A stretch of DNA of 64,000 nt from an uncultured Flavobacteriia bacterium (lineage in GTDB: Bacteria; Bacteroidota; Bacteroidia; Flavobacteriales_D; Crocinitomicaceae). Where the stretch lies: positions 117,748 to 181,747 of the forward strand of contig CALJTX010000019.1 in NCBI GenBank assembly GCA_937975705.1. Direction: 5' to 3'. The translations under genes and the position numbers were made by a program. Positions within the stretch are counted from its first letter, which is position 1, and each line of letters starts with the position of its first letter. Of the stretch, positions 1-64,000 are shown piece by piece. The notes under the pieces were generated by a model. It saw only the letters and a list, made by a program, of their open reading frames with translations, did no database searches and was not told the origin of the DNA.

Positions 1-14
1 TCAGTTTTTCTAGC

Positions 15-683
15 ATGCTGACCGGTTTTAGGTTGTTGTTTACCTTTGAAGCGAAGTGGCTGCGTGCGGGATATTTTGGCCTTGGATTTGCCAGCATTTG
101 CGGACTCATCTTTTTGACTTACGTCGGGATCTCAACTGCGCAAGGGTTCACAATTGAAGGCGAACTCAGTAAAGAAATTGGCACCTATGCCGGCGACTCT
201 CTGCGCTTGGATATCCTTCCTGAGCTACATATCGAAGGCTACCGCACTCACCGCAATGCCACTTATAATTTTGGTTTTAGGTCGCAGCAGCAAAATGATC
301 ATGGCATCCTTATGGCCCAAGACGGACGTATTTTTATCAGCGGAATAGGGATCAATTACATCGCATCTACGGATAGTTTATACCATGTCAAAATATGGAA
401 GAAAGCACATGGCCGCTCTTTTTTCAAAGCAAATAGAAGGGCGTCACATATTGATTTTCCTTGCACGTTACAGCAAAATACCATCCAATTTGCTAGCGGA
501 TTTTCTTATCCTGCCAAAGACCGCATGCGCGATCAAGAAGTTGAATTACAAATTGCGGTCCCGAATGGTAAAAAAGTGATTTGGAATGGCAAAGTTGTAT
601 TCCCATTTGTTTTTGTTGAAACGCCTGAACGCATCAGTGACCGTGCTTATGTGAGCGGTGATGGCGCCTACTCAGCGTGGTAA
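15..683 (+). CDS. hypothetical membrane protein, possibly 5'-truncated by the window edge
   Basis: 222-aa ORF with a hydrophobic helix (AGYFGLGFASICGLIFLTYVGI) near the N-terminus. The frame stays open upstream of the ATG at 15 back to nt 3. No family motif recognised. Confidence 0.35.
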   Translation: MLTGFRLLFTFEAKWLRAGYFGLGFASICGLIFLTYVGISTAQGFTIEGELSKEIGTYAGDSLRLDILPELHIEGYRTHRNATYNFGFRSQQQNDHGILMAQDGRIFISGIGINYIASTDSLYHVKIWKKAHGRSFFKANRRASHIDFPCTLQQNTIQFASGFSYPAKDRMRDQEVELQIAVPNGKKVIWNGKVVFPFVFVETPERISDRAYVSGDGAYSAW

Positions 684-3128
684 TTGACTGCGGCTTTTTT
701 TGATTTGTTGGGCATCTAGCCAATAGATCAATTTCATTGAAAAGCTATTGAGTGCGCCAGTTTGTAGGGTATAGGAGAGATCTTGCCAGTAGGCGGCGCT
801 AATATGATCATTGCTGGCAAATACAGAATTTTTCCAGACAATATTGAGTTCGCTTCCGGGCAAGAAGACCCAACGGTAGACTAAATCTATGGTAAAAGCA
901 TTGTAGTTGATGTCGTAGGCAGATTTACCTTCTGAAGTGAGCCCATTAAAGCCTTCTAAAAGTTCGAGGCTGCCATCCTTTTGTAAAAGTGAAAAATGTT
1001 GGTAGGCTAGGGTAGAGCGGTAATGACGCAAGCGCATACTTAAAGACATGCGGTTGGTGAGAATGTAATCGAAAGATAAAGCCTGGACGGTAGTGTTGCG
1101 GTCGCGTTGACCAAAAAGAATACCTGTATAGCTTTGGGCAGGTGTTGCAAATGGAATGGCATAGCCAATACTATTGAATTGTAGTTCTTTTTCGAATGAA
1201 TATACCAAGAAAACAGCATCGGAAAGCCGCACTCTTGGGCTAAAGTTATAGGCATATTGCTTCCAAGGATGAGCAAGATATTGGGTGGAACTGCCACCTA
1301 AATCTATGGCAAACTTGCGTTGGTAATTAGAAGAATACCAGGTATTCAAAAAGACAAACTGCGGGCTTGTAAATACCTCGCCCCAAGTGCGTGCTTCAAA
1401 ATAGTCCTTGCTTTCCTGTAGGCTCCCTCCTGCATTGAAGCCACAGGCATTGAATTTTTTACTTACTGTAAAGAAATTTAAACTCGCCATATTGGAGGAG
1501 AAAGTATTTGGGGCATAGAGGTACGCTTGAGATACATTCGCATTGATACTCCATTTCATGAGTTTTTTCCATTTGGGTGTGAAATCACGGTAGGCGACGC
1601 TCGCTTCAAAAATTCTGCGGTTGTTGTTGTAATTGAAGCCGAGGTCATTGGGGTCATAGGTATCAGATTCTTCTAGATACCCAAGGCCAGCAATGAGTGA
1701 GCCGCGTTGTTTCTGAATATTTAAATTGAGGTTGTGCCCGTATGTGTTTTGTTTGTCAAGTTGGGCCGAAAGAATGCCCTTGCCGTTGATATTGTAGTTG
1801 TTGTCTTTGGTATTGAGGTTGAAATTAAACGCCGAAACATTGGCATCGTAGAAAGAACCTGCTCTCCAAACATTGGTATTGGTAAAGGTGACCGAAGAAT
1901 TGTTTTTGAGATTTTGATCAAAAACGAGCACGTTGTAGTTGGTGAGTGGTGAAATCAGGACCTCCCGACGGCTTTCGTCGAGGGTAGATACTGCCGTGGC
2001 CATTTGCTCCGCATTGACGGCATTGAAAACACCGATACCCAACCCTTTACTGTTTCGGCCCGATAATTTAGATGCGTTATAAAGCTGAGACGAACCCGGC
2101 ACGTTTTCTAAGTATTCGCCTTCTTTGAGCATGGTTTGTGTGACCTTGTAAGGCGCTTGGATGCCAATTCTGCGGCTATAAAAGATGCCCGCTTTATTGA
2201 AGAGCTCCATTCCTTCGGTAAAGAACTGTCTGTTCTCATTGAATTGAACCTCAAAAGGAGTAAGGTTGAGCACCTGTTGATCAAAAACAACTTGGCCAAA
2301 GTCGGGAACTAAAGTCAGGTCAAGGGTAAATGCCTCATTGATCCCGTATTTGATGTCCATACCGCCATTAAACGAGCGCAGCAGTCCTTTACTGCCGTCA
2401 TCATTGCGTACTTGGTCTGCATAGGCAGAAACATAAGGAATGAGCGCCAAACGCAAAGGCGGGCTGATGTTTTTGATATTGGTGATATCGCCACTTTCGA
2501 GCAACATATTCTCGAGATCTGGGTTGACTCTTACCCATGAAGATTCTTCCCTATTTCTAGCGAGTTGTCGGCCAAAATTAACGCCCCAATCTTGCACTTC
2601 TTTTTGGGGGAAGCGCAATGCTGAATAGGGAATGCGTATTTCGGCAATCCAGCCGTTTTCAACAATTTGAACGGCGCTGTGCCATACCAGATTGAGTTTG
2701 TCGTTGTAGTCCGTACCGACAATTTTAGCGTCGAGTTGTACACCACGGCTGGTGAGTCCAAAATAGAAGCCATTCTGGTTGTCGTTGTAGGTATCTAAAA
2801 ATACACCGACGATATCACAATTGGGGTTGTAGTCGTCGCGAAGCGAGAGCACTTTAGAAATGGAGTCGGGGTGGTCTTGGCAGAAAAAAGCGAAGTAAAT
2901 GGCATCTTGGTCATAGAGCATTTGGATGCGCGTCTTGCTCTTCGATGCTTGGCCAGGTTCTGGTTTAATTTGTATAAACGGATTCAGTTCAGCATCTGAA
3001 GACCAAGAAGTTTCTGAAAGTACGCCGTCAATAGAAATTTTTTCGGTGGTGAACTTAGCTTCAAGTTTTTTTTGGCTGAAACTGTGAATAGTTACAAAAG
3101 AAAAAAGAAAGAGCAACTCCCAACGCAT
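672..3128 (-). CDS. large exported protein with CBM9-like N-terminal domain and DUF5916-like beta-rich body
   Basis: The track start at 3134 is TTG. The ATG at 3128 gives signal peptide MRWELLFLFSFVTIHSFSQ. The N-terminal 'KISIDGVLSETSWS' region resembles carbohydrate-binding-family-9-type proteins common in Bacteroidota. Family recalled from memory, not searched. Confidence 0.5.
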   Translation of the reverse strand: MRWELLFLFSFVTIHSFSQKKLEAKFTTEKISIDGVLSETSWSSDAELNPFIQIKPEPGQASKSKTRIQMLYDQDAIYFAFFCQDHPDSISKVLSLRDDYNPNCDIVGVFLDTYNDNQNGFYFGLTSRGVQLDAKIVGTDYNDKLNLVWHSAVQIVENGWIAEIRIPYSALRFPQKEVQDWGVNFGRQLARNREESSWVRVNPDLENMLLESGDITNIKNISPPLRLALIPYVSAYADQVRNDDGSKGLLRSFNGGMDIKYGINEAFTLDLTLVPDFGQVVFDQQVLNLTPFEVQFNENRQFFTEGMELFNKAGIFYSRRIGIQAPYKVTQTMLKEGEYLENVPGSSQLYNASKLSGRNSKGLGIGVFNAVNAEQMATAVSTLDESRREVLISPLTNYNVLVFDQNLKNNSSVTFTNTNVWRAGSFYDANVSAFNFNLNTKDNNYNINGKGILSAQLDKQNTYGHNLNLNIQKQRGSLIAGLGYLEESDTYDPNDLGFNYNNNRRIFEASVAYRDFTPKWKKLMKWSINANVSQAYLYAPNTFSSNMASLNFFTVSKKFNACGFNAGGSLQESKDYFEARTWGEVFTSPQFVFLNTWYSSNYQRKFAIDLGGSSTQYLAHPWKQYAYNFSPRVRLSDAVFLVYSFEKELQFNSIGYAIPFATPAQSYTGILFGQRDRNTTVQALSFDYILTNRMSLSMRLRHYRSTLAYQHFSLLQKDGSLELLEGFNGLTSEGKSAYDINYNAFTIDLVYRWVFLPGSELNIVWKNSVFASNDHISAAYWQDLSYTLQTGALNSFSMKLIYWLDAQQIKKSRSQLPR

Positions 3129-3143
3129 GGGCAAATTTACAAC

Positions 3144-3833
3144 TTAAACTCCTTTTCTTGCAACAACATGTAGGCATTCTTCGTGTACTTCGAACGTTGC
3201 CCAAATTTTAATGTCTTTTTTAAAGCGCACTAATATTTGCGCAATGACGGTTTGTAAATATTGTTTTTCAACAGTGCTCAAGGATTTGCTTGCTTTGAAC
3301 CGAGAGAAGGAGATGTCAAAACTATTGCCGTTTAAATGCGGACTTCTTTTTACAGCAGTGCGATTTTTACGGACCAATTTAGCCACCGTGTGTTTGGTGC
3401 GGGTCATGGACGTGACGATCAGTTGGCAACCTTGGAGTGGACTCTGAGCTAAAGAATCTTGAAAAGCGGAGCCGATTTCTTCTAATATTTTTGCAGCATA
3501 CGGCGTTAGGAAGGCATATGAGTATTCAAAGGTATCCAACACAAAACCTTGTTTGGGTTCAATTAGCACGAGCTTCTTGGCGCGAAAAGCTTTGCGGAGG
3601 CCTTGCGTATTAGCTACTGGCTGTATGCCTTGCTTTACAGAACGGTCCATGTATTCTACCAAGCGGTTGTTCAATTTGGCCGTAAATAAGTAAGGGTCAG
3701 TTGGCGGAATAGGTAAAGCTGCGCTATCTTGTGTTTTTGCATGCACCAATAGATTTGTAGGTGCTGAGGGCCAATAGGCAAAAGCCAAAAGCACAAAACA
3801 GATACTGACAAGAAAGAGGTGATAAAGCCGCAT
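3144..3833 (-). CDS. LAS-superfamily (VanY/M15-like, DUF5715-like) putative cell-wall peptidase
   Basis: The ATG at 3833 (MRLYHLFLVSICFVLLAF anchor) avoids overlap with the divergent gene at 3891. The H-x6-D motif 'HLNGNSFD' and the later 'FEVHEECLH' fit the Zn-ligand pattern of VanY-type enzymes. Confidence 0.4.
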   Translation of the reverse strand: MRLYHLFLVSICFVLLAFAYWPSAPTNLLVHAKTQDSAALPIPPTDPYLFTAKLNNRLVEYMDRSVKQGIQPVANTQGLRKAFRAKKLVLIEPKQGFVLDTFEYSYAFLTPYAAKILEEIGSAFQDSLAQSPLQGCQLIVTSMTRTKHTVAKLVRKNRTAVKRSPHLNGNSFDISFSRFKASKSLSTVEKQYLQTVIAQILVRFKKDIKIWATFEVHEECLHVVARKGV

Positions 3834-3890
3834 TGAAACAAATATAAAAATTGATTGCTTTGGTCTAACGCAAGTTCGTAATTTTGTGTC

Positions 3891-4154
3891 ATGGGAACAT
3901 TTGACTCGCTTAAAGCGCAACTCGAAGAACAAGAATGGCCAAATGTCTATTTATTCAAGTTTATCGTCCCCAACGACAACCACCATTTGGCACAAGTAAC
4001 CGCGTTATTCGACGCCAATAGTGAAATCAGTTATCATCATTCCGGAACAGGTAAATACGTGAGTCTGAGTGCAAAAGAAGTCATGCTTTCGGCAGCGGAC
4101 ATCATTGCTGTTTACGAACGTGCCGCGCTCATTCCGGGCATAATCTCTCTATAA
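3891..4154 (+). CDS. DUF493 / YbeD-like small protein
   Basis: 87 aa. 'WPNVYLFKFIVPND' and overall size fit the UPF0250/YbeD family. Confidence 0.5.
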   Translation: MGTFDSLKAQLEEQEWPNVYLFKFIVPNDNHHLAQVTALFDANSEISYHHSGTGKYVSLSAKEVMLSAADIIAVYERAALIPGIISL

Positions 4155-4155
4155 A

Positions 4156-4524
4156 ATGGAAGCAGTTATTCAATTTTTATTCGTCACACTTCTCATCTTA
4201 TTAGCCTTTATCGGCTACCGCGCCTTGCTGAGAAAATTTCAGCGCGGTCAAGTAGTACACAAAGCATATTGTGAATTGTATACGCTAGACCAAGAACCTG
4301 CCCAAGGAGAATTGGCTTTTTACTTTGTTTGTCCGCAGGAATGCGAGGTAAAGTTTGCTATCTGGCAATTCAATCAAATTGTTTGTGAAGTAGCGCAGGC
4401 TAACTTTGAAAAAGGAGGCCATATTTTGCGCTTTGATAGCACGAAGCTTGCCAATGGCGTGTATTATTACGGAATTGTAACTGCCGATCAGGAGACCAAA
4501 AAACGCATGACTATTGCCAACTAA
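4156..4524 (+). CDS. hypothetical single-pass membrane protein with small beta-sandwich-like C-terminus
   Basis: 122 aa with N-terminal TM helix FLFVTLLILLAFIGY. C-terminal 'KLANGVYYYGIV' resembles FlgD-Ig/T9SS-CTD-like folds. 1-nt gap after the previous gene. Confidence 0.35.
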   Translation: MEAVIQFLFVTLLILLAFIGYRALLRKFQRGQVVHKAYCELYTLDQEPAQGELAFYFVCPQECEVKFAIWQFNQIVCEVAQANFEKGGHILRFDSTKLANGVYYYGIVTADQETKKRMTIAN

Positions 4525-5222
4525 GATTCGTCGGTAGACTTCTCGATTTTGATGCGAGAAGGTTTTCTTGGCAATTTGTATTTAGGCTTGTGAAAGTCGC
4601 TTTTGTATCCGTCGGTCTTTTCGATGCGATACACCAAACCTAAGCTGTATTGGGTGTAAGACGAACTGCCTAAAATATCTACCAAACCAAATTTATAGAC
4701 ACCTTGCGCCTGAAGGCCAATTTGTTTGCTGAGCCAAAAGGTACAGCCTGCCGATAAATTAAGGGTTGGGCTGAGCAGTGGCGCACTTTGTTTGGGGTCA
4801 GCTGAACGCAGGCTAAATCCAAGACCAGCGCCCAAGTAGGGGTCAATTGCACCACGCCCAAGTTGCTTGTAAAATGAATATTTTAGTGCGGCATCAAAAT
4901 AACCAATAAAGCCATTGACACCGATAGAGTCATTGACTTTTCTTTCGGGTTTGTAGGTTTGTGCACCAAGTACAGCTTCGGCGCTCCAACCATTGTAAAT
5001 GTAACGGTCGATGTATAACCTTGAAGGGAAAGGCAAACCATGCAGTTGGTCAAAAGGCATTGGGTTGAGCTCTTGACCGTCGTCGTCGGTGGTGGTCCAG
5101 GCGAGGCCGAATTGCCAAAAGTAGTTGTCTCGGTTGGTAATCATTTTGTCTGGTTGTGCTAGCGCTGTTGCTTGAATCAAGACAAAAATGAGGCTGAAAA
5201 ATATGGAGAGTTGTTGACGCAT
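4521..5222 (-). CDS. outer-membrane beta-barrel protein (porin-family-like)
   Basis: The ATG at 5222 gives signal peptide MRQQLSIFFSLIFVLIQATALAQ (track start 5252 is TTG). Gly/aromatic-rich alternating beta-strand pattern. Confidence 0.45.
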   Translation of the reverse strand: MRQQLSIFFSLIFVLIQATALAQPDKMITNRDNYFWQFGLAWTTTDDDGQELNPMPFDQLHGLPFPSRLYIDRYIYNGWSAEAVLGAQTYKPERKVNDSIGVNGFIGYFDAALKYSFYKQLGRGAIDPYLGAGLGFSLRSADPKQSAPLLSPTLNLSAGCTFWLSKQIGLQAQGVYKFGLVDILGSSSYTQYSLGLVYRIEKTDGYKSDFHKPKYKLPRKPSRIKIEKSTDES

Positions 5223-5343
5223 GCGATTGTTTCTATGTACAAATTTAATCAATATCGCTACGGTAGAACTTTAAACAGAATAAATGAATTGACAATCAAT
5301 TGTTGATGTGCAGTTTGCCATTAAATGAGTAAATTTGAAACGC

Positions 5344-5772
5344 ATGGGAAAAGTCAAAAAATACGAACTCACCCTCGACGACGAACAACCCTTCGAAGTT
5401 TACGGAATATCTACTGCATTTGCCGATTACCGACTCACCTGGGAACTCAATCAAATGCTTGGAATCCGTCTAGAAAAAGAACAACAGCGCTTTGAGCTCT
5501 ACATGCCAAAGCTCAAGACACAACAAGCGTTTAGTTATTTTTCTTACGAAGATCAAGAGCTCCTGACGCGTTTTTATTTGATTAAAAACAAACAAGATCA
5601 GCAACTCTTGCAAGCAGACCGCCCCATGATCGATTATTTTTTGGTGCTCAAAGATAATTTTTCACACGAGGCAACGGCCTTACTAGAACAACTCAGAAAA
5701 ATAAACGGCGTTGTGGCTGTGTTTAATTTCAATTACGAAGAATTTGACATTTTAGATTACCTTACTAGTTAA
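5344..5772 (+). CDS. IPExxxVDY-family-like protein
   Basis: ATG at 5344 (track start 5335 is TTG). About 140 aa, lies immediately upstream of pyk as in many Bacteroidota. 'DRPMIDYFLV' fits the family-name motif loosely. Confidence 0.4.
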   Translation: MGKVKKYELTLDDEQPFEVYGISTAFADYRLTWELNQMLGIRLEKEQQRFELYMPKLKTQQAFSYFSYEDQELLTRFYLIKNKQDQQLLQADRPMIDYFLVLKDNFSHEATALLEQLRKINGVVAVFNFNYEEFDILDYLTS

Positions 5773-5773
5773 C

Positions 5774-7192
5774 ATGAAAAGAACCAAAATAGTGGCCACA
5801 ATGGGCCCCGCCTCCCTCAAAAAAGAAATCCTTGCCGACATGATGCGCGCAGGCCTCAATGTTTGCCGCCTCAACTTTTCACACGGCAGCCACCAAGATC
5901 ACGCGGGGGCGGTTACGCTTATCCGTGAGCTCAACGATGAATTGGGTTTAAATGTGGCCATACTTGCCGACCTCCAAGGCCCAAAAATTCGTACCCACGA
6001 AATGGAAAATAATGGCGTTTTAATCGAGGTAGGTCAGCAAATTGATATCGTAGTTGAAAAGGTATTGGGCAATAACCAACGTTTTTCTATCAATTACAAC
6101 TTGTTACCTCGCGATGTCAAACCCGGAGAAAAAATTCTTCTAGACGATGGCAAGTTAGTATTAGCTGTTATTGAGACTGACGGAAAAGAAAAAATCCGCT
6201 GTGAAGTCATCCAAGGAGGGTTGTTGTGTTCCAAAAAAGGCGTCAACTTTCCCAACACCAAAATTTCAATGCCTTCGCTCACTGAGAAAGACATCGAAGA
6301 CCTCAACTATGCGCTGAAGTTAGGCGTAGACTGGATTGGCCTCTCTTTTGTGCGCACGGCCAACTGCATCATCGATCTCAAAGCAAGAATTGCCAAAAAA
6401 CGCAGTATCGCTAAGGTAGTCGCTAAAATAGAAAAACCTGAAGCTTTAGAAAACATAGATGCCATCATCGAAGAAAGCGATGCACTTATGGTAGCACGTG
6501 GAGACCTCGGCGTCGAGATCCCCTACCAAAATGTTCCTTTAATTCAAAAAATGATCATCAGCAAATCCATCTCGAAGGCCAAGCCCGTTATCGTGGCTAC
6601 TCAAATGATGGAATCCATGCTCAATAGCCTGACGCCAAGTAGAGCCGAAGTAAATGACGTCGCAAATGCGGTGCTAGACGGCGCTGATGCGGTCATGCTT
6701 TCTGGCGAAACATCCGTTGGTCAGTACCCAGTTCAGGTAGTGCAAACCATGGCCAATATCATCAAAGAAATGGAACAGCACCCGAGCATGTATCACAAAG
6801 AAGAATTGCCTCCAAAAGGCAATCCACGCTTTATCTCTGACTCCATTTGTTTCAATGCTTGCCGTTTGGCACAACGCGTAGAAGCCAATGCGATCATCAC
6901 CATGACCTTCTCTGGCTACACCGCTTACAAAATTGCATCCCAACGGCCGGCCTCTGAGATTTTCGTTTTCACAAGCAACCGCAAAATTCTTACCCAGCTT
7001 AATTTAGTTTGGGGTGTGCGTGCATTTTACTACAACAAACGCATTTCTACTGACCATACCATTGCCGACATCAAGTACATCATGAAAGAGGGCGGACATC
7101 TTCAAACCGGCGATGTCGTGATCAACGTTGCTTCTATTCCATTAGAAGATCTTGGCGGCTCCAACATGTTGAAGCTCTCTTACGTAGATTAA
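5774..7192 (+). CDS. pyk: pyruvate kinase
   Basis: 472 aa with canonical motifs 'KIVATMGPAS', 'RLNFSHG', 'MVARGDLGVEIP', 'ATQMMESM'. Confidence 0.95.
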   Translation: MKRTKIVATMGPASLKKEILADMMRAGLNVCRLNFSHGSHQDHAGAVTLIRELNDELGLNVAILADLQGPKIRTHEMENNGVLIEVGQQIDIVVEKVLGNNQRFSINYNLLPRDVKPGEKILLDDGKLVLAVIETDGKEKIRCEVIQGGLLCSKKGVNFPNTKISMPSLTEKDIEDLNYALKLGVDWIGLSFVRTANCIIDLKARIAKKRSIAKVVAKIEKPEALENIDAIIEESDALMVARGDLGVEIPYQNVPLIQKMIISKSISKAKPVIVATQMMESMLNSLTPSRAEVNDVANAVLDGADAVMLSGETSVGQYPVQVVQTMANIIKEMEQHPSMYHKEELPPKGNPRFISDSICFNACRLAQRVEANAIITMTFSGYTAYKIASQRPASEIFVFTSNRKILTQLNLVWGVRAFYYNKRISTDHTIADIKYIMKEGGHLQTGDVVINVASIPLEDLGGSNMLKLSYVD

Positions 7193-7230
7193 CGGAAGGC
7201 TCGCTTGCCGATACGGCGTACTTTTATCAA

Positions 7231-8952
7231 ATGAACGAATCTTGGAAACTCCGGGCTCAAGAGCCCCTAGCTGCTGTTGTAGAACTCGCTGAGGTGCTCA
7301 AAATCCCGCATTTTGCAGCACAGTTATTGTTGCAAAGAGGTGTGGATACCCGAGAAAGTGCGGTAGCCTTTTTCAAGCCTCAGCAAAACGGTTTGCACAA
7401 CCCCTTTCTGCTGCAAAATATGCAGGCTGCCGTGAACAGATTGCAGCGCGCAATCGCCAAGCAAGAAAAGGTTCTGTTGTACGGCGATTACGACGTAGAT
7501 GGCACTACTGCAGTTGCCCTGATGGCCGAGCAGCTTGCTTTATTGGGTTTGCAGTGTGCGTACTATATCCCCGACCGCTATAAAGAAGGTTACGGCGTAA
7601 GTGCTGCGGGCATCGATTACGCCATCTCAGCGCAATTTGACGTACTCATCACCCTCGACTGCGGGATCAAAGCGCAAGTCGAACTCGCCAGAGCAAAAGC
7701 AGCTCATATCGATGTCATTGTTTGCGATCACCACCAACCCGACCTTACTCTTCCTGACGCACTCATTCTCAATCCAAAGCAAAACGGCTGCGCATATCCT
7801 TTCAAGGAGTTATCTGGCTGTGGGGTGGCCTTTAAGCTATTACAGGGGCTCTATCAACAACTGAACTTAGATGAACAACAGCTTTTACAGAGTTTAGATT
7901 TAGTGGCGCTTTCTATTGGCGCAGATATTGTGGAAATGCGCGACGAAAACAGAACACTTTGTGCCAAAGGCTTGGCGCAGCTCAACGCTGCGCCAAGACC
8001 CGCATTTTTAGCCATTCTAGACCTTGCCGCCAAGACCTTGCCTTTGTCGCTGCGCGACCTCGTATTTATTTTGGCACCGCGCATCAACGCGGCTGGCCGT
8101 ATTGCATCAGGTAAGCGCGCTGTAGACTGGATGCTCAGCACGGTACAAGAAGATATCACAGCGCTCGCGCTCGACATCAATACCGACAATACCACCCGCC
8201 GCGCCTTAGATCAAGACATGACTACACAAGCTTTGGCGCAAATAGCAGCTGATCCTAATTTTCATGAACAATTTGCCACGGTAGTTTATGACTCCACCTG
8301 GCACAAAGGCGTGGTAGGCATTGTCGCATCTAGGCTGATAGAAACACATTACAGACCAACCATTGTACTTACGGAGTCTAATGGCGTGCTAACAGGCTCT
8401 GCTCGCTGTATGCAGCCCCTGAATTTATACGCACTCCTCGAGCAGTGCCAAAGTCATCTCATTCAATTTGGAGGGCATCAATTTGCGGCTGGTTTAACGC
8501 TTTTACCTGAAAAATTGGACCATTTCAAAAGTGCATTCGAAAGCGCGGTCGCCACTGCACTTGAGCAACAACAATTGCGAAGGCAGATCGATATCGATAC
8601 CGAATTAGCATTCAAGGAGTTGGGCTCAAATCCACAGCTGCACTTTGCACGCATACTTCAGATTTTGGCGGCATTTGAGCCGTGTGGCCCAGGCAATATG
8701 CACCCTGTTTTTGTGGCTAAAAACTGTATGGTGTTAGAATATAAAGTACTCAAGGGTGCACACCTCAAACTCAAATTGATACAAGAAGGTGCGCAGGTTG
8801 GTATAGATGCCATTGGATTTCAGATGGCCTCATTCGAGAAAGAATTGGCTGTTGGCGTTTTTATAGATATCGTTTTTCAAATTACTGCCAATACTTATAT
8901 GAACCGCACCACACTGCAACTCGTACTCCAAGATATGTGCATGAGCGCCTAA
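7231..8952 (+). CDS. recJ: single-stranded-DNA-specific exonuclease RecJ
   Basis: DHH-family motifs 'LLYGDYDVDGTT', 'ITLDCG', 'VCDHHQP' and DHHA1 'FGGHQFAAG'. 573 aa. Confidence 0.9.
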   Translation: MNESWKLRAQEPLAAVVELAEVLKIPHFAAQLLLQRGVDTRESAVAFFKPQQNGLHNPFLLQNMQAAVNRLQRAIAKQEKVLLYGDYDVDGTTAVALMAEQLALLGLQCAYYIPDRYKEGYGVSAAGIDYAISAQFDVLITLDCGIKAQVELARAKAAHIDVIVCDHHQPDLTLPDALILNPKQNGCAYPFKELSGCGVAFKLLQGLYQQLNLDEQQLLQSLDLVALSIGADIVEMRDENRTLCAKGLAQLNAAPRPAFLAILDLAAKTLPLSLRDLVFILAPRINAAGRIASGKRAVDWMLSTVQEDITALALDINTDNTTRRALDQDMTTQALAQIAADPNFHEQFATVVYDSTWHKGVVGIVASRLIETHYRPTIVLTESNGVLTGSARCMQPLNLYALLEQCQSHLIQFGGHQFAAGLTLLPEKLDHFKSAFESAVATALEQQQLRRQIDIDTELAFKELGSNPQLHFARILQILAAFEPCGPGNMHPVFVAKNCMVLEYKVLKGAHLKLKLIQEGAQVGIDAIGFQMASFEKELAVGVFIDIVFQITANTYMNRTTLQLVLQDMCMSA

Positions 8953-8971
8953 CTTTGCGTAAGTTTGCAAC

Positions 8972-9559
8972 ATGTTTACAGGAATCATTGAAGAAGTTGG
9001 CCAAGTAGTGGCCATCGAAAAAGAAGCGGGTAATATCCACTTTACCATTGCGTCTGCATTATCGGCAGGGTTTAAAATTGACCAAAGCGTGGCGCACAAC
9101 GGATGTTGTTTGACAGTTGTGGCGCAAAACGCACAACAGCATGTGGTCACTGCTATTCACGAAACCCTCAACAAGACGAATTTAGGAACCTGGCAACTCG
9201 GCACAAAAGTAAATATTGAACGCTGCATGCAATTGGGCGGAAGGCTCGACGGTCACATGGTGCAGGGCCATGTAGATTGCGTAGGTACGTGCACTGAAGT
9301 CATAGACGAAAACGGTTCTTGGCGCTTTACCTTTGAACATCCCGACGCTTTTGTAACGGTAGAAAAAGGATCTATAACGGTAAATGGCACCAGTCTTACG
9401 GTTGTGGATGCGCAAAAAGGGCAATTCTCTGTATGTATTATTCCATATACTTACGAGCACACGAATTTCAATGAAATCCAAGTTGGAACAAGAGTAAATC
9501 TCGAGTTTGATATCATCGGCAAATATGTTGCCCGCTACTTAGGTATGCAGCAAGCATAA
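8972..9559 (+). CDS. ribE: riboflavin synthase
   Basis: 'MFTGIIEEVG' N-terminus and duplicated lumazine-binding repeats ('GCCLTVV', 'GSITVNGTSLTVV'). 195 aa. Confidence 0.9.
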   Translation: MFTGIIEEVGQVVAIEKEAGNIHFTIASALSAGFKIDQSVAHNGCCLTVVAQNAQQHVVTAIHETLNKTNLGTWQLGTKVNIERCMQLGGRLDGHMVQGHVDCVGTCTEVIDENGSWRFTFEHPDAFVTVEKGSITVNGTSLTVVDAQKGQFSVCIIPYTYEHTNFNEIQVGTRVNLEFDIIGKYVARYLGMQQA

Positions 9560-9573
9560 TGAAACAACAATAC

Positions 9574-9606
9574 AAAAAAAGGGCGGCCCGCAGGGCCGCC
9601 CTTTTT
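9574..9606. terminator. bidirectional rho-independent terminator between convergent ribE and the TPR gene
   Basis: A7 run, then 9-bp GC stem GGGCGGCCC / GGGCCGCCC (9581-9589 / 9593-9601) with a 3-nt loop, then T5 run. Confidence 0.75.
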
Positions 9607-9623
9607 GTTGAGCATATGTTTTA

Positions 9624-11285
9624 TTAGTTGCGAACGGGTGCAGCTGGTTTTGGTGTTGTGGTTGTGGCTGGCACCGGATCTTTAATACCGAGTGCTTTTT
9701 TGGCAACGGCATCTGTAGGTTCAATTAACAAGATTTCTTCAAAGTATTTCTTCGCTTTGTCGAGGTCTTTGTTCGCAGACTTTGAGTAGTAATCAGCTAC
9801 ATAACGCAAAGACTCAAGTACAAACGCTTTTTTGGTAGCTTGGCTGCGGTCTTCAGGCTTCACGATTTCGGTTACCTTAAAGTAGTGCGGGAAAGCCATC
9901 CATTTTTCATTGTTGGTGTCCATTTTGTAGTTGCAACGTCCGCGGTAGATATGAGCAGGGATATACGTAGAATCATTTTTGATAACCAACAAGAAGATGC
10001 TGTCTGCCGTTTTGTAGTCGTTGCGACCAAAATAGTAAGCCTTGCCAAGTTCATAAAGCTCTGGAGCAAGTAGTTTACCATTTTTTTGACGGCGTACATC
10101 ATAAGCAGAAATCACTTTGTCGTACATTTTGTTTTTGTTGTACAACTTGATGAGGTCGTTTGCCAATTCTTTGTAAGCGATGTCGTTCATGCTTGCCGCT
10201 TGTTCAAATGCAATAATTGCAAGGCTGTCTTGTGCTTTCTTTTGATAAATTGTGCCCCTAAGCTTGTAGTCTTGGTAGTTGATTTTATCCTTCGGCACTA
10301 TGGCAAAGAAACGGTCGCTTGCACTCAATGCTTTGTCAAGAAAGAGACTGTCCGCAGTGCAATTAGCATAAGCAAAGGCATAAAAACGTTGAATAAAGAA
10401 GTTATTCATGTTGTTAGCCGTTAAGTAATCGAGTTGCGGAAGCATCACACACCACTGTGAAGCACCATAAAGGGCATTGACATAGCGATATCTTGATTCT
10501 ACGTTATTGTTGAGCTCAAGGTATTTGAGCCAGTTTTCAATCGCTTTCTCGTTCTTGCCAAACATCATGAAAAGCTCGGCATTCAGGCGGTATGCAGGCG
10601 CATAGGTTGGGTCAATTGCTTTGGCCTCGTTGTACATTTTATTGGCTTCGGCTTCGTTGCGTGCACGTTGGTAAATAAGTGCTTTGCGTACGATACCACG
10701 TGGAGACTTCGGATTGATTACCAATACCTGATTATAGGCTTTGAGCGCTTCAGATGCATCTGAAGAATTGCGCGCATACAAAGCATCGCCTTTGAGAAGG
10801 TAGTTGTCTTCGTTAGTTGGGTCTTTGAGAATAGCTTCTTCAATCAGGATGAGTGCTTCATCGAGATTTTTAGTAGGCGCCTCAATGTAGATCTCAACAA
10901 TACCGCGAATGACTTCAGCTTTTTTGAGCTTGTCTTTTTTGGTCATTAAAAGTGCTTTTGTAAATTCAGCTTTCGCCTCTGTTGTTTTGCCCTCGAGCCA
11001 AAGTACGCGGCCTTGACCAACAAGTGGTAGCGCACGAAGTTTGTCCACTTCAAAACCTTTTTTCCACATGATTTTAGCAGAATCAAGTTCTTCCATTTCA
11101 AAGTAGCAGTCACCGAAATAAAAGTAGTTCTCACCGTTAATCGGGTCGGCAGCAACAAGTTTTTTGAAATCGTTGATGGCGTCGCGATAACGTTCGTTTT
11201 CGGTTTTTGCATTTGCAACTTGAAGGCTCTGTGCATAATTGAGCCCAGAGATAAGTAGCGTACTAAGGAGTAAGATGCGTTTCAT
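9624..11285 (-). CDS. tetratricopeptide-repeat protein (last gene of the Ton-complex operon)
   Basis: Signal peptide MKRILLLSTLLISGLNYAQS and multiple TPR-like A/Y/F-periodic helices ('AINDFKKLVAADPINGENYFYFGDCYF'). Pro/Thr-rich C-terminal tail. Confidence 0.6.
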   Translation of the reverse strand: MKRILLLSTLLISGLNYAQSLQVANAKTENERYRDAINDFKKLVAADPINGENYFYFGDCYFEMEELDSAKIMWKKGFEVDKLRALPLVGQGRVLWLEGKTTEAKAEFTKALLMTKKDKLKKAEVIRGIVEIYIEAPTKNLDEALILIEEAILKDPTNEDNYLLKGDALYARNSSDASEALKAYNQVLVINPKSPRGIVRKALIYQRARNEAEANKMYNEAKAIDPTYAPAYRLNAELFMMFGKNEKAIENWLKYLELNNNVESRYRYVNALYGASQWCVMLPQLDYLTANNMNNFFIQRFYAFAYANCTADSLFLDKALSASDRFFAIVPKDKINYQDYKLRGTIYQKKAQDSLAIIAFEQAASMNDIAYKELANDLIKLYNKNKMYDKVISAYDVRRQKNGKLLAPELYELGKAYYFGRNDYKTADSIFLLVIKNDSTYIPAHIYRGRCNYKMDTNNEKWMAFPHYFKVTEIVKPEDRSQATKKAFVLESLRYVADYYSKSANKDLDKAKKYFEEILLIEPTDAVAKKALGIKDPVPATTTTPKPAAPVRN

Positions 11286-11369
11286 GTCTGTTCTATTTAA
11301 CTTAATTCAGGCCAAAAATAGCCTAGTTTTTTGGGATACAAAAATTGTGCCTATTATTATTTGATGGAA

Positions 11370-12278
11370 TTATTGTAAAACCAGCCTTACCGGAGTGAGG
11401 GCTGGCACGAGTCCTGACTTCTGAATAATGAGCTGTCCTTTGTCGTCTTTTTTCATGAACAACACAAAGCCAGTATTCAAGCCAGATCGGCGCCCCTTAT
11501 TGATGACCCAAATATCGCGGATGAGTGGATATTCTTTAGTATAAATAAAACCTGCGTAAGGCTTGCACGCTGCCTGAGGGTCTTTGTCATAAACGGAAGC
11601 AATTTTGAGCCCATCCATGAATGCCAGTGAAGCGGGGTCTTCTTGATCGGAAATCCAGTTGAGGCCAATGATGCCCATGGTGCCAGGATGCGTTTTGACA
11701 TAATTAATTACTTCTTGATTGGATTTGAGCGCCGACACATTTTGGCCTAATTGGCCAATCTGTAGCATATTGATCATGAAGTTAAAATTGGCAGAACCGT
11801 TTTGATCAAATACAATTTGCTTTGGCAACGTATTGGATGCAAGTTTGGTTTTGTTTCCACTGAGTAAGTTTCTGATTTGATCTACACTCAATAGCGTATC
11901 GGTCATGGACGGATGCATGATCAGGACAACTGCATCTGATGCAATTTTGTCGCTGCGGAAAGATACATTTTTGCTCTTGAGGTATTCTTTTTCTTTGTCA
12001 TTGAAATCTCGGGTAATGACGATTGTTTTGGATTTGTTGGCATAAAACGCCTCAATGATGGCGTTTTCTGGCAAGTATTGAGCACTCACACGAGCTCTAG
12101 GGTATTGGCTCATGAATGTCTCGATAGATGTCTGGAAAAGCGGCTGAAAAGATTGCTCAACTAAAATTTTTGCCTTGCCACGACCATGTGCATCTTTTTG
12201 ATACACGAAGGGATTGTTGTTGCGGTCGCAAGCAGTGCTGACGAGTGCTCCGATGAGTATAAGAAAGAAGTATTTCAT
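11370..12278 (-). CDS. PstS-like (type-2 periplasmic binding fold) substrate-binding lipoprotein
   Basis: Lipoprotein-like signal MKYFFLILIGALVSTAC. Its position downstream of tonB matches the conserved Bacteroidota exbB-exbD-exbD-tonB-SBP-TPR arrangement. Confidence 0.5.
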   Translation of the reverse strand: MKYFFLILIGALVSTACDRNNNPFVYQKDAHGRGKAKILVEQSFQPLFQTSIETFMSQYPRARVSAQYLPENAIIEAFYANKSKTIVITRDFNDKEKEYLKSKNVSFRSDKIASDAVVLIMHPSMTDTLLSVDQIRNLLSGNKTKLASNTLPKQIVFDQNGSANFNFMINMLQIGQLGQNVSALKSNQEVINYVKTHPGTMGIIGLNWISDQEDPASLAFMDGLKIASVYDKDPQAACKPYAGFIYTKEYPLIRDIWVINKGRRSGLNTGFVLFMKKDDKGQLIIQKSGLVPALTPVRLVLQ

Positions 12279-12285
12279 AGGGGGC

Positions 12286-12480
12286 TTATTTTTGACTTGA
12301 CTTGATGCCTTTATAAATGCGAAACGTTCGAAACAGGCCGTAACTTAGAAAAACGACAACCATGAGCTGCTTGCGCCAAGGTTCCATTTCAATTAAATCG
12401 GTTGTGAGCAATACAATGGCAAAACCAAAACATAAAACTACGACCAATAGACCTAGAAAATGTTGTATATAATTCATCAT
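12286..12480 (-). CDS. small two-helix membrane protein (hypothetical)
   Basis: 64-aa ORF with an ATG start and two hydrophobic helices. 7-nt gap to the downstream SBP gene. Confidence 0.3.
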   Translation of the reverse strand: MMNYIQHFLGLLVVVLCFGFAIVLLTTDLIEMEPWRKQLMVVVFLSYGLFRTFRIYKGIKSSQK

Positions 12481-12493
12481 TATTTGGGAAAAA

Positions 12494-12517
12494 AAATCCC
12501 CATCGAGATGGGGATTT
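12494..12517 (-). terminator. hairpin (possible attenuating terminator) just downstream of tonB
   Basis: Stem ATCCCCAT / ATGGGGAT (extendable by A-T pairs) with loop CGAG. A T-run follows on the minus strand (plus-strand A-run 12488-12496). Confidence 0.45.
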
Positions 12518-12531
12518 AAATTTTTGATTTG

Positions 12532-13398
12532 CTATTGGGTATCGTAAATGATAGGTACACGAACCCAGAGGCGTACAGGACGACCGGCATTCTTGGCTGG
12601 GGTCCAGGGTGGGAATTTATTGATAATGGCAAGTGCTTCTTTGTTACAAGCAGGACACTCAACGATTGGGCGTTCTACGCTTGCATTGGAAATACGGCCA
12701 TCTTTTTCGACAACAAAACGCACAACTACTTTCCCTTTAACACCAAGTTCAATGGCTTCATCTGGGTAGTTGATGGTTGCGTTGATAAACGCATTCATTT
12801 TGTCGTAACCGCCAGGGAATTCGGCGTCTTCTTCGGCAACGTCTACTACTTCTTCAAAGACTGGTGTGTTGTCGGTAAGTGCCGGGCCATCTTCGGTTGT
12901 GTTTGCAAGGCCCCATTCCATATCACCTTCGTTGGTTTCGGTTGAGATGGTAACGGTTTCCAACTCTGCCTGTGATACCAATTCTTCTTCGACGTATTCG
13001 TCTTCGGCTACTGGAGCCATGAACGCTTGCGTTTGGGTCATTGGTGGTGGAGGTGGAGCGGTTGGTGGTGGCGGTGGAGGAACGTCTTCTTTTGGAGGCG
13101 CAACTGTAAAGTTGGTATCACTTATCTTTGGTTTGCGTTTTTCCTCTTTAGGAAGGTTCTTAATGATAACGGATGCAGCAAAGGCAAGGGCTGCAAAAGC
13201 AACCAATCCGCCCAAAATGAGCGTCATGCGTTTGTTGTAGCCACTGCGCAGTACGTAAGCACCATATTCGCGGTTGCGATGGGCAAATACGGCCTCGTTG
13301 CGGCTTACAGAAGTAATGGCTTCCCAGTTGCGATTGACGTAGTAATCGAATAGGGAGAAACCTGTTACAAGAGCGACGATAACATAAATGACTGTCAT
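12532..13398 (-). CDS. tonB: energy transducer TonB
   Basis: Pro-rich spacer 'PPPPPPTAPPPPP' and C-terminal TonB domain 'FPGGYDKMNAFINATINYPDEAIELGVKGKVVVRFVVEKDGRISN'. Confidence 0.85.
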   Translation of the reverse strand: MTVIYVIVALVTGFSLFDYYVNRNWEAITSVSRNEAVFAHRNREYGAYVLRSGYNKRMTLILGGLVAFAALAFAASVIIKNLPKEEKRKPKISDTNFTVAPPKEDVPPPPPPTAPPPPPMTQTQAFMAPVAEDEYVEEELVSQAELETVTISTETNEGDMEWGLANTTEDGPALTDNTPVFEEVVDVAEEDAEFPGGYDKMNAFINATINYPDEAIELGVKGKVVVRFVVEKDGRISNASVERPIVECPACNKEALAIINKFPPWTPAKNAGRPVRLWVRVPIIYDTQ

Positions 13399-13402
13399 GA
13401 CC

Positions 13403-14038
13403 TTAGTTTTTAGATTTTAACAATTCTTTCTCTCCGGCTGACAAGTCTGTTGGTGCAATGACACCAATACTTGCTATCTTGAGTTCGTCCACTAGATCAA
13501 TAAAGCTTTTGCAGAGTGCTTTGTCGTCGGTTTTGATCAAGACTTTAACAGCCTCTCTTTCTACCGTTAGATCATTGAGCTTTTTCTCGTAGGTGCTATC
13601 TGCAATTTGTTTCTTTTCTAGCTTCTTATCAAGTTCAACCTTATTCTTTATAACGTATTCGTTCCAAGAAGCTAACAATTTTCTTACACTATTTTCTCCT
13701 GATCCGAAATTAGCTTCCTCGAGTACTGTTGGTCCGTTGGCTCCTGGTTTAGATTTCGGGTAAAATTCACCACGGTAATAGTAAACTTTGTCGTCGGCTA
13801 AAATGAAGGTAGTTACGTTGTTAGCTTTTGGCGGCTTCGGGTCTGTTACTTTTGGTTTTGCGGGGTAAGCGAGTGGCATCACCTTAGGCTTGCTAAAGGT
13901 GGAGGTCAAGACGAAGAACGTAAGAAGTAGAAACGCGAGGTCGACCATTGGGGTCATGTCTACGTGCGTTGAACCTTTCTTTGCTCTTTTCTTGCCTTTG
14001 CCGTGGTCGCCACCGCCGCTTTCTGCGATTTGTGCCAT
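13403..14038 (-). CDS. exbD: biopolymer transporter ExbD
   Basis: ExbD/TolR signature 'VDMTPMVDLAFLLLTFFV' at the N-terminal TM helix. Confidence 0.85.
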   Translation of the reverse strand: MAQIAESGGGDHGKGKKRAKKGSTHVDMTPMVDLAFLLLTFFVLTSTFSKPKVMPLAYPAKPKVTDPKPPKANNVTTFILADDKVYYYRGEFYPKSKPGANGPTVLEEANFGSGENSVRKLLASWNEYVIKNKVELDKKLEKKQIADSTYEKKLNDLTVEREAVKVLIKTDDKALCKSFIDLVDELKIASIGVIAPTDLSAGEKELLKSKN

Positions 14039-14045
14039 GTGTTTG

Positions 14046-14711
14046 TTAGTTAACCGGAATTGCTTCCGCAGAGGTTACAAAATTCAAATTATTCAAATTC
14101 AATTCTCTGAATACATCGATCACTTTTTGCGCATCTTTGTACAAGGTTTTGGAGTCTACACGCAAAATAAATTTAGGCTTGAAGTCTTCCATTTTAGGCT
14201 CGCCACCTTTGAGCTTTGCTTCTTCAAAAGCGGTGCGTCCGGTGTTGCCTGCAGCGGTTGCTGCAAATGAAAGCCAATCTAAAAGTTCATTTTTGGTAGA
14301 ATCTGAAGGGATCCCTTTTGTAGGGAAACTTGCACGTTTTGCAGCTTCGGTGTTCATGTATGCAGGAAGTTCTTGCATGGTACAACCAAAGGTTGACATA
14401 AAAGAAAACTCTTCAATTTTCTCCTCACTAAGACCAATCTTATATTTTTGGAGCATATTGTTGAGCATTTCTTTACGGGCCTCCGCATCGGAAAGGTTGA
14501 AGAACACGCGACCGTCTTTGTCTAGGGTCACCATCAGGATGTTTTCAGGAATGATTTTATCACTGATACTTGAAGGTGTTTCTACGGTTACGGGTTCGGC
14601 ATTTCTGAAAGAGGCCGTCAACATAAAGAAGGTTACAAGCAAGAACGCCAAGTCCACCATAGGCGTCATGTCTATGGAAGGAGTGCCTTTGGGCATTTTG
14701 ATTTTTGGCAT
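14046..14711 (-). CDS. exbD: biopolymer transporter ExbD (second paralog)
   Basis: 'IDMTPMVDLAFLLVTFFM' signature. In tandem with the previous ExbD. Confidence 0.85.
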   Translation of the reverse strand: MPKIKMPKGTPSIDMTPMVDLAFLLVTFFMLTASFRNAEPVTVETPSSISDKIIPENILMVTLDKDGRVFFNLSDAEARKEMLNNMLQKYKIGLSEEKIEEFSFMSTFGCTMQELPAYMNTEAAKRASFPTKGIPSDSTKNELLDWLSFAATAAGNTGRTAFEEAKLKGGEPKMEDFKPKFILRVDSKTLYKDAQKVIDVFRELNLNNLNFVTSAEAIPVN

Positions 14712-14741
14712 TGCTTGAGGTATTACTTAATGATGAGTCAA

Positions 14742-15545
14742 TTAGTTGTTTGCTGCAAAATCTTGAACGATCGTGAAGCTCGCTTCGTCGATACCGTAAG
14801 TCATGGCGTCGATTTTAGTAGAGAAGAAGCTAAATGCGATGATCGCGATTGTTGAACCAGCAATACCGAATGCGGTGTTGATAAGGGCCTCAGAGATACC
14901 TGTAGAAAGTTCTGCTGTATCTGGAGCACCTTGTGACATCGCGGCAAATGAACGGATCATACCGAGTACTGTACCGATCAAACCGATAAGGGTTGAGATA
15001 GATGCAGTTGTAGAAAGAACCGGCAAGTTTTTAGAAAGCATAGGCAATTCCAAAGAAGTGGCTTCTTCTAATTCTTTTTTCAAAGCTTCGAGCTTTTGCT
15101 CTTTGTCCATGTCTTTTTCGTTCAACATTTGTTGGTACTTAACCAAACCAGAACGAACAACGTTAGCCAAAGAACCGCGCTGTGCGTCGCAAGCTTCGAT
15201 AGCGCCATTGAAATCTTTGGCAGCCATTAATTCTTTGATTTTTTCAATGAATTGGTTGGCTTTACCTTTACCGTTAGCCAATAATAAAGTCACTAAACGC
15301 TCAATCGTGAAAATTAATACGATAAGGTTGATAGCTACCAAACCTGGTACAATGAACCCACCTTTGTAGATGACCCCTAATAGGTTACCTTCTACTGGTT
15401 CTGCTTCTGGATTTCTGTCCACAAAGTTTCCTGGATCACCAAAAATGTATTTGTAAATCAAGATACCTGCAATAAGTGCAAGTGCAATAGCCAAGAATGC
15501 GATAATTGCTGAAAAGCCCCCGGCGGTTTTTTGTTTTTTGTCCAT
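14742..15545 (-). CDS. exbB: MotA/TolQ/ExbB proton-channel protein
   Basis: ATG at 15545 (MDKKQK; track start 15587 is TTG). Channel motif 'ISTLIGLIGTVLGMIRSF' and three TM helices. Confidence 0.85.
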   Translation of the reverse strand: MDKKQKTAGGFSAIIAFLAIALALIAGILIYKYIFGDPGNFVDRNPEAEPVEGNLLGVIYKGGFIVPGLVAINLIVLIFTIERLVTLLLANGKGKANQFIEKIKELMAAKDFNGAIEACDAQRGSLANVVRSGLVKYQQMLNEKDMDKEQKLEALKKELEEATSLELPMLSKNLPVLSTTASISTLIGLIGTVLGMIRSFAAMSQGAPDTAELSTGISEALINTAFGIAGSTIAIIAFSFFSTKIDAMTYGIDEASFTIVQDFAANN

Positions 15546-15849
15546 AATGATCGTTTTTAATTTTTCATTTTTACAATTGAACGCCAAATATAAAAAAACT
15601 TTAGCCCCTTTTCAAAACGAAATTTACATGTTTGCGCTAGCCTAACGTATAATTATTGTATTTCTAACACAAAGTCGGCTATATTGAGTCCATTATCAAA
15701 TTGTTTTCAATCTATACCGCACAAAAATTAATATAGATTTAACATATGTTTGGAGCCTAAAAATACCTACTTACGGTCTACTTGCGAAAAACCAAACTGC
15801 GCTTCTTGGTACTTGCGAATATCAGTACGGGTTTCTACTTCTCAAACTC

Positions 15850-15857
15850 TAGATTTG
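15850..15857 (+). promoter_or_regulatory. candidate Bacteroidota -7 promoter box (TAnnTTTG) for the lipid operon
   Basis: TAGATTTG lies about 60 nt upstream of the ATG at 15917. A second match, TATGTTTG, is at 15745-15752. Motif match only. Confidence 0.25.
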
Positions 15858-15916
15858 CCTTTTGAGCATATAAATCTTTGGGTTTTTTCTAAAAAATATA
15901 TATCTTTTGCTTTGCT

Positions 15917-16402
15917 ATGCGATTTTATTTAGTTGACAGAATTGAGGAGATTATTCCAGGACAAAAGGCCACTGGAATCAAATGTTGGACTTTATCGGAA
16001 GATTATTTTGCGGAACATTTCCCAGGGTTTCCTATTGTTCCGGGCGTTTTACAAATAGAAACGATGGCCCAACTAATGGGCATCCTTATTGAACATTCAT
16101 ATGCTGCAGCCTATCCAGAGAAAGGGAGGTGTTATCCAATCCTAAGTATTGTTCAAAAGGCAAAATTTAGAGATGTCATCATTCCCGGCGACCAAAGTCA
16201 CATAGAAGTTGTTTTAACCTCTCTCGATACGATGCGTGCTGCCGGTAGTGCAAAATTGCTTGTGGAGGGGAAAGTCCGCGCGGAAGCGGATTTGAGTTTT
16301 ACTATTTTGGAAGCCCAACAAGCAAGTAATAACCCTTTTATTGGTCAACGCGACGAATATTATTTGTCTTTAAATGTTCAACAAACGCTTAAAAAGCGCT
16401 AA
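15917..16402 (+). CDS. FabZ/FabA-family 3-hydroxyacyl-ACP dehydratase (hot-dog fold)
   Basis: 'HFPGFPIVPGVLQIETMAQ' carries the catalytic His and Glu of FabZ-type dehydratases. 161 aa. Confidence 0.8.
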   Translation: MRFYLVDRIEEIIPGQKATGIKCWTLSEDYFAEHFPGFPIVPGVLQIETMAQLMGILIEHSYAAAYPEKGRCYPILSIVQKAKFRDVIIPGDQSHIEVVLTSLDTMRAAGSAKLLVEGKVRAEADLSFTILEAQQASNNPFIGQRDEYYLSLNVQQTLKKR

Positions 16403-17430
16403 TGCTCGCTACCATAACAGCCATCGGATTTTGGGAAAGTGCTATGTTTTCTGTCGACGGCACCTTGGAGCCAAGGTCTGAGTTGTTGCCTAATGAGGCT
16501 ATAAATCAGCGTCAGTTACCTCACTTTAACGCTGCGTTTCGCCAAATTCAACTCGATCCCACACACCCTAATTACCCCAAACAGAGCGATCTTAAAATTT
16601 TGCGCAACGATACAATTGCAGCACTTGTGCTGAGCCAGCAGATGCAGGCTTTACATCAGTGGGGCACTACATTTAAGGAACATGGCGCCCTTTTGGTTGC
16701 GAACAGCAATTTTATCGATGACGACGTACTCGATTTTGAGTCCATAACTACTGCAGTGAGTCAGTTACAAACGGCGCTTGATCCTGCAACTGAAAACAAA
16801 TTGTTTGGTTCTACTATTTCACCTTTATTGCCACTCAGAACGCTAACCAATGGCGCACAGAGTTTTATTGCGCAATATTTAGGATTTTATGGGAGTTCTA
16901 CCACTTACGGGAGTACAGGAATTGCGAGTGTTCAGGCCTTACGAGATGCCTGTAACTTAATCATTATTGATGCAAGCCGCTTGATTTTAGTTGGCGGTTG
17001 TCATTTCGCCAATTTGTTCTCATTTCTAAATAATTGCTTGTTGCTTCATGATACCGAAGGATATGCAGAGGCAAGCGCTGCTAGTTTTTTCATGTTAACA
17101 GCTGCCAATCCAAAGGTGAGCGGCAAGCACAATTTACACATCCTTCATTTTTATCAAAATCTAGAAGAGCTGCAAGGAGAACATGTAGATTGGTTGTTTT
17201 ACGGAGGTGCATTTACGCCGCTTGAGGATGCAAAATTGCTTGCGCGCTGTCAGCATTTGCAATATCAAGAAGCATTTAGCTGGTTTGCTCATACGGGTAA
17301 TCTTGGTGCGGCCGAACTCGGCATGCTGCTTGCGGCTGCGGGCAACTGGCTCAGAAAAGGTCAAACTGCAGTTGTGTTGATTCAAGATGCATTTGGCGTT
17401 CTAGAACTTTTCAAAGTGGAGCACGCATGA
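16402..17430 (+). CDS. KS-like, non-catalytic partner (chain-length-factor-like) protein
   Basis: 342 aa. The region equivalent to the KS active site reads 'YGSTGIASVQAL' (no Cys). C-terminal 'AHTGNLGAAELG' lacks the KS His. TAATG and ATGA coupling to both neighbours. Confidence 0.55.
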   Translation: MLATITAIGFWESAMFSVDGTLEPRSELLPNEAINQRQLPHFNAAFRQIQLDPTHPNYPKQSDLKILRNDTIAALVLSQQMQALHQWGTTFKEHGALLVANSNFIDDDVLDFESITTAVSQLQTALDPATENKLFGSTISPLLPLRTLTNGAQSFIAQYLGFYGSSTTYGSTGIASVQALRDACNLIIIDASRLILVGGCHFANLFSFLNNCLLLHDTEGYAEASAASFFMLTAANPKVSGKHNLHILHFYQNLEELQGEHVDWLFYGGAFTPLEDAKLLARCQHLQYQEAFSWFAHTGNLGAAELGMLLAAAGNWLRKGQTAVVLIQDAFGVLELFKVEHA

Positions 17431-18695
17431 GTTCAGCAAAAGTTTATGTCCTTCACACACATTCGGTGAGTCCGCTAGGGATGGGTAGCGCTGAGTTGTT
17501 GGCAGCCCTAAAAAATCAAAAGCAAGCTGCCGCTGACATCACACAATTTGACCCTGCTGGTTTGGCCCAAACCAAAGCCTGTGAAGTGGCGCCTGCATAT
17601 TTGGCGGGTCTTGACCTTCTTCATGAAGCTTGGCAAATGGTGGCAGCCTATGACCGTAAATTTGCACTTTGGGCCACCGCAGTGCAAAGCGAGCAAGCGC
17701 AACTTCAAGCGCTTTTTAGCAAAACTTCAACACAGCGAACAGCATTATTTTTGGGCTTGGGAGCCAACGCGATCCCCGTCCAACATATCGCCAAATCCGT
17801 TTCTGATTTTACCGCTTTTGGATTGAATCAAGCCATTGCCCAACTAAATGTTCATGTGGGTAAAAAAGCCAATTCGATTTTCAATCATGCCGATTTATAC
17901 GGTAACTATTTTCGCCAAGAAATTGCACCATTTGGCTTTTGTAGGAATTTAATGACGGCATGCTCGAGTAGTACGCAAGCCATTGCTTTTGGTGCTGCAC
18001 ATATTTTGTCCGGACAAGCTGATTTGGTTTTAGCAGGCGGCACCGACTCTATTCTCAATCAGTTTGCCTACATATCTTTTGGCAAATTAGGCGTATTGAG
18101 CCCTGAAGAATGTAAGCCTTTTGATACAGGACGCAACGGTACAATTGCTGGTGAATGTGCCGGATTTACATTGTTGGCATCTGAGCAATTCGTTCGGGAA
18201 AACGGTTTGCAACCCCAGATTGCACTTCTAGGTTATGGCAACAGCATGGACGCTTACAAAATCACTGCGCCAGATCCAAATGGGGCCGGCGTTGAACGCG
18301 CGCTGCGTTGCGCATTACAGATGGCTCAACTATCGCCAGAGGCATTGGATTACATCAATGCCCACGGAACCGGAACGCGATCCAATGACGAAGCAGAGTT
18401 GCGCGCCATTGAACGGGTTGTTGGTTCGGCTGCAGCTAATATTGCCGTGAGCTCGACCAAAGACCGACACGGTCATGCTATTGCAGCCGCGGGTATTCAA
18501 GAATTTCATGTGCTCACTACCTGTATGTCAAACGGACTCGTACCAGCAAACCTCAATTGTAACAATCCAATTCAAACGCCGCTTGAGCTGCCCCTACAAA
18601 CCAATCAAAATCGAAAAATCAAATATGCACTCACCAATAATTTTGCTTTTGGTGGTGTCAATTGTGCTTTAGCACTTGAAAACTTAGCCCTATGA
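17427..18695 (+). CDS. beta-ketoacyl-ACP synthase (KAS I/II-type, Cys-His-His)
   Basis: 'LMTACSSSTQAI' (Cys), 'INAHGTGT' (His), 'KDRHGHAIAAAG' (His), 'NNFAFGGVNCALAL' C-terminus. Confidence 0.85.
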   Translation: MSSAKVYVLHTHSVSPLGMGSAELLAALKNQKQAAADITQFDPAGLAQTKACEVAPAYLAGLDLLHEAWQMVAAYDRKFALWATAVQSEQAQLQALFSKTSTQRTALFLGLGANAIPVQHIAKSVSDFTAFGLNQAIAQLNVHVGKKANSIFNHADLYGNYFRQEIAPFGFCRNLMTACSSSTQAIAFGAAHILSGQADLVLAGGTDSILNQFAYISFGKLGVLSPEECKPFDTGRNGTIAGECAGFTLLASEQFVRENGLQPQIALLGYGNSMDAYKITAPDPNGAGVERALRCALQMAQLSPEALDYINAHGTGTRSNDEAELRAIERVVGSAAANIAVSSTKDRHGHAIAAAGIQEFHVLTTCMSNGLVPANLNCNNPIQTPLELPLQTNQNRKIKYALTNNFAFGGVNCALALENLAL

Positions 18696-19447
18696 ACCTC
18701 GAATTAAAAGATAAAATTGTGTGTATTACCGGTGCCTCAGGTGGGATTGGCTTGGCTCTGGTGAGTGCTTTTTTAGATGAGGGAGCTATTGTTTGCGCTA
18801 CGTATCATCGCAACCCAGATAAAATTGAGCAGCTGCGCGCCACGCTCGATCCAATGATTGGTTCTCATTTATTTGCGTACCCACTCGATCTTCAAAACCA
18901 AGCAAGTCAAAGCGCATGTGTTGCTGCAATGTGTAACGCACATCAGCGCATCGATGTCTTGGTCAATTGTGCAGGTTCGGCCTTAGAAAAACCTTTCTTG
19001 CTCTTGACACCCGAAGAAATTACGCAGCAAATCACCACTAATTTTAGCCAACAAGCACTTTTCACACAGCAAGTAGCTAAGGTCATGCTTGCACAGCGCA
19101 AAGGCAATATTGTCAATATTTCGAGTTTGTTAGCCAAACGTTTGGGTAGGGGAGTGGCTGTATATGCTGCAGCCAAAGCGGCTATTGATCGCTTTACACA
19201 AACACTTGCTCTAGAGGTAGGTAAAAAAGGCATTCGTGTCAACAGCATCAATCCAGGCCTCATTGCCACCAAGATGAGCAAAAATATCCAAGCGAATATG
19301 CCAGCGGAGCTCATGAATATGAGTCCGATTTCGAGGCCGGGCACACCAGAAGAAATTGCACAAGCAGCCTTGTTTTTAGCTTCAGACCGAGCAGCTAGTT
19401 ACATCACTGGCGTTTGTTTATCTGTAGATGGAGGCCTCAGTATTTAA
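18692..19447 (+). CDS. 3-oxoacyl-ACP reductase (FabG-type SDR)
   Basis: 'ITGASGGIGLA' cofactor motif, 'NISS', 'YAAAKAA' (YxxxK). 251 aa. Confidence 0.85.
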   Translation: MNLELKDKIVCITGASGGIGLALVSAFLDEGAIVCATYHRNPDKIEQLRATLDPMIGSHLFAYPLDLQNQASQSACVAAMCNAHQRIDVLVNCAGSALEKPFLLLTPEEITQQITTNFSQQALFTQQVAKVMLAQRKGNIVNISSLLAKRLGRGVAVYAAAKAAIDRFTQTLALEVGKKGIRVNSINPGLIATKMSKNIQANMPAELMNMSPISRPGTPEEIAQAALFLASDRAASYITGVCLSVDGGLSI

Positions 19448-19467
19448 TTCAAATTTATATTTCAAAA

Positions 19468-19863
19468 ATGACACAGAACGAAGAAATTATCGAACAAATC
19501 AAGCAAATCATCCACCAGTCTTGTGGTATTGACCCTGCCGTCATGCATGCGCATTCAACGATTTTTGATGAATTGAGCATCGATTCTATCGATATGGTAG
19601 ACATTTTATTTCAATTGGAAAGACACTATAATATTGAGCTCAAAATTTCTGAAATTGAGCAGCAATCTAAAGTTGAAATGGGAGAGGAACCTTTTGAAGT
19701 AAACCAAATCATTACGCCAAAAGGACTTGAAGTTTTGCGCCGACGCATGCCTGAGATAGATCCCAATCTACTCAAGGAGGGACTGTCTATGTTCGATGTG
19801 ATCAAATTGATCAATATCCAAAGTTTGGCAAATATGGTAGCGCATCAACTCGCTAAAAAATAA
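19468..19863 (+). CDS. acyl carrier protein with an internal insertion
   Basis: ATG at 19468 (the track start 19414 would overlap the end of fabG). 'DELSIDSIDMVDILFQLE' is the phosphopantetheine-Ser/helix II motif. 131 aa versus the usual ~80 aa. Confidence 0.7.
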   Translation: MTQNEEIIEQIKQIIHQSCGIDPAVMHAHSTIFDELSIDSIDMVDILFQLERHYNIELKISEIEQQSKVEMGEEPFEVNQIITPKGLEVLRRRMPEIDPNLLKEGLSMFDVIKLINIQSLANMVAHQLAKK

Positions 19864-19867
19864 AGGT

Positions 19868-21007
19868 ATGCCCGGCGTAATCTATCGCATTGCCGCACAG
19901 GAAGCACTTTATGGTTTTGGAGATCCTATTTTGGATGTCCCGATCCTAAATGAAAGTTTGGGGACCTATCAAGCGCGCATTTGTGCACAATGCGGTATGC
20001 GTATTGTGGATGTCTCATCAATTGAAAATTTACCTCAAACGGATATGCCCTTGTGGTATTTCCACGCCAAAATGATTTTCACGCTTGACTTTCTAAAGGC
20101 GGCAATTCAAGAAACAATTGCGAATCCGAGTGCATTTATTCAATTTGGTTTAAAAATGCAGCCCTCGGCTCAGCAGCATTCTTTGCCGATCGCGTTACAT
20201 GAAACCGAACTCACTTTTCCCTTGTTCTATAAAGGTAGTGTGGTTGCCCAACAAGCCCAACGAATTGAATTAGCTGGAAAAGAGTACGAGTGGCAAATTC
20301 AAATGCCCGCTCAGGTAATGCCTGGGGGCACCTACCGCTTGAATCAGAATGCGGTTTTTGCAGCCATGTTATTGTCTCCATTTCATTTGCATGGTGCCAA
20401 TATGGCCCTGAATTTGAACAGGGGTCTTCGGATCCAGGCCCTGCTTCCGGATTGGCTGCGCATGCGCATTTCCAAACCTTTTACCAAACTGACTTCTTTT
20501 GGATTAAAGCGCATGAATCGAAGCGGTAAGAATTGTCGAATACACCCGAGCGCTGTGGTGGAGGGTTGTGTCTTAGGCGACAACGTGACCGTTGGAGCCA
20601 ACGCTGTGCTCCGCATGAGTGTCATTGGGAGTGGAACCTTCATTGGCGATACCGCAGTTGTGAGTTTTTCGGTGCTGGGGCCAAATAACTTTGTAAGTAC
20701 GGGTAATCATTTGGTCAACAGCCTCACGTACCCCTCTGTTTTTACGATTCATGGCCCTTATCAGTACAGTATTTTTGGCCAGAACACAGCGGTTTTTGCC
20801 ACCATTAATTCAGATATCCGACTCGATTCAAAAACCATCAAAATACCCACAGAAATAGGGATCTGTGACTCCGGTCAAATTTTGCTTGGGGTGGCTTACG
20901 GACACCGTTCTAAAATTGGCGGTTCAAATATCATTGGCGCAGGGCGATTGGTCCCAAATGACTACGTTTTAAATCCGCCAGATTTCATCACACTTCAATT
21001 TGAATGA
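19868..21007 (+). CDS. left-handed beta-helix (hexapeptide-repeat) protein with GlmU/nucleotidyltransferase-like architecture
   Basis: C-terminal hexapeptide repeats 'IHPSAVVEGCVLGDNVTVGANAVLRMSVIGSGTFIGDTAVV'. The N-terminal ~220 aa is of unclear fold. Confidence 0.45.
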   Translation: MPGVIYRIAAQEALYGFGDPILDVPILNESLGTYQARICAQCGMRIVDVSSIENLPQTDMPLWYFHAKMIFTLDFLKAAIQETIANPSAFIQFGLKMQPSAQQHSLPIALHETELTFPLFYKGSVVAQQAQRIELAGKEYEWQIQMPAQVMPGGTYRLNQNAVFAAMLLSPFHLHGANMALNLNRGLRIQALLPDWLRMRISKPFTKLTSFGLKRMNRSGKNCRIHPSAVVEGCVLGDNVTVGANAVLRMSVIGSGTFIGDTAVVSFSVLGPNNFVSTGNHLVNSLTYPSVFTIHGPYQYSIFGQNTAVFATINSDIRLDSKTIKIPTEIGICDSGQILLGVAYGHRSKIGGSNIIGAGRLVPNDYVLNPPDFITLQFE

Positions 21008-22101
21008 TGGCGCAAAATACTTTTTTAATTGGGGCTTACGGCTATACGGCGCAACTCATTGCTGCACAAATGGCAGCAGCGGGCTTGGCTTTTACCGCGG
21101 TGGGGAGGGATCAAACTAAACTTGAGCAACTCCAACAAGAGTTTGTAAATTGTTATGGGTATATCGTTGCGGATATCCAAAATGAAGCCATGCTCGATTT
21201 TTTACAAAAAGGAGCGGTGGTGATAAATTGTGCGGGCCCATTCAATTTGCTTGCGCCTACCTTATTGGCTAAATGTATTGCTGTTGGCGCACATTATATC
21301 GATATCACCGGAGAACAAGAAATCGTAAGGCAAAGTTATGAGCGCTATGCGCGTACGGCTCGGCAGAATGAAATTTGTGTGCTGCATTCAATGGCTTTTG
21401 AATCTGCTCTAACCGATATTTTATTGAGCCATTCCTTGCAAAAGGTAGCGCAGGACGAAATAGAAGAGGTACAATCGTATTATCATATTGGTAGCCAGCA
21501 AATGAGCCCTGGCACCAAACTAACAATGAAGTTGGCCAATTATCATTCCAATTATATAGTTGAGAACCAGCGTTTGTTGCCTTTTGCAAATCAGTTCGCA
21601 AATGTGCCGAAAGGTTTGCCCTTTGAAGCCGCAAGAGTGGTGCCTTATCCAGAGGTAATTTTTGCCTATGAACGACTTCAGCCAAAGCGCGCGGCGTCTC
21701 ATTTTGTTGTGGAGCAAGGCAGCAATCTATCGTTTTCCGGCCACTTCATGAGGCCAGCTCAAACAGACGAAGCGCAACTTCATTCCATAATTGAACGATT
21801 TAAAAAGGTGCAACATGTGGGCCCAGCAGCCACAGACCGGGAAAAGCAACATTTTGAGCTTTATTTGCTGCTGCATACCCACAACGTGACCCATGTGGCC
21901 TCAATAAGCGGGTACAACATGTATGAAATTACGGCAGCGCTTGTCGTATTGACGCTGCAGCAACTCCAATTACGGCCTACTCATTTTGGCGTCTTGAGTC
22001 CTGGGCAATTTTTAGATCAGGCAGGCTTATCATGGCTTTTAGACAACCCTTATTTTACCTTGAATAGTCCAATAACACTTAAAAATGATGCAAAGATTTA
22101 G
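21004..22101 (+). CDS. saccharopine-dehydrogenase-fold NAD(P)-binding protein (putative trans-acting enoyl reductase)
   Basis: N-terminal Rossmann 'FLIGAYGYTAQLIAAQMAAAG', later 'VINCAGPF'. 365 aa, with ATGA overlap to the upstream gene. Confidence 0.5.
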   Translation: MMAQNTFLIGAYGYTAQLIAAQMAAAGLAFTAVGRDQTKLEQLQQEFVNCYGYIVADIQNEAMLDFLQKGAVVINCAGPFNLLAPTLLAKCIAVGAHYIDITGEQEIVRQSYERYARTARQNEICVLHSMAFESALTDILLSHSLQKVAQDEIEEVQSYYHIGSQQMSPGTKLTMKLANYHSNYIVENQRLLPFANQFANVPKGLPFEAARVVPYPEVIFAYERLQPKRAASHFVVEQGSNLSFSGHFMRPAQTDEAQLHSIIERFKKVQHVGPAATDREKQHFELYLLLHTHNVTHVASISGYNMYEITAALVVLTLQQLQLRPTHFGVLSPGQFLDQAGLSWLLDNPYFTLNSPITLKNDAKI

Positions 22102-24811
22102 GTTTTCATTGCATTTATTGATTTTTCCTGTCTTGCAAATGCTTGCCATGTATGTGCTGTTTGCCGGACATTTTTCAACGCTTTGGTTGCTATTAATCGC
22201 ATGCCTTGCGGCATTTTTACTCAATTGGAACTTACATGTGAGTGTTCACCACTTGGTGCATCATCCACCAAAGCACAAAGTCATCCGCAATTTGTGTTAC
22301 CTGATTTCATCTTTACTACTAGGTCTTCCATTTCATTATTACCAGCTCATTCACCGCAATCACCACAACTTTAACAATGAAGAGGGTGATTTTACCAGTA
22401 CGTGGTCATTTCAGAATGGCACAGCAGCACCCCGACCTTTTTGGTTTTACATTCTTTTTTGGTGGATCCCCAAGGTGCCTTTGTCTGTGCAAATTCAAAA
22501 GGCCCGCTCAACGGGTTGGCTGAATGCAAATGGAGCGCGATGGTTGGGTATAGAGCTGTTGTTGCTTGTCTTCTTTTATGTGCTATTGTTCCTCATTTTT
22601 GGTTGGAAAGGATGCTTGTATGCGCTACTCGTTTATGTAGGATGGGTCCTGATAAGTGCGCAGAATTATGGCCAGCATTTGCCTGTCAATGGGCAGGAAC
22701 AAACCACGAGTGTTTACGCAAAATGGTACAATTGGCTGACGCTCAACAATGGTTTACACCACGAACACCATCAAAGACCACAAGTACAATATGACTGTTT
22801 GGAGCCAGATCCAAACATAAACGACTTACAAAAACCGCATTTAACGGCAGGTTTGAGGCTTCAAAAATGGCGTGGCAGTTTTGTGTTGACTTTGCTCCTC
22901 ATGGTTGGGTTGCTCTCTCAACTCCCGCATTTACAAATGACGGGTAGCCTCGATGGTTTTGCTGCCGGAGATTCAGCAGTCTTTCAAGATGCCCGCAGTT
23001 ATGATTCCATTTTTGGCCAAAGCAAGTTTCGATATTACTGGAGCATAACACCTCAAGCAAATGCAAAGCTTGGCTTTCTAACTTCCTGTACGCAGTTTGA
23101 GCAAGCGCTCAAAAAGCAGACACCCGCGCTGGAGTTCCTTAGCTCATCGGGTCAGTTGCGCAAATTTGCAAGGCTGCGGCTCTATCCCAAACAAATGTCG
23201 GCACGTGATTTTTTGAAGATTGCGGCTCAGCACCCACAACTCGGCAAACTCATTTCAAAAGACGGCAAGTCTTTTTTACTCATTGCCGACTATAAGGGGG
23301 CGTCTGTTCCACTCAAAAAAGTTGCGGCATTGCAACAAATGGAGTTTCCTCAAATCAGTCAAATTAGAGGCTTTGGCATGCAAGGGCTGGAGGCGGCGAT
23401 CGCTAGCTCAATGCAAGAAGACATCTTAACGATTACCGGGCTTATATTTATTTTATTTGGAGGTTATTTGTTTTGGCGTTATCGACGGCTTAGTGCAATC
23501 ATTTATTTAGTGAGCAACATGCTTTTGTCTATTCTACTCACTGTTTGTTTGTTCCCTCTTTTCGGTTACCAAATGACGGTAGTGAGTGTACTTGCCCTTC
23601 CAATAGTATTGGTGCTTTCTTTGAGCGATGCGATTCATTTACTCGGAGGAATTGCCAAAGGTCAGACAAGCGCGGTTACTTTACGTAAAATCTGGATTCC
23701 ATCCTTACTGAGCAGCCTGACCACCGCTATTGCCTTTTTTAGCTTTTACTTCAATGATGCACCGAATATGGTACAGCTTGGAATGGTGACCGGAACCGCC
23801 GTTTTATTGGAATTTTTGGTATCTATGGCGCTAGCACAGCAGTTCTTACACATGGTGAATTTGCGCAAAGCGGAAAGTCAGGTTATTTTAAACACCAGTC
23901 ATTTTTTAGAGCGTCGTCAAAAACAAATAGGTTGGGGGCTTTTGGCTTTGGTGCTTGCTGCACTTTTGCTTTTGCCAAAGTTGCGCTTTGAAGCAGCGAC
24001 CGACGACTTCTTTCCAGACGGCCATCCTGTGACCAAAGAACACGCCTTCTTCAGAAGTCAGTTTGATGCACAAAAAGTACTACACCTTTGGTTTGATGCG
24101 ACTCCTGACGACTCCTTGAAACGCATACAAATTGCAAATTGGCTAGACCAACAACATGCGGCGCATTTGTTGCATTGGGAATTCAAGCCGCAGCAAGCTC
24201 AGAAACCATTAGCAGCAAGTATTTATTTTACAGATACCAAGGCAATCGGTGCCTATTACCGACAACTCGAATACAAAGGTGATTTCAAGCGCGAGGGGCT
24301 GGGCTTGCATGCATATAGTCCGTTTGTTGTTTTTGATGTTGTGAACCAACAGGTTGCGGCTTCCTTATTTTGGAGTCTGCTCACTGCGAGTGCAGCTATT
24401 GTATTGCTCATGTTATGGTTGACAAGAAATCCGCTTCAAGCATTGCTGGGCTTTATTCCCAATTTAGTGCCGTTGGCAGCAGTAGTCGTATTTTTCGTGG
24501 TTTTTGACCAAGGCCTCAATATGCTTACTGCGCTCACATTGGTGGTTTGTGTGGGCTTACTCGATGACGACACCATTCACGTTTTGTATCAGAAGTATGT
24601 GTTGCGCGCTCCAGTAGCGCAGATGAATCCGATCATTATACATGCAGCCATATTACTTGCTTTAGGTTTTGGGTGTTTTGTTTTTAGCAATTTCAAGCCA
24701 ACCCGCATATTTGGGGGCGTGAGCGCGCTCGTTTTTGTTATCGGACTCTTGGGTGAACTCACCTTATTTCAATGGATTTTAAATCAGTTTAATCGAGAAG
24801 TTCATGATTGA
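22085..24811 (+). CDS. fusion protein: membrane fatty-acid desaturase/hydroxylase domain + MMPL/RND-type transporter domain
   Basis: Three His boxes: 'HVSVHHLVHH' (aa 51-60), 'HRNHH' (aa 90-94), 'HHEHH' (aa 225-229). These are followed by two blocks of about 5-6 TM helices, each preceded by a soluble loop (aa ~260-908), as in MMPL/RND exporters. Confidence 0.7.
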   Translation: MMQRFRFSLHLLIFPVLQMLAMYVLFAGHFSTLWLLLIACLAAFLLNWNLHVSVHHLVHHPPKHKVIRNLCYLISSLLLGLPFHYYQLIHRNHHNFNNEEGDFTSTWSFQNGTAAPRPFWFYILFWWIPKVPLSVQIQKARSTGWLNANGARWLGIELLLLVFFYVLLFLIFGWKGCLYALLVYVGWVLISAQNYGQHLPVNGQEQTTSVYAKWYNWLTLNNGLHHEHHQRPQVQYDCLEPDPNINDLQKPHLTAGLRLQKWRGSFVLTLLLMVGLLSQLPHLQMTGSLDGFAAGDSAVFQDARSYDSIFGQSKFRYYWSITPQANAKLGFLTSCTQFEQALKKQTPALEFLSSSGQLRKFARLRLYPKQMSARDFLKIAAQHPQLGKLISKDGKSFLLIADYKGASVPLKKVAALQQMEFPQISQIRGFGMQGLEAAIASSMQEDILTITGLIFILFGGYLFWRYRRLSAIIYLVSNMLLSILLTVCLFPLFGYQMTVVSVLALPIVLVLSLSDAIHLLGGIAKGQTSAVTLRKIWIPSLLSSLTTAIAFFSFYFNDAPNMVQLGMVTGTAVLLEFLVSMALAQQFLHMVNLRKAESQVILNTSHFLERRQKQIGWGLLALVLAALLLLPKLRFEAATDDFFPDGHPVTKEHAFFRSQFDAQKVLHLWFDATPDDSLKRIQIANWLDQQHAAHLLHWEFKPQQAQKPLAASIYFTDTKAIGAYYRQLEYKGDFKREGLGLHAYSPFVVFDVVNQQVAASLFWSLLTASAAIVLLMLWLTRNPLQALLGFIPNLVPLAAVVVFFVVFDQGLNMLTALTLVVCVGLLDDDTIHVLYQKYVLRAPVAQMNPIIIHAAILLALGFGCFVFSNFKPTRIFGGVSALVFVIGLLGELTLFQWILNQFNREVHD

Positions 24812-26621
24812 TGCCAAGGCAAGTTCACTCGCTCAAAAAGTATGGGCGCTCAATGGTAACGAAGCGCTTGCTTATGGCGCTTTGCATGCCGGAGTCGCTT
24901 ATTTTGCGCATTATCCAGGTTCTCCGGTAAATGGAATCGAACCCGTTTTGAAGCAACTCAACACACAACATTCTGCCCAGATTACCTTTAACGATGCGCT
25001 CAATGAGCATATAGCGGCTTGCGCTGCAATAGGAGCGAGTATGACAGGCGCGCGCGCTATGTTGGTCATGAAACATGTTGGGCTCAATATTGCTGCTGAC
25101 CCATTGAATTATGTGGGTTATGCGGGAATCAAAGGTGGAATGCTCATTGTGGTGGGGACGGACCCCGGGGCAAATTCAAGTACGGGAGAAGAAGACGTAC
25201 ATTGGTATGCCAAGCAATTCAATTTGCCCCTATTTGAGCCTACAAGCCCACAAGAACTTTATGATTGCTGCCATAATGGATATGCACTTTCTGAAGCGCT
25301 CGGTTTGCCAATCCTTGTATATGTAACAGGACTCATTTGCCATCAGAGCACCCGCGTCAATACCAGACAGGTGGCAAATGAACCACGCCACTATTATTTT
25401 GAGAAAAATAGAGATCGGTATATCAATGTTGGCCAACGCGCCGTTCAAAATCACCGCTTACTGCTGGAAAAAATAGCTGGTTTTGCGCAGACCCATGCTT
25501 TTTTGAAAGTGGACGGACCGCCAAATGCTCCGTTGGCGGTAATCACAAGAGGTAATACAACATTACACTTTCCTGAAATACGCACCTACATCCCGCAATT
25601 AGCCAATTGCACCTGGATTCAGCTGACTGGTGTTTATCCTCTGCCAAAGAATGCCTTGTTGCCACTGCTTGAAGACAAAACAGAAATCATCGTGATGGAA
25701 GATCAAGATGGTTTTGTAGAGCACCTCATCAAAATGGAGTTGTACAATGAGCTCAGTGCAAAAATTCAAGGAAAAAATCTTTTTCCGGCATATGGTGAAT
25801 TGCGCGTTAACGAGCTACTAGAAATCATGTGTCGATACTTTGGCGTTGTGTATCCGTTTGCAGGTTTACCAAGCTTCCCTATTCCGGAGCGTTTGGGTAC
25901 TTTTTGCGAAGGTTGTCCGCATACGGGGAGTTACTTTGCTATTGAGCAAGCCCTACCCGAACAAGAACGTATCATTGGTGGCGATATCGGTTGTTCGTCT
26001 TTACCTCCATTTCGAGCAGATTGGTTATTGTGTATGAATGCTGGAATTGGACTTGCACAAGGAATGGCCCCGTTTGTACAAGCTCAAAAATTAGTCTCTA
26101 CAGGAGGTGATGGTAGTTTTTTTCACGGTGGTTTATTGGCCGTATTGAGCGCTATTCAAAATAAAGTCAATTTGGTACACCTCGTTTTTGACAACAAAAG
26201 TGTTGCCATGACCGGGCATCAGTTATCTGCCTCCACGCAGGTAGCTTATGCAGATTTACTGCGCGCACTAGGCGTTGCATCCTTTTCTGAAGCCAGCGCA
26301 TTTCATCCAAAAGAGCTTGAAGCACTTGTAAAAGAAAAAGAACAGCTCGAGGGGGTTCATGTCATCTGGGTAAGCGGGGCCTGTGCACAAATACCTGATG
26401 CACGTGCTACTTTTAGAAGGGCGCATTACGCACCTCAGATCGATGCCAGTAAATGTGCTTCATGTACCTTGTGTTATGAATCATTGGCTTGCCCCGCAAT
26501 TGATCGGGATGAGAAGGGGCAGTTTCAGATCGATTTGGCGCGCTGTATGCGCTGTGGTGTGTGCCATGAAATTTGTCCGAACGACGCCATTGACTTAGGC
26601 GCAAAAACAGGTCAAGCATGA
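24804..26621 (+). CDS. iorA: indolepyruvate:ferredoxin oxidoreductase alpha subunit-like (TPP + 2x[4Fe-4S])
   Basis: 'LNGNEALAYGALHAGVAYFAHYPGSP' N-terminus, 'GDIGCSSL' TPP region, and C-terminal ferredoxin motifs 'CASCTLCYESLACP' and 'CMRCGVCHEICP'. Confidence 0.8.
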   Translation: MIDAKASSLAQKVWALNGNEALAYGALHAGVAYFAHYPGSPVNGIEPVLKQLNTQHSAQITFNDALNEHIAACAAIGASMTGARAMLVMKHVGLNIAADPLNYVGYAGIKGGMLIVVGTDPGANSSTGEEDVHWYAKQFNLPLFEPTSPQELYDCCHNGYALSEALGLPILVYVTGLICHQSTRVNTRQVANEPRHYYFEKNRDRYINVGQRAVQNHRLLLEKIAGFAQTHAFLKVDGPPNAPLAVITRGNTTLHFPEIRTYIPQLANCTWIQLTGVYPLPKNALLPLLEDKTEIIVMEDQDGFVEHLIKMELYNELSAKIQGKNLFPAYGELRVNELLEIMCRYFGVVYPFAGLPSFPIPERLGTFCEGCPHTGSYFAIEQALPEQERIIGGDIGCSSLPPFRADWLLCMNAGIGLAQGMAPFVQAQKLVSTGGDGSFFHGGLLAVLSAIQNKVNLVHLVFDNKSVAMTGHQLSASTQVAYADLLRALGVASFSEASAFHPKELEALVKEKEQLEGVHVIWVSGACAQIPDARATFRRAHYAPQIDASKCASCTLCYESLACPAIDRDEKGQFQIDLARCMRCGVCHEICPNDAIDLGAKTGQA

Positions 26622-27142
26622 AACAAGAACTGCGCATATTAATAGCCGGGGTTGGCGGGCAGGGCATTCATGGCTTTGTGCGCGTGCTGCAACAAGAGAT
26701 GTACACTCAAGGTTATGAACTGATTTGCGCGCGCTATAAAGGTGGGGCCCAAAGCCTTGGCTCAGTTCATGCAGAAATAAAGATCTTTTTAAGCCCAGCG
26801 CAGGCTAGCGAACAGCAGAGTAGCCAACTGATTCCGGGCACCATCGATATCTTGCTTGGGCTCGAACGCTGGGAAACCCTACGTTTCTTGCCTTTTTGTC
26901 ACAACCAAACCTTCATTGTCTGCGATACCTACACAGAATTTCCGCCAGGAACCAAACGTCAAGATGACCTGCCTTCAATTGATACGTACTTTTCGAGATT
27001 GACCAATCCAATGATAAGCAAAGACTTTGTAGCATTAGCCCACGCTCGGGGCTGGTCAAAATCAGCAGTTCCATTCTTGCTTTTTAATGAGGCTATCGAG
27101 GCGCTTGGCCTAACGACAACTATTCAACAACTAAAACCTTAA
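26618..27142 (+). CDS. iorB: indolepyruvate/2-oxoacid:ferredoxin oxidoreductase beta(gamma-type) subunit
   Basis: 'ILIAGVGGQGIHGF' P-loop-like motif of the POR gamma/IorB family. ATGA overlap with iorA. Confidence 0.7.
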   Translation: MKQELRILIAGVGGQGIHGFVRVLQQEMYTQGYELICARYKGGAQSLGSVHAEIKIFLSPAQASEQQSSQLIPGTIDILLGLERWETLRFLPFCHNQTFIVCDTYTEFPPGTKRQDDLPSIDTYFSRLTNPMISKDFVALAHARGWSKSAVPFLLFNEAIEALGLTTTIQQLKP

Positions 27143-27146
27143 CCAC

Positions 27147-28514
27147 ATGAATTGGAAAGAAAACTCTAGAGTAGCCATGCATTGGCACACCAATGAACAA
27201 GGCAATAAAATTGTTTGTGACCTTTGTCCAAGACATTGCCAAACGCAACCTGGCCAGATGGGATTTTGCAAAGTCAGAGGGAATGTTGATGGAACCTTTC
27301 ATACGTTCAATTTCGGTAAATCGGTGACGGCAACCCAAGAGTGTATTGAAACGGAAGCTGTCAACCATTACATGCCGGGTGCCCGTATCTTGAGTTTGGG
27401 TAATATCGGTTGCATGATGGCTTGCTCTTATTGTCAGAACTGGCAAACTTCTCAAATTAAGCACCTCAATGATGCAAATGTATTTGAGTACACGCCAGAA
27501 CAAGTAATTGAACTTGCGCTTTCCAACGACATCAAAGTCATTTCCTGGACCTACAACGATCCTGTAGTTTGGCACGAATTTGTGCTAGAGACCTCCAGGT
27601 TAGCTAAAGCGGCAGGCCTCACCACCTTATATAAATCTGCGCTATATATTGAGCTTGAACCTTTGCGAGAATTAATTGAAGTGATAGACATTTTCTCGAT
27701 TTCACTCAAGTGCATGGACGATGCGATTTACCGCAAGGAAAACAAGGGAAAATTGCAACCGGTCCTCGATGCTATTGAGCTCATCGCTGCTTCTGAGCGC
27801 CATCTGGAGATTTCACAATTGGTTGTTACGGGCCTCAATGACGATGGCACAGATGCCATTAAAACTGCACGTTGGATGCGCGAAAAGCTCAAACCCGAAG
27901 TGCCTTTACATTTGGTGGCGTATCACCCTAGTTTCAAGTATAAAAAGCCGCGTACTGAACTGTCCACCTTACTCAAGCTGAGAGAACTTGTGATCAAGGA
28001 AGGCTTGGAGTATGTCTATTTAGGAAATGTCTATGCCGACGACATGAGCAATACCTATTGTAAGTCTTGTTCGAATTTGCTTGTAGAACGCTTTGGACTC
28101 TCTGTTCAAGTCCCAGGCCTCGATGCCGATGGAAATTGCAAAAATTGCCATACACCGTCAGTAATCAGAGATGCTTTGGGTGGGCAGCCAACAGAAAAGC
28201 CTGTTTTGGTACCATTTGTTGCCGAGCAAACGCATACTTTTGAGTGGAACGACGAAATCAGATCCGTTCATATTTTCCTGGACAGTCCGCAAAAAGATAC
28301 GGTACGTATCCAATTAAAGCGCATGCCTGCCAATACCATCCATTATCTCGAACTCAATGAAGGGCTCGAGCGCATTATTTTGTCAAAGAGTAGTGCGCAA
28401 GAGCAAGCGCTCATTATTTCAGCCGCATGTCAAACGCCACTGCACATCTTGCCGGTGCTCGACCGCGCACACTTCCCTGTTATTGATGAAACCAAAGCAT
28501 CGAGCTATGCATAA
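27147..28514 (+). CDS. radical SAM enzyme, AmmeMemoRadiSam-system type, with ~110-aa C-terminal extension
   Basis: N-terminal 'CDLCPRHCQTQPGQMGFCKVR'. Radical SAM CxxxCxxC 'CMMACSYC'. Zn-ribbon-like 'CKSCSN...CKNCH'. About 110 more residues with no motif I recognise. Confidence 0.75.
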   Translation: MNWKENSRVAMHWHTNEQGNKIVCDLCPRHCQTQPGQMGFCKVRGNVDGTFHTFNFGKSVTATQECIETEAVNHYMPGARILSLGNIGCMMACSYCQNWQTSQIKHLNDANVFEYTPEQVIELALSNDIKVISWTYNDPVVWHEFVLETSRLAKAAGLTTLYKSALYIELEPLRELIEVIDIFSISLKCMDDAIYRKENKGKLQPVLDAIELIAASERHLEISQLVVTGLNDDGTDAIKTARWMREKLKPEVPLHLVAYHPSFKYKKPRTELSTLLKLRELVIKEGLEYVYLGNVYADDMSNTYCKSCSNLLVERFGLSVQVPGLDADGNCKNCHTPSVIRDALGGQPTEKPVLVPFVAEQTHTFEWNDEIRSVHIFLDSPQKDTVRIQLKRMPANTIHYLELNEGLERIILSKSSAQEQALIISAACQTPLHILPVLDRAHFPVIDETKASSYA

Positions 28515-29634
28515 ACTGACCCAAATTTTAAAACAGCGCGTAGATACAACCAACGCTGCGCCTGTTGTTACGCCTATCTATCAAAATAGTGCATTTGAAG
28601 CGCACTCTCCTTTTTTTTATACGCGTAAGAACAATCCAAATGTCGAAGAACTAGAGCAAGTTTTCTGTGCTTTAGAGGAGTCCGCATTTGCGGTGTGCTG
28701 CTCGACAGGAATGGCTGCCATTTCAAATACGCTCCTGTTATTGAAGCCAGGTGATCATTTGGTCATCAATCAATTGATTTATGGCTGTTCTTATGTGCTT
28801 TTTGAGCGTTTTTGTCAACAGTATCAAATTGAGCTCACTGTGCTCGACCTCACTTCTGATGAAGGAATAAACGCCATGCCGCAAGATGTCAGTATGGTCT
28901 TATTTGAGACCCCAACCAATCCTTTTGTGCGCAGCATTGCTATTGCCGCTGTGGTCAAGCAGGCTAAAAAATGCAATCCGAATTGTGTGGTAGTTGTAGA
29001 CAACACTTGGGCCACTCCTTTATTCCAACAGCCTTTAATGCATGGCGCTGATCTCTCGTTGTATTCTGCAACAAAATACTTTTCGGGACACAGCGACGTG
29101 ATGGGTGGCGTACTCACAACAAATGATCCTGTTCTTGCGCAGCATTTAAGAGAAGCGCGGTTTTATCATGGCGCTATTCTGGATCCAAATAGCGCTTGGT
29201 TGTTGCGCAGAAGCATGCAGACATTCACTATTCGGATGCGCGCACATGGACAGGCCACCACACAAATTAGAGACTGGTTACAGCAGCAAAGTGGGGTGGA
29301 AGCGGTTTTTTATCCTCAAATCGATGGCAGTCAATTGAAAGGTTATGCCACATTATTGTTTTTCACGTTAGCGGAGTCTTTGAGTGAGCGCTACGATGAA
29401 TTTGTGTCCGCATTGCAACTTTTTGATACCGGCACCGGAATGGCATGTGTAACCTCTATGGTGGCCCGGCCATATTCTGGTAGCCATGCCTCCATGAACG
29501 AGCAGCAAAAACAGCAAATGGGGCTTACCCGTCAGCTCGTCAGGCTCAGCATTGGTTTGGAGGAGGTAGATGACCTTATTGCGGATTTAAGCCAAGCTTT
29601 TGAACAAATCGGCGCCAATGAATTGAACGCCTAA
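28507..29634 (+). CDS. Cys/Met-metabolism PLP-dependent enzyme (cystathionine gamma-synthase/lyase family)
   Basis: ATG at 28507 overlaps the rSAM stop (ATGCATAA). PLP-lysine motif 'YSATKYFSGHSDVMGG'. 'TPTNP' and 'DNTWATP' motifs. Confidence 0.8.
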   Translation: MHKLTQILKQRVDTTNAAPVVTPIYQNSAFEAHSPFFYTRKNNPNVEELEQVFCALEESAFAVCCSTGMAAISNTLLLLKPGDHLVINQLIYGCSYVLFERFCQQYQIELTVLDLTSDEGINAMPQDVSMVLFETPTNPFVRSIAIAAVVKQAKKCNPNCVVVVDNTWATPLFQQPLMHGADLSLYSATKYFSGHSDVMGGVLTTNDPVLAQHLREARFYHGAILDPNSAWLLRRSMQTFTIRMRAHGQATTQIRDWLQQQSGVEAVFYPQIDGSQLKGYATLLFFTLAESLSERYDEFVSALQLFDTGTGMACVTSMVARPYSGSHASMNEQQKQQMGLTRQLVRLSIGLEEVDDLIADLSQAFEQIGANELNA

Positions 29635-29644
29635 AGGGCAAACT

Positions 29645-30775
29645 ATGCAGGAGCAGGAAGCATTCACATTATACCGATTAAAAGCACTTGCCATTTGCGC
29701 ACTTCTTGTATTGCACCTTCTACTGAGCTTTACTTGGATACCACAACTCTACGGTATTTGGCCAATCAGTGTGGAGGCACCAAGTATAAGCCTGACTGGT
29801 TTTGCGTCATTTTTGAATCTTTTTGGACTGCTCTTGTTTTTTATTTTGTCGGGCTACACACTCCGAAAAAAAGCGTTCAATCAGGAGCGCTACTTGCTGC
29901 AAAAAGCAAACAAAAACATGTGGCGCTTCTTCAAGTATTATACTTTGCTTTCGCTCATTTTTTATTTGTTGTTGTCTTTTTCAGAGGGGCGCTTTTTGGC
30001 TTTTGATGAATGCACTTTTTTAGTTTCATTTTACCATTTGTGGTTTATTGTTGCCTTGGCCGGGTTCCAATTGTTATTATTTCTTGTGCAGCGATTGAAT
30101 TCAGCCTTAATTAAGAACCTGCGGATACCCGTTGCGCTTCCGCTCTGCATTCATGCGCTTGGATTATATGGACAAGGAGGTGTTTTTTTGAAAACGCCGA
30201 CCCAGTTAGCTGCAGCAACCTTACTCTCTATTGTGGTGTATTTCTTTTGGTTTCTGTACGGCTTCTCACGTCCAAAAGGCCCACTCCATTTGGGCAATAG
30301 ATTTAGTTTGCAGCGCTTATTGAGTTGTATTCTGGTGCTTGGAATCTATTTCTTAGCAAAAACGGCGCTCATTTTCTCTTGGAATTTTACAACTTTTTGG
30401 CAATTGCTTTCATCGTGCATCGATCCTTTGACATTTATCGCTGCGCTAAACATCAGTTTGTGGCTTTTTGAGGTAGCAAATAAAAAGCAATATGCTATTG
30501 ATTCAACGCGGCTCCAATATTTTTTACTGCGTTTTCAACTGCCAATTTATGTGTTTCAGATTCCCCTGATCTTCGTTCTTATTTCGATCCAAGAGATATT
30601 TGGATGCAGGCTGTTTCTAACTGAAAAATACAATTCTCAAGTGCCCAATTGGCAAGAAGCGCCCAGCACTTGGATATTGTTTCACATCCTTTTGATCATT
30701 TTTGCGCTGCTTATGTGGCTGCTCTGGCACTTTAGCAAACAAAAAACCCCTCATTCAAAAGAACAAGGGGTTTAG
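29645..30775 (+). CDS. integral-membrane acyltransferase (Acyl_transf_3-like)
   Basis: About 10 TM helices. N-terminal 'YRLKALAICALLVLH' fits the R..A....V..H start of the acyltransferase-3 family. Confidence 0.55.
   Translation: MQEQEAFTLYRLKALAICALLVLHLLLSFTWIPQLYGIWPISVEAPSISLTGFASFLNLFGLLLFFILSGYTLRKKAFNQERYLLQKANKNMWRFFKYYTLLSLIFYLLLSFSEGRFLAFDECTFLVSFYHLWFIVALAGFQLLLFLVQRLNSALIKNLRIPVALPLCIHALGLYGQGGVFLKTPTQLAAATLLSIVVYFFWFLYGFSRPKGPLHLGNRFSLQRLLSCILVLGIYFLAKTALIFSWNFTTFWQLLSSCIDPLTFIAALNISLWLFEVANKKQYAIDSTRLQYFLLRFQLPIYVFQIPLIFVLISIQEIFGCRLFLTEKYNSQVPNWQEAPSTWILFHILLIIFALLMWLLWHFSKQKTPHSKEQGV
30744..30773 (-). terminator. hairpin likely terminating tRNA-Cys, embedded in the last codons of the acyltransferase gene
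   Basis: 8-bp stem AAACCCCT / AGGGGTTT with a 14-nt loop. A T6 run follows on the minus strand (plus-strand A-run 30738-30746). Confidence 0.4.
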
Positions 30776-30778
30776 ATG

Positions 30779-30849
30779 AGGTCTCAAGCAGATTCGAACT
30801 GCTGTAGACGGTTTTGCAGACCGGTGCCTAACCGCTCGGCCATGAGACC
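30779..30849 (-). tRNA. tRNA-Cys (anticodon GCA)
   Basis: Hand-folded cloverleaf. Acceptor GGTCTCA/TGAGACC. T-arm AGCAG-TTCGAAT-CTGCT. Anticodon loop CTGCAAA. 4-nt variable loop. Discriminator U73, the CysRS identity element. CCA not encoded. 71 nt. Confidence 0.9.
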
Positions 30850-30897
30850 ATCAGGTTTGCAAAGATAAGCAATTTTACACTTTCAAAAAAGCGTCAG

Positions 30898-32451
30898 TTA
30901 GAACTTGATGATTTTTTTTGACAATAATTGACCATTCACCCTTGCAGAAACAAAGTAAACACCTTTGGGTAGGCCGAGCCATGCGTCATTTTCAGACCCC
31001 AAATGAACTTGGGTGGTTCCGGCGTCGGGTGAAAGTTTCATTTTGAGCTGGCCATTGGCATCGTAGATGAAAATCAAGTCGGAGTTGTTCAAGGCGAGTG
31101 GGAAAGACAAAGTGAGCGCCTCCTGTGCAGGATTGGGATAAGCTACAATAGAACTATTGTCGTTGAGCGGGTAGCTATCTAAGGATGCACTAATGAGGGC
31201 TTCTAAATCATAGGTTTCATCTCCGGGCTGGTACGGCAGGTAATGAAAATAAGTGAGAAACATTTCATCGGTTGTATTGAAGCCACTGTAGATGGTTTGA
31301 GGTGGTGAATGTGGGTTGTTGGGATTATTTGATGTGTTGTCGTAGGTACCTTCGCTTTTGAGCTTGTAGCCTTGGGGTACTTTTTGAATATACCTAAAGA
31401 AGTAGAAGTCTTGCCACATGAAATCCCATTTAGGGACATTCACAAACTTGATGGTATCTGCGCCGGCCTTGTAGGCGTAGGCCTTGATATTCGTGCCGAG
31501 TAAGTGCATATGTGGGAAAACGGATAGCACGGAGTACGCTGTCGGAATTGTGGCTCCGCTTGGCGGATAAAAAGCGTTGAGATCCGTAATTTGGTTAGCC
31601 GGAAGACTGAAATTGTAGTCTGCTAATAGGGGGGCCGCACTAATTTGCCGCACATTGGTGGTGCCTACTGGATAAAAATGGATAATGACCTTGGTGGAGT
31701 CATACTGTCCATATGAGCCCATTGGGTAGTGCATGGCAAAATAAATTGAAGAACCTGGGCCAATATCCAGCCCCAACTTAATGGGGTCTGTAGAGGGTAA
31801 AATCATGGGGGTGGCCCCTGGAGTGTAGCCTGTAATCAGTTTGGTTGTGCCGTTACTTGGGCTTGCGCAATTGCCACCAATTGTGTCTGTTGCTTCTACA
31901 CTCGTTGGATCGAGGTAAACCAAACAGTGGTGTACAATTTCTCGGTTACCTGGCACAACTTCAACTGCTTTGATGATGCGGTTTTGAGTCAGGTTTGTGG
32001 GGATATTGAAACAAACGTAGTCGTCTTGGGTTGTCGCCTTTGACATGTAGGTTGGTATTTGGACTTGCAAATCACCGTTTCCTAAAAAGGTATTTGATGT
32101 GTATACCGGTGGCGGAGGCGTTTGATTGGCATTGCCTTCTTGTGCGCCGTTGTTGAGCCAGCTGATAATAGTGGTTTTCTCAGCAGTGGAAAGTGCGCGG
32201 TTGTGTTGGTATTGTTGGTAGTTGTTGTCGGGTGGCCAAGGTGGCATTTCGCCTGTATTGACACACTGATAAACCGCTGCAGCTAGTGGGCTTACCTCGG
32301 CGTGTGTCATGAGTGAAAACGGAGCGGCCCCACCCGGATGATGGCACTGCGTACACTTATTGTAAAAAATTTGAGCGACATCACTGCTCCAAGTTTGGGC
32401 TTGAGTAATGGAGCTCGATAGGATAAAGAGGTAAAATAAAATCTTTTTCAT
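30898..32451 (-). CDS. secreted fusion: c-type haem domain + PHM/DBH-like copper type II monooxygenase domains + T9SS C-terminal sorting domain
   Basis: Signal peptide. 'CTQCH' at aa 33-37. His/Met ligand pattern H174-H175, H241, H314-x-H316, M397 ('IVHHCLVY', 'AMHYP', 'PHMHLLG', 'TDEMF'). C-terminal 'GVYFVSARVNGQLLSKKIIKF'. Confidence 0.7.
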   Translation of the reverse strand: MKKILFYLFILSSSITQAQTWSSDVAQIFYNKCTQCHHPGGAAPFSLMTHAEVSPLAAAVYQCVNTGEMPPWPPDNNYQQYQHNRALSTAEKTTIISWLNNGAQEGNANQTPPPPVYTSNTFLGNGDLQVQIPTYMSKATTQDDYVCFNIPTNLTQNRIIKAVEVVPGNREIVHHCLVYLDPTSVEATDTIGGNCASPSNGTTKLITGYTPGATPMILPSTDPIKLGLDIGPGSSIYFAMHYPMGSYGQYDSTKVIIHFYPVGTTNVRQISAAPLLADYNFSLPANQITDLNAFYPPSGATIPTAYSVLSVFPHMHLLGTNIKAYAYKAGADTIKFVNVPKWDFMWQDFYFFRYIQKVPQGYKLKSEGTYDNTSNNPNNPHSPPQTIYSGFNTTDEMFLTYFHYLPYQPGDETYDLEALISASLDSYPLNDNSSIVAYPNPAQEALTLSFPLALNNSDLIFIYDANGQLKMKLSPDAGTTQVHLGSENDAWLGLPKGVYFVSARVNGQLLSKKIIKF

Positions 32452-32459
32452 GGTAGGTT

Positions 32460-33776
32460 TTAACGCAGGAGTTGAATTTTGGTTCGAGTGGTGTGGTGAT
32501 TGATCGTTTCAACTTCCAACATATAGATCCCATTAGGTAGTGTATCTAAATAGATGTCATGATGGAAAGTAGGGGGCATAGATGTAAGCTTCAGTGTTTT
32601 TCCATCGAGACCAAAAATTTTTATACTAGAAAGTAGGTCGCTGGCTTCAACACTTACCTTGCCATCGGATGGGTTTGGATAAACATTAAGTTGCAGTTCA
32701 GGAGTTTGCTCAGCCAATCCATTGCTGCCGCAAATTTCATTACTTGGCGAGCCGTTGCAATAGCTCGTAGGGTATAAAATGGCTTGTTCTTGCATCTCGT
32801 TGGCCGCAAGAAGCGTTGTTTGGGTACAGCCCATGACATCGACGAGAAAATCGCGGATAAAGCGCTCCGTGCTGTCCATGTAGGCGGCGTTGCTAATGTA
32901 AGGCACGTGTTGGGCGTTGTTGAAAGTATAAATTTGATTGGTAACGCCAATTGCACAAGCGCGCTCGTGCAGCATGCGGCTACCGTCCAGGTACATGAGT
33001 GGCGTGCCCGGGTTCACTAGGCCACGGTTGTAGGTCACGGTGCCGTCGTTGGTGCCGTGTACAGAGCAAAGCGGCACATCACCGGCCTCGAGCCAATTGT
33101 ATTTTGCCAAGGCCCCGCAACCGTTAATGACGGCGTGTACTTTGGTAGCATATCCCGGATTGCCCGAGTTGCCTTCTAGGCCACCAAGATTTGCCAAGGC
33201 GCTGGCGCTCATGTAGTCACTGAATTCGCAGTCGTTATTGAGGTAAGCTACGTGTAGTGCGGTAATTGCCCCAGCCGAACTCCCGCCTATGAAAATGTGG
33301 TTGGTGTCGATTTTGAATTGGTTGTTGGTTTGGGCGTCTTTGTAAAAGTAACGAATGGCCGCTTTGAGGTCCTGCACGGCGCGCACAACGGCCTTGATAG
33401 CATTCGTGGAGTCAAATGGAAAAAAGCCAAGTCGGTAATCGATGCTTGCACAAGCATAACCTTTCATTGCAAAACGCTCAGATAGCGCCTTCACATCAGG
33501 ATCCGTTTTACTGCCACCAATAAAACTACCGCCATGAACCCAAATGATCAAAGGACGCGCGGCCAATGTGTCATTTGTAGGTTCGTAAAAATCCATTTTA
33601 AGCACAGTATTGCTATTTGCCCAGTTGCTATTTTGTCCGTAGGTAAGGTTGCTCGTGAGGGTGAATTGTGGGAATACAGCCTCGGCATAGCGCCCACTTG
33701 AACAAGGGTCTTGTGCAAGAACTTGTAATTGAAGTCCAAAAAGCAGGAATAAAAAGGCGCGTATATGTTTTGTCAT
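32460..33776 (-). CDS. alpha/beta-hydrolase (carboxylesterase-type) with T9SS C-terminal sorting domain
   Basis: Oxyanion 'WVHGGSF' and nucleophile elbow 'GGSSAGA'. C-terminal 'NGIYMLEVETINHHTTRTKIQLLR'. Confidence 0.7.
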   Translation of the reverse strand: MTKHIRAFLFLLFGLQLQVLAQDPCSSGRYAEAVFPQFTLTSNLTYGQNSNWANSNTVLKMDFYEPTNDTLAARPLIIWVHGGSFIGGSKTDPDVKALSERFAMKGYACASIDYRLGFFPFDSTNAIKAVVRAVQDLKAAIRYFYKDAQTNNQFKIDTNHIFIGGSSAGAITALHVAYLNNDCEFSDYMSASALANLGGLEGNSGNPGYATKVHAVINGCGALAKYNWLEAGDVPLCSVHGTNDGTVTYNRGLVNPGTPLMYLDGSRMLHERACAIGVTNQIYTFNNAQHVPYISNAAYMDSTERFIRDFLVDVMGCTQTTLLAANEMQEQAILYPTSYCNGSPSNEICGSNGLAEQTPELQLNVYPNPSDGKVSVEASDLLSSIKIFGLDGKTLKLTSMPPTFHHDIYLDTLPNGIYMLEVETINHHTTRTKIQLLR

Positions 33777-33854
33777 GGGTTTGATTTTGTTTCTAAATTA
33801 TGAAAATTTCAGATTTAAGACCTGAAAATCACTTACTTTGCCAAAAACAACAAT

Positions 33855-34727
33855 ATGTTCAGGTCATTTTTGCTACTCCTCATCTTTGGATGCCAATATT
33901 TCAGTGCTCAGGATTTGCCAGCATACAAAATTTACAATGCAAAAGGAAAAGAGGTCTCCTTTAAGTCAATGGCGAAAGCGGCAAATGACGCGCAAATCGT
34001 CTTATTTGGCGAATTTCATGACAACCCAATAGCCCATTGGTTGCAATTGGAATTAACCCAACAAATGTTTGCAGCACATGGCACTAACTTACAATTGGGC
34101 TTTGAAATGTTTGAACAAGATCAGCAGGCTATACTCAGTGCTTATTTGAATGGATCCATACCTGCCGATAGCTTGAAGGACACACTCAGATTATGGCCGA
34201 ATTACCCTACCGATTATGCGCCATTGGTCAATTTCGCTAAAGAAAAAGGACTTTCTTGTGTGGCTACGAATATCCAGCGCAAGTATGCGAGTTTACTTTT
34301 CAAAAAGGGTAGGGCGGCATTGGATACGCTTCCCGAAAGCATCAAACAACAAATGGCTCCGCTCAACTTTGCTTTTGACACTACGCTTTCGCAATACCAA
34401 GACATGAAGCAAATGGGCGCACACATGGGGCCCGGAATGGGCTGGCGCATGGTAGAAGCCCAAGCCATTAAAGACGCCACTATGGCTCATTTTATCTTGC
34501 ACAATCCGTGGCGAACCAACCAAACGGTGCATTTACATTTCAATGGTGCGTATCATTCTGATTTTTATCAAGGAATCATGTGGTATTTGCAACATGAAGG
34601 AGTTGCTTCGGACATAATGACCATCAGTACAGTGAGTCAAGACAACGTGCACAAATTAGAAAAAGCGCATTTGGGTCAGGCAGATTTCATTATATGCGTT
34701 CCGAGTAATATGACCTCAACGCATTAG
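33855..34727 (+). CDS. ChaN-family (haem-binding/Tiki-like) lipoprotein
   Basis: 'IVLFGEFHDNPIAHWLQLEL' is the characteristic ChaN/DUF399 N-terminal motif. 290 aa with a signal peptide. Confidence 0.6.
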   Translation: MFRSFLLLLIFGCQYFSAQDLPAYKIYNAKGKEVSFKSMAKAANDAQIVLFGEFHDNPIAHWLQLELTQQMFAAHGTNLQLGFEMFEQDQQAILSAYLNGSIPADSLKDTLRLWPNYPTDYAPLVNFAKEKGLSCVATNIQRKYASLLFKKGRAALDTLPESIKQQMAPLNFAFDTTLSQYQDMKQMGAHMGPGMGWRMVEAQAIKDATMAHFILHNPWRTNQTVHLHFNGAYHSDFYQGIMWYLQHEGVASDIMTISTVSQDNVHKLEKAHLGQADFIICVPSNMTSTH

Positions 34728-34728
34728 G

Positions 34729-35799
34729 CTATTTGAGTGGTATTCCTCTTGAACTAACAGGCCCAGTCGCTTTGCTTTTTTCAAGACTAAATGTAAATGT
34801 TGTACCCACGCCCACTTTACTTGCTACCTGAATTTGTTGTCCGTGTGACTCAATTATGTGCTTGACAATCGCGAGCCCAAGGCCTGAGCCACCTTCGTTG
34901 CGGTTGCGGCTTTTTTCGACGCGATAAAAACGCTCAAAAAGTCTTGGAAGGTGTTGGGGTTCTATACCAGCGCCGTCGTCATTGAATTCGATATTATAGG
35001 TGTTGTCAATTTGAACAACACTGACCCTCAACTGACCGCCTTCTTTTCCGTATGAAATGGCATTGCTAGCCAGATTCAGCAAGACCTGAGAAAGTTTATT
35101 TCTATCTGCATTGACATAACAGAAAGGATCGGAAGCATCAATACTGAGTCGGAAATGTTTTTCTCGGGCAATGAGTTCAAGTGTTTCATACGTTTCTTTG
35201 ACCAATTCAAGAAAGTCAAAGCTTCTGATATCTAATGGAATGCGCTCGAGTTCAAGTTTGGTGAGCTGATCGAGGTCGTCTAAGATGTGCGTCATGCGCT
35301 CAGTAGATTTTGAAGCGCGCTCTAAGAAGGTTTGAAGAATGGCAGGGTCTTCCATGCCGCCATCGAGCAGGGAGTCGATGTAGCCTTGAATAGAGAAAAC
35401 AGGTGTTTTGAGCTCGTGTGCCAAATTGCCCAAAAATTCTTTTCTGAAAGCGGCTTGCTCTTTGAGTTTTTCAATTTCTTGGTTGCGCTTTTGTTTCCAT
35501 TCTTTGACATCTTGCTCGCCTTGTGCAACGAGTTCATCAATAGATTGGTCCTTGCGCTGCTCGCTTTCTAAAGTTTGGATACTGCGGTAAATCAAGCTCA
35601 TGCGGTATTGCAAAAAGCGCTTGATGATGTAGTAAAAGATCGTGTAAGCAAAAATCCCGGAAACGAGCGGGATTAAAAAAAGCAAGGTGTTGCTTAGGGT
35701 AACAATTTGTAAGTGTACAAAAAGGGTAAAGAGAAAGGTCAGTATGTAAAATAAAATACTGCCACTTAGGATCAAGAAACTGGGTCTCGCTTTTCTCAC
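34729..35799 (-). CDS. sensor histidine kinase
   Basis: GTG start overlapping the regulator stop (GTGA). Two N-terminal TM helices. H-box 'HELKTPV', N-box 'LLNLASNAISYG', G-boxes 'DDGAGI' and 'GGSGLGLAIVK'. Confidence 0.85.
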   Translation of the reverse strand: MRKARPSFLILSGSILFYILTFLFTLFVHLQIVTLSNTLLFLIPLVSGIFAYTIFYYIIKRFLQYRMSLIYRSIQTLESEQRKDQSIDELVAQGEQDVKEWKQKRNQEIEKLKEQAAFRKEFLGNLAHELKTPVFSIQGYIDSLLDGGMEDPAILQTFLERASKSTERMTHILDDLDQLTKLELERIPLDIRSFDFLELVKETYETLELIAREKHFRLSIDASDPFCYVNADRNKLSQVLLNLASNAISYGKEGGQLRVSVVQIDNTYNIEFNDDGAGIEPQHLPRLFERFYRVEKSRNRNEGGSGLGLAIVKHIIESHGQQIQVASKVGVGTTFTFSLEKSKATGPVSSRGIPLK

Positions 35800-36476
35800 T
35801 TGTCATTGAAGGTATATCCGACGCCTTTTACGGTACGAATATACGCATCTCCGAGTTTTTCGCGCAATTTTCTGATATGAACATCAATAGTGCGTTCTCC
35901 AACAATGGTGTCATTGCCCCATACAACAGCTAGGATTTGATCGCGGTTGAAGACCTTACCGGGTCTGCTGGCCAAAAGTTCGAGTAATTCAAATTCTTTT
36001 TTGGGTAATTGCAATTCTTTCCCATCGAGTTCAACCACATAACGATCGCGGTCAATGGTAATGTTCGTTGCACCTTCAGCACCTTCTTTGCTTTTGAGTC
36101 GGCGCAAAAGTGATTCAATTTTGCTAATGAGTAATCGCGGTCTGATTGGTTTGTTGATGTAGTCGTCTGCACCTGCCTCAAAACCGGCAATTTGCGCGTA
36201 ATCTTCTGTTCTCGCGGTCAAGAAAGCAATAACAGGCTGTACCATGTTGAGGTCTTTTCTGATTACCTGACAGGTTTCAATGCCATCCATTTTTGGCATC
36301 ATGACATCGAGTAAAATGAGCGAAGGATTGATTTGTTGTACCAATCGGAGTGCTTCAATGCCGTTACTTGCAGTAAAGACCTTGTAGCCTTCTTTGCGCA
36401 CATTGTACGATAAAAACTCTAAGATATCTGGTTCGTCGTCAACGATCAGTATGGTATGTCCTTTTGTGTTTTCCAT
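35796..36476 (-). CDS. OmpR/PhoB-family response regulator
   Basis: Receiver 'ILIVDDEPDI ... LILLDVMMPKMDG' plus a winged-helix C-terminus 'IDVHIRKLREKL ... IRTVKGVGY'. Confidence 0.9.
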   Translation of the reverse strand: MENTKGHTILIVDDEPDILEFLSYNVRKEGYKVFTASNGIEALRLVQQINPSLILLDVMMPKMDGIETCQVIRKDLNMVQPVIAFLTARTEDYAQIAGFEAGADDYINKPIRPRLLISKIESLLRRLKSKEGAEGATNITIDRDRYVVELDGKELQLPKKEFELLELLASRPGKVFNRDQILAVVWGNDTIVGERTIDVHIRKLREKLGDAYIRTVKGVGYTFNDK

Positions 36477-36497
36477 CGTTTTCAGCGTTTAAAAAAA

Positions 36498-36517
36498 GAG
36501 GGGGCCGAAGCCCCCTC
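36498..36517. terminator. bidirectional rho-independent terminator downstream of the 847-aa gene
   Basis: GAGGGGGC / GCCCCCTC stem with a 4-nt loop, flanked by an A7 run (36491-36497) and TTT. Confidence 0.7.
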
Positions 36518-36533
36518 TTTGTGCGTGAGCTAA

Positions 36534-39077
36534 TTATTTACGAATCAAGAGGTGTTTTACGCCCACTTGATTTGCATTGATCAGTTGAACCGTATAGCTT
36601 CCTGAAGCAAGTTCGCTTACATCCACAGGAAGAAGCATCGCACCAACTTCATTGATTTGCTGTGTGTAAACCAAACGACCAGTTGCATCTAGGATATGCA
36701 ATGAAGCACTTGTATTGTTTTCAAAAGCTACGATTACTTGTTCTGAAGCTGGGTTAGGATATACCTCAAAGCTCATTTTGTTTGCTTCTTCGATACCAAC
36801 TTCAATAGCAATTTCGAAAGTTGCAGTAGATGAGCAGTTGCCATTGATTGCTGTTAGAACAACACTGTAGTTACCGTTTGCAGCGTAAGCATGTGCTGGT
36901 GCAGTTGCTGATGAGTTGGTGAAATCACCGAAATCCCAAGAGTAAGAAGTAGCACCAGTAGAAGTGTTGGCAAAAGTCACGACATTACCTGCTGTTGTGA
37001 AAGAACCTGCGGCTGTTGGCGTTGCTGTAAAGGTAATGGTAGAAGTTGCAGATTGGCCTACACCATTACAAGCATTCGTGTTTGTTACGGTTACAGAAAC
37101 GGTAGCATTGTCGGTAACTTGGATACTTTGGGTAGTCTCACCTGTAGACCACAAATAAGAATCAGCTGCAGATGACGTAACCGTTACGACATCACCAGAA
37201 CACGCTTGTGTGCTAGATGCGCTGATAGTAGGAGTAGGAGCGTTAGAAACGTTCACAGAAATTGGAGCAGAAGTACTTGTACAACCGTTTGCATCAGTTA
37301 CTGTAACTGTGTAACTACCTGATGTAGAAACGGTAATGGTTGCAGTTGTAGCTTGTGTTGACCATGAATTGCCAGTTGAAGCGCTAGAAGTAAGGTCTAC
37401 AGAACTACCTGTACAAAACGATGTTGAGCCGCTAGCTGTAATCACTGGTGTTGCAGGAAGTGCATTGATCACTACTGTAATAGCTGCACGCATACTTTCG
37501 TCATTACCTACGTTTGCTTGAGAAACGTAATACGTGTATGTTCCGGCTGTTGTGGTGCTTGGTACTGGAGCCGTAGTGGTGTAAGTTCCACCAGTTGCTT
37601 GTGTATACCAACGAAGTGAATTTCCAGTAAGGGCAGTAGCACTTAAAGCAGTTGCAGTTGCACCCTGGCAATAAGTAAAGTTAGTTGTAGCCACAACAGG
37701 CGTAGCCACAGAGTAAAATTTCGCATTCATGAAGTTACCGTTTGCAGCTGCAGCTGATCCTGCGCCCAAACGCGCATCTGGTGTAACACCAAGTGCTGGA
37801 AACAAATTCACCCAATTGATTTGAGCTAAAGTAGCTGTGGTATCATTGCCATCCGGACCCATGAAAGAAAGGTAAAAAGCTGCAGTTGATGCTGCGCCTG
37901 TTCCTGTTCCGGCGTTGTAAATCGTATTTGTGTTTGCTGCGTAGTTGCTCAACGTGTTGTGACCAAAAACAAGGGTGTCGCCATTTACGTTGTTTACAAC
38001 AGCAGTTCCTTCAATTGACAAGCCTTTTTCCCAACCAGTGGTAAGTGTATTGAAAACTGAAGTAGCCGTATTTCTTCTCAAGCGGAATGATTTTTCAAAT
38101 TTCTCACCGACAGGAAGTGCTGTTGTACCGTCTCCTTTTGGCCCTACGATTGTGCCGTTCGAGAAGATTGGAGCTGTTTTTGGTTGTGCTGTAGAGCCAG
38201 CTGCATCGTTGTCAGATTCAAAAGAGTTAGAGTCACCAGCGGCATCAGACATGTCTTTGTCTCGGATTGAAAGGAAGAATTGAACTTTTCCTCTGTAACC
38301 AAAATCGGTATCGAAATCGTCATCTATACCGCGGTAAGCGATGATGTGCTTACAGTTGACTGTTCCACCAAACCACTCATAAGAGTCGTCGCCAGAGAAA
38401 GAAACTTGCGTGTAATCTACAATAGTTTGATTCCCTACAGAACCAAAAGTGATGCCATTGATTTCTTTGTTGGGCTCGAGTGCAATACCTGCAAACTCAA
38501 CGCGCACATAACGCAGAATTCCTGAGTTGTCGTTGTCGAAGTTTCCGCCAAATTGCGAATCTGTGGTTGGAACAATACCTTCGATATTTGCAACACCACC
38601 CGGTTGGTTGTTTTTAGCCAAACCTAAAATTACCAATCCTCCCCAGTCACCTTCGTTGCGCGCACCTACGGCTTCGTTAGAGGTGAAAACAATTGGGTTG
38701 GCAGCAGTACCGTCGGCAATAATTTTAGCACCACGTGTGATAATTAAAGAACCTTGCGTCAATTTGTCTCCGCGGATGATTGTTCCTGGTGCAATTGTTA
38801 ATGTCGCGTTGTTTTTGACATAAACTTTGTTCATCAGCTTTACCACACCACTCCATGTTGTGTTTGTAGTGATATCAGCTGAAACAGTAGTGATGGTTGC
38901 AGGATAAACTGTGTTTTCTGGATCGAAGTTTGTCCAGCCGGAAGTCCAGTCTGTAGCTGGGGTGTTGTCAGTTACTGGAAATGCGCCACGATAAGTAGTG
39001 GGTGTCCAGAAAGCATCCTGAGCCATGGCAAAAGAACCAAAGCAAAGGGCAGTCAAGAGGGTGTAAAGTTTTTTCAT
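36534..39077 (-). CDS. T9SS-secreted cell-surface protein with beta-helix-like N-terminal region, Ig-like/PKD repeats and T9SS C-terminal sorting domain
   Basis: Signal peptide MKKLYTLLTALCFGSFAMAQ. Ig-like 'LRWYTQATGGTYTTTAPVPSTTTAGTYTYYVSQ'. PKD-like 'YSWDFGDFTNSSATAPAHAYAANGNYSVVLTA'. C-terminal 'SGSYTVQLINANQVGVKHLLIRK'. Confidence 0.7.
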   Translation of the reverse strand: MKKLYTLLTALCFGSFAMAQDAFWTPTTYRGAFPVTDNTPATDWTSGWTNFDPENTVYPATITTVSADITTNTTWSGVVKLMNKVYVKNNATLTIAPGTIIRGDKLTQGSLIITRGAKIIADGTAANPIVFTSNEAVGARNEGDWGGLVILGLAKNNQPGGVANIEGIVPTTDSQFGGNFDNDNSGILRYVRVEFAGIALEPNKEINGITFGSVGNQTIVDYTQVSFSGDDSYEWFGGTVNCKHIIAYRGIDDDFDTDFGYRGKVQFFLSIRDKDMSDAAGDSNSFESDNDAAGSTAQPKTAPIFSNGTIVGPKGDGTTALPVGEKFEKSFRLRRNTATSVFNTLTTGWEKGLSIEGTAVVNNVNGDTLVFGHNTLSNYAANTNTIYNAGTGTGAASTAAFYLSFMGPDGNDTTATLAQINWVNLFPALGVTPDARLGAGSAAAANGNFMNAKFYSVATPVVATTNFTYCQGATATALSATALTGNSLRWYTQATGGTYTTTAPVPSTTTAGTYTYYVSQANVGNDESMRAAITVVINALPATPVITASGSTSFCTGSSVDLTSSASTGNSWSTQATTATITVSTSGSYTVTVTDANGCTSTSAPISVNVSNAPTPTISASSTQACSGDVVTVTSSAADSYLWSTGETTQSIQVTDNATVSVTVTNTNACNGVGQSATSTITFTATPTAAGSFTTAGNVVTFANTSTGATSYSWDFGDFTNSSATAPAHAYAANGNYSVVLTAINGNCSSTATFEIAIEVGIEEANKMSFEVYPNPASEQVIVAFENNTSASLHILDATGRLVYTQQINEVGAMLLPVDVSELASGSYTVQLINANQVGVKHLLIRK

Positions 39078-39196
39078 CTTTTTTAAATTTTAACTGAGGC
39101 AAAGTTCTTGCGTATTCAGTTGGGTCAAGTTATAGCTCCCTTAAGTTTGCTTTAAATGTGTGTTAAGCATGTGGAACAATTCCTTAACATTGGCTT

Positions 39197-42046
39197 CTAG
39201 AATTTGTATTTGAAGTTCAAAGTGATGGTCTGACCAAAGGTGATTTCTTGCCAAGCACTGTCCACACCTTTGTCGTAGCGCTTGTTTTTGTTGATGTCTT
39301 GGAAGAATACGAGGTCTTGTGCAAGAAGGTCAGCACAATTTAATTTTACTTCGTATTTGTCTTTCCAAGTTTTAGCAATTTGGAAATCGAGTACGTGGCG
39401 TCCATTTTCCCAAACACTTGGTTCTTGGATACTACCTGCAATGGCAATTCTTTGACCAACATAGTTGTAAGAGAAGTTGACCATTAAATCTTTCTGACTT
39501 TCATAGAAGAGGCCAACGTTGAGGATGTACGGCGATTGACCTTGAAGTGGTCTTGTAGAGCCAGGATATTCTTCTAGCCCTGCAAATGCGCTGAGGTCAG
39601 CAGCAGACCGGATCAAAGAAGCATTCGTGTAGAAAGTTGTTCTAGAAAATACGGAGTTAGAATCTGTACGATTCAACCAACCGAGATTCATGCGGTATTC
39701 CAATTCAGCACCATAGCTTGTCGCTTTATTGATGTTGTTAAAGTAGAGTTCGGGTGTACCAGAGGTTCCGGTTCTAAGCAATAACTCAATTGGATTCTGG
39801 AAGGTTTTGTAAAAACCAGACATACTGATCACCTGACCCTTTCCAGGAAAGTATTCCAAGCGCGTATCATAATTGTTGATGGTCGCACGCTTCAATTGTG
39901 GATTACCAGAAGCTAAATTATCGTTGAGAAAGTTATAAAAGGTGAAAGGAGCCAATTCGCGAAATTCCGGACGGCTAACGGTGCGTGCAGCACTTGCTCT
40001 CCATTGAAATCGCGTTGTGATTTTGTAGGTCAAGTTCAAAGAAGGCAATAAATCAAGTACAGTTGTATCGAGGTATTTATCTGCATTAGAACCAAATTCA
40101 ACATAATGGAATTTTTGCTGGTAAGCCTCTGCACGAACACCGGTCACCACACGAAGTTTAGTAAACAGTTTGGTATCGATCATGGCGTATGCAGCGTTCA
40201 ACAAAGACGACGCATCGTAACTATCGTCCACATTGGTTCCTTCTTCTAGTTTGAAACCACCTTGTCCATCGGCCATTTGACCAAGGTTTTCTGTGGCAAA
40301 AATTTGGTCTTCAGGTAAGAGCAACAAGTTAGAGTTGAATGAAGAAGATCCGGCTGGGTCATATTTAGAAAAACCGAGGTTGCGGGCAGCGAAGTCACGA
40401 CCTCTGTACTGATGGAAACCGCCAAATTTCAGGTAGTTTTTAGAATTGTCACCGCCAATTTGTTTGCTTAGATCGTAACGCGCACTTGAGATATTTTCAG
40501 ACATAGTAGACCAAAACATGTTCCCGGCCCCAAGTGTGGAGATGTCGTTGTTTTGAATGACAGCAAAATAGGGCAAAGTGGTATCTACTTGTTGGTAAAC
40601 CATGCGACGCAAGAAGGGAATATCGCGCTTGACGTTGCTGTAACCAATTGTCCAGTTGAATTTCCAGTCGTCTTTGAAATCGTGCTTTCCGATCAATTGT
40701 GTCGTGAGCAAGTTATTTTGGGTATACCAGATATTGGTTGAGCGTTCGTTGTACATCGATTCGATATCCATGTCGCGCTTGCCCTGACGGGTATTTACTT
40801 TGTCGTCAGATGAGATAGAGTAAAGTGTTTTGAGTTGTAATTCTGTTTTCTTTCCAAGATCCAATTTCAAATTGAGCAATCCGGTGTTGAGAATTGATTT
40901 TGTATAGGCAGAATCTTTGAGTTCGTTCTTTGTCACGACACCTGTTGCTTGTTCTTCAAACTCACGGCGTGTCACTAAACTAAAGTTATTGGCATTGCTG
41001 TAAGAATAAGCAAACACATAAGATAGACTCTTTTTGTCCTTGAGGTCAACTTTATTTCCTACGCTATATTGAAGGCTACCATTGGGCAAGGCAGTTCCAC
41101 GAGATGTAGACCAATTTGAAGGAATCAGTTTTGCAAAGTCAGCTTTTTGTTGGGCGCTGAGTGCATTGAATTCGGCTGTACTTGGTAATCCGTCTGGAAT
41201 GGCTCTTGTATTGGTTCCAAAACCGAGCAAATCTGTTGCGCCGCCGTTATAAGTTTTGAAATCTTTACCTGTACTAATGGTGTTGTAGCCCATTCCGATT
41301 TGAATGTTTTGAAATTTTTCTGATCTAGGCTCCACTGTTTTAATGTCGATGACCCCACCGGCAAATTCTCCTGGTAGTTCTGGTGTGGCACTTTTCATGA
41401 TGAAGAGATTTTCGAGCATGTTTGAAGGGAAAATATCAAATGAAAAGGCTTTGCGGTCACTTTCTGTACTTGGTAGTGGCGCACCGTTGATCAGTGCAAA
41501 GTTGTAACGGTCAGAAAGACCGCGCACCACTACAAATTTGTTGTCTTGGACACTCGCTCCACTTACGCGCTTGAATACTTGAGAAACTCTTGAATCTGGT
41601 GTCTTGATAAACGTGTTTTTATTGATACCATCAACAACTCCAGCTTGGTTAATCTGCATTTTGGTTACCTCAAGATCCCCTTTGTTTTTATCTGATTTGC
41701 GCTCAATGCGAATTTCACCAGTTGTTTGTGATTTGGTTTTCAAGATAGCTTGAGTTGTGGTTGTTTGACCTTCTTGTACCGCAAGACTTGCAGATTTAAA
41801 GGTTTCAAATCCTGGTGCTTTGATTTCAACTGTATAGGTACCTGCAGGGAGTGCACTGAATAGAAAGGTGCCTTTATCAAGGTCTACAGTAGCTTTGTTG
41901 GCTATAGATAAACGGACAGTAAATTCTTTGACTGGGTTGTTGTTGTCGTCGAGAACTGTGCCAGAAATGGCTCCTGTTTGAGCGTTTACTTGGCTTGAAA
42001 ATAGACCAACGACGAATAGCGTAAGGGCAAGGGTAAAATACTTCAT
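39197..42046 (-). CDS. TonB-dependent receptor with CarboxypepD_reg N-terminal domain
   Basis: 'ISGTVLDDNNNPV' carboxypeptidase-regulatory-like domain, plug 'VVVRGLSDRYNFALINGAPLPS', large beta-barrel ending in aromatic '...LNFKYKF'. Confidence 0.85.
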   Translation of the reverse strand: MKYFTLALTLFVVGLFSSQVNAQTGAISGTVLDDNNNPVKEFTVRLSIANKATVDLDKGTFLFSALPAGTYTVEIKAPGFETFKSASLAVQEGQTTTTQAILKTKSQTTGEIRIERKSDKNKGDLEVTKMQINQAGVVDGINKNTFIKTPDSRVSQVFKRVSGASVQDNKFVVVRGLSDRYNFALINGAPLPSTESDRKAFSFDIFPSNMLENLFIMKSATPELPGEFAGGVIDIKTVEPRSEKFQNIQIGMGYNTISTGKDFKTYNGGATDLLGFGTNTRAIPDGLPSTAEFNALSAQQKADFAKLIPSNWSTSRGTALPNGSLQYSVGNKVDLKDKKSLSYVFAYSYSNANNFSLVTRREFEEQATGVVTKNELKDSAYTKSILNTGLLNLKLDLGKKTELQLKTLYSISSDDKVNTRQGKRDMDIESMYNERSTNIWYTQNNLLTTQLIGKHDFKDDWKFNWTIGYSNVKRDIPFLRRMVYQQVDTTLPYFAVIQNNDISTLGAGNMFWSTMSENISSARYDLSKQIGGDNSKNYLKFGGFHQYRGRDFAARNLGFSKYDPAGSSSFNSNLLLLPEDQIFATENLGQMADGQGGFKLEEGTNVDDSYDASSLLNAAYAMIDTKLFTKLRVVTGVRAEAYQQKFHYVEFGSNADKYLDTTVLDLLPSLNLTYKITTRFQWRASAARTVSRPEFRELAPFTFYNFLNDNLASGNPQLKRATINNYDTRLEYFPGKGQVISMSGFYKTFQNPIELLLRTGTSGTPELYFNNINKATSYGAELEYRMNLGWLNRTDSNSVFSRTTFYTNASLIRSAADLSAFAGLEEYPGSTRPLQGQSPYILNVGLFYESQKDLMVNFSYNYVGQRIAIAGSIQEPSVWENGRHVLDFQIAKTWKDKYEVKLNCADLLAQDLVFFQDINKNKRYDKGVDSAWQEITFGQTITLNFKYKF

Positions 42047-42165
42047 TTGTTATCTTTAAATAATAGTGCAAAGGTCAATTTGTATCTTGACGATTACATT
42101 AATCAAAGATTAATAAAGCATTAATAAGCCGTTCCTATTTGTTAACATTGACATAACATAGAAAA

Positions 42166-42185
42166 GGGAGGCTTGTGGGCCTCCC
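42166..42185. terminator. rho-independent terminator downstream of the OmpA/TSP3 gene
   Basis: GGGAGGC / GCCTCCC stem with a 6-nt loop, flanked by GAAAA and TTTCTTTTT. Confidence 0.65.
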
Positions 42186-42211
42186 TTTCTTTTTGAGTTG
42201 TATTTGCTTAT

Positions 42212-44782
42212 TTATTCAAAAACGATTTTCATCTCGACGCGACGGTTTTTCTGGCGTCCTTCAGGTGTATCGTTCGGAGCAATTGGTTTGGTTTCGCCGA
42301 AATAAAGTGTAATGATACGAGATGCATCAACACCTTGACTGATCAAATATGCTTTGAGCGCTTCGGCACGTTTTTTAGAAAGTACTAGATTGAGGTTGTC
42401 GTCTCCGACGTTGTCTGTGTGGCCGGAAATTTCGAGCTTCCAGGTCGGTTTTTTCTTGAGTACTTCTGCAAGCTCGTTGAGCGATGGTTTGGAGCTTTCA
42501 AAGATGATATCTTTTGCCGTTTCAAACTCGAGGTTATTGAAAGCAGTTTTAAGTACTTCAATGACTGCTTGTTCAATCACTGGGCAACCTTTGTTGGATT
42601 TAGGCCCTGGTGTATTCGGGCAGTCGTCGTCTTTGTCGAGCAAGCCGTCTGCATCGGAGTCTTTGTAAGGGCAGCCTTTGTTGGCTTTTGGTCCAGCGAG
42701 GTTCGGGCAGTCGTCGTCTTTGTCGAGTAAGCCATCTGCGTCGGTGTCTGGCCACGGGCAACCTTGGTTCTCTTTCGGACCCGCTATTTGAGGGCAGTTG
42801 TCCACAAAGTCAAACAAGCCGTCTTGGTCTTGGTCTGGGCAGCCTTGGTTTTCTTTCGGACCCGCGTTTTGTGGGCATACATCTTCTGCATCAGTAACGC
42901 CATCTCCATCTTGATCCGGACAACCTTTCAAGGCTGCAATGCCGGCAACGGTTGGGCAAGCGTCTTCGGAATCGATGATTTTATCTCCATCGGTATCCGG
43001 GCAACCTTTGAATTCTTTGAGGCCGGCAACGGTTGGGCAAGCATCTTCGGAGTCGATAATTTTATCGCCATCTGTGTCGGGGCAACCTTTGAATTCTTTG
43101 AGACCAGCAACAGTAACACAAGCATCCTCTGAATCCGGAATGCCATCGCCGTCTGTGTCAGGGCAACCTAAGAATGCCCAAGTTCCTGGCACGTTTTTGC
43201 ATTCGTCCATTTTGTCGGAAACTTTGTCTTTGTCTTTGTCTTTGACGCGGTGATACAAAATGGGCAAGCGCAATCCGGCATAAAAGTCTACACCACTGAT
43301 TTCACCTTTTGCACGCAGCAAATGCATGTCGTTCATCCCTAAGATAACTGGGCCAATGCGCGTGGCCAAGCCTGTGCGCAAACCGCTGTATTTGTTGTAG
43401 GCAATCGGGAAATAAAGTCCAAAATATGGGCTGTCAAAGCTTGGCGTAAGTGAGAGCTGGCTGGCAATATTCACTTTCGTATCCTTGTTCTTAGGAATCA
43501 TGTTGAGCATGGCTGTAGCGTTCACATAAAAGTAACTCCAGATATGGTAGTCTAGTTGCAAGCTCATGGCTGTCGGTGTGCGCATGCGGTAGGTTTGTGC
43601 GGGATCCTGAAGTGAAACCCATTCTCCGTTATTGGCCGCCGTAGATTCGTTAATGAGCGTATCGATAACCATGTCGAATGTTTCTAGATCGGTTGCATTT
43701 TCAAAGCGGTGTAAATTAAACAGCGAGCTTGAATTCACAACGAAGTTGCGGCTCAAGCCACCTTTAGTAAATTTCATGGAACCCATATCGAGCATGGAAA
43801 ACCCGACGCGCGCCTTGTATTTGTTTTCATTGCGCATCCAGAGGTCGGTTTTGCCGTCCATATCGTATTTGTATTTTGCGTAATTCGGACGCCATTCGTA
43901 AACCGCACCTAAATCCAGTCCAAAACCTATAGAACCTGGCTTGAGGTAGCTGCCTATGTTGTTGCTATTGATGTCTCCGTTTACTCCTGCGGTGATAAAA
44001 TCACCAACTTCTTTGGAATAACCGTAGTCAAATGTACCGGCTAAATATTGGGAGGTGTCTTCGTTGATGAGGTTGTAACTAAAATCTTTGGTGTGTACAT
44101 AGGCACTCGCAAAGCCAAGTAATATTTTAGGACTGATGCCAATTTTTAAGAAATGTTCTTTGTTGTCGATGAGGACTTGGCTGTAATTGAAGCCAATTTC
44201 GCTCCATGTCATGTGGTCCACATTGACGAGCTCTTCATTGAGCTGCATGTTCCAGAGTGCTGGGTATTCCAGGCCTTCTTCGGATAATACGGCCAACTTC
44301 GGATCCATGTTGTCTACATTGGTAATGGAGCGCAAATTGGCATAAAGGCCCAAAGAGCGTTTTTCGCCAATATGGAAGGCCAAATTGAATAAGTCGAGTC
44401 TGAAATTGATATTGGCGCCTAATACACCATTGGAGCTAGCATTGTAATTGTGTACAATGAGGCGGTCAATAAAAGTAGATGATGGATAAGCCCAAGAATT
44501 GAGAATGGCCGTGTCTGTAAGGGATTTGGCCCACCAATAGCCGCCGTTTCCTTGTTGGTTGCGCATGGCATCTGCAGAGAAGTACCCAAAATTTTGATAG
44601 GTAAAAAGGTTCAAAGCGGGTAATGCCAAGTCCATTTTATAACGGCCGTCTACAAAAGAAGCCGGGTTGACTAAATTGCCCATCGCGCCAGCGTAGTTAC
44701 TCGAGCTCACCCCTAAATAAGCCTGTGCTTGTACTTGAAAGGTGCTGAGCAGCAATAGAAATGACCAGATTGATTTTCTCAT
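42212..44782 (-). CDS. OmpA-family protein with N-terminal beta-barrel-like domain and seven thrombospondin type-3 (Ca-binding) repeats
   Basis: Signal peptide. Repeats 'GCPDTDGDGIPDSEDAC' x7. C-terminal OmpA-like peptidoglycan-binding domain 'ISGHTDNVGDDNLNLVLSKKRAEAL ... NRRVEMKI'. Confidence 0.8.
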   Translation of the reverse strand: MRKSIWSFLLLLSTFQVQAQAYLGVSSSNYAGAMGNLVNPASFVDGRYKMDLALPALNLFTYQNFGYFSADAMRNQQGNGGYWWAKSLTDTAILNSWAYPSSTFIDRLIVHNYNASSNGVLGANINFRLDLFNLAFHIGEKRSLGLYANLRSITNVDNMDPKLAVLSEEGLEYPALWNMQLNEELVNVDHMTWSEIGFNYSQVLIDNKEHFLKIGISPKILLGFASAYVHTKDFSYNLINEDTSQYLAGTFDYGYSKEVGDFITAGVNGDINSNNIGSYLKPGSIGFGLDLGAVYEWRPNYAKYKYDMDGKTDLWMRNENKYKARVGFSMLDMGSMKFTKGGLSRNFVVNSSSLFNLHRFENATDLETFDMVIDTLINESTAANNGEWVSLQDPAQTYRMRTPTAMSLQLDYHIWSYFYVNATAMLNMIPKNKDTKVNIASQLSLTPSFDSPYFGLYFPIAYNKYSGLRTGLATRIGPVILGMNDMHLLRAKGEISGVDFYAGLRLPILYHRVKDKDKDKVSDKMDECKNVPGTWAFLGCPDTDGDGIPDSEDACVTVAGLKEFKGCPDTDGDKIIDSEDACPTVAGLKEFKGCPDTDGDKIIDSEDACPTVAGIAALKGCPDQDGDGVTDAEDVCPQNAGPKENQGCPDQDQDGLFDFVDNCPQIAGPKENQGCPWPDTDADGLLDKDDDCPNLAGPKANKGCPYKDSDADGLLDKDDDCPNTPGPKSNKGCPVIEQAVIEVLKTAFNNLEFETAKDIIFESSKPSLNELAEVLKKKPTWKLEISGHTDNVGDDNLNLVLSKKRAEALKAYLISQGVDASRIITLYFGETKPIAPNDTPEGRQKNRRVEMKIVFE
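42581..43216 (-). repeat. in-frame tandem coding repeats (TSP3 units), including two near-identical 81-nt copies
   Basis: The unit starting GCCGGCAACGGTTGGGCAAGC at 42941 recurs at 43022 with only a few substitutions. It encodes CPDTDGDKIIDSEDACPTVAGLKEFKG twice. Five more diverged units flank these. Confidence 0.85.
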
Positions 44783-46926
44783 TGTTTGTTGTATTGGATA
44801 ATGTAGTTTCCTAAAAATGTGGTAATCGAATAGGCGTTGTTCCCAAAAGAACTCAGCTGTACTTCTTGTTGTCCGTGACGCTTTTCGGTGTCGAGGTCTC
44901 GTCCTAAGTCGTCGAGCAGATAGATTTGGTTGCCTACTGCATCAAGAAGACTTAAAATACTTTGTTTGTTGGGGCCATAGAAACTTGAGAATTGGGTGAG
45001 CTCAACGGCATCAATTGTTTTTTCCCAGACCCGCTGCCCTTTGGCATTGAAGGCATAAAGACTGTTGTTGCGTTTAAAGACAATTATTTGGTTTTCAGCT
45101 TGCATATACGATCCGACACAAAGAACGCGCGCAGGTACCTCAAATTGTTTTTGACCATTCAAAGATAGGAGTGTGGCGGTATTTTTTTCAATTTTCACGG
45201 CATAGCATGCGCTTGCATTACCAACCAAAACGTAAGTTGTATCAGCATTTTGCTTCATAGCAACTTTGCGCTTCGACAAATCAATAATTTGTTGCTGTGT
45301 GTCCGTTAAAATACTGACATATGCCTTTCCACTTTGCTTGTAGCTGTGAATGGAACGCACTTTACTTCCCATACTAAATTGTTTGATGAGCCCTCCCGTC
45401 TCGGAATACAACTGTACGCTATTTGCATTTCCTGCACAGATGAATTCCTTTTTGCCTTTATTTTCAATCACTTGTATGCGTTTGCCCGCATCGTGGGTTA
45501 GGCGGTAGACCAAGCGTCCTGTTTTGTCGAATAGTTGGGCTTCATGCGCAAGTTGCACGCAAATAAGTTGCGGAAACCCGCTCATTTGATAGAGTTCAAC
45601 AACTTCTTGCGTGAGGGCTTTTTCCCATTTGCGCAGACCATTGATGTAACCGACCAATTGGTGGTTTTCTGTCAGGGCGATCACATTACCCCGTTCGGCA
45701 AACGCTGCAAATTGCAACACTCTAAAGCCCGGATTCATTACAAAGTAGTCTCTTATTTTGTCTTGTTGCTGTAACGTTTGCGCATTGAGTTTTTTATAAC
45801 TCGTCTCGATAATTTGCCCTCCGAGTAGTGTAATCGTTTTCTTTTGACCCGCATCTACCCAGCGCGCACTTACTTTTTGTGGCATTTGGGCGTAAATTCT
45901 ACTAGAGAGGTTTTCGTCTTGAGAAAGGGTTTGGCCTAAACTTGCTGCGGCCAAGGCTTGGTTTAATAGAGCTTGGCTTGGACTCGCAAAAGCGTACTGT
46001 CCGGAAACCGCTAAATGCCAGGTCGTCTTTTCTGAGCTGATCAGTTCACTGAACTTTATTTGATCGTAAGAAGCACTTTCTGTATTGAGTTCTTCTTTTC
46101 TGAAATATTCATTAAGCGTTTGGATGGGGTTGGAGTTCTCTTGAAAATCAAAGATGACTAGGCTAGCACTATCTTGTTTGAGGTGCACAAAACCATGGTC
46201 TACACATTTAAACCAAGGGCTTTTGGCAAAAGTAGGGTCGAGTTGTTGGGCATATGATTTTTCATAAAAATAGTAGCGCTTGAAGAAATCGGGAATCACA
46301 TCCGAGAATAGGGCTTGGTCGTCAAGTTTGCGAAGTCTTGGGTTGGGATTTTTGTATTTCACATAACGGTATTGCGCGTCTTTTTTACAGTAAGTTTCTG
46401 TGAGGCGCAGTTGCTTATCCGGTGCCCATTTGATCCGGGCATAACTCGCTTTGGCACTTACGTTGATGCGCAGCGCTTCGGCAGTAGGTAAATCACCTTC
46501 AAAAAGGAGCAATTGATTGCGATTGTATCTGCCGTGTAACTGACCAAATTCAAATTGCTTGAGCTGACCGAGTTGCAGTGCAAAGAGTCCGTTTGAAAAA
46601 AGGTCTTTGATGTCTTTTTGTGTCCAATTCCCCTTTTTTTCGATGAGTATTTTCGTAGATTTAGCGCTAAAGAACAAGGTTACAGGCTCTTTCGCTCTTT
46701 TGACGATGCTATAGTATAAACTTTGATTGAGTTCGGTGGTCACCATGCGTTCGTTCTCCCAATCCAGCGCCTGTGGATCTTGGATGACATAAACCGTTTG
46801 GTCTTTGGCATTGAAATAGGTTCTGAAGTCTACAAGGTTTTCGTTGGAGAGGAGGTCATAGGAGCTGAAAATAACCCAGCTTAGGGCCAAAAGACCAAGA
46901 AGGAGTAGAATAAGACGTTGACGCAT
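44779..46926 (-). CDS. hypothetical exported/anchored protein (715 aa), translationally coupled to the OmpA/TSP3 gene
   Basis: The ATG at 46926 gives MRQRLILLLLGLLALSWVIF (the track start 46974 adds 16 aa). ATGA overlap with the downstream gene. No motif recognised. Confidence 0.45.
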   Translation of the reverse strand: MRQRLILLLLGLLALSWVIFSSYDLLSNENLVDFRTYFNAKDQTVYVIQDPQALDWENERMVTTELNQSLYYSIVKRAKEPVTLFFSAKSTKILIEKKGNWTQKDIKDLFSNGLFALQLGQLKQFEFGQLHGRYNRNQLLLFEGDLPTAEALRINVSAKASYARIKWAPDKQLRLTETYCKKDAQYRYVKYKNPNPRLRKLDDQALFSDVIPDFFKRYYFYEKSYAQQLDPTFAKSPWFKCVDHGFVHLKQDSASLVIFDFQENSNPIQTLNEYFRKEELNTESASYDQIKFSELISSEKTTWHLAVSGQYAFASPSQALLNQALAAASLGQTLSQDENLSSRIYAQMPQKVSARWVDAGQKKTITLLGGQIIETSYKKLNAQTLQQQDKIRDYFVMNPGFRVLQFAAFAERGNVIALTENHQLVGYINGLRKWEKALTQEVVELYQMSGFPQLICVQLAHEAQLFDKTGRLVYRLTHDAGKRIQVIENKGKKEFICAGNANSVQLYSETGGLIKQFSMGSKVRSIHSYKQSGKAYVSILTDTQQQIIDLSKRKVAMKQNADTTYVLVGNASACYAVKIEKNTATLLSLNGQKQFEVPARVLCVGSYMQAENQIIVFKRNNSLYAFNAKGQRVWEKTIDAVELTQFSSFYGPNKQSILSLLDAVGNQIYLLDDLGRDLDTEKRHGQQEVQLSSFGNNAYSITTFLGNYIIQYNKQ

Positions 46927-47023
46927 AAGGTTTTTTTCAAAGTTACACTTTGTGTATCGAGTTGCGTTTGGCATTCTTGAATCTAATCAACAATGGTTTG
47001 TGTACACCAACTTTTGAAAAGCT

Positions 47024-47635
47024 TTACTCAAAAAGATCGAGTTGTGAGCGAATAGGAAGTAGCTGGAAAGTCATGCGGTGATGCGGGCTTGGCCCAAATT
47101 CAGCAATTGCTTTTCTGTGCACGGGTGTTGGGTAGCCCTGATTGCGCTCCCAGGCATATTGCGGATACATTTGGTGTAAATCAGTCATCAATTGATCGCG
47201 ATGGGTTTTGGCGAGAATACTTGCTGCTGCAATGCTTGCAAAACGGGCATCACCTTTTACCATGCAGGCATATGGGATCTGCTCATAAGGTTTGAAACGG
47301 TTTCCGTCCACCAAAATATAAGCGGGCTGAATTTGAAGTTGTGCCAAAGCCCTGTGCATTGCAAGTATACTTGCATTGAGGATATTGATCTGATCAATTT
47401 CGATGTGATCTACAATGCCAATGCCATAGCAAAGTGCTTTTTCTAAGATTTCTGCTCTAAGTACTTCGCGCTTCTTGGCACTTAGTTGTTTGGAATCGTT
47501 GAGGGCAGCTATTGGCCGAGCGGGATCAAGGATAACCGCAGCTGCCACCACAGGGCCTGCCAAGCAACCTCTGCCGGCTTCATCGCAACCGGCTTCCGGC
47601 ACGAGTTCTTGGTATTGTAAGATTAAATCTACCAC
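47024..47635 (-). CDS. rnhB: ribonuclease HII
   Basis: '[18 protein letters not shown]' active-site motif and 'DSKQLS'. GTG start. Confidence 0.9.
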
Positions 47636-47688
47636 ACTACCAAATTATTGAAATATTTTGTAGTTTTATGCTAATCTAAATTGACTCC

Positions 47689-48057
47689 ATGAAAAAACTA
47701 ACTCTTCTCGTATTGGCACTTGGGCTAAACTTGCTCGTTTTTGGTCAAAAAACACTTAGTGCAACTGCAGCAAATGTTGCTGAGCTCAAAGGGGGAGTGG
47801 CTACCGGCCATATCCGACTTACCCTTCCAGCAGAGGTCACTGAAGAAAACGTAGTAATGTACGCTAAATATTATACAAATATGTTTACCGTCGATTTCAA
47901 CGCTACTTCACATGAAGCTACTTTTCATATGCTCACCAACGATGCCAATTCAAGACGCGTTATTTTGCGTTTTTTAGGAGCCAACCAAATCGCCAATGTC
48001 CAAGTAGCAGATCGCGCTTATGACCTCGGCTCATTCTTTGAAAATTTCCTGCAATAA
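47689..48057 (+). CDS. hypothetical exported protein
   Basis: 122 aa with signal peptide MKKLTLLVLALGLNLLVFGQ. No motif recognised. Confidence 0.4.
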   Translation: MKKLTLLVLALGLNLLVFGQKTLSATAANVAELKGGVATGHIRLTLPAEVTEENVVMYAKYYTNMFTVDFNATSHEATFHMLTNDANSRRVILRFLGANQIANVQVADRAYDLGSFFENFLQ

Positions 48058-48081
48058 CAGCAGCCTCTCCACCACATACCC

Positions 48082-48573
48082 ATGAAAATATTTTTTGTTG
48101 CGCTTGCCGCACTATCCCTGACTTTATCTAGCTGTAAAAGCAGTCAAATTGCCTACAAACACTACGGGCCTGTTGCTGTAGATAGCACTCAAGCTATTTC
48201 GCTCGACCAAATGTTGGTCGCTTTTAAAGCCAATCCTCAAAACGACATCTTTACCTTTACAGCACCACTTGTTGGCGTCTGTCAAAGTGCGGGTTGTTGG
48301 GTTAAAGTTCAGCCGAGTAATGGCGACATGATCCGCGTACGCTTCAAAGATCATTTTCTGATACCACCTGTTACCGAAATCAATTCAGTGGCTTATTTCC
48401 ATGGACGAGCATATTTTGACACCATCTCTGTTGAGCTTCAAAAGCACTTCTTGGAAGATGCCAAAGCTCCACAAGCCGATATCGACCGCATTACCGCGCC
48501 GAAAATCGAATTGAATTTTGAAGCCGATGGTGTGTGGGTTAAGAAGACTTCTTCTTCAAAACCAAAAAAGTAA
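48082..48573 (+). CDS. DUF4920-like lipoprotein
   Basis: Lipobox 'LTLSSC'. 'VGVCQSAGCWVKVQ' matches the Cys-x3-GCW motif I associate with DUF4920. Confidence 0.5.
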   Translation: MKIFFVALAALSLTLSSCKSSQIAYKHYGPVAVDSTQAISLDQMLVAFKANPQNDIFTFTAPLVGVCQSAGCWVKVQPSNGDMIRVRFKDHFLIPPVTEINSVAYFHGRAYFDTISVELQKHFLEDAKAPQADIDRITAPKIELNFEADGVWVKKTSSSKPKK

Positions 48574-48695
48574 ACACTACTGATCCTCCTATGATCAGTG
48601 CTTTGGCCCACCACAAATAGGTTGGCATCAAAAACACGGACACCAAGTTTACCGGAATGAGTAAAATAGCCAGTAAATGAAACTTTCCTTGATTG

Positions 48696-49265
48696 CTATT
48701 TTCTGAAATCATATATTCCTCCTGGGGTAAAGCATAGGTGCAGTGGCATGTCGTCTGGATGCAAATCTGCAATAGACACAAATTCATCAAATAAATGTAG
48801 GCCAATGAATAGACAATCTGGCTTACATTGTTTGAGTAAGCGGTCGTAAAATCCTTTTCCGTAACCAACGCGTTGCCCATCTGAGTTGAGGCCTAGAAGC
48901 GGCACAAAAACGTAGTCTAGCTTGTTGGCAAGTAGGGTTCGGCCGTGTTTGGGTTCAGGTATGCCAAAAGAACTGATTTCGAGCTGGCTCGGGTGTTCAT
49001 AATGATACAATGTGAGGCTGTGGTCGCTAAAGTTAGCTTTGGATAAGACCGGGTGCCCGCCTTTTAAAATGATGTCTTCGAGTAAGCCGTAAGTGGAAAT
49101 CTCTTTTTGCCGCTCAATTGGCAAAAAGATGCTCACATATTTTGAGGAGAAGGGTATAGAATCCAGCACAAGTGCTTGCACTTGTGCTGAGATTTTAGTG
49201 ATATCGAAAGGGCTTAGCTGAGCTCGCTTGGCTTTGTATAGCTGGCGAATTTCGGCTTTTGTCAT
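48696..49265 (-). CDS. 5-formyltetrahydrofolate cyclo-ligase
   Basis: 'MTKAEIRQLYKAKRAQLSP' N-terminus and 'GYGKGFYDRLL' signature. 189 aa. Confidence 0.85.
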   Translation of the reverse strand: MTKAEIRQLYKAKRAQLSPFDITKISAQVQALVLDSIPFSSKYVSIFLPIERQKEISTYGLLEDIILKGGHPVLSKANFSDHSLTLYHYEHPSQLEISSFGIPEPKHGRTLLANKLDYVFVPLLGLNSDGQRVGYGKGFYDRLLKQCKPDCLFIGLHLFDEFVSIADLHPDDMPLHLCFTPGGIYDFRK

Positions 49266-49266
49266 G

Positions 49267-51495
49267 TTATAAACGTACGCCGAGTTCAGAGAGCTTGCGG
49301 TTGTCTACTACGCCTGCTTTTTTGCGCAAACCACCCATCGCTTGACCTTCTACTTGGTTGGCTAAGCCTTGCATAAGTTGGTCTTTTTCTGCCTTGAAAT
49401 TGGTAGTGGCAGGCGCTTTAGTGCTCGATTTGATTTGGATCACGTACACACCTGTTTCTCCTTTGAGTGGAAGTGTGCGTTCGCCTTTTTTAAGCGCACC
49501 AGAGAAGAGATTTCCGATAATGGTAGGTTCATAACCTGCATTGGAAATTTGTGGGTTACCGAAAGTAACTTCTGCATCAATTACTGGTGTGTTGAATCTT
49601 TTAGAAACGGCTTGAAGTGATTTGCCAGCCATTTGGTTCATGAAGCGTTTTGCTTTCTTCTCTTGGATGAGTTCTCGTTCCATTTGAGCGCGCACGTTTT
49701 CAAAGAGTGGCTCGCCTTCAGGGCGTATTGCACTTACCATAGCGATGACGTACTTTTCTTTATCGCGAATAGGGGATAGGGTCATGGTACCTACAGTAGC
49801 ATCTTCTGCGAATGCCATTTCAAGTACGCGGTCACGTGCCATGGTGGTCGTGAAGCCAAATACTTTAGGTGCTTTGTCTTCGATTTGAATCACGCGTGGT
49901 GCATAGTTTGCGCGCGTAACAATGGTGTCAAAAAGAGCTGCTTTCTTGAAGGCGTCTTCTTCTTTAGAAATTTTGCGATCAAGCTTCATCAGAATGCCGT
50001 TTACTTCGCTCTCCATGTTGGCAACAGTTTCATCTGAAGGTTTGAAAGTAACGCTGATAGATGCGAGTAATGGGAATTTGCTTGTGCCACGTTCGAGTAC
50101 TTCGATGATGTGGAAACCAAAATCAGTTTTGACAACGCCAACCTTTCCGATAGGTGCAGTAGCACAATAGCCGCCAAATTCTTTGACCATATCGCCTTCG
50201 AGGAAGTCCTCGTATAAGCCACCTTTGTCTTTAGACCCTGGATCTTCTGAGTATTTTTTAGCCATTGCATCCCAGTTGGTTTTGTTCAAAACCTTTGCAA
50301 TGCTATCTGCTGTTTTCTTTTTGGCAGCAATCACTTTTTCGTCTTTGCTGTTGTTGGTAGAAATGAGGATGTGGCGTGCTTTGAGGCTAGAAGGTGTAAA
50401 ACCAATGACTTTAGATAAAACCATCTTTTCTTTAGAAACATAAGGGCCAACCAATTGACCTAATGCAGCCGTTTTGAAAATGGTATCGAGGCTCATTGGG
50501 TAAGTTTGGTAGCGGTCTGCTTTTGGATGCCCTTCCGGTACAGATGTTGCGCGTTTGTCACTGAAGTAAACAGGTGTTTCGCTATTTTTTGCAACAAAGG
50601 CAGAATCGTTTGTGCTGGCAGCAAAACCTGCACGTAACATATTCATTTTGGTGGTGAAAACAGTAGAGTCTGCTTTAGAAGGGCGAATGTTTACATCAAA
50701 CATCTTGACATCGCGACTCGCGTTGCGAACGAGGTATTTTTTGTCTCCTTTGTGTTCGTCATAATAAGCTTTCACTTCTTTTTCTGATACTTTGATATCA
50801 GCGTCAGAGATTTCGGTGTAGCGACGTACAACAAATGAAATCGTTTTCTTTTCGTTGTTCGCGTAGTATTGGTCTTCTGCTTCTAGGTCGGTTACATATA
50901 CTCCTTGTTTGAGCAAGCCAAAGTATTTCTCTGTTTTGCGTCGGTCTGTGTGATAAGCTTTGAAACCATTCCATTGGTCAACTGCTTGCGCTTCTTTAGA
51001 TTTTTTGAGGTTATCTAAGGTAGCCTTGAGTTTAACGCGTCCGTTTTCAATGGATTGTGGTGTTTGAATTCCAGTAAGTGAGTCTGTAAAGAACTGAGCA
51101 AGGTCTTGTAAAACGTTGAAACCGTCTTTAGCATACCAGTATGAATCTAATTCGCGGTCGGTTACGCCGATGCCAAGTTTTTCATATTCTTTACTAAGGA
51201 TTGTAGAATCTACCATGAAATTCCAGGCTTTGTCGCTAGAAGCTTCCATGTCTGTTTCGGTAAATTCTTTGCCGTTTTGTGCAGCTTGGTTGCGCTCTTG
51301 TTCTTGGAACTTAGCACTTGCGATGCTGTAAGTTGCTGGATCTACTTTGTCTCCAAAAACGAGGCCGATGCCGTATTCCCCTTCGCCAATGCCAAATAAA
51401 CTTTGGTAATCATTAAGGATGAAAGCCAACAAGGCGATACCAATCATTGCTACTAATAAGCCAGATTTTGCGCGAATTTTACCGATTAATGCCAT
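49267..51495 (-). CDS. PpiD-like membrane-anchored peptidyl-prolyl isomerase/chaperone
   Basis: N-terminal anchor 'GLLVAMIGIALLAFIL'. Parvulin domain 'KARHILIS ... DPGSKDKGGLYEDF ... GFHIIEVLE'. 742 aa. Confidence 0.8.
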   Translation of the reverse strand: MALIGKIRAKSGLLVAMIGIALLAFILNDYQSLFGIGEGEYGIGLVFGDKVDPATYSIASAKFQEQERNQAAQNGKEFTETDMEASSDKAWNFMVDSTILSKEYEKLGIGVTDRELDSYWYAKDGFNVLQDLAQFFTDSLTGIQTPQSIENGRVKLKATLDNLKKSKEAQAVDQWNGFKAYHTDRRKTEKYFGLLKQGVYVTDLEAEDQYYANNEKKTISFVVRRYTEISDADIKVSEKEVKAYYDEHKGDKKYLVRNASRDVKMFDVNIRPSKADSTVFTTKMNMLRAGFAASTNDSAFVAKNSETPVYFSDKRATSVPEGHPKADRYQTYPMSLDTIFKTAALGQLVGPYVSKEKMVLSKVIGFTPSSLKARHILISTNNSKDEKVIAAKKKTADSIAKVLNKTNWDAMAKKYSEDPGSKDKGGLYEDFLEGDMVKEFGGYCATAPIGKVGVVKTDFGFHIIEVLERGTSKFPLLASISVTFKPSDETVANMESEVNGILMKLDRKISKEEDAFKKAALFDTIVTRANYAPRVIQIEDKAPKVFGFTTTMARDRVLEMAFAEDATVGTMTLSPIRDKEKYVIAMVSAIRPEGEPLFENVRAQMERELIQEKKAKRFMNQMAGKSLQAVSKRFNTPVIDAEVTFGNPQISNAGYEPTIIGNLFSGALKKGERTLPLKGETGVYVIQIKSSTKAPATTNFKAEKDQLMQGLANQVEGQAMGGLRKKAGVVDNRKLSELGVRL

Positions 51496-51565
51496 TTGAG
51501 TTCAATTTTAAGATTGCGAATATATGAAGATTTGAGCAGAGCCCCAAGTATTTGAACACAAAAAA

Positions 51566-51583
51566 GGAGGTCTAGCGACCTCC
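51566..51583 (-). terminator. rho-independent terminator overlapping the stop codon of the giant repeat protein
   Basis: Minus strand reads GGAGGTC-GCTA-GACCTCC followed by a T-run. The hairpin itself encodes the final ...GGGR* codons. Confidence 0.65.
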
Positions 51584-54500
51584 TCCTTTCGTGTTCGTAT
51601 TTTCATTGGTTGGTTTTGGTTTCGGAGTAGCCTCCGAATTGGTAGGTTTCGGCGCCGGTGTTGTTGTAGGTTTCGGTGCCACAGGGTTTGGCGTGGTCGG
51701 TGCCGGTGTTGCTGTAGGCTTTGGTGCTACTGGTTTTGGTGTGGTCGGTGCCGGTGTTGTTGTAGGTTTCGGCGCTACTGGTTTCGGCGCTGTTGGCGCC
51801 GGTGTTGTTGTCGGTTTCGGCGCTACTGGTTTCGGCGCTGTTGGCGCTGGTGTTGTTGTAGGCTTTGGTGCTACTGGTTTTGGTGTGGTTGGCGCTGGAG
51901 TTGGTGCAGGCCTAGGCGCTACAGGTTTTGGCGCTGTTGGCGCCGGATTTGGTCTTGGTGCATTTACATTTGACGGCGTACTGAAGTTATCTTGTTTACC
52001 TTCCGCTTGTTTGTTGCCATTCGGATTGGTCATCATGCCCTGTCCGCCAGTGCTATCGAAAGTAGCTAAATAGACGTCTGTTAGTGTACCGCAGTCATTG
52101 GTTACCGTGATGGTCAGGTTGTTCAAACCTGGCTGAAAACTTACCTCGGCAAGTATGTTCCCATTGGCATTGCTGTATCCAGTGAGCAGTACGCCATTCA
52201 TAGAGAGGGTCACAATCATGTTTGGCGAATAATTCACGATTTGCGCGTCATATGTAAAAATGGACTGATTGGTAGTCTGACCGCTCGGATCCGTATTGTA
52301 GATGACTTGTGGAATAGCACAAGGTTGATAGTTGATTTCTTTTGTTTTGGTATCAGTTCCACAAGTATTTGTCGCTGAAATACTGATGTTGTTATTGCCT
52401 GTCTGAAGTGTCATCGGGATGCTCATTTGATTGCCAACTAGCGTGGCGCCGAATTGAACAATGCCATTATTCAAAGCTTGAATGCCTGAAACTTGCGTAA
52501 TCTGTTCAATTGTTGCTGTGACGATCACATTCGGACTACTTACTTCAAACACCCCAACCCCAGGACTAGTGATTTCTACAGTAGGTTGCACGCAAGGCGC
52601 AGTGTAGGTATAAGTAATATTTTCTGAGGCCACACCACAGTTGTTTTGCGTCGCAACCGTTACAATGTTCGCCCCATTAGTGAGTTGTAATGTCGTGGTA
52701 ATGGTTCCGTTTTGAAAATTGAAAGGTACGACTGCGTTGTTCAACATCAAGTTGATATTCTGGGCGCTGGAAATACCACTTACTGTGGCACTGAACTGAA
52801 GCAGCGGATTGGTCTGTGCACCTGCGGCTTGTCCAAATTGGATAGTTGGTGCATTGCAAGGCACATAGTTGATGGTTAGCGTTTGGCTCACTCGATCGCA
52901 ATCGTTTTTACCTTGGATCACAATTGTGTTCGGGCCAGGTTGTAAGTTCAATGCAGCATTCAAATTCTGGTTTTGAAGCGTAAAGGGCTGCCCAACTTGC
53001 CCATTTAAAGACAAGATGATTTGCGCACTAGTCAGGGCAGTTACCTGAGCGCTCAAGGAGAGTGCAGCTGTTGCAACAGTGCTGCCGTTGAGCCCTGTGT
53101 TTGAAATGCTAATTTGTGGATTCACGCACGGATTGTAATTCACATTCCAAACCTGCACGTCGGTTCCGCAGTTGTTAGAAATACTCAAAACAATGTTGTT
53201 CAAGCCTGATTGCAGCTGAAGTGCTGCACTTAAATTGTTGTTTTGGAAATTGAAAACGCTCGGCGCACCATTGAGGAGCAAACTGATTTGATTGGCATTG
53301 TTGATACCGGTGAGTTGTGCACTCACGTTGAGGAGTTGTTCAGCATTCTGCACGCTTGCAGCCGGGCTAATGTTATTGATTTGCGGAACAGAACAAGGTT
53401 CATAATTGACACTCCAGTTTTCAATATCACTGCCGCATGTGTTGCTTGCTATCAATTGGATGACATTCAGACCAGGTTGAAGCGTGATTGTTGAACTCAA
53501 TTGGTTGTTATTGAAGCTGTAATTTTGAGTTTGTCCGTTGACGGTCAGCTGAATTTGATTGGCAAATGTATTGGCAACAGTGGCACTATAATTAAAATTG
53601 CCAACACTTGTGCTCGCACCATTTGGTATGGCAGTTGTGGTCGTAATTTGTGGTGCCTGACATTGGGAATAATTGATTTGAATAGTCTCGTTGTCGGTGC
53701 CACAAGCATTGGTAACAAGTATGCTGATCTGATTGGCGCCTTGAAGCAGTGTCAGGGCGCTACTGATTTGGTTGTTGTTGAAATTAAAAGGAACATTTAC
53801 GCCATTTAATTTGACTTGAATGGCTTGGCTATTGCTGATATTGCTCACATTGGCCATGAGGTTCAAGTTAGGTAAATTGGTAGTTGTGCCACTCGCACTT
53901 GGTTGAAGAAGGGTAAGCGTTGGAGCGGTGCAGTTATCGTAACGAACGAAGATGGTTCGAGTCATCTGACCGCAGCTGCGCGCAGCACTCAAAACAATTT
54001 GATTGAGTCCTGGTTGCAAACTCACAACTGCACTAAGGTTGCCATTTATGGAATTGAAATTACCGTTTGAATAAGCAAAGCCAACTGGCGAGCCATTATT
54101 GGTAAGGCTCAATCCATTTTGAGATGGCATATTTTGTATGGTGGCAGTCAACGGGAAGGCGCTATTTGTCACAATAAGCGGTGCGTTGCTTGTATTGTTA
54201 ATCCAATTCCCCAATATATTGACATTAGGTGCTAGACAGTCGTCGAAGGTGTATGTAAATGTTTCGACATCGGCTCCACAATCATTGGTGGCGGTAATTG
54301 TCAGTGTATTGACGCCTGGAAGCAATTGCGTATTGAGTTCGAGTTGGCCGGTTGTGGCGGTGTAGGTAAATGCACTTTGCTCAATGCCGTTGAAAATCAC
54401 TTTGATATTGTTGCGGTTACTCACGTTACTTACCGTGACACGCAAACGCAAAGCAGCATTGTTTAGGGTGCTGTTCGCGGCAGGGCTTGTGATTGCAATC

Positions 54501-56203
54501 GAAGGCGGAGTGCAATTTTGGTAGTTGATTGAACTGTTGATTTGATCGGTTCCGCAAGGATTGGTATAGCGCACCTGAAAATTATTAAGACCAGGTGTTA
54601 GTGTGAGGTTGGCGCTTATTTTGTTGCCAATGAGTTGAGCGTTGTTGATTGGAATGTTATTGTGCAAAACCAATAATTGACCATTTTGCGTGCTGCCATT
54701 CAGTTGTGCACTCAGTGTAAATGCACCTTGATTGGTGGTGGTGCCCGGTGCATTGGGTTGCAACCAACTCAGCTGAGGCGTGCGGCAGTCGTCGTAGTTG
54801 ATGGTGATTTGATCAAAAGCACTACCGCAGTCGTTGGTGGCAGTAATGCGAATGGTATTCGCGCCTGGCGTTAGGTTGATGCTGCGTTGCAGCAGGCCAT
54901 TATTCGGATTGAAATTGATTCCGCTAACAGACATCCCGTTGTGTAGAACTTGAATTTGGTTGTTGTTCAAATGACCACTCAGCGTGGCGTTCAGTGCATA
55001 AGCCGCTTCTTGAACGGTAAGTGCGTTTGAACTTGCGTTCATGATCTGTACCGTGGGTAATTGGCAATCGACTTGCTCAATTTGCACTATTTGGGTTTTG
55101 CTACCGCAATTGGTTGTAGCGGTGAGGGTAAAGGTATTGACACCTGGCAACAGATTTACTTGCGCTTCCAAACGCTTGGTTTGCGCATTGAAATTGAAGG
55201 GTAGGGTTTGGTTGAAAGCATTGGTCAGCTGGATTTCTTGTGAATTATTGACGTTAGCGAGGTCAAAACGCAAAAGTAAAGTTGTCACTGAAACACTTGT
55301 CTGTGGTTGCCCAACTATACTGATAACAGGTTGCGGACAATTCTGCGTAAAATTGTTGATATTCGTAATAGGGGTGTCGTTGCCGCGCACCGGAGCTGGC
55401 TTCGATTCTCTCCCTTTGAAATGTAGCTGAAAAAAGCCTGAAGTGTAATGATACCAATCATTTCTGAGGCGAGGATCAGTCTGAACGAGGCCATCAAAAG
55501 AGTCGGCTCTTGTAAAGGTTGTTTTGTGTTCAATACCGATACTAAAACGTCCTTTGTGGTAAGCCAAACCAACGCCCAGACTTGGCATCCAGTTCAAGGC
55601 CCAATCATTGCCTTGAAGGCCATCCAAACGACTTTCATAAATTTGATCGGTAAATCCGAGTAATTGTTGTTGTGCAGGCATTGACAAATCAAGGGAATTG
55701 TAGTCGTAAATGCCATTTGTATCCAAGACATCGGACCACGTTTGCTGCCAAGTGAGGCCCACCCCTCCAAAAATATACGGATCAAATCCGGTGCGCTCGC
55801 GCAAACGGGCTGCATGTAAAACGAGTTCTAAATCGAGTTCCCTAACGTCAGAGCGAAAGTTGTGTACATATTGATTGGCGCCAGTTAAATAGGGTGTCAA
55901 GACAGGATTCAAGCTTAAATCTTGGGCATTTAAAGTGCTAAATGCGTTGGATTGCCCATACCATTGCCCTGCTAAAAAGCGACCGCGGAGGTCGAAAGAA
56001 ACAGCTTGGCCGTAATCGTATTTGAACGAACGCCCCAGGGTAAGTCCCCAACCATTATAGCGTTCGTAATCAAGGTCTGTGCTGTGCCAGGTGCCGCCGT
56101 AATTGAGACCCCAAAACCATTTGGAAGAACTGTAATTGACATTTTGTGCTGAAATGCTCGTAACCGTAAGCAGTAAGAGAAGGAGTGCGTAAAGTTTTCT
56201 CAT
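51572..56203 (-). CDS. giant surface protein: N-terminal beta-barrel-like domain + 12 Ig-like repeats + Pro/Thr/Lys-rich tail
   Basis: The ATG at 56203 gives signal peptide MRKLYALLLLLLTVTSISAQ (track start 56242 is TTG). See the two repeat features below for domain evidence. No T9SS CTD at the C-terminus. Confidence 0.75.
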   Translation of the reverse strand: MRKLYALLLLLLTVTSISAQNVNYSSSKWFWGLNYGGTWHSTDLDYERYNGWGLTLGRSFKYDYGQAVSFDLRGRFLAGQWYGQSNAFSTLNAQDLSLNPVLTPYLTGANQYVHNFRSDVRELDLELVLHAARLRERTGFDPYIFGGVGLTWQQTWSDVLDTNGIYDYNSLDLSMPAQQQLLGFTDQIYESRLDGLQGNDWALNWMPSLGVGLAYHKGRFSIGIEHKTTFTRADSFDGLVQTDPRLRNDWYHYTSGFFQLHFKGRESKPAPVRGNDTPITNINNFTQNCPQPVISIVGQPQTSVSVTTLLLRFDLANVNNSQEIQLTNAFNQTLPFNFNAQTKRLEAQVNLLPGVNTFTLTATTNCGSKTQIVQIEQVDCQLPTVQIMNASSNALTVQEAAYALNATLSGHLNNNQIQVLHNGMSVSGINFNPNNGLLQRSINLTPGANTIRITATNDCGSAFDQITINYDDCRTPQLSWLQPNAPGTTTNQGAFTLSAQLNGSTQNGQLLVLHNNIPINNAQLIGNKISANLTLTPGLNNFQVRYTNPCGTDQINSSINYQNCTPPSIAITSPAANSTLNNAALRLRVTVSNVSNRNNIKVIFNGIEQSAFTYTATTGQLELNTQLLPGVNTLTITATNDCGADVETFTYTFDDCLAPNVNILGNWINNTSNAPLIVTNSAFPLTATIQNMPSQNGLSLTNNGSPVGFAYSNGNFNSINGNLSAVVSLQPGLNQIVLSAARSCGQMTRTIFVRYDNCTAPTLTLLQPSASGTTTNLPNLNLMANVSNISNSQAIQVKLNGVNVPFNFNNNQISSALTLLQGANQISILVTNACGTDNETIQINYSQCQAPQITTTTAIPNGASTSVGNFNYSATVANTFANQIQLTVNGQTQNYSFNNNQLSSTITLQPGLNVIQLIASNTCGSDIENWSVNYEPCSVPQINNISPAASVQNAEQLLNVSAQLTGINNANQISLLLNGAPSVFNFQNNNLSAALQLQSGLNNIVLSISNNCGTDVQVWNVNYNPCVNPQISISNTGLNGSTVATAALSLSAQVTALTSAQIILSLNGQVGQPFTLQNQNLNAALNLQPGPNTIVIQGKNDCDRVSQTLTINYVPCNAPTIQFGQAAGAQTNPLLQFSATVSGISSAQNINLMLNNAVVPFNFQNGTITTTLQLTNGANIVTVATQNNCGVASENITYTYTAPCVQPTVEITSPGVGVFEVSSPNVIVTATIEQITQVSGIQALNNGIVQFGATLVGNQMSIPMTLQTGNNNISISATNTCGTDTKTKEINYQPCAIPQVIYNTDPSGQTTNQSIFTYDAQIVNYSPNMIVTLSMNGVLLTGYSNANGNILAEVSFQPGLNNLTITVTNDCGTLTDVYLATFDSTGGQGMMTNPNGNKQAEGKQDNFSTPSNVNAPRPNPAPTAPKPVAPRPAPTPAPTTPKPVAPKPTTTPAPTAPKPVAPKPTTTPAPTAPKPVAPKPTTTPAPTTPKPVAPKPTATPAPTTPNPVAPKPTTTPAPKPTNSEATPKPKPTNENTNTKGGGR
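51608..51964 (-). repeat. in-frame 48-nt tandem repeats encoding (PKPVAPKPTTTPAPTA)n
   Basis: About six to seven copies of GGTGTTGTTGTAGGTTTCGGCGCTACTGGTTTCGGCGCTGTTGGCGCC-like units on the plus strand. The translation is a Pro/Thr/Lys/Ala/Val low-complexity tail. Confidence 0.85.
52055..55342 (-). repeat. twelve ~91-aa diverged coding repeats (Cys-bracketed Ig-like modules)
   Basis: Each module starts 'xC..P' (NCPQP, DCQLP, DCRTP, NCTPP, DCLAP, NCTAP, QCQAP, PCSVP, PCVNP, PCNAP, PCVQP, PCAIP). Each ends '..N.CG.....(I/V)NY.', with an internal 'L.PG.N.' motif. Confidence 0.8.
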
Positions 56204-56286
56204 ATGTTTGATTTTGTCTGGCTTGCCTAAATTTTGTGCCAAAGTTCTTAAAAATTAAGATTTTAAGAAATAATTAACAGCCTAAT

Positions 56287-57180
56287 TTAACGTTTTGGAT
56301 AGTAGGAGTAATTGGTAAAGCGCAAAATACTGAGTTGGTCTGTGCGCACATCCTTTTTGATCAAGGAGCCCAAAAAACCGGTTTTGTAGTCGTAGACAAT
56401 TTGGTAATCGGTCAGAAAAACGCCGTTTTCGTAACGGTGCATTTCAATTAAATTGCCCCATTGGTCATAGCGGTAGCGCCATTCTTCAAAAGCTACTTGC
56501 GCAGTATCTGTAAAGGCGGCTTTATTGGCCAACAAACCCGTTTGGTTGTAACTGAATTTGGTGTTTTCGCTATTTTGCGAGATGCGGTAATACGTTGTAA
56601 TGCTGCGCAGGTAGTTTTCATCATCAAAACCCTTACTGACCTCAATATAGGGTTTCTGGTAATTATTGTAGCGCGTGTAGTTTTGAGGTTTATCGGTATG
56701 GTAACGCAGTGTTTCTGTGCGCATCTTGACAGAGGAAAGCAGGGTGTCTTTGCGGTGGTCGTAGACGTCTCGATAAAGTGCAATGCTCACCAATCTAGCC
56801 AGCGAATCATAGGTGTAGTGTTCAGATATGGCCCCTCCATATGCTGCATAACGATGCAAGCGCAATTGGCCATTTTCGAAATAACCGTAATGATGGAAAA
56901 TGCTGTCTTTGGCCGCTCCCTTTTGAAGGATTTCCATGCTGGCAATAAGTTGCCCTTTTTGATTGAAAGTGTACCGAAACGTATCGGGGCTGGGTTTAAA
57001 AGCTTCCGTTCCTTTTTTGTAGGTATAAAAACCGTCAATTGTCCGAATGTGTTGGGCGGCAATGAGGCTGTCATTGAAGAAAGGGGTAGTGCCAAAGGCC
57101 TGACCTTCTTGATTCAAGATAAACTGTGCGTTTAAACCGACGGCACAAAAACTCCACAAAAAGAGCAAATAAACTCTCAC
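56287..57180 (-). CDS. hypothetical exported protein with YD/MORN-like repeats
   Basis: The GTG at 57180 (MRVYLLFLWSFCAVGLNAQ) overlaps the glyQS stop by 1 nt. The track's TTG at 57210 would overlap glyQS by 31 nt. Repeats such as 'YTYDSLARLV' and 'YRYDQWGNLIEMHRYENG'. Confidence 0.45.
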   Translation of the reverse strand: MRVYLLFLWSFCAVGLNAQFILNQEGQAFGTTPFFNDSLIAAQHIRTIDGFYTYKKGTEAFKPSPDTFRYTFNQKGQLIASMEILQKGAAKDSIFHHYGYFENGQLRLHRYAAYGGAISEHYTYDSLARLVSIALYRDVYDHRKDTLLSSVKMRTETLRYHTDKPQNYTRYNNYQKPYIEVSKGFDDENYLRSITTYYRISQNSENTKFSYNQTGLLANKAAFTDTAQVAFEEWRYRYDQWGNLIEMHRYENGVFLTDYQIVYDYKTGFLGSLIKKDVRTDQLSILRFTNYSYYPKR

Positions 57181-58724
57181 TAGCGCAAACCCAATAATAC
57201 GCTCTTCCAACTCGCTTTATTGGCGATGACGTTTTCGAGCTCAGCAATACTGATGCGGTCTTGGGTCATGGTGTCGCGGTCGCGGATGGTGACGGTGTTG
57301 TCTTCGAGGGTTTGGTGATCAACGGTAATGGAGAATGGTGTACCAATGGCATCTTGGCGGCGATAGCGCTTGCCAATAGAATCTTTTTCGTCGTATTGAA
57401 CGCTATATTCGAGCTGCAATTGCGCCATGATTTCACGTGCTTTTTCTGGCAAGCCGTCTTTTTTGATCAATGGTAAGATGGCTGCTTTGTAGGGGGCAAG
57501 AACTGCTGGAATTTTGAGTACCACGCGTGCTGAGCCGTCTTCGAGTGTTTCTTCTTGATATGCAGCACTCAATACAGCTAAGAACATGCGGTCGAGGCCC
57601 ACAGAGGTTTCAACCACGTAAGGGACATAACTTTGGTTCATCTCAGGGTCAAAGAACTGGAGTTTTTTACCTGAAAATTGCTCGTGTTGTTTGAGGTCGA
57701 AATCGGTACGGGAGTGAATACCTTCTAGCTCTTTGAAGCCCATCGGGAAGTTGTATTCGATATCGCAAGCTGCGTTGGCGTAGTGTGCAAGTTTGAGGTG
57801 GTCGTGGAAACGGTAGCGGTCGGCACCCAAGCCTAAATTTTGGTGCCATTTGGTGCGGAGGGTTTTCCAGTAGTCGTACCATTTCATTTCTTCGCCGGGG
57901 CGCACAAAGAATTGCATTTCCATTTGTTCAAATTCGCGCATGCGGAAGATGAACTGACGCGCCACAATTTCGTTTCGGAAGGCCTTGCCAATTTGTGCGA
58001 TTCCAAACGGAATTTTCATGCGTCCAGATTTCTGAACGTTCAAGAAGTTGACGAAAATTCCTTGTGCAGTTTCTGGACGCAAGTAGATGGTACTGGCATC
58101 GCCGGCTACAGAACCAAGTTCAGTGGAGAACATGAGGTTAAATTGGCGCACTTCTGTCCAGTTTTTGGAGCCAGAAATTGGGCATACAATTTCGAGGTCG
58201 ATGATGAGCTGACGCACACCCTCTAAATCGTTTTGTTCAAGAGCGTTTTTCATGCGCTCCTCAATTTGAGTAATTTTTTCTTGATTGCGCAACACATTTG
58301 GGTTGGTTGCCCTGAATTGTTCTGCATCGAAAGCGTCGCCAAAGCGCTTTTGGCCTTTTTCGACTTCTTTTTCGATTTTTTGACGAATCTTTTCGATGTG
58401 CTCTTCTAAGAGGACATCGGCACGGTAGCGTTTTTTGGAATCTTTGTTGTCAATTAAAGGGTCGTTGAAGGCATCGACGTGGCCAGACGCTTTCCAGGTA
58501 GTGGGGTGCATGAAGATAGCGGAGTCTAGGCCCACAATATTTTCGTGCAACTGCACCATGGCTTTCCACCAATAGGTTTTGATGTTGTTTTTGAGTTCTG
58601 CACCCAACTGACCGTAGTCATAGGTGGCAGCGAGGCCGTCGTAAATTTCTGATGACGGGAAAACGAATCCGTATTCTTTGGCGTGTGAAATGAGGTCTTT
58701 GAGGCGGTCTTTTTGTGCTTCCAT
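57180..58724 (-). CDS. glyQS: glycine--tRNA ligase (dimeric class II type)
   Basis: The ATG at 58724 gives the canonical N-terminus 'MEAQKDRLKDLISHAKEYGFVFPSSEIYDGL'. 'LRPETAQGIFVNF' and 'GKAFRNEI' motifs. The track's 49-aa upstream extension is rejected. Confidence 0.95.
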   Translation of the reverse strand: MEAQKDRLKDLISHAKEYGFVFPSSEIYDGLAATYDYGQLGAELKNNIKTYWWKAMVQLHENIVGLDSAIFMHPTTWKASGHVDAFNDPLIDNKDSKKRYRADVLLEEHIEKIRQKIEKEVEKGQKRFGDAFDAEQFRATNPNVLRNQEKITQIEERMKNALEQNDLEGVRQLIIDLEIVCPISGSKNWTEVRQFNLMFSTELGSVAGDASTIYLRPETAQGIFVNFLNVQKSGRMKIPFGIAQIGKAFRNEIVARQFIFRMREFEQMEMQFFVRPGEEMKWYDYWKTLRTKWHQNLGLGADRYRFHDHLKLAHYANAACDIEYNFPMGFKELEGIHSRTDFDLKQHEQFSGKKLQFFDPEMNQSYVPYVVETSVGLDRMFLAVLSAAYQEETLEDGSARVVLKIPAVLAPYKAAILPLIKKDGLPEKAREIMAQLQLEYSVQYDEKDSIGKRYRRQDAIGTPFSITVDHQTLEDNTVTIRDRDTMTQDRISIAELENVIANKASWKSVLLGLR

Positions 58725-58759
58725 AGTTGCAAAGATACGAAAAGCACTATTTTTACTCC

Positions 58760-59512
58760 ATGATTTTTTACCTCGACCCCACGCATTTTTTCGATACCAG
58801 CGCCCCAATTGATCTTTCTTTGCCTTTGAGTGCCACAATAGAGAACCCGAGAGCATGGTATGTTGACCCACCTCGAATGGAACCTGTTAGGGCAAATGGT
58901 TTTGTGGGCAGCGTGGCAGAAGGTGGCGCAGTAAATTTTCGAGATGTGTTTTTCAATCCACATGGCCACGGCACGCATACCGAATCTTATGGCCATATTA
59001 GTGCAGCTCTTTATCCGGTCAGTCAGGCTTTAACGCAATATTTTTACAAGGCGACGCTCATCAGTATTGTGCCTAGAGTTCTGGCCAATGGCGACCATGT
59101 TGTATTTGCAGATCAGTTAGAATCTTTATTAAATGCTGATTTTACTGAAGCCATTATTGTGCGCACATTGCCCAATATGGATGAAAAAATGTCGATGAAT
59201 TATTCAGGCACCAATCCTTGCTATTTTGATGTAGGAGTAGTCGAATTACTCGATCAGCTCGAGGTACAACACTTTTTGGTAGATACCCCATCTGTTGATC
59301 GCGAAGAAGATGCTGGCGAGTTGGCCTTTCATCATGCATTTTGGAAAGTTCCAGAGGCCCCAATTGCCAACCGAACAATATCCGAATTGATTTTTGTGCC
59401 TACCGACGTGCAAGATGGCGCTTATATCTTAGAACTTCAAGTGGCTCATTTTGTAAATGATGCAGCACCAAGCCGACCTTTGCTTTACGCCTTAAATGAA
59501 AAAAAGGACTGA
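58760..59512 (+). CDS. cyclase-family protein (arylformamidase/kynurenine-formamidase-like fold)
   Basis: ATG at 58760 (track start 58727 is TTG). The metal motif 'HGHGTHTESYGH' resembles the HxGTHxDxPxH of the putative-cyclase family. Confidence 0.6.
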   Translation: MIFYLDPTHFFDTSAPIDLSLPLSATIENPRAWYVDPPRMEPVRANGFVGSVAEGGAVNFRDVFFNPHGHGTHTESYGHISAALYPVSQALTQYFYKATLISIVPRVLANGDHVVFADQLESLLNADFTEAIIVRTLPNMDEKMSMNYSGTNPCYFDVGVVELLDQLEVQHFLVDTPSVDREEDAGELAFHHAFWKVPEAPIANRTISELIFVPTDVQDGAYILELQVAHFVNDAAPSRPLLYALNEKKD

Positions 59513-59825
59513 CGAATCAGCCCTTTTCCTAGTAGTAGACAAAACTGTCTGAGTGGTACATTGTAAGTAATAAGGACAGGAACTTCTTATGCACATTCCT
59601 TTCGGACGTTGACAAAAACTATTAAACTCTTATCAAACTAGAAAATGAAACTGCCTCTCCAAGCAGCTTGTCAACTGCTATGCAAAAGAAGTTACCTGTT
59701 TCTCTCCTTATTTCAAGAATAAACTTACGATGATTTTGTTAGGGCTGTTATTCAAATGAACATCACATCGAATTGGCTGAATATTGCGGCATTTTTTGTG
59801 AATATTGCAAAAATCACATTCCAAA

Positions 59826-61181
59826 TTAATGGACAACCAACGTTTTGGATTGCGCATCGCCCTCGACACGGACAAGGTAAAGCCCTTGGTAAAGCGTGTC
59901 AATTTCAAAATAAACAATTGTACTTCCTTGCGCCAATATTTTTTGTGTAATGAGTCTGCCTTGTTGATCGTAGAGTCCTACTTTTCTTGATTGTGAAGCG
60001 AGTCCGTTGACCTGTACCATTGCAATTTCATGACTTGGATTGGGCCACACTTGCCAATCTGTACTGGAAAGTTCTTGCAGTCCTGCGTTTGAAGTATAGG
60101 TTGTGACGGGTTCGGTGATACTCGTTACTTTAGCGCCAGTTACAACCCCGTGAAACTTCGGACCTACTACATATGGGTAAGCTGAGTTCCAATTTTCGTC
60201 GACAGTTGCAAAGTAGCAATAAGTACCGTTTGGATATTCTGGCGTGACACAAAATCTGCCGTTGCTTGCATCTAAATACTCTTCTTGGCCTGCATGAGCA
60301 ATATATTCGTAATCTTCGCGAAAATAACCTAAAGGATAGGTGCTCGAAACCGCAGGGCCATCCGCTACATCGGTTCCATCGGCCCAATGCGTTCTCACAC
60401 TGATATTGCGCAATTGATAACTAGATTGAATGCGGGTGATACCGCCTGTGCCGTCGCTATTTTTGAAGCCGTAAGCACCATAAATAGGAAATCCATCATA
60501 GGCAAAACCAATCAATGGCGAATGCTGAGTAGCGTCAATTGCGTATAAACCATCGGCATCATAGATATCGCAAATCGTTGAGATGACCTGTAAGTCTAGC
60601 TTGAAAGCGCTCGGATTCTGGTGGTGGTGGTAATTGCCCATTGCCGGATGCCCTTTGGAGCAATCAAATCCTGCTTTTTCAGCAGGAATGGCATCTCTGT
60701 TCCAGGGCATGTTGGCACTTGGCCCTCCTGGGCAAGGTGGATTGCCTGGCCCACCACAAAGGGCGTTTGCTTGGGTATTCCAAGCTACGCCATCTCGGTA
60801 ATCAAACAACGCCACTCCATTGATAAAAATACCAATGTTACCTCCGGTAGTACTTGTAAGTGTTCCAGTATTGGCAGTGGGGTTCAAGGAAAGTTTAAAA
60901 ATGGCATTTTGGTTGGTGGCTAAAGATGGATTGCCGTCTAAAAAAGGCCCTGTAACATATGCCGGGATTCCTTTGGTACTGACGTAGACATAATTGGTTG
61001 AATACTGCACGGTTTGCACATTTGCAGCTATGTTATCCGCAATTGGCGTGCTATTGCCTTGTGCGTAATGTGAGCCCGTGAGCCCGCTGGTATTGATCAA
61101 CCAATTGGTGATGGCCGGGTTGAGTTGCGCGTTGAGCACGCCAGTACAAAATAGGGCGAGTGTGAGCAGGTTTTTCTTCAT
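59826..61181 (-). CDS. YHYH-domain protein with T9SS C-terminal sorting domain
   Basis: 'GHPAMGNYHHHQNP' (YHYH-type motif) and 'FAYDGFPIYGAYG'. C-terminal 'QGLYLVRVEGDAQSKTLVVH'. ATGA overlap with the upstream CCP gene. Confidence 0.6.
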   Translation of the reverse strand: MKKNLLTLALFCTGVLNAQLNPAITNWLINTSGLTGSHYAQGNSTPIADNIAANVQTVQYSTNYVYVSTKGIPAYVTGPFLDGNPSLATNQNAIFKLSLNPTANTGTLTSTTGGNIGIFINGVALFDYRDGVAWNTQANALCGGPGNPPCPGGPSANMPWNRDAIPAEKAGFDCSKGHPAMGNYHHHQNPSAFKLDLQVISTICDIYDADGLYAIDATQHSPLIGFAYDGFPIYGAYGFKNSDGTGGITRIQSSYQLRNISVRTHWADGTDVADGPAVSSTYPLGYFREDYEYIAHAGQEEYLDASNGRFCVTPEYPNGTYCYFATVDENWNSAYPYVVGPKFHGVVTGAKVTSITEPVTTYTSNAGLQELSSTDWQVWPNPSHEIAMVQVNGLASQSRKVGLYDQQGRLITQKILAQGSTIVYFEIDTLYQGLYLVRVEGDAQSKTLVVH

Positions 61182-62140
61182 GGTTTTTGGTTTAGTGTAT
61201 GATATTGAAATTGAGGGTTCATTAAAAATGTGGTGTCTGTAAGGGTTTTCAGAAAGGCGATGAGGTCCTTTTGCTGCTTGTCGTTCAATTGAAGTTGTTG
61301 GCCGTAATGTGCCATTACTTCTTTTAAACTTTTGTAGCGCCCGTCGTGCATGTATGGAAAACTATGGCTAATATTTCTTAAAGTGGGGACTCTGAATTTT
61401 CCTTTATCGGCCTCTAATGCGGTAATATTGAATCGACCCAAATCAGTTGAATCAATTCGAATCCCGTTGCTTTCAAAGCGGTTGCTGAAAAAGAGCGGCG
61501 CGGTATGGCAGCTGTTGCAGTGTTGTTCAAAAAGTACAAATCCTTTTTGCTGTTGTTCCGAAAAGGAGGCATGTTGTCGGCTGACTTTATCGTAAAAACT
61601 ATCTTTTGAAATGAGTGAAATGGTAAATTGCTGCAAGGCATCGAGCAGCATCCAGGTCTCGATTTGCTTTTGTTTGTATACTTTTTTGAAGAGTTGAGGA
61701 TAATGCTGATGCCGCTTCAATTTCAATAAGATGTGCTCGATAGTCTCTCCCATTTCATCGGGGTGGGTGAGCGGGTTGAGTGCTTGGCTATTTAAATGCA
61801 TTACGCCTCCGTCCCAGTGGAAATTTTGCCGCCACGCGAGATTGAATAACCCCGGCGCATTTCGCTTGCCAATTCTATCCGCTATTCCGTGGCTTGTGGG
61901 GTGATCTACGTGTGCAAATGCTGTATAAGGCAAATGACATGAAGCGCACGACACACTGCTGTCTGCCGACAACAAAGGGTCATAAAACAATGCCCTTCCT
62001 AGCGCGAAACCAGCTTTAGACGCATATTTTGATGTCGCTTGAATTGGTTCAGGCCAAGATTTTGCCAGACTAATTTGACTATCCTTAAGCGAAAGCAACA
62101 AGAACCCGAGGAGAAAGACAAAGAGCAATTTATTTAGCAT
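61178..62140 (-). CDS. mbnH: di-haem cytochrome c peroxidase/MauG-family protein (MbnH-like)
   Basis: Two haem motifs, 'CASCH' (aa 65-69) and 'CNSCH' (aa 208-212). 'RVPTLRNI' and 'PYMHDGR' are typical of the CCP/MauG family. Confidence 0.8.
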   Translation of the reverse strand: MLNKLLFVFLLGFLLLSLKDSQISLAKSWPEPIQATSKYASKAGFALGRALFYDPLLSADSSVSCASCHLPYTAFAHVDHPTSHGIADRIGKRNAPGLFNLAWRQNFHWDGGVMHLNSQALNPLTHPDEMGETIEHILLKLKRHQHYPQLFKKVYKQKQIETWMLLDALQQFTISLISKDSFYDKVSRQHASFSEQQQKGFVLFEQHCNSCHTAPLFFSNRFESNGIRIDSTDLGRFNITALEADKGKFRVPTLRNISHSFPYMHDGRYKSLKEVMAHYGQQLQLNDKQQKDLIAFLKTLTDTTFLMNPQFQYHTLNQKP

Positions 62141-62744
62141 AGCTCAATGAAGATGTAAAAAGTTCAAAAAGCATAAGGCTAGCTTTGCTAGGTTGCATGA
62201 TTTTCCAACCGAGCGGGGGTGTTTCCAAAATGTGGCCAAACCACGTTTGCAAATCGCAATTCAAGATCGTTCCGCTACCGGGAATAGCCATTATGCAGGC
62301 AAAAGGTGCTTGATAGCCGCCTAAATGAAATTCAAAACTTTGAGTTTGACCGGTTTTTAAGTTGTTGAATTCTCCCACACACTTGACGCTGATGAATCCG
62401 GTATTCCACGCCCAATACATGCCATTGATGGGGTCGAGGGCACCCGTAAAAACACCAGCTGTTTGAATTTCAGCTCGGATCCCAACTTGCAGTGCAGTAG
62501 CATGGTCTTGCCACTGCCAAGTTTCCGGATCAGCAGCATCTATCAAATGGATGGCGTTGTTCCCTTTTTGAGGCACAGCTTGAATGTAGCATTTCAATTC
62601 TGACAGTTGAAATTGCAGGGTGTCGTGGAGTAAATAGGTGCTGTCTAATTCAAATGGTTGATTGTTCCAGGTCAACTTGACTTGCTGTTGGGCAAAAGTG
62701 AAAAGGCCAGAGAGCGCAAACAGTACAAAAAAAAGATACGGCAT
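62130..62744 (-). CDS. mbnP: MbnP-family protein (putative copper-binding partner of MbnH)
   Basis: The ATG at 62744 (MPYLFFVLFALSGLFTFAQQ signal) overlaps the upstream stop as TAATG. 'LDPINGMYWAWNTGFISVKCVGEF' matches the conserved MbnP core as I remember it. Confidence 0.55.
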   Translation of the reverse strand: MPYLFFVLFALSGLFTFAQQQVKLTWNNQPFELDSTYLLHDTLQFQLSELKCYIQAVPQKGNNAIHLIDAADPETWQWQDHATALQVGIRAEIQTAGVFTGALDPINGMYWAWNTGFISVKCVGEFNNLKTGQTQSFEFHLGGYQAPFACIMAIPGSGTILNCDLQTWFGHILETPPLGWKIMQPSKASLMLFELFTSSLSYAK

Positions 62745-63157
62745 TAGCGCTGCAGATGTTGGGGTTGTAGAATCTGGGTTCTGAATTTGCGAAAACGCTT
62801 TTCTTGTGCGGGTGTGCAAAGTTCGCTTACACAGTCAAAATGTGCAATTGTGATGGAATCAATATTTCTTTGACACCTAGAAATTTGATCCAATAATACC
62901 GATCGCGAATGTTCATTTTGGGGCTGCGAATGAACTAATTTTTGACGCAGCTCAAATTGCCGTTGTGTCCATTTGACAACTGCCCGATGATGGCGGTGCA
63001 TTTCTTTATCGAGTGTTTTGGCGAGAGTGCCTTCTGCCCTAACAATATGACTCAATCTTGGCGGGTGCTTTGGTTTGCTGTATAACTTATACAACAAAAA
63101 GAGGTTAGTGCAAACCAAAAGAAGAATTGCGCTGCGCAATATGCGGATACTTTTCAT
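62744..63157 (-). CDS. hypothetical membrane-anchored/periplasmic helical protein
   Basis: 137 aa. N-terminal anchor 'AILLLVCTNLFLLYKLY', then a His/Arg/Gln-rich helical region. ATGA overlap with the upstream ORF. Confidence 0.35.
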   Translation of the reverse strand: MKSIRILRSAILLLVCTNLFLLYKLYSKPKHPPRLSHIVRAEGTLAKTLDKEMHRHHRAVVKWTQRQFELRQKLVHSQPQNEHSRSVLLDQISRCQRNIDSITIAHFDCVSELCTPAQEKRFRKFRTQILQPQHLQR

Positions 63158-63420
63158 GGGTAGTGATAAGTTTGGGTGAGGTATTGATAAACTTCAGCTG
63201 TTGCTTGTTCTTGGCGTTTTGTTTCGTGTTGCCAGTACATACCAACATTCAGGGACAATAAAAACAAAATGCTCGTTAGCCAAATAGCGCGCTCGCGTTT
63301 TTGTTTTTTAACAATTAAAGGTGCCTTTAGGAGTTGCTCCCTTAGGTGATCAGGCACCGGTATGTCTTTCGAAAGAAAATATTCACTTTGCATAAAGAGT
63401 TGGTTGTTTTTTAAGTTCAA
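63154..63420 (-). CDS. putative anti-sigma factor (single-pass membrane protein)
   Basis: Small ORF directly downstream of the ECF sigma gene, with one TM helix 'AIWLTSILFLLSLNVGMYW'. The start may be TTG at 63420 or ATG at 63393. Confidence 0.35.
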   Translation of the reverse strand: MNLKNNQLFMQSEYFLSKDIPVPDHLREQLLKAPLIVKKQKRERAIWLTSILFLLSLNVGMYWQHETKRQEQATAEVYQYLTQTYHYP

Positions 63421-63428
63421 AACTTGCG

Positions 63429-63965
63429 TTATTTTTTTTGCCAGTCAGAAAGTGCAATTTCAAGTTTGCGTCTTGCTCTAAACAGCAGTGATTCAACAGC
63501 ACTTACACTTGTCTGTAGCGCAGCAGCGATTTCTTGATAACTCATGTCCTCAACATTGAATAGCGTATAGGCGATTTGTTGTTGAAGTGGGAGTTTTTCT
63601 ACTGCTTTCCAGAAAAAAAGTGATTTTTCTGCAGCGAGTGCGATTTCTTCAGGGTTTTGTTGTTCGGAGGCAATTGTTTGGGAAAAGAACTGATCGATTT
63701 CAACATGAATACCGAATCTTTTCTTTCTTTTTTTGCGCCGGAGGTATTCGTAACATTTATTGGTGCTGATGCGGTAAATCCAGGTATGTATGCTTGACTC
63801 CTGTTTAAAATTTGGTAGCGCTTGATATATTGCGATGAAAATATCTTGTGTGCAATCTTGCGCATCCGGCTTGTTTTTAAGTAGATACCAACACAGTTTG
63901 TAGACCTTTGTATCGTAGGTCTTGACTATTTCTTCAAAAATAGGTGCAGGAGGGTTGGTGTTCAC
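63429..63965 (-). CDS. ECF-type RNA polymerase sigma-70 factor
   Basis: Region 2 'AQDCTQDIFIAIY ... HTWIYRISTN'. Region 4 'MSYQEIAAALQTSVSAVESLLFRARRKL'. GTG start. The frame stays open to the window edge. Confidence 0.85.
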   Translation of the reverse strand: MNTNPPAPIFEEIVKTYDTKVYKLCWYLLKNKPDAQDCTQDIFIAIYQALPNFKQESSIHTWIYRISTNKCYEYLRRKKRKKRFGIHVEIDQFFSQTIASEQQNPEEIALAAEKSLFFWKAVEKLPLQQQIAYTLFNVEDMSYQEIAAALQTSVSAVESLLFRARRKLEIALSDWQKK

Positions 63966-64000
63966 ACCATAAAGATGCCAACTTCTCTGAGAACTTGCGG

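What the first reader, a model, noticed from the sequence alone, without database searches (positions are those of the whole stretch)
15917..30775. Orphan 13-gene, translationally coupled type-II FAS/PKS-like lipid operon with IorAB, radical SAM, PLP enzyme and a desaturase-MMPL fusion
Seen in sequence: thirteen same-strand ORFs are packed so tightly that they must form one transcript.
- TAATG junction at 16402.
- ATGA junctions at 17427, 18692, 21004 and 26618.
- 8-nt overlaps at 24804 and 28507, and a 17-nt overlap at 22085.
- The remaining gaps are 4-20 nt.

The products give a self-contained acyl-chain elongation set:
- a FabZ-type dehydratase;
- a Cys-less KS-like partner plus a Cys-His-His KS;
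- a FabG-type ketoreductase;
- a dedicated ACP;
- a saccharopine-dehydrogenase-fold candidate enoyl reductase.

They are joined to genes not normally found together with such a set:
- indolepyruvate:ferredoxin oxidoreductase IorA/IorB;
- an AmmeMemoRadiSam-type radical SAM enzyme with no AMMECR1 or Memo partner;
- a cystathionine-gamma-synthase-family PLP enzyme;
- a hexapeptide-repeat protein;
- a desaturase fused to an MMPL/RND exporter;
- an Acyl_transf_3 membrane acyltransferase.

I saw no malonyl-CoA:ACP transacylase, thioesterase, PPTase or regulator.

Inference: the operon makes and exports a specialised envelope lipid or polyketide-like molecule. One possibility is priming with an aryl- or indolyl-acetyl unit from IorAB, elongation and reduction on the dedicated ACP, then desaturation or hydroxylation and flipping by the fusion protein. 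Radical-SAM and PLP chemistry, and O-acylation, could modify it further.

The cluster lacks the hallmarks of the aryl-polyene and flexirubin clusters I know (ammonia-lyase, CoA ligase, LolA-like protein, thioesterase, DarAB). I therefore cannot assign it to a described pathway.
Basis: partly seen in the sequence, partly recalled or inferred. Interest (0 to 1): 0.85.

Follow-up and report, generated by a model that had tools for sequence, protein, structure and literature searches.

The report
Conserved orphan lipid-building operon
A real 13-gene operon in a freshwater Bacteroidota bacterium joins a private fatty-acid-type assembly line to a radical-SAM / PLP / 2-oxoacid enzyme module that recurs in many bacterial phyla, and I found no described product or pathway for any version of it.

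Summary
Thirteen same-strand ORFs (15917-30775) have exactly the reported overlaps and gaps, and nearly all the domain calls are right.

The cluster is not a chance juxtaposition. The same gene set recurs in 34 loci from Bacteroidota, Bdellovibrionota and unclassified MAGs, sometimes rearranged or split.

It has two layers:
- **A dedicated reducing type II FAS/PKS set.** This is a Cys-His-His KS, a Cys→Thr KS-like partner, KR, a FabZ/ApeI-like DH, a long ACP and a Sacchrp_dh-family reductase.
- **An older, wider module.** This is a PFL-activase/AmmeMemo-type radical SAM enzyme, a methionine-γ-lyase-like PLP enzyme, a GlmU-like NTase+LbH protein and a membrane di-iron desaturase, usually with IorAB.

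The wider module also occurs without any FAS genes:
- with an Lgt-like transferase in Proteobacteria, Planctomycetota, Aquificota and Brocadiia;
- with a PDH-type E1αβ replacing IorAB in Acidobacteria-type loci;
- as a bare rSAM–PLP pair in Pseudomonas.

No Pfam, NCBIfam, PDB or literature entry describes the set.

Aryl/indolyl priming is not. My best reading is an undescribed envelope-lipid pathway whose rSAM–PLP cassette feeds a 2-oxoacid to IorAB. The product is unknown.

The parts
15588..15916 (.). 329-nt divergent intergenic region between exbB (minus strand) and gene 1. It is the presumed promoter region of the operon.
   Evidence: No Rfam riboswitch was found here. Promoter-like matches are not above chance.
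15917..16402 (+). Gene 1: FabZ-type / ApeI-like 3-hydroxyacyl-ACP dehydratase (161 aa).
   Evidence: PF07977 at E 3e-18. TIGR01750 fabZ at 96 bits, below its cut-off. Best PDB matches are FabZ. Orthologues carry PF22818 ApeI-like.
16402..17430 (+). Gene 2: divergent Cys-less KS-like partner, CLF-like (342 aa).
   Evidence: No Pfam or NCBIfam hit. hhalign against the KS family gives 95% probability and E 3e-8. Invariant Thr172 sits at the catalytic Cys position. Only 87 relatives were found among 1.84 billion representatives.
17427..18695 (+). Gene 3: elongating ketosynthase, FabF-like (422 aa).
   Evidence: PF00109 and PF02801. C179, H313 and H350 are invariant. PDB matches: FabF 7e-50, 9s5h_B 3e-48, 6kxd 4e-40 over the full length; 6kxe, the same sequence group as 6kxd, is identified as the ishigamide KS in the preprint read.
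18692..19447 (+). Gene 4: FabG-type ketoreductase (251 aa).
   Evidence: adh_short_C2 at E 2e-56. TIGR01830 at 189 bits.
19468..19863 (+). Gene 5: dedicated ACP (131 aa) with a C-terminal extension of about 60 aa.
   Evidence: PP-binding at E 1e-9 over residues 9-67. The 129-137 aa length is conserved in all FAS-containing loci.
19868..21007 (+). Gene 6: GlmU/ST0452-like two-domain protein (379 aa). It has an NTase-like N-domain without a GxGTR loop and a left-handed beta-helix C-domain. Candidate acyl-transfer or off-loading enzyme.
   Evidence: Hexapep/LbH Pfam hits. The AF2 model (pLDDT 77) matches ST0452, GMPPB, eIF2B and AGPase. Invariant HGPYQ and INxDxRLD motifs are shared with the FAS-less clusters.
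21004..22101 (+). Gene 7: Sacchrp_dh_NADP-family reductase (365 aa). Candidate trans-acting enoyl reductase.
   Evidence: PF03435 at E 3e-10. It co-occurs with the FAS genes in 33/34 loci and in 0/27 FAS-less loci. No PDB relative was found beyond the Rossmann part.
22085..24811 (+). Gene 8: fusion of a membrane di-iron desaturase/hydroxylase (about residues 1-265) with an RND/HAE3-like exporter (about residues 265-908).
   Evidence: PF00487 at E 2e-19 plus His boxes. HpnN at 43 bits and HAE3 at 24 bits. Distant MMPL homologues. The two parts are separate genes in L007 and L008, and the L008 transporter hits Sterol-sensing. The AF2 model was unusable.
24804..26621 (+). Gene 9: IorA-type 2-oxoacid:ferredoxin oxidoreductase alpha subunit with a fused 2x[4Fe-4S] domain (605 aa).
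   Evidence: POR_N, TPP_enzyme_C and Fer4. TIGR03336 at 411 bits against a cut-off of 651.
26618..27142 (+). Gene 10: IorB-type beta subunit (174 aa).
   Evidence: PF01558 at 24 bits, just below its cut-off. NCBIfam IorB models at 40-53 bits, below their cut-offs.
27147..28514 (+). Gene 11: radical SAM enzyme of the PFL-activase/AmmeMemoRadiSam type (455 aa). It has two extra 4-Cys motifs and a C-terminal extension of about 110 aa.
   Evidence: TIGR04337 at 289 bits, above the 220 cut-off. C89/C93/C96 are 100% conserved. C24/27/31/41 and C305/308/331/334 are conserved in 78-95% of 37 orthologues. PFL-AE is the only PDB relative.
28507..29634 (+). Gene 12: PLP enzyme of the CGS/CGL/MGL family, methionine-gamma-lyase-like (375 aa).
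   Evidence: PF01053 at E 1e-96. Best PDB hits are MGLs at 1e-63. The YGC, SATKY..GHSD, FYTRxxNPN and VRLxFG motifs are near-invariant in 38 orthologues. At least 615 clade members at E<=1e-90.
29645..30775 (+). Gene 13: polytopic membrane protein (376 aa), a probable Acyl_transf_3 O-acyltransferase. It is a variable tailoring gene.
   Evidence: The window copy fails Pfam, but orthologues hit PF01757. It is replaced by a sulfotransferase in L008 and sits at other positions in L024, L025 and L028.
30778..30849 (-). tRNA-Cys(GCA), which marks the 3' boundary of the operon.

Best explanation
The 13 genes are one biosynthetic operon for a specialised membrane or envelope lipid made by a pathway that has not been described. 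It is built from three layers.

**1. A private, reducing type II FAS/PKS-like line.** An active Cys-His-His KS pairs with an inactive Cys→Thr KS-like partner, as in KS/CLF heterodimers. A FabG-type KR, a FabZ/ApeI-like DH and a Sacchrp_dh-family reductase (candidate trans-acting enoyl reductase) process the chain on a dedicated long ACP. Malonyl loading and phosphopantetheinylation are borrowed from primary metabolism.

**2. An older module that also works without these FAS genes in other phyla.** It consists of:
- a PFL-activase-type radical SAM enzyme with two extra Cys4 motifs;
- a methionine-γ-lyase-like PLP enzyme that is always next to it;
- a TPP-dependent 2-oxoacid enzyme (IorAB here);
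- a GlmU-like NTase+LbH protein;
- a membrane di-iron desaturase/hydroxylase.

Most likely (inferred), the rSAM and PLP enzymes act in sequence on a Met/SAM/homocysteine-type amino acid that is substituted at Cγ, and γ-elimination releases a small 2-oxoacid of the 2-oxobutyrate type. IorAB then converts that to an acyl-CoA. This primes or decorates the ACP-bound chain, and through the ferredoxin domain of IorA it returns low-potential electrons to the rSAM cluster. The LbH protein, like LpxA/LpxD/GlmU, transfers an acyl group and so stands in for the missing thioesterase.

**3. Tailoring and export.** The lipid is desaturated or hydroxylated in the membrane and handed directly to the fused RND pump. 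An Acyl_transf_3 enzyme optionally O-acylates it.

**What is shown:** gene anatomy, catalytic motifs, co-conservation and modularity. **What is inferred:** every chemical step and the product.
For: **Anatomy and motifs.**

**Co-conservation.**
- The same set occurs in 34 non-redundant FAS-containing loci from Crocinitomicaceae, Cryomorphaceae, Schleiferiaceae, Saprospiraceae and Bdellovibrionota.
- It survives rearrangement. In L009 IorAB comes first and the reductase last. In L036 and L041 genes are inverted.
- It survives a change of flank: the L006 downstream flank differs.

**Modularity.**
- rSAM-PLP-desaturase-LbH recurs without KS or ACP in 27 loci. An Lgt-like transferase is present in all 25 of these loci that were clustered.
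- Acidobacteria-type loci keep rSAM, PLP, LbH and (in two of the three) the desaturase, but carry a PDH-type E1αβ instead of IorAB.
- Pseudomonas keeps only rSAM+PLP, at 44% and 58% identity over the full length.

**Assignment of parts.**
- The Sacchrp_dh reductase and the RND pump track the FAS genes (33/34 and 24/34 loci, against 0/27 for both). The desaturase and LbH occur in both kinds of cluster.
- The PLP enzyme's best solved relatives are methionine γ-lyases, and it has an invariant Tyr-Gly-Cys motif.
- The KS family resembles the KS of a highly reducing type II PKS (ishigamide). An inactive partner with Cys→Thr is also described in a ladderane cluster.
- The LbH model matches the bifunctional NTase/acetyltransferase ST0452.

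**Established knowledge (from memory).**
- LbH enzymes LpxA and LpxD use acyl-ACP.
- Rv2953, a PF03435 protein, is a trans-acting enoyl reductase in PDIM synthesis.
- Pyruvate:flavodoxin oxidoreductase supplies electrons for PFL activase in E. coli.
Against: - No step is demonstrated and no product is known. No cultured host was identified for the FAS-containing type.
- IorAB is not found within 10 kb in several FAS-containing loci (L035, L040, L041) or in the Planctomycetota loci. It therefore cannot be strictly required in cis.
- If the PLP product were plain 2-oxobutyrate, the rSAM enzyme would have no obvious role in making it.
- The NTase-like domain lacks the canonical NTP loop, and LbH enzymes are not known to release chains from type II PKS ACPs.
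- The enoyl-reductase role of the Sacchrp_dh protein rests on family membership and co-occurrence only.
- The RND assignment is below family thresholds, and the AF2 model failed.
- In the Pseudomonas locus, the third gene ("aminotransferase") looks most like MocR effector domains. That locus therefore adds little to the 2-oxoacid argument.
Confidence: 0.5

Rival explanations
1. Radical thiolation, or another heteroatom transfer. The rSAM enzyme couples a substrate carbon radical to the sulfur of homocysteine, methionine or SAM, giving an S-alkyl-homocysteine. The MGL-like enzyme then cleaves the Cγ-S bond, which leaves a thiol on the lipid or head group and releases 2-oxobutyrate. IorAB or E1 burns the 2-oxobutyrate and recycles electrons to the rSAM enzyme. 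In the FAS-less clusters, the thiol is then S-diacylglycerylated by the Lgt-like enzyme. In this operon, it sits on the ACP-made chain.
For: - It gives every member of the conserved block a role and explains the obligate rSAM-PLP pairing.
- MGL-type enzymes are C-S γ-lyases, and this one has the YGC motif and MGLs as best PDB hits.
- The native chemistry of Lgt is diacylglyceryl transfer to a thiol. The Lgt-like protein is present in 25/25 clustered FAS-less loci and keeps the GR... and YGxxRFxxEFxRE motifs.
- The rSAM enzyme has two extra Cys4 motifs.
- One relative carries a sulfotransferase.
- The logic of attaching a donor and then cutting with a PLP C-S lyase is established for ergothioneine, gliotoxin and lincomycin (from memory).
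Against: - It is purely deductive. No rSAM enzyme is known to form S-alkyl-homocysteine in this way.
- PFL-activase-type rSAM enzymes are not known sulfur-insertion catalysts.
- The substrate is unidentified.
- This operon has no Lgt-like gene.
Confidence: 0.15
2. One reading: a variant of aryl-polyene/flexirubin-type pigment or polyketide synthesis. IorAB makes aryl- or indolyl-acetyl-CoA as the starter, KS/CLF builds the chain, and the other enzymes tailor it.
For: - A KS + CLF-like pair, an ApeI-like DH (PF22818 in orthologues), a FabG-like KR, a dedicated ACP and an RND-type exporter are all shared with APE clusters.
- The IorA architecture and its best family hit are of the Ior type.
Against: - None of the 13 genes is an aryl-activating ligase, ammonia-lyase, thioesterase, LolA-like protein, second KS/DH pair or methyltransferase.
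- A reductase tracks the FAS genes, which argues for a saturated chain.
- IorAB is below the Ior equivalog cut-offs (411 against 651 bits).
- IorAB travels with rSAM-PLP, a PDH-type E1 sits in its place elsewhere, and it is missing from some complete relatives.
Confidence: 0.1
3. The rSAM enzyme acts on the ACP-bound acyl chain itself, for example by cyclisation, cross-linking or C-H functionalisation, as proposed for ladderane and other rSAM-modified fatty acids. PLP + IorAB are only a methionine-recycling and electron-supply unit: the methionine co-product of SAM cleavage goes to 2-oxobutyrate, which yields reduced ferredoxin.
For: - Ladderane clusters likewise combine an unusual FabZ, a KS with an inactive partner, an ACP and rSAM enzymes.
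- IorA carries its own ferredoxin domain.
- The hosts are aerobes that may lack low-potential donors.
- B12-rSAM enzymes, which would act on the chain, recur as accessory genes.
Against: - The rSAM-PLP pair also exists where there is no ACP or FAS gene. The substrate therefore cannot be specific to this ACP.
- The PLP enzyme is the most conserved protein of the block apart from the rSAM enzyme (52-58% identity in the most distant clusters). That is more than a mere scavenger would be expected to show.
- IorAB is dispensable in cis in several loci.
Confidence: 0.12
4. There is no single pathway. A FAS-like lipid operon (genes 1-8) happens to lie next to an amino-acid catabolic cassette (methionine γ-lyase + 2-oxoacid oxidoreductase + rSAM), and the two are read through together.
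For: - The two halves occur independently elsewhere.
- MGL + OFOR is a known catabolic pairing in anaerobes (from memory).
Against: - Both halves stay together across Bacteroidota and Bdellovibrionota despite rearrangements that interleave them. L009 has IorAB-DH-...-LbH-rSAM-PLP-reductase, and L036 has LbH-IorAB-rSAM-PLP.
- LbH and the desaturase bridge both kinds of cluster.
- In the window, the genes overlap by 4-17 nt across the supposed boundary.
Confidence: 0.05

Closest known systems
Highly reducing type II PKS / KS-CLF systems (ishigamide Iga11-Iga12; aryl-polyene ApeO-ApeC)
   Same: - An active Cys-His-His KS paired with an inactive KS-like partner.
- Discrete KR, FabZ/ApeI-like DH and a dedicated ACP.
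- The KS aligns over its full length to the ishigamide KS group (6kxd, 4e-40).
- APE clusters also carry an RND/MMPL-type exporter (from memory).
   Different: - No starter-activating ligase, thioesterase, LolA-like protein or second KS/DH pair.
- The partner is so divergent that Pfam does not see it, and only 87 relatives exist among 1.84 billion representatives.
- A Sacchrp_dh reductase suggests full reduction of the chain.
- The set is joined to an rSAM/PLP/OFOR/LbH module that is absent from those systems.
Putative ladderane FAS-like cluster of anammox bacteria (amxACP, amxFabZ, amxFabF2/amxFabFmut, rSAM enzymes)
   Same: - An orphan FAS II-like cluster with a special ACP and a FabZ variant.
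- A KS plus an inactive partner, which is Cys→Thr in Scalindua.
- Radical SAM enzymes.
- The product route is unknown (bioRxiv 10.64898/2026.05.19.726425).
   Different: - Different rSAM class.
- No PLP enzyme, OFOR, LbH, desaturase or RND there (from memory).
- The hosts here are aerobic Bacteroidota and Bdellovibrionota.
- The Brocadiia locus found here (L074) is of the FAS-less type.
AmmeMemoRadiSam system (TIGR04337 rSAM with AMMECR1 and Memo)
   Same: The rSAM enzyme scores above the family cut-off (289 bits against 220). It shares the N-terminal Cys motif and the PFL-activase-like core.
   Different: - No AMMECR1 or Memo gene.
- An extra conserved C-terminal domain of about 110 aa.
- The constant partner is an MGL-like PLP enzyme instead. 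Automatic annotation by this family name is probably misleading here.
Indolepyruvate:ferredoxin oxidoreductase IorAB / methionine γ-lyase + 2-oxoacid oxidoreductase catabolism
   Same: - The two-subunit Ior architecture with a fused ferredoxin domain.
- An MGL-like PLP enzyme that would yield 2-oxobutyrate, a substrate for OFORs.
   Different: - Both proteins score far below the equivalog cut-offs.
- They are embedded in a lipid cluster.
- A PDH-type E1αβ sits in place of IorAB in related clusters.
Rhizobitoxine pathway (RtxA PLP γ-replacement domain + RtxC fatty-acid-desaturase-like enzyme); recalled, not tested
   Same: A PLP enzyme of the homoserine/methionine γ-family is paired with a membrane FA_desaturase-family enzyme. 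That enzyme acts on the amino-acid-derived moiety and makes an enol ether.
   Different: - No serinol-forming domain.
- rSAM, OFOR, LbH and FAS genes are present here.
- No sequence comparison was possible.
Mycobacterial PDIM/PGL logic (trans-acting enoyl reductase Rv2953, MmpL7 export) and hopanoid HpnN
   Same: - A PF03435-family reductase acts in trans on a carrier-bound chain.
- An RND/MMPL pump is dedicated to one lipid.
- The best named hit of the transporter half is HpnN.
   Different: - Type I PKS there, against type II here.
- Similarity is only at the level of the family.
- The HpnN score is 43 bits against a cut-off of 752.

Membership tests
Aryl polyene / flexirubin cluster | KS plus a CLF-like inactive partner, with a discrete KR, DH and ACP | tested here: met
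   PF22818 ApeI-like is present in orthologues.
Aryl polyene / flexirubin cluster | Aryl starter supply and activation (ammonia-lyase or chorismate-derived 4-HBA, plus an ApeH-type ligase) | tested here: not met
   None of the 13 ORFs has an AMP-binding, ammonia-lyase or comparable domain.
Aryl polyene / flexirubin cluster | Thioesterase, LolA-like protein, second KS and second DH | tested here: not met
   Absent from the Pfam and NCBIfam results for all 13 ORFs.
KS/CLF-type (highly reducing type II PKS-like) elongation system | Active KS with a Cys-His-His triad | tested here: met
   C179, H313 and H350 are invariant in 14 orthologues.
KS/CLF-type (highly reducing type II PKS-like) elongation system | Thiolase-fold partner that lacks the catalytic Cys | tested here: met
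   hhalign gives 95% probability and E 3e-8. Thr172 sits at the Cys position. The fold itself was not modelled.
KS/CLF-type (highly reducing type II PKS-like) elongation system | Physical heterodimer that controls chain length | not testable with these tools
   This needs co-purification or a multimer prediction.
Housekeeping type II FAS | FabD, FabH and FabI/K/L/V present together with FabF/G/Z and AcpP | tested here: not met
   No FabD, FabH or FabI-type gene is present. All FAS-like hits are below the equivalog cut-offs.
AmmeMemoRadiSam system | rSAM enzyme matching TIGR04337 above its cut-off | tested here: met
   288.8 bits against a cut-off of 220. Relatives score 290-307 bits.
AmmeMemoRadiSam system | AMMECR1 and Memo partner genes | tested here: not met
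   Neither is present in the cluster, in the window ORFs scanned, or among the Pfam-annotated genes of the related loci examined.
Indolepyruvate:ferredoxin oxidoreductase (IorAB) | Alpha subunit with POR_N + TPP + 2x[4Fe-4S], plus a small beta subunit | tested here: met
Indolepyruvate:ferredoxin oxidoreductase (IorAB) | Equivalog-level similarity | tested here: not met
   The alpha subunit scores 410.8 bits against 650.9. The best beta score is 52.7 bits against 284.
Indolepyruvate:ferredoxin oxidoreductase (IorAB) | Arylpyruvate specificity | not testable with these tools
   Indirect evidence points the other way: a PDH-type E1αβ occupies the same position in related clusters.
Methionine γ-lyase | Cys_Met_Meta_PP fold, PLP lysine, and the Tyr-Gly-Cys active-site motif (motif definition from memory) | tested here: met
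Methionine γ-lyase | Equivalog-level similarity or demonstrated Met γ-elimination | tested here: not met
   TIGR01328 scores 257.9 bits against 549.7. Activity cannot be tested here.
RND / MMPL (HpnN-like) lipid exporter | Family HMM above threshold | tested here: not met
   HpnN scores 43 bits against 752. HAE3 scores 24 bits against 352. The window protein has no Pfam MMPL hit.
RND / MMPL (HpnN-like) lipid exporter | Two repeats, each of TM1 + large loop + TM2-6 | tested here: inconclusive
   Hydropathy fits this pattern. Distant homologues carry PF03176 or PF12349. The AF2 model had pLDDT 44 and was unusable.
GlmU/ST0452-type bifunctional NTase-acyltransferase | NTase-fold N-domain followed by an LbH C-domain | tested here: met
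   Foldseek matches 5z0a and 2ggo at E 4e-8.
GlmU/ST0452-type bifunctional NTase-acyltransferase | Canonical G-x-G-T-R NTP-binding loop | tested here: not met
   The N-terminal consensus is MxIYRI...FGDxIxDVPIL, which has no GxGTR.

The most novel reading that the evidence does not exclude
The rSAM enzyme and the MGL-like PLP enzyme form a previously unrecognised two-enzyme cassette. It has at least 615 protein clusters across many phyla and is routinely mis-named "AmmeMemoRadiSam". The cassette performs a new radical transformation of a methionine/homocysteine-type substrate. That could be radical C-S bond formation followed by γ-lyase cleavage, which amounts to thiolation. Alternatively it could make an unusual 2-oxoacid. 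A dedicated TPP 2-oxoacid enzyme is proposed to power and drain the reaction. In this operon the cassette is wired to a private KS/CLF line, which would give a structurally new class of envelope lipid in uncultured aquatic bacteria. In other phyla it is wired to an Lgt paralogue instead.
Probability: 0.2. Interest if true: 0.9.

Novelty: new variant of a known kind. Interest (0 to 1): 0.62.

Why it matters
**Scale of the gap.** The operon and its relatives define a multi-phylum family of lipid-associated gene clusters with no known product. The FAS-containing form is seen only in MAGs and metagenomes, so no chemotaxonomic lipid data can exist for it.

**Testable questions it raises.**
- What does a PFL-activase-type rSAM enzyme do when it is permanently paired with a γ-lyase-type PLP enzyme?
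- Why is a TPP 2-oxoacid enzyme attached to the pair?
- What lipid do Crocinitomicaceae, Saprospiraceae and Bdellovibrionota export with a dedicated RND pump?

**Practical points.**
- The rSAM enzymes in these clusters pass the AmmeMemoRadiSam cut-off, so they are likely annotated under that name although they have no AMMECR1 or Memo partner nearby.
- The Pseudomonas yamanorum version offers a culturable entry point to the enzymology.

**Limits.** Orphan clusters are common, and nothing here shows an unprecedented reaction yet.

Tried and rejected
1. **AlphaFold2 of the 908-aa fusion protein.** With a 7-sequence alignment the pLDDT was 44, so I did not use the model or send it to fold search.
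2. **Structure prediction of the Sacchrp_dh protein.** Profile and sequence searches of PDB gave only Rossmann-level hits.
3. **Desaturase domain against plasmid records by tblastn.** No match, so I obtained no named relative such as RtxC or CrtW.
4. **Nine literature searches.** They returned nothing that describes the set. The topics were:
   - Ior + rSAM + ACP + KS;
   - AmmeMemoRadiSam;
   - AMMECR1 + Memo + rSAM;
   - Lgt + rSAM + desaturase + cystathionine;
   - DUF6198;
   - rSAM + MGL + Pseudomonas + LysE;
   - rSAM + CGS + 2-oxobutyrate;
   - highly reducing type II + Bacteroidetes;
   - Lgt-like or Lgt paralogue.
5. **Riboswitch or other RNA upstream of or within the operon.** None was found; the only hit was the downstream tRNA-Cys.
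6. **Recent horizontal transfer judged by base composition.** GC is 0.44-0.46 in the cluster against 0.40-0.47 in the flanks, so nothing stands out.
7. **Cispentacin-type AmcE/AmcF chemistry.** Considered because of NCBIfam hits, but rejected. The scores are far below the cut-offs (30 against 140 bits, and 179 against 325 bits) and no AmcH-type loader is present.
8. **TonB/ExbBD genes upstream and T9SS genes downstream as part of the cluster.** Rejected. They are syntenic only in close relatives, and the downstream flank differs in L006.
9. **Pseudomonas "aminotransferase" as support for a 2-oxoacid intermediate.** Weakened, because its best hits are MocR effector domains.

Full report
**Observation**

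The window carries 13 same-strand ORFs from 15917 to 30775. I checked all 12 junctions base by base, and they are exactly as reported:
- TAATG at 16402;
- ATGA at 17427, 18692, 21004 and 26618;
- 8-nt overlaps at 24804 and 28507;
- a 17-nt overlap at 22085;
- gaps of 20, 4, 4 and 10 nt.

The gene order is:
1. DH
2. KS partner
3. KS
4. KR
5. ACP
6. LbH protein
7. Sacchrp_dh reductase
8. desaturase-RND fusion
9. IorA
10. IorB
11. rSAM
12. PLP enzyme
13. membrane acyltransferase

Pfam and NCBIfam confirm nearly every domain call. Three calls are weaker.
- **KS partner.** No family model sees it. It is KS-like only by profile-profile comparison (95%, E 3e-8), with an invariant Thr where the KS has its catalytic Cys.
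- **RND half of ORF8.** It reaches only sub-threshold HpnN/HAE3 scores, although the hydropathy pattern fits an RND protein.
- **ORF13.** It fails Acyl_transf_3, although its orthologues pass.

No FabD, thioesterase, PPTase, regulator, AMMECR1 or Memo is present in the cluster or in the other window ORFs scanned.

The operon is bounded on both sides.
- Upstream is a 329-nt divergent intergenic region next to an exbB-exbD-exbD-tonB block.
- Downstream is a tRNA-Cys on the other strand.

The base composition of the operon is unremarkable. The rest of the window is ordinary Bacteroidota chromosome, with T9SS cargo, TonB-dependent receptors, proS, recJ and pyk.

**Is it a functional unit?**

The desaturase-RND fusion has only seven close relatives among 5.8 billion protein clusters. 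All come from one lineage, with the same 13-gene order and the same upstream flank, so they say little on their own. One of them (L006) does have a different downstream flank, which fixes the 3' boundary.

The LbH protein reaches much further.
- At 53% identity (L007) the order is the same, but the desaturase and the transporter are separate genes.
- At 41% identity (L008) a sulfotransferase replaces the last gene.
- At 38% identity (L009) the cluster is rearranged. IorAB comes first and the reductase after the PLP enzyme. There is no desaturase or pump. It has an extra B12-rSAM enzyme, nucleosidase, aldehyde dehydrogenase, SPASM-rSAM enzyme and ThiF.

A scan of 185,579 species genomes with the LbH alignment returned 66 loci, all from MAGs.

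Mapping the 13 proteins onto all loci gave 34 non-redundant FAS-containing loci.
- They come from Crocinitomicaceae, Cryomorphaceae, Schleiferiaceae, Saprospiraceae, other Flavobacteriales, Bdellovibrionales, Bacteriovoracaceae and Halobacteriovoraceae.
- The set persists even though some genes are inverted or relocated.

Chance juxtaposition is therefore excluded. The window organism is most likely a member of Crocinitomicaceae, since its LbH protein is 82-83% identical to those of Crocinitomicaceae MAGs.

**The cluster is a composite**

The same scan found 27 loci with no KS, partner, DH or ACP (weak KR-like matches in two). They still carry rSAM, PLP, desaturase and an LbH protein that shares the unusual HGPYQ and INxDxRLD motifs. 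IorA-IorB often lies in front.

These loci come from Methylococcales, Thiotrichaceae, other Gammaproteobacteria, Planctomycetota, a Brocadiia MAG, Aquificaceae, Elusimicrobiota and Bdellovibrionota.

All 25 of these loci that were clustered carry a divergent paralogue of prolipoprotein diacylglyceryl transferase (Lgt) next to the LbH gene, usually between the desaturase and LbH genes. It keeps the GR and YGxxRFxxEFxRE motifs and has a QHCC motif of its own.

The PLP enzyme is the most conserved component apart from the rSAM enzyme. At least 615 protein clusters match at E<=1e-90, far above the level of canonical MGL/CGS. Sampling their contexts showed two further arrangements.
- **Acidobacteria-type loci**. 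These carry a methyltransferase, an HgcAB-like corrinoid-ferredoxin fusion, a desaturase (in two of the three loci), a PDH-type E1α+E1β in the place of IorAB, LbH, PLP, ABC1, CoA-transferases and patatin, with the rSAM gene nearby.
- **A Pseudomonas yamanorum island**. This carries only a YczE-like membrane protein, rSAM (44% identity over the full length), PLP (58%), an Aminotran_1_2 protein and LysE.

Presence counts sort the parts.

| Component | FAS-containing loci (of 34) | FAS-less loci (of 27) |
|---|---|---|
| Sacchrp_dh reductase | 33 | 0 |
| RND pump | 24 | 0 |
| Desaturase | 23 | 25 |
| LbH protein | 34 | 26 |

Many absences in the first column are due to truncated contigs. The reductase and the pump go with the FAS genes. 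The desaturase and LbH go with both kinds of cluster. The Lgt paralogue was seen only in the FAS-less loci, so it and the FAS genes look like alternatives.

**Anatomy of the key proteins**

- **KS.** It has an invariant Cys-His-His triad. Its best solved relatives are FabF, 9s5h_B and 6kxd. A 2026 preprint identifies 6kxe, the same sequence group as 6kxd, as the ishigamide KS of a highly reducing type II PKS. The same preprint shows that anammox FabF homologues form a KS/CLF-like heterodimer whose inactive subunit has Cys→Val or Cys→Thr.
- **KS partner.** It belongs to a very small family, with 87 representatives at E<=1e-3 among 1.84 billion.
- **LbH protein.** The model has pLDDT 77 and a confident N-domain. 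It matches ST0452, GMPPA/B, eIF2B and ADP-glucose pyrophosphorylase, so it has the GlmU-like NTase+LbH architecture. The N-terminus lacks the GxGTR loop.
- **rSAM enzyme.** It passes the AmmeMemoRadiSam model. It has the CX3CX2C motif, two further conserved Cys4 motifs, and a conserved C-terminal extension of about 110 aa. PFL activase is its only solved relative.
- **PLP enzyme.** It keeps the PLP lysine and the carboxylate- and phosphate-binding motifs. It has an invariant Tyr-Gly-Cys, which I recall as the MGL signature. Its best solved relatives are methionine γ-lyases.
- **IorA and IorB.** They have the Ior architecture but score well below the equivalog cut-offs.

**Most likely mechanism**

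What is shown is a dedicated reducing KS/CLF-type line plus a portable rSAM-PLP-(TPP enzyme)-LbH-desaturase module.

What follows is inferred.
- The PLP enzyme belongs to a family that acts on γ-substituted 2-aminobutyrates and releases 2-oxoacids.
- Its near-constant companion in the lipid-associated clusters is a TPP enzyme that decarboxylates 2-oxoacids. An OFOR and a PDH-type E1 occupy the same place in different clusters.
- I therefore propose that rSAM+PLP deliver a small aliphatic 2-oxoacid, which IorAB converts to an acyl-CoA. IorAB would also reduce its own ferredoxin domain, a plausible electron source for the rSAM enzyme.
- The acyl unit primes or decorates the chain built on the private ACP.
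- The reductase completes each elongation cycle.
- The LbH protein transfers an acyl group to the final acceptor and so replaces a thioesterase.
- The desaturase acts in the membrane and passes the lipid to the fused pump.
- Acyl_transf_3, a sulfotransferase and B12-dependent enzymes are optional tailoring steps.

I give about 0.7 to the general statement that this is a single, undescribed envelope-lipid pathway. I give about 0.25 to the specific chemistry.

**Rivals**

- **Radical thiolation.** The rSAM enzyme makes an S-alkyl-homocysteine and the γ-lyase leaves a thiol. This gives every conserved gene a role and fits the thiol chemistry of the Lgt paralogue, but it has no precedent.
It lacks all hallmark genes, and the behaviour of IorAB across relatives contradicts it.
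- **rSAM acting on acyl-ACP, with PLP+IorAB as a recycling unit.** This is possible, but it does not explain why rSAM-PLP pairs exist where there is no ACP.
- **Two unrelated operons.** The interleaved rearrangements contradict this.

**Comparison with what is known, and novelty**

The elongation half is a new, very divergent member of the KS/CLF-type reducing type II systems. The other half resembles nothing I could find in NCBIfam (June 2026), Pfam, PDB or the literature library.

The rSAM enzyme meets the sequence criterion of the AmmeMemoRadiSam family but fails its defining gene context. IorAB and the MGL-like enzyme meet the fold criteria but not the equivalog criteria.

I rate the operon a new variant of a known kind, a type II FAS/PKS-like lipid cluster. 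There is a real chance that the rSAM-PLP cassette hides new chemistry.

**Caveats**

- All FAS-containing loci are from MAGs or metagenomes, and some MAG labels are probably binning errors.
- The absence of a gene within 10 kb does not prove its absence from the genome.
- The literature library excludes most subscription journals.

Noticed in passing
window 30778-30849 (minus strand): A tRNA-Cys(GCA) gene lies 3 nt after the stop codon of gene 13. A strong hairpin at 30744-30773 overlaps the end of gene 13, on the strand that would terminate the tRNA or the downstream convergent gene.
   Followed up: partly
L042-L075, e.g. L044:2249-10537: FAS-less clusters with the order (Metal_hydrol)-IorA-IorB-rSAM-PLP-desaturase-Lgt paralogue-LbH. 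They occur in Methylococcales, Thiotrichaceae, Planctomycetota, Brocadiia, Aquificaceae and Elusimicrobiota. The Lgt paralogue has a conserved GRxGCxxQHCC motif and is far below the Lgt equivalog cut-off (44 against 334 bits).
   Followed up: partly
L078:1586-11140, L079:2789-11170, L080:2176-11173: Acidobacteria-type clusters combine the PLP, LbH, rSAM and (in L078 and L080) desaturase genes with several others: a PDH-type E1 alpha/beta, an HgcAB-like corrinoid-ferredoxin fusion (354 bits, above the 285 cut-off), a UbiE/CMAS-like methyltransferase, an Acg-family FMN oxidoreductase, an ABC1 kinase, two CoA-transferases and a patatin.
   Followed up: partly
L076/L077:7087-13135: A Pseudomonas yamanorum genomic island, next to MmeI restriction-modification or McrBC genes and phage AlpA. 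It carries AsnC - YczE-like membrane protein - rSAM - PLP - Aminotran_1_2 (MocR-effector-like) - LysE. This is a culturable host for the rSAM-PLP cassette.
   Followed up: partly
window 19468-19863 and orthologues: The dedicated ACP is 129-137 aa in every FAS-containing locus. That is about 60 residues longer than a normal ACP, and the extension is C-terminal with unknown function.
   Followed up: no
window 27147-28514: All cluster-linked rSAM enzymes pass the NCBIfam AmmeMemoRadiSam cut-off (289-307 bits against 220) although no AMMECR1 or Memo gene is nearby. They are therefore likely to be annotated under that family name, which is probably misleading for this subfamily.
   Followed up: partly
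window 11370-15587 (minus strand): A PBP_like_2 - small ORF - TonB - ExbD - ExbD - ExbB block lies directly upstream and divergent from the operon. It is syntenic in all close relatives (L001, L003, L005, L006) but not in distant ones.
   Followed up: partly
window 30898-33776 (minus strand): Two T9SS-sorted secreted proteins lie downstream. One is a copper type II monooxygenase-like protein with an N-terminal cytochrome-c/haem-binding motif. The other is a BD-FAE/carboxylesterase. A ChaN-like haem-binding protein and a two-component system follow.
   Followed up: no
window 51572-56242 and 44779-46974 (minus strand): Two very large ORFs (1555 aa and 730 aa) have no Pfam match at E<=1e-5.
   Followed up: no
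L016, L021, L029: Contigs labelled Sphingomonadales, Rhizobium and Chitinophaga carry clusters 40-70% identical to the Crocinitomicaceae type, including Bacteroidota-type flanks in L016. These are probably binning or labelling errors in the MAGs rather than transfer.
   Followed up: no
L009:11139-12512, L035:14440-15864, L037:18112-19470: A B12-binding radical SAM enzyme recurs as an accessory gene in three distant FAS-containing clusters. Together with the HgcAB-like corrinoid protein of the Acidobacteria-type loci, this suggests optional cobalamin-dependent methylation of the product.
   Followed up: no

Follow-up and report, generated by a model that had tools for sequence, protein, structure and literature searches.

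A natural fusion of a di-iron desaturase/hydroxylase-type enzyme to an MmpL/HpnN-like RND lipid exporter within a conserved Bacteroidota operon

A single gene in the 64,000-nucleotide stretch of DNA analysed here (the window; from an uncultured Flavobacteriia bacterium of the Crocinitomicaceae) encodes a 908-aa protein in which a di-iron enzyme of the desaturase/hydroxylase type and an RND lipid exporter resembling MmpL/HpnN form one chain (Table 1). The initial annotation had proposed such a polypeptide, and both of its domain assignments were borne out. The fusion arose in one freshwater Bacteroidota group by the merger of two neighbouring genes of a conserved 13-gene Bacteroidota operon, suggesting that the modification and the export of a lipid are physically coupled. 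Taken as a whole, the best explanation is a lineage-specific fusion of the Rosetta-stone type that tethers a tailoring oxidation to the export of a lipid/polyketide-like product, a reading considered rather probable. The architecture had also been described as not known to be characterised; this agrees with literature searches, which turned up no relevant paper on the desaturase-RND fusion or its operon, but the automatic JGI annotation of the fused proteins already names both domains (‘predicted RND superfamily exporter protein/fatty acid desaturase’); the NCBI one reads ‘fatty acid desaturase’ alone.

Table 1. Coordinates in the window of the fused gene, its modules and motifs (aa numbering of the fused protein), and the surrounding operon. 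Conservation of the His boxes and the NYGQH motif was scored over 40 fused and stand-alone relatives.
Feature	Position	Strand	Basis or conservation
Fused gene, desaturase/hydroxylase module then RND exporter module	22085..24811	+	ORF listing
Di-iron membrane desaturase/hydroxylase module, aa 1-255, 4 TM	22085..22849	+	Pfam PF00487, domain-only AF2
His box 1 HVSVHHLVHH, aa 51-60	22235..22264	+	H51, H55, H59 invariant
His box 2 HRNHH, aa 90-94	22352..22366	+	H90, H93, H94 invariant
NYGQH motif, aa 194-198, TM4 end	22664..22678	+	N194, G196, Q197, H198 invariant
His box 3 HHEHH, aa 225-229	22757..22771	+	H225, H228, H229 kept in at least 90% of sequences
Fusion junction, aa 252-264, HLTAGLRLQKWRG	22838..22876	+	Stand-alone gene comparison, open frame
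MmpL/HpnN-like RND module, aa 265-908	22877..24808	+	Foldseek, PDB profile, hydropathy
Periplasmic loop 1, aa 284-445, 162 aa, mixed alpha/beta	22934..23419	+	AF2 model, hydropathy
TM4 motif SLSDAIH (D515, H518)	23618..23638	+	Conserved, fused and split relatives
Periplasmic loop 2, aa 634-757, ~125 aa	23984..24355	+	AF2 secondary structure, hydropathy
TM10 motif GLLDDDTIH (D827-D829, T830, H832)	24554..24580	+	Invariant in fused clade
Operon upstream part, seven genes	15917..22101	+	Pfam, NCBIfam
FabZ/ApeI-like dehydratase	15917-16402	+	Pfam, NCBIfam
342-aa weakly KS-like protein	16402-17430	+	Pfam, NCBIfam
FabF-like KS	17427-18695	+	Pfam, NCBIfam
FabG-like KR	18692-19447	+	Pfam, NCBIfam
ACP	19414-19863	+	Pfam, NCBIfam
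Hexapeptide/LbH protein	19868-21007	+	Pfam, NCBIfam
Saccharopine-dehydrogenase-family reductase	21004-22101	+	Pfam, NCBIfam
Operon downstream part	24804..30775	+	Pfam, NCBIfam, synteny
Indolepyruvate:ferredoxin oxidoreductase-like alpha subunit	24804-26621	+	Pfam, NCBIfam
Indolepyruvate:ferredoxin oxidoreductase-like beta subunit	26618-27142	+	Pfam, NCBIfam
Radical SAM enzyme	27147-28514	+	Pfam, NCBIfam
Cys/Met-metabolism PLP enzyme	about 28510-29634	+	Pfam, NCBIfam
376-aa protein, no family hit here; Acyl_transf_3 gene position of related loci	29645-30775	+	Synteny

The N-terminal module matched the Pfam FA_desaturase family (71.2 bits; cut-off, 29.7; aa 34-236), and none of the NCBIfam desaturase, AlkB, and CrtW models matched the fused protein. 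The three His boxes originally quoted as lying among hydrophobic helices were found letter for letter and correspond to the complete set of the PF00487 superfamily (HX3-4H, HX2-3HH, HX2-3HH), with four TM helices placed within aa 1-192 by hydropathy and an AF2 model. The model of this domain alone had a pLDDT of 92.6, and the top four matches of aa 1-265 in a Foldseek search against the PDB were AlkB and SCD1 (probability, 1.00; TMq, 0.46–0.67), the best fold being AlkB 8sbb (TMq = 0.67), with 6wf2 and 4ymk also among the best matches. The Pfam match, the presence of all His ligands, and the AlkB/SCD1-like predicted fold support a di-iron His-box oxidase, predicted to be catalytically intact, in which the NYGQH motif may possibly supply an extra metal ligand. 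Like AlkB and SCD1, the module has three His boxes and four TM helices, with the di-iron site on the cytoplasmic side, but it is much smaller (~255 aa) and has 12–19% identity to the solved structures. Natural fusions occur elsewhere in this superfamily, including the AlkB-AlkG (rubredoxin) protein (PDB 8f6t) and the cytochrome b5-desaturases, though in these the known partners are electron donors, whereas here the partner is a transporter.

The remainder of the protein had been outlined as a duplicated succession of a soluble loop and a TM cluster, and hydropathy and the AF2 secondary structure recovered this 1+5 helix layout of RND proteins, with 12 TM helices in total (TM1, aa 265-283; periplasmic loop 1; TM2-6; a short cytoplasmic linker; TM7, aa 613-633; periplasmic loop 2; TM8-12). 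Its relationship to MMPL/RND proteins was weak by HMM, decisive by fold, and evident from relatives at 38–42% identity that carry precomputed PF03176 hits. Pfam MMPL (PF03176) scored 11.6 bits, below its cut-off of 20.5, and the NCBIfam models HpnN (TIGR03480; 43 compared to a cut-off of 752, E = 1.4e-11) and HAE3 (TIGR00921; 24 compared to 352, E = 1e-5) matched in part. Foldseek retrieved 311 hits at E ≤ 1e-3, led by MmpL4/5/3 and HpnN (E, 1e-18 to 1e-14; target-normalised TM, 0.58–0.71), including MmpL4 9gi0_B (E = 1.3e-18), MmpL3 (TMt up to 0.71), and HpnN 5khs, and a PDB profile search matched HpnN 5khn (E = 1e-4). The TM10 motif aligns with the G(I/L)xVDDTIH of distant MMPL-Pfam proteins and the TM4 motif with their D..IH forms (IADCIH, VGDSVH), several of these proteins being without the Asp; the conserved Asp/His residues are putative halves of a proton relay. 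Together, fold and sequence support the assignment of aa 265-908 as an MmpL/HpnN-type RND lipid transporter, predicted to be driven by the proton-motive force.

RND-like bundles may instead bind or sense lipids, as in the sterol-sensing domains of HMG-CoA reductase and SCAP, and the module could in principle be a scaffold that presents substrate to the oxidase or regulates it, exporting nothing. The lipid binding of RND/SSD bundles, the retrieval of NPC1, NCR1, NPC1L1, and Dispatched by Foldseek, and the scores short of the curated transporter cut-offs are in keeping with such a role, but it appears quite improbable given that the module has the full set of 12 TM helices and two periplasmic domains, that TM4 and TM10 strictly keep their acidic and His residues, and that an operon variant lacking the desaturase (L015) retains the RND gene, indicating an RND role independent of the oxidase. 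The closest structural matches, MmpL3 and MmpL4/5 of mycobacteria and HpnN of Burkholderia, resemble the module in having 12 TM helices, two periplasmic domains of modest size, and Asp/His motifs within TM4 and TM10; the module is only 11–16% identical to them in sequence, the solved proteins are all without a covalently attached membrane enzyme, and the fused protein belongs to a Gram-negative Bacteroidota bacterium.

The ORF runs uninterrupted from an ATG start through 908 aa and a stop, and full-length orthologues have 900–909 aa and 64–77% identity. An assembly or frameshift artefact joining two genes had to be weighed, as distant relatives have two separate genes and an apparent second fusion (P0096) lies on a short contig riddled with frameshifts. 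Signs of such an error were nevertheless absent at the present junction. The frame was open across it in 11/11 related loci (46–77% identity), drawn from MAGs and metagenomes of independent origin, and 90%-identity clusters of the fused protein held 10–126 member sequences from NCBI, JGI, ENA, and Logan, on contigs of up to 603 kb. Because the fused open frame recurs in many independent assemblies the fusion is genuine, and an artefact, now scarcely credible, is effectively refuted. Apparent alternatives were also set aside: P0096 is unreliable as a second independent desaturase-RND fusion (3.4-kb Logan contig L014, RND gene in several frameshifted pieces), P0073 is simply an RND ORF extended upstream in another frame, and the UvrA-like C-terminus of P0007 was read as a chimeric contig end and not as a different architecture.

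A comparison of fused and split genes in relatives, as suggested with the original observation, placed the desaturase-RND fusion in one clade only among the best 150 of 1.84 billion representatives. In all five of the distant split loci inspected, a desaturase gene (265–278 aa) lies directly upstream of an RND gene (676–690 aa), with spacings of +88, -4, +1, -17, and +11 nt, within the same conserved operon as the fused gene (5/5). In other lineages the same desaturase is instead fused to the hexapeptide-repeat (LbH) protein of the operon (P0121 aa 421-629 compared to the window protein; 35% identity, E = 4e-27).

This distribution also bears on whether the fusion is neutral, a read-through in which the loss of a stop codon was tolerated and the modules work as separate proteins with no gain from channelling. 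In the split loci the two genes lie end to end or overlapping (-17 to +88 nt), and one small mutation therefore suffices to fuse them; fusions arise readily in this operon, as the other partner of the same desaturase elsewhere shows; and the pathway can do without the fusion, which could be almost neutral, because one clade alone is fused and L015 does without the desaturase. The junction is, however, not that of a simple read-through. Stand-alone desaturases end 8–20 aa past a conserved C-terminal PHL motif and stand-alone RNDs begin with a leader of ~20 aa, whereas in the fused protein the leader is absent and the PHL motif is followed by ~10 residues and then by TM1 of the RND module, i.e., ~25–30 residues of desaturase tail and RND leader have been trimmed to a ~10-residue linker. 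Further, the six full-length fused proteins all have H252, L253, A255, and G256, as well as the first TM1 residues S265 and F266, and the fused state persists through divergence to 46% identity. The AF2 model of the whole chain is of high confidence (pLDDT, 91.7; linker blocks aa 251-300, 73–88), and its pTM of 0.80 suggests a defined arrangement of the two modules. A neutral origin is thus held to be unlikely, if still of some weight.

The gene order upstream of the fused gene is identical in three related loci (L001, L012, and L013). KS, KR, ApeI-like DH, ACP, and RND genes are all present in the operon, a set shared with the aryl-polyene/flexirubin clusters, in which type II KS, KR, ApeI-like DH, and ACP likewise occur with an RND/MMPL exporter in one operon. 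Aryl-polyene clusters generally activate an aryl starter through an adenylating enzyme or TAL and comprise a LolA-like carrier, KS/CLF, KR, DH, ACP, and an MMPL exporter. Profile searches found no AMP-binding, TAL, or LolA-like domains among the 13 operon genes, and the operon differs in lacking an aryl-activating adenylation enzyme, a tyrosine ammonia-lyase, and a LolA-like carrier and in possessing an indolepyruvate:ferredoxin oxidoreductase (IOR)-like enzyme, radical SAM, Cys/Met PLP, and LbH proteins, a saccharopine-dehydrogenase-family reductase, and the His-box oxidase; on this gene content, classification as an aryl-polyene/flexirubin cluster was rejected. The 342-aa protein matches FabF only marginally (E = 0.47) and is not similar by BLASTP to the KS next to it, and its designation as a CLF is a guess. 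A cispentacin-type AmcE/AmcF assignment was rejected (scores well under the cut-offs and lower than those for FabZ/FabF). The operon shows no gene for a partner of the RND in the periplasm or outer membrane, and promoter and terminator scans across it gave results at chance level. A tRNA (30779-30849) was the only Rfam match.

In the favoured reading of a tethering fusion, adjacent and translationally coupled desaturase and RND genes would have been the ancestral state, later fused. The active site of the di-iron module would lie on the cytoplasmic side of the inner membrane, and, as the desaturase termini and the start of RND TM1 would all be cytoplasmic, the joining would need no extra helix, the ~10-residue linker pinning the oxidase beside TM1. 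An acyl chain would be made by the type II FAS/PKS-like enzymes of the operon (KS, putative CLF, KR, DH, putative enoyl reductase, and ACP), possibly from a starter provided by the IOR-like 2-oxoacid:ferredoxin oxidoreductase, and passed by the LbH protein to a membrane acceptor. The membrane-embedded chain would then be oxidised by the di-iron module, through desaturation or hydroxylation as proposed here or perhaps through ketolation, and the tethered RND module would take up the product laterally and carry it outwards from the inner membrane, towards either the periplasm or the outer membrane. Because the desaturase is fused to the LbH protein elsewhere, it would be placed physically between acyl transfer and export. 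Fusion would provide fixed 1:1 stoichiometry and proximity, for which the split systems presumably use a non-covalent complex; if the fusion is of the Rosetta-stone type, the separately encoded desaturase and RND of split operons are therefore predicted to interact. We infer the physical coupling of oxidation to export, together with the substrate and product of the fused protein. More tentatively, and as a possibility rather than a probability, the LbH acyltransferase, di-iron oxidase, and RND exporter may constitute a physical membrane synthesis-export complex for a new class of exported Bacteroidota lipids, with the oxidase-RND and oxidase-LbH fusions mapping its contacts and the IOR-like enzyme giving starter acyl-CoA as well as reduced ferredoxin to the oxidase and the radical SAM enzyme.

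The hand-off of substrates from biosynthesis to RND/MmpL-type exporters has so far been approached through non-covalent complexes, such as that of MmpL5 with the acyl carrier protein AcpM, which MmpL5 binds in a physical link to biosynthesis (PMC12346298). A natural oxidase-RND fusion would offer this hand-off with fixed geometry and 1:1 stoichiometry in a single polypeptide tractable for cryo-EM and mutagenesis and, should the synthesis-export complex prove true, a ready single-chain target for direct enzyme-to-RND lipid transfer. The fusion also flags a conserved, uncharacterised 13-gene lipid/polyketide operon of freshwater Flavobacteriales. A precedent in arrangement is the lysophospholipid transporter/acyltransferase pair LplT and Aas, a lipid transporter and a lipid-modifying enzyme that are likewise encoded side by side in many bacteria and as one ORF in others, and that have been shown to interact physically (PMC11416262). 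LplT-Aas, however, combines an MFS transporter with an acyltransferase/acyl-ACP synthetase, compared to an RND transporter with an oxidase, and serves import and repair as opposed to export. An MFS-acyltransferase fusion of the LplT-Aas type was observed at the end of L015.

The fused gene forms one ORF in the ORF listing, with an ATG start and 908 codons, and the initial annotation, which from sequence alone had read it as a desaturase/hydroxylase and an RND-type exporter in one chain, was correct in both its observation and its architectural interpretation. The three His boxes lie at the places it had quoted (HVSVHHLVHH, aa 51–60; HRNHH, aa 90–94; HHEHH, aa 225–229), accompanied by an additional conserved motif (NYGQH, aa 194–198), and hydropathy indicates four hydrophobic helices in aa 1–192. 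Past aa 192, an RND-type pattern of TM1 (265–283), a 162-aa loop, five TMs, a short basic linker, TM7 (613–633), a loop of ~125 aa, and five further TMs bears out the duplicated layout of loop and TM cluster that had been claimed.

Coordinates of features in the window
Feature	Position	Strand	Remark
ExbB-ExbD-ExbD-TonB set with a PBP-like gene	12532–15587, 11370–12278	-	divergently upstream of the operon
13-gene operon	15917–30775	+	tightly packed, start/stop codons mostly overlapping; conserved in fused and split form
Operon genes	15917–30775	+	FabZ/ApeI-like DH, weakly KS-like 342-aa protein, KS, KR, ACP, LbH, saccharopine-dehydrogenase-like, fusion, IOR alpha, IOR beta, radical SAM, Cys/Met PLP enzyme, 376-aa protein
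ACP	19414–19863	+	149 aa from a TTG start
LbH (hexapeptide) protein	19868–21007	+	
Desaturase-RND fusion	22085–24811	+	
PLP-enzyme/radical SAM overlap	28357–28514	+	158 nt; longest PLP-enzyme ORF starts at 28357
tRNA gene	30779–30849	-	marks the operon 3′ end
Genes for T9SS-tailed proteins	30898–33776, 36534–39077	-	downstream of the operon

For the N-terminal module, PF00487 (FA_desaturase) matched aa 34–236 (71.2 bits in Pfam, where the gathering cut-off is 29.7). No desaturase, AlkB, or CrtW model of NCBIfam was matched, and the module therefore forms a small subfamily of its own (~255 aa). Across 40 aligned relatives, fused as well as stand-alone, H51, H55, H59, H90, H93, H94, and H198 are invariant and H225, H228, and H229 are kept in at least 90% of sequences. 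Modelled alone with AlphaFold (pLDDT 92.6, pTM 0.90), the module has as its sole meaningful PDB neighbours AlkB (8sbb_A, E 1e-3, TMq 0.67; 8f6t) and SCD1 (6wf2, 4ymk), all at probability 1.00 and the closest enzymes to it by fold. Together, the Pfam match, the conserved histidines, and the AlkB/SCD1-like model argue for an intact membrane di-iron oxidase, for which desaturation, hydroxylation, and ketolation are indistinguishable from sequence.

The profile signal for the C-terminal module was faint. Pfam MMPL scored 11.6 bits (below the cut-off of 20.5), NCBIfam HpnN matched aa 532–636 (E 1.4e-11), HAE3 matched at E 1e-5, and a PDB profile search returned HpnN 5khn at E 1e-4, such that the curated MMPL/HpnN cut-offs of Pfam and NCBIfam were not reached. 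The proposed MMPL/RND identity was upheld instead by fold and motifs. A full-length AlphaFold model built from 59 sequences (mean pLDDT 91.7, pTM 0.80) gave 311 Foldseek matches in the PDB at E ≤ 1e-3, led by MmpL4 (9gi0_B, 1.3e-18), MmpL5-AcpM (9dp6), MmpL3 (target-normalised TM up to 0.71), and HpnN (5khs), with NPC1-like proteins and Dispatched further down. By fold, the transporters nearest to the module are MmpL3/4/5 and HpnN. Motifs in TM4 (SLSD515AIH518) and TM10 (GLLD827DDTIH832) do not vary across the fused clade and are also conserved in split relatives; the TM10 motif aligns with xVDDTIH in distant proteins with MMPL Pfam matches, and this conservation is what knowledge of the RND family would lead one to expect of a working proton relay. 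The fold matches and motifs place the module in the RND superfamily with a predicted MmpL/HpnN-like fold, the structure model settling its identity.

A search of 5.8 billion proteins recovered five more 90%-identity clusters (900–909 aa, 64–77% identity), each with 10–126 members drawn from NCBI, JGI, ENA, and Logan, and the longest contigs bearing the fused gene reach 603 kb. The gene also occurs in ten MAGs among the GTDB species representatives scanned, labelled Crocinitomicaceae, Cryomorphaceae, Lishizhenia or Bacteroidota, plus one Sphingomonadales. The frame is open across the junction in all 11 related loci, including L011 (46% identity), in which the fusion extends through periplasmic loop 1 or further before the contig ends. 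The open frames and the many independent database members exclude an assembly or sequencing artefact, and the fusion is real. JGI automatic annotation names both halves of these proteins; NCBI names the desaturase alone. The Sphingomonadales contig (L010, VHBC01000005.1) carries a fused gene of 64% identity, like those of the Bacteroidota MAGs, and is probably mis-binned or mislabelled. The last ~90 residues of the most divergent fused homologue (46% identity; near 11300–11556 of L011, aa ~430–518 of protein P0007) are UvrA-like (PF17760) and lie at the contig end, probably a chimeric assembly end.

Architectures were judged on the 150 best matches of a HMMER search run exhaustively over 1.84 billion representatives. 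Among these 150, the fused form was confined to this clade (P0004 at full length; fragments P0007 and P0096), ~90 other matches were RND proteins on their own, or fragments (~660–720 aa for the closest, which are full-length), and ~55 were stand-alone desaturases of ~240–300 aa; fusions made independently in unrelated families may lie outside these best 150 matches. An apparent in-frame read-through from desaturase to RND in P0096 (L014, Logan DRR333404 contig) was rejected as a second fusion, the RND gene there being broken into several frames, and is likely a sequencing error. The fused form is kept in the 11 related loci, and in each of the five split loci inspected (L012, L013, L018, L019, L020) a desaturase gene (265–278 aa) lies directly upstream of the RND gene (676–690 aa), with spacings of +88, -4, +1, -17, and +11 nt, respectively. 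Beyond a conserved PHL motif, stand-alone desaturases run on for 8–20 residues, and RNDs encoded separately have a ~20-residue leader ahead of TM1; in the fused proteins PHL(252–254)-TAGLRLQKWRG runs straight into TM1. The loss of both desaturase tail and RND leader at the junction points to fusion by loss of a stop codon together with shortening of the joint to a linker of ~10 residues. In the fused clade, conservation is higher in the RND module (68–80% identity) than in the oxidase module (51–69%). The fusion is a clade-specific Rosetta-stone event in a conserved operon of freshwater Flavobacteriales.

As far as their contigs extend, the split loci share the gene order of the window: DH, 342-aa protein, KS, KR, ACP, LbH, saccharopine-dehydrogenase-like, desaturase, RND, IOR-alpha, IOR-beta (indolepyruvate:ferredoxin oxidoreductase-like), radical SAM, PLP enzyme, and an Acyl_transf_3-like gene, whose position is occupied in the window by the 376-aa protein. 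The fusion is built from two known families and is not a new kind of system; the operon is of a lipid or polyketide type, and no paper on the fusion or on this operon was found in the literature searched. Acyl-ACP is the donor for LpxA/LpxD-type LbH acyltransferases. The saccharopine-dehydrogenase-family protein may work in trans as an enoyl reductase, in the manner of Rv2953 of M. tuberculosis. The IOR-like enzyme has its own 2x[4Fe-4S] domain and, speculatively, could supply reduced ferredoxin as well as an acyl-CoA starter. With 131 aa in orthologues, the ACP is of unusual length, its PP-binding domain spanning aa 27–85 of the 149-aa ORF product ahead of a C-terminal extension of ~60 residues. 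The true start of the PLP enzyme is probably near 28510, because its orthologue in the related locus L001 has 373 aa.

A distant RND protein (P0024, 25% identity; L015 10001–11995) belongs to the same operon type without a desaturase, the RND gene directly following LbH and the saccharopine-dehydrogenase-like gene shifted downstream; L015 ends with an MFS-acyltransferase (LplT/Aas-like) fusion. A distant desaturase (P0229, 33% identity; L016 10001–15557, L017 4358–9914) occurs in a small cluster with LGT-like, LbH, cupin, class-V aminotransferase, and radical SAM genes and without KS or RND, which suggests a mobile sub-module of desaturase, LbH, and radical SAM. In other lineages, desaturase homologues (P0121 and P0158) carry the operon's LbH protein at their C-terminus (35% identity, E 4e-27 to the window's product), a second, different Rosetta-stone fusion in the same pathway. 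The desaturase-less operon, the RND-less clusters, and the LbH fusions mark the RND as a core component and the oxidase as an accessory tailoring enzyme repeatedly associated with LbH, and the fusions position the oxidase between acyl transfer and export. That the RND module serves as a lipid-presenting scaffold and not an exporter is unlikely, as its relay residues are conserved and it is present in operons lacking the desaturase.

One chain holds two intact modules on a very short tether. Their orientations are compatible: by the known SCD1/AlkB and MmpL3/HpnN topologies, with which hydropathy and model helices are consistent, RND TM1 starts in the cytoplasm, where the two ends of the desaturase also lie. 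The whole-chain pTM of 0.80, above expectation with 28% of residues arbitrarily placed relative to the rest, hints indirectly at a defined interface. In the proposed mechanism, the di-iron module would oxidise a membrane-embedded acyl chain of the operon product, the adjacent RND module would then extract the oxidised product from the inner membrane via the proton gradient, and the fusion would set a 1:1 ratio and proximity. The fusion may also be nearly neutral, being easily made and present in one clade only, with the pathway existing without it. The value of the fusion is that it predicts an enzyme-exporter complex and provides a single polypeptide in which the passing of lipids to RND transporters can be studied. 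The partners known from natural fusions with His-box enzymes are electron donors, cytochrome b5 among them, and no transporter is known as such a partner. The AlkB-AlkG protein of 8f6t likewise joins a His-box enzyme to an electron donor, whereas the partner here is a transporter. Non-covalent physical coupling of an MmpL transporter to biosynthesis is documented for MmpL5-AcpM (PMC12346298). The nearest precedent in concept is LplT/Aas, in which the genes for a lipid transporter and a lipid-modifying enzyme lie side by side, some bacteria have the two fused, and an interaction between them has been shown (PMC11416262).

The ExbB/ExbD/TonB arrangement beside the operon recurs in L001 and, it appears, in L011, and seems to be conserved synteny in the clade. 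Of the Por_Secre_tail proteins encoded downstream, one is copper type II monooxygenase-like and may have a haem/cytochrome c N-terminus, another is an esterase, and a third is a PKD/Ig protein; their T9SS tails confirm a Bacteroidota origin.

Follow-up and report, generated by a model that had tools for sequence, protein, structure and literature searches.

The radical SAM enzyme of 455 amino acids encoded at positions 27147-28514 (+ strand) of the window, the whole 64,000-nucleotide stretch of DNA analysed here, belongs to a distinct and widespread paralogous subfamily, which forms a sister branch of the AmmeMemoRadiSam enzymes and which we denoted as the long form. The long form occurs in more than 200 bacterial species, and since it usually adjoins a dedicated methionine-gamma-lyase-like PLP enzyme, the two proteins probably constitute one biosynthetic module. 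Our best explanation, to which we assign a probability of roughly 0.4, is that the module acts on a small sulfur amino acid and delivers a 2-oxoacid, an acyl-CoA and electrons for making an acyl-amino-acid lipid that is then exported.

The profile search matched the window enzyme to PF04055 and to TIGR04337, on which it scored 288.8 bits against a cut-off of 220, with residues 12-337 covered and residues 338-455 unmatched. The AmmeMemoRadiSam membership proposed by the sequence-only reading therefore holds with respect to this model, but an identity with the canonical enzymes does not. In the phylogenetic tree, a single 100/100 branch with a length of about 2 separated 63 long forms from 37 canonical (short) sequences; as the tree is unrooted, it shows a sister or derived clade and not the direction of the change. 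The two groups shared 33-38% identity in the core, and the long forms showed about 30 clade-specific substitutions and an altered set of barrel residues on a cysteine architecture common to both. In the genomes searched, TIGR04337 scores were 310-657 bits for canonical enzymes and 283-314 bits for long forms. The enzyme had also been described as an orphan, a view that we had to abandon, as the long form was found in at least 213 species genomes from more than 10 phyla.

No match to AMMECR1 (PF01871) or Memo (PF01875) was found in the window, as had been observed previously, or in the whole 2.5-Mb genome, which is 98% complete. Where a genome carried both forms, AMMECR1 adjoined the short form only and never the long form, and one genome carried the long form without a canonical paralogue. 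Among the genomes examined, the long form was never located beside AMMECR1 or Memo and was present in genomes having neither. We infer that the long form acts independently of AMMECR1 and Memo. The window protein could be an ordinary AmmeMemoRadiSam enzyme whose partners lie elsewhere or have been lost, and its PLP neighbour could be a housekeeping gene of methionine metabolism placed next to it by chance. This would agree with the TIGR04337 score and with the name that NCBI gives to its relatives ("AmmeMemoRadiSam system radical SAM enzyme"). However, the absence of both partners from the 98%-complete genome, the separate clade, the canonical paralogues that coexist with it and keep their AMMECR1 linkage, and the finding that the PLP gene belongs to a dedicated orthologue group located beside the radical SAM gene across phyla, distinct from housekeeping paralogues, make this very improbable. 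A canonical enzyme that simply lost its partners was accordingly rejected.

The long form shares its domain order and three cysteine motifs with the TIGR04337 enzymes, and the open reading frame and cysteine positions agreed with those reported in the sequence-only reading. The N-terminal cluster C24-x2-C27-x3-C31...C41 ("CDLCPRHC...FCKVR"; 27216-27269, +) is a candidate auxiliary Fe-S or Zn site. The radical SAM CX3CX2C motif "CMMACSYC" (C89, C93 and C96; 27411-27434, +), the predicted site of the [4Fe-4S] cluster for SAM cleavage, was invariant in all 100 aligned sequences. The CxxC...CxxC ribbon "CKSC...CKNC" (C305, C308, C331 and C334; 28059-28148, +) is common to long and short forms, and the ribbon region was predicted to contain a beta-hairpin at residues 311-321. 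All 11 cysteine columns were conserved in both groups, including C24, C31 and C41 of the N-terminal cluster, with the exception of C27, which was kept in 73% of long forms and 100% of short forms.

An AF2 model of the window enzyme was obtained with a pLDDT of 84.5 and a pTM of 0.86. The best solved match for its barrel was the pyruvate formate-lyase activating enzyme (PFL-AE) PflA (PDB 3cb8, 8fo0), with target-normalised TM-scores of 0.74-0.77 and an E value of 1e-10 at 18% identity. PFL-AE was also the sole match when solved structures were searched by sequence, and no structure of an AmmeMemoRadiSam-type protein was found by this search. The long form is about 200 residues larger than PflA, owing to its N-terminal cysteine domain, ribbon and C-terminal sandwich. 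Despite the PFL-AE-like core fold and weak matches to activase models (44-48 bits), the suggestion that the window enzyme is a PflA-type activase of a glycyl-radical enzyme is hardly credible. Its scores were far below the activase cut-offs of 174-250 bits (47.2 bits on TIGR02493, cut-off 231.75; 44.0 bits on TIGR02494, cut-off 174.35), and the suggestion is contradicted because the source genome gave no match to a glycyl-radical (PF01228) or PFL-like (PF02901) domain. The sequence-only reading, which a placement among the ordinary activases would have contradicted, thus stands on this point.

Unlike the canonical members of TIGR04337, the long form has an additional clade-specific C-terminal domain of about 120 amino acids (28149-28511, +), predicted from alignments and the model to be a seven-stranded beta-sandwich; the segment "SVIRDALGGQ" begins at residue 338 (nucleotide 28158). 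Eight residues of this domain, mostly polar, were invariant across more than 10 phyla in two alignments (A1 and A2), including W367, H375, R409 and residues of D439-R-A-H442-F-P444. The latter DRAHFP signature (28461-28478, +) lies at the end of the last beta-strand, and its D, R, A, H and P were invariant across phyla. The search pattern P[VL]LDRAH[FY]P, built on this signature, retrieved the family. More than 100 protein clusters conserve the extension along its whole length, and it was present in 74 of the 80 fetched loci.

The Pfam search of the C-terminal domain returned only noise and no family, and Foldseek with the isolated domain found no PDB fold at E<=1e-3. Its top folds were generic beta-sandwiches (CBM6, nucleoplasmin-like) and poorly superposed cupins (TM 0.2-0.25), and we therefore do not claim kinship with cupins or CBMs. 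A phmmer search of 1.8 billion representative proteins found no copy of the domain outside the radical SAM family: each of the 19 matches was either the C-terminus of a member of this same family or a fragment of one cut off by a contig end. In these searches the extension corresponded to no known accessory domain, which supports its description as novel, but it is not peculiar to this gene. The whole-chain pTM of the model suggests that the domain is packed in a fixed position on the core.

The downstream gene (28507-29634, +) encodes a Cys/Met-family PLP enzyme of 375 amino acids (PF01053, 1.2e-96), predicted to be of the methionine-gamma-lyase type. Its ATG at 28507 precedes the TAA stop codon of the radical SAM gene (28512-28514), giving the 8-nt overlap ATGCATAA that had been noticed earlier, with the junction sequence GCT ATG CAT AAA. 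Although its frame opens at 28357 in the mechanical list of open reading frames, homologues start at the methionine of 28507 ("MHKITKIL" in locus L018). Judging from this overlap, the PLP gene is translationally coupled to the radical SAM gene.

The PLP-binding lysine recognised in the sequence-only reading was confirmed as K190 in "SATKYFSGHSD" (29074-29076, +). Within the partner clade, S187, T189, K190, G194, H195, S196 and D197 were invariant, and the carboxylate arginine R346 was conserved. The Y92-G93-C94 motif (28780-28788, +), which contains the predicted methionine-gamma-lyase-type active-site cysteine, occurred in 53 of 53 partner enzymes; it aligned with the YGC of methionine gamma-lyase 7bqw, whereas the cystathionine gamma-synthase 4l0o has YGG at this position. 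We take the cysteine of this motif (Cys116 in the Pseudomonas putida enzyme) to mark methionine gamma-lyases, but YGC is a correlate of that activity and not proof of it. Methionine gamma-lyases (7bqw, 6lxu) were also the closest PDB sequences, and the partner has in common with this group (including 1gc0) the type I fold, the PLP lysine, the Tyr/Arg phosphate clamp and the carboxylate arginine. Unlike the methionine gamma-lyases, however, it forms its own orthologue group linked to the long form, in which members were 48-59% identical, compared with 29-35% for housekeeping paralogues. It scored below every NCBIfam equivalog cut-off (TIGR01328, methionine gamma-lyase: 257.9 bits against 549.7).

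The adjacency of the two genes was conserved in other genomes: the PLP orthologue was located directly downstream of the long form in 51 of 73 readable loci from many phyla. Immediately upstream in the window, ending 4 nt before the start of the radical SAM gene, are genes for IorA-like and IorB-like subunits of a 2-oxoacid:ferredoxin oxidoreductase (24804-27142, +), the former with TPP and two [4Fe-4S] sites. The pair has the POR_N, TPP_enzyme_C, two Fer4 and POR domains, and thus the two-subunit TPP and 2x[4Fe-4S] architecture of indolepyruvate:ferredoxin oxidoreductase IorAB. Unlike IorAB proper, it adjoins a radical SAM gene and scores below the equivalog cut-offs (IorA-like: 410.8 bits on TIGR03336, cut-off 650.9; IorB-like: 39.2 bits on TIGR03334, cut-off 205.8, and about 50 bits on IorB models).

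IorAB genes lay directly upstream of the long form in 33 of 66 loci, 30 of which also had the adjacent PLP gene. The three remaining loci represent one Cocleimonas lineage, and in the one genome of this lineage that was searched (locus L056) the PLP orthologue was found on another contig. The conserved linkage is therefore nested, with IorAB contained within PLP and PLP within radical SAM. IorAB was missing from 13 loci that had the PLP gene, and both were missing from another 16, implying that the radical SAM enzyme can do without IorAB and, in one third of loci, also without the PLP enzyme. Gamma-lyase and IorAB nevertheless distinguish the long form, as conserved partners of its own, from the canonical enzymes. 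The earlier idea of a radical SAM/PLP pair in a lipid operon was borne out with regard to the pair, but the setting is not restricted to lipid operons: about one third of loci were without the PLP and lipid genes. It should be noted that neighbours in high-GC actinomycete loci were read coarsely, because the simple ORF caller is unreliable there.

The window operon, predicted to span 15917-30775, also contains KS, CLF, KR, DH and ACP genes, an LbH transferase and a desaturase-RND fusion. Its last gene (29645-30775, +) encodes a polytopic membrane protein of 376 amino acids with no significant family match and with homologues in close relatives only; in other Bacteroidota clusters its place is taken by an Acyl_transf_3 or a GH3-family protein (L029 and L024). 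No shared third partner was detected by BLASTP among the ~380-aa neighbours (L005, L006) and the 342-aa and 376-aa proteins of the window. LbH transferases were found in 30 loci and LysE-type exporters in five, and LuxE, LuxC, penicillin amidase and LCAT were among the genes near long forms. A minimal cluster (L041) comprised only the radical SAM gene, the PLP gene, a 2x[4Fe-4S] ferredoxin and a LysE-like exporter, with no acyl-carrier or lipid gene. In our literature search, no cluster combining radical SAM, IOR, cystathionine-family, desaturase and ACP genes was found.

Gamma-type clusters share a core of PLP, desaturase and LbH genes with the window operon, but they encode small cysteine-bearing transmembrane peptides ending in ..C[GS]G.. 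beside an Lgt-like transferase gene, whereas the window cluster has neither and carries the KS/CLF/KR/DH/ACP genes and the desaturase-RND fusion instead. The radical SAM enzyme might take a hydrogen atom from a protein or peptide, such as a small cysteine-containing membrane peptide, the PLP enzyme itself or an ACP; the beta-sandwich would then serve as a docking domain. Its top structural match is PFL-AE with a bound peptide, and Memo-AMMECR1-type radical SAM domains have been noted in peptide-processing systems (PMC7159879). However, such a peptide gene is absent from the window operon and from other Bacteroidota-type clusters, because their gene gaps are 20 nt or less, and the minimal clusters encode an amino-acid exporter but, on the operon strand, no peptide. 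We consider peptide or protein modification unlikely.

The small-molecule module that we favour could operate as follows, although its substrate, step order and electron route are the inferred parts of the scheme. The radical SAM enzyme would cleave SAM reductively at the C89/C93/C96 cluster and take a hydrogen atom from its substrate, a small charged molecule resembling an amino acid, which would sit between the mouth of the barrel and the invariant polar residues of the C-terminal domain. The PLP gamma-lyase would act on a sulfur amino acid by alpha,gamma-elimination or gamma-replacement, yielding a 2-oxoacid and a thiol; this amino acid may be the substrate or product of the radical SAM enzyme, or the methionine that is freed when SAM is cleaved. 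In the window operon, the 2-oxoacid would be oxidised to acyl-CoA by the IorAB-type enzyme, whose ferredoxin domain could return electrons to the radical SAM cluster. The KS/ACP/KR/DH proteins, LbH transferase, desaturase-RND fusion and terminal membrane protein would then assemble the product into a lipid of the acyl-amino-acid type and export it. In Escherichia coli, pyruvate:flavodoxin oxidoreductase supplies the PFL activase with electrons, and anaerobic protists convert methionine to propionyl-CoA via methionine gamma-lyase followed by PFOR.

In favour of this module we counted the ferredoxin and LysE-like genes of the minimal cluster, together with the other LysE loci, which point to the need for a low-potential donor and to a small exported product. 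The LbH transferases, the GH3 or Acyl_transf_3 genes after the PLP gene, and LuxE, LuxC, penicillin amidase and LCAT were counted for an acyl and amino-acid theme recurring in independent contexts. Against it we counted that many loci have the long form without IorAB or without the PLP gene, that PFL-AE, the closest solved relative, acts on a protein loop, that the membrane peptides and Lgt-like transferase of the gamma-type clusters fit a peptide substrate equally well, and that the PLP partner scored 258 bits where the methionine-gamma-lyase equivalog requires 550.

The conserved cysteines could also indicate sulfur insertion, in which one of the extra cysteine sites of the radical SAM enzyme would bind an auxiliary Fe-S cluster and the enzyme, like LipA, BioB and MiaB, would add a thiol or methylthio group to an unactivated carbon, here in an acyl-ACP or lipid, with the lyase providing H2S or methanethiol and IorAB the electrons. 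There are eight conserved extra cysteines in two motifs, the known chemistry of MGL-type lyases liberates methanethiol or H2S, the window operon includes ACP, KS and further lipid genes, and lipoyl synthases were among the fold matches of the enzyme, ranked below PFL-AE. However, canonical AmmeMemoRadiSam enzymes, for which there is no lyase partner, keep the extra motifs equally well, C27 is missing from 27% of long forms, the lyase is absent from one third of loci, and the minimal clusters are without any acyl-carrier or lipid gene. Sulfur insertion is in our view quite unlikely.

More tentatively, the small-molecule module can be extended to a general proposal: the long form and its MGL-type partner may form the core pair of an undescribed pathway, present in more than 200 species, in which a sulfur amino acid undergoes a new kind of radical reaction. 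Its product, a non-proteinogenic amino acid or an acyl starter, might be exported in the LysE clusters, attached to lipid in this operon, or attached to lipidated mini-peptides in the Lgt-like clusters. The sandwich with its W/H/R/DRAH[FY]P residues might then represent a novel catalytic domain of radical SAM enzymes that binds substrate or metal.

For the long-form clade, the public labels "AmmeMemoRadiSam system radical SAM enzyme" and "pyruvate formate lyase activating enzyme" are misleading, and separating the clade would mend hundreds of annotations. We know of no reaction for the AmmeMemoRadiSam family or its long-form sister clade, and the literature found contained only passing mentions of "AmmeMemoRadiSam". 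The long form offers an easier entry: the chemistry of its PLP partner's class is well understood, some clusters are as small as four genes, and it occurs in hosts that can be cultured and genetically manipulated, including Corallococcus, Streptomyces, Micromonospora and Stappia. Corallococcus llansteffanensis CA051B carries the PLP type of locus, and Stappia and Streptomyces the non-PLP type. AMMECR1 and MEMO1 are conserved in humans, and to our knowledge no molecular function has been established for either. Solving the long form could reveal a new radical SAM reaction, could by homology hint at the role of the AMMECR1/Memo-linked enzymes, and would show what is made by a lipid operon that is common among the abundant Bacteroidota of fresh and marine waters. 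The same long-form family was also found in an HgcAB-like corrinoid cluster with three radical SAM genes.

The 455-aa radical SAM protein (rSAM) of the sequence-only reading is encoded by the ORF at 27147-28514 (+), and its cysteines, at residues 24, 27, 31 and 41, at 89, 93 and 96, and at 305, 308, 331 and 334, agree with the three motifs quoted there. An HMM search placed it in the proposed AmmeMemoRadiSam subfamily, with residues 12-337 matching TIGR04337 (AmmeMemoSam_rS) at 288.8 bits against a cut-off of 220. It did not group with ordinary pyruvate formate-lyase (PFL)-type activases, as the glycyl-radical activase models scored 44-48 bits against cut-offs of 174-250. In the window genome (2.53 Mb, 65 contigs, 98% complete), no glycyl-radical enzyme, AMMECR1 or Memo was found, extending to the whole genome the AMMECR1/Memo absence noted for the window. 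The sub-cut-off scores and the missing glycyl-radical enzyme contradict a reading as a glycyl-radical activase. The top structural match of the whole rSAM model was PFL-AE (3cb8; E 1e-10, TM 0.74 on the target).

In a maximum-likelihood tree built from the core of 63 long and 37 short sequences, one branch (support 100/100, length ~2 substitutions per site) separated the long form, which carries an extra C-terminal domain, from the short, canonical form. Core identity of the window rSAM to short forms was 29-38% (33-38% in all but one), whereas even the most distant long forms share at least 43%. All Cys motifs are common to both groups. About 30 positions are fixed differently (e.g., T69/E70/A71 in long forms vs K/K/P in short forms, K163 vs V, and S186 vs D), a sequence pattern that fits an altered active site in the long forms. 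Both forms occurred in four of five genomes searched, where the short forms (stop-to-stop frames of 325-383 aa, 310-394 bits with TIGR04337) included two adjoining AMMECR1 on the same contig, and the long forms (449-469 aa, 283-314 bits) were located away from AMMECR1. An Aquificaceae genome had the long form alone, with neither a short form nor AMMECR1. Among 401 sampled Bacteroidota genomes, 100 had a match above the cut-off, nearly all of them short forms. A reading as a canonical AmmeMemoRadiSam member is contradicted by the separate clade and the absence of AMMECR1 and Memo. In the long form, an rSAM of PFL-AE/AmmeMemoRadiSam type, both the integral domain and the fixed partner are new. 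The database name does not fit this family, for which we found no reaction, structure or paper in the literature or among solved structures.

The region past the second CxxC (residues 335-455) was present in 74 of 80 relative loci fetched from other genomes (L numbers below), so the extension is not peculiar to this one protein. When 36 sequences from all phyla were aligned, its mean column identity was only 25%, yet eight columns were invariant (W367, H375, R409, D439, R440, A441, H442 and P444). AlphaFold2 predicted a seven-stranded, all-beta domain (pLDDT 79; whole rSAM, pLDDT 84.5 and pTM 0.86), and the high whole-chain pTM suggests a fixed packing of the domain against the barrel. Structure prediction and fold search upheld the claim of a novel domain: no Pfam family matched it, and no solved structure did so at E<=1e-3, the best being generic beta-sandwiches with TM <0.6. 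Among 1.8 billion representative proteins, the domain was found only as the C-terminus or truncated fragments of the long-form family.

The rSAM is not the lone orphan it had been taken for. A protein search returned >100 clusters of 440-486 aa, aligned over 97-100% of the query with 49-94% identity, and when genomes, one per species, were scanned with two conserved peptides (DPVVW[HQ]EF and P[VL]LDRAH[FY]P), 213 were confirmed to contain relatives. The 80 best loci among them covered Bacteroidota, Bdellovibrionota, Gamma- and Alphaproteobacteria, Actinomycetota, Myxococcota, Planctomycetota, Verrucomicrobiota, Nitrospirota, Aquificota, Acidobacteriota, Cyanobacteria and candidate phyla. The species scan also found near-identical loci in Crocinitomicaceae MAGs. 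Just three of 24 other genomes of the window's genus carried the long form, which is thus accessory and patchy in distribution. Two contigs labelled Sphingomonadales (L014, VHBC01000005.1, and L051) carried the complete Bacteroidota-type operon with 83-89% protein identity to the window, most likely through a binning error rather than transfer.

The PLP partner (375 aa, 28507-29634, +) is a full-length Cys/Met-family enzyme (PF01053, 1.2e-96) with the lysine motif SATKYFSGHSD, confirming the earlier family call. At the junction, GCTATGCATAAA, its ATG lies at 28507 and the rSAM stop at 28512-28514, so the PLP gene begins 8 nt ahead of the rSAM gene end, as the claimed overlap implied. The two genes are translationally coupled, and both products have complete catalytic motifs. 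A longer listed ORF starting at 28357 was rejected as a mechanical artefact, since homologues begin at the equivalent of 28507.

The PLP partner scored below all NCBIfam equivalog cut-offs (best 265 bits vs 600), and its best solved relatives were methionine gamma-lyases (7bqw and 6lxu, 218 bits). The PLP lysine, a Y38/R40 clamp and R346 are conserved among the partners, and all 53 sequences have Y-G-C-[ST] at residues 92-95. In the HMMER alignment this falls on YGCT of methionine gamma-lyase, while the cystathionine gamma-synthase of Helicobacter has YGGT there. We take this Cys to be Cys116 of the Pseudomonas putida enzyme, characteristic of methionine gamma-lyases, in which it tunes specificity for methionine. 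The Cys is a lead, not proof, pointing to a methionine-gamma-lyase type.

Linkage was surveyed by tblastn of the window operon proteins against the 80 loci, counting only loci with enough flanking sequence. The PLP orthologue immediately followed the rSAM gene, in the same orientation, in 51/73 loci (43/65 excluding relatives with at least 86% identity), so the adjacency is conserved in other genomes. IorA-IorB, subunits of a 2-oxoacid:ferredoxin oxidoreductase (OFOR; 24804-27142, +, in the window), lay directly upstream in 33/66 loci (25/58 with the same exclusion). Both flanks could be read in 62 loci, of which 30 had both partners, 13 PLP only, three IorAB only and 16 neither. All three IorAB-only loci were from Cocleimonas, and in L056, the sole such genome searched, a 56%-identical PLP orthologue was found on another contig (G446:C41:711-1808). 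Genomes of the "neither" class (Stappia, Streptomyces, Micromonospora, Zixibacteria) had only housekeeping PLP paralogues of 29-35% identity; outside this class, a PLP orthologue was found in each long-form genome where sought. IorAB thus almost never occurs without the PLP gene. The rSAM-PLP linkage crosses phyla, and the OFOR is nested on the PLP gene. In the split Cocleimonas clusters (L056, L060, L065), IorAB-rSAM is kept together, and ahead of it lies the gene for a PF10118 metal-dependent hydrolase/AurF-like di-iron protein. One Bacteroidetes MAG encodes a B12-binding radical SAM enzyme (L032:8492-9916) immediately before the rSAM, where IorAB would otherwise be.

We propose one short pathway, with a probability of roughly 0.4 for the scheme as a whole. 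Its rSAM would act on a small molecule, charged and amino-acid-like, whose binding would be aided by the invariant polar residues in the C-terminal sandwich. From a sulfur amino acid, the gamma-lyase would form a 2-oxoacid by elimination or replacement. IorAB would convert this 2-oxoacid to acyl-CoA, and the IorAB ferredoxin domain could re-reduce the rSAM cluster. The main rival readings, a peptide or protein substrate and, slightly behind it, sulfur insertion by the rSAM with the gamma-lyase as sulfur donor, both seem unlikely. Precedents are the E. coli PFL activase, fed by pyruvate:flavodoxin oxidoreductase, for the IorAB-rSAM step, and methionine gamma-lyase followed by PFOR in anaerobic protists for the lyase-IorAB step. 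The other operon genes may serve assembly and export of an acyl-amino-acid-type lipid. Amino-acid exporters and acyl-amide enzymes recur in long-form rSAM neighbourhoods, and a fatty-acid-desaturase-family protein and an LbH protein accompany PLP-type clusters. The long-form rSAM is a solid, widely distributed family with a clear experimental route, whose function we infer.

The Bacteroidota and Bdellovibrionota clusters (window, L007, L018-L030, L034, L044) share the order FabA-like, KS-like, KS, FabG, ACP, LbH, saccharopine-dehydrogenase-like, desaturase, RND, IorA, IorB, rSAM and PLP, followed by a membrane protein, Acyl_transf_3 or a GH3 amido synthetase. The GH3-family acyl-acid amido synthetase occurs in some Flavobacteriales clusters, downstream of the PLP gene (L024:12461-13948) or convergent with it (L022, c28 family), and the Acyl_transf_3 membrane acyltransferase follows PLP in Saprospiraceae and Chitinophaga (L029:12455-13534). 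The window ACP (19414-19863) is unusually long, ~132 aa when counted from the MTQNEE Met, with a ~50-aa C-terminal extension past the PP-binding domain that is conserved in length (L007, 134 aa; L032, 132 aa). T9SS sorting domains are encoded beside the operon and, with the near-identical Crocinitomicaceae loci, mark the window genome as one of Bacteroidota.

Gammaproteobacterial and Aquificota clusters run IorA, IorB, rSAM, PLP, desaturase, one or two small membrane peptides ending ..C[GS]G.., an Lgt-like transferase (PF01790) and LbH. In gammaproteobacteria, the peptides between desaturase and Lgt-like gene have 72-125 aa (L047:13370-13588; L057:13462-13689 and 13715-13984; +3359 to +3589 from the rSAM start in L064, and +5499 to +5876 in L036). 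In each, the N-terminus is polar and a single transmembrane helix ends in ..[IV][AVS]C[GS]G.. a few residues short of the C-terminus; several have a terminal Trp. From sequence, they look like substrates of S-diacylglyceryl transfer at a C-terminal "reverse lipobox".

Clusters of a type without PLP, in Alphaproteobacteria and actinomycetes, encode two more rSAM enzymes (HemN-like and Fer4_12), a methyltransferase, a CdhD/ferredoxin-like protein and a ThiF-hydrolase fusion. Among minimal clusters, L005 and L039 combine rSAM-PLP with LCAT, LuxE, LuxC, penicillin amidase and GT2. The smallest cluster seen, in Candidatus Sororendozoicomonas (L041:11446-13597), has rSAM-PLP followed by just a 111-aa 2x[4Fe-4S] ferredoxin and a LysE-like exporter, and is a good candidate for heterologous expression. 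Just past it, on the opposite strand (L041:13827-17265, -), a gene for a secreted protein of ~97 aa with Cys is present in six tandem copies. Behind each of the first five comes a near-identical ORF of 79 aa, probably an artefact of the repeat.
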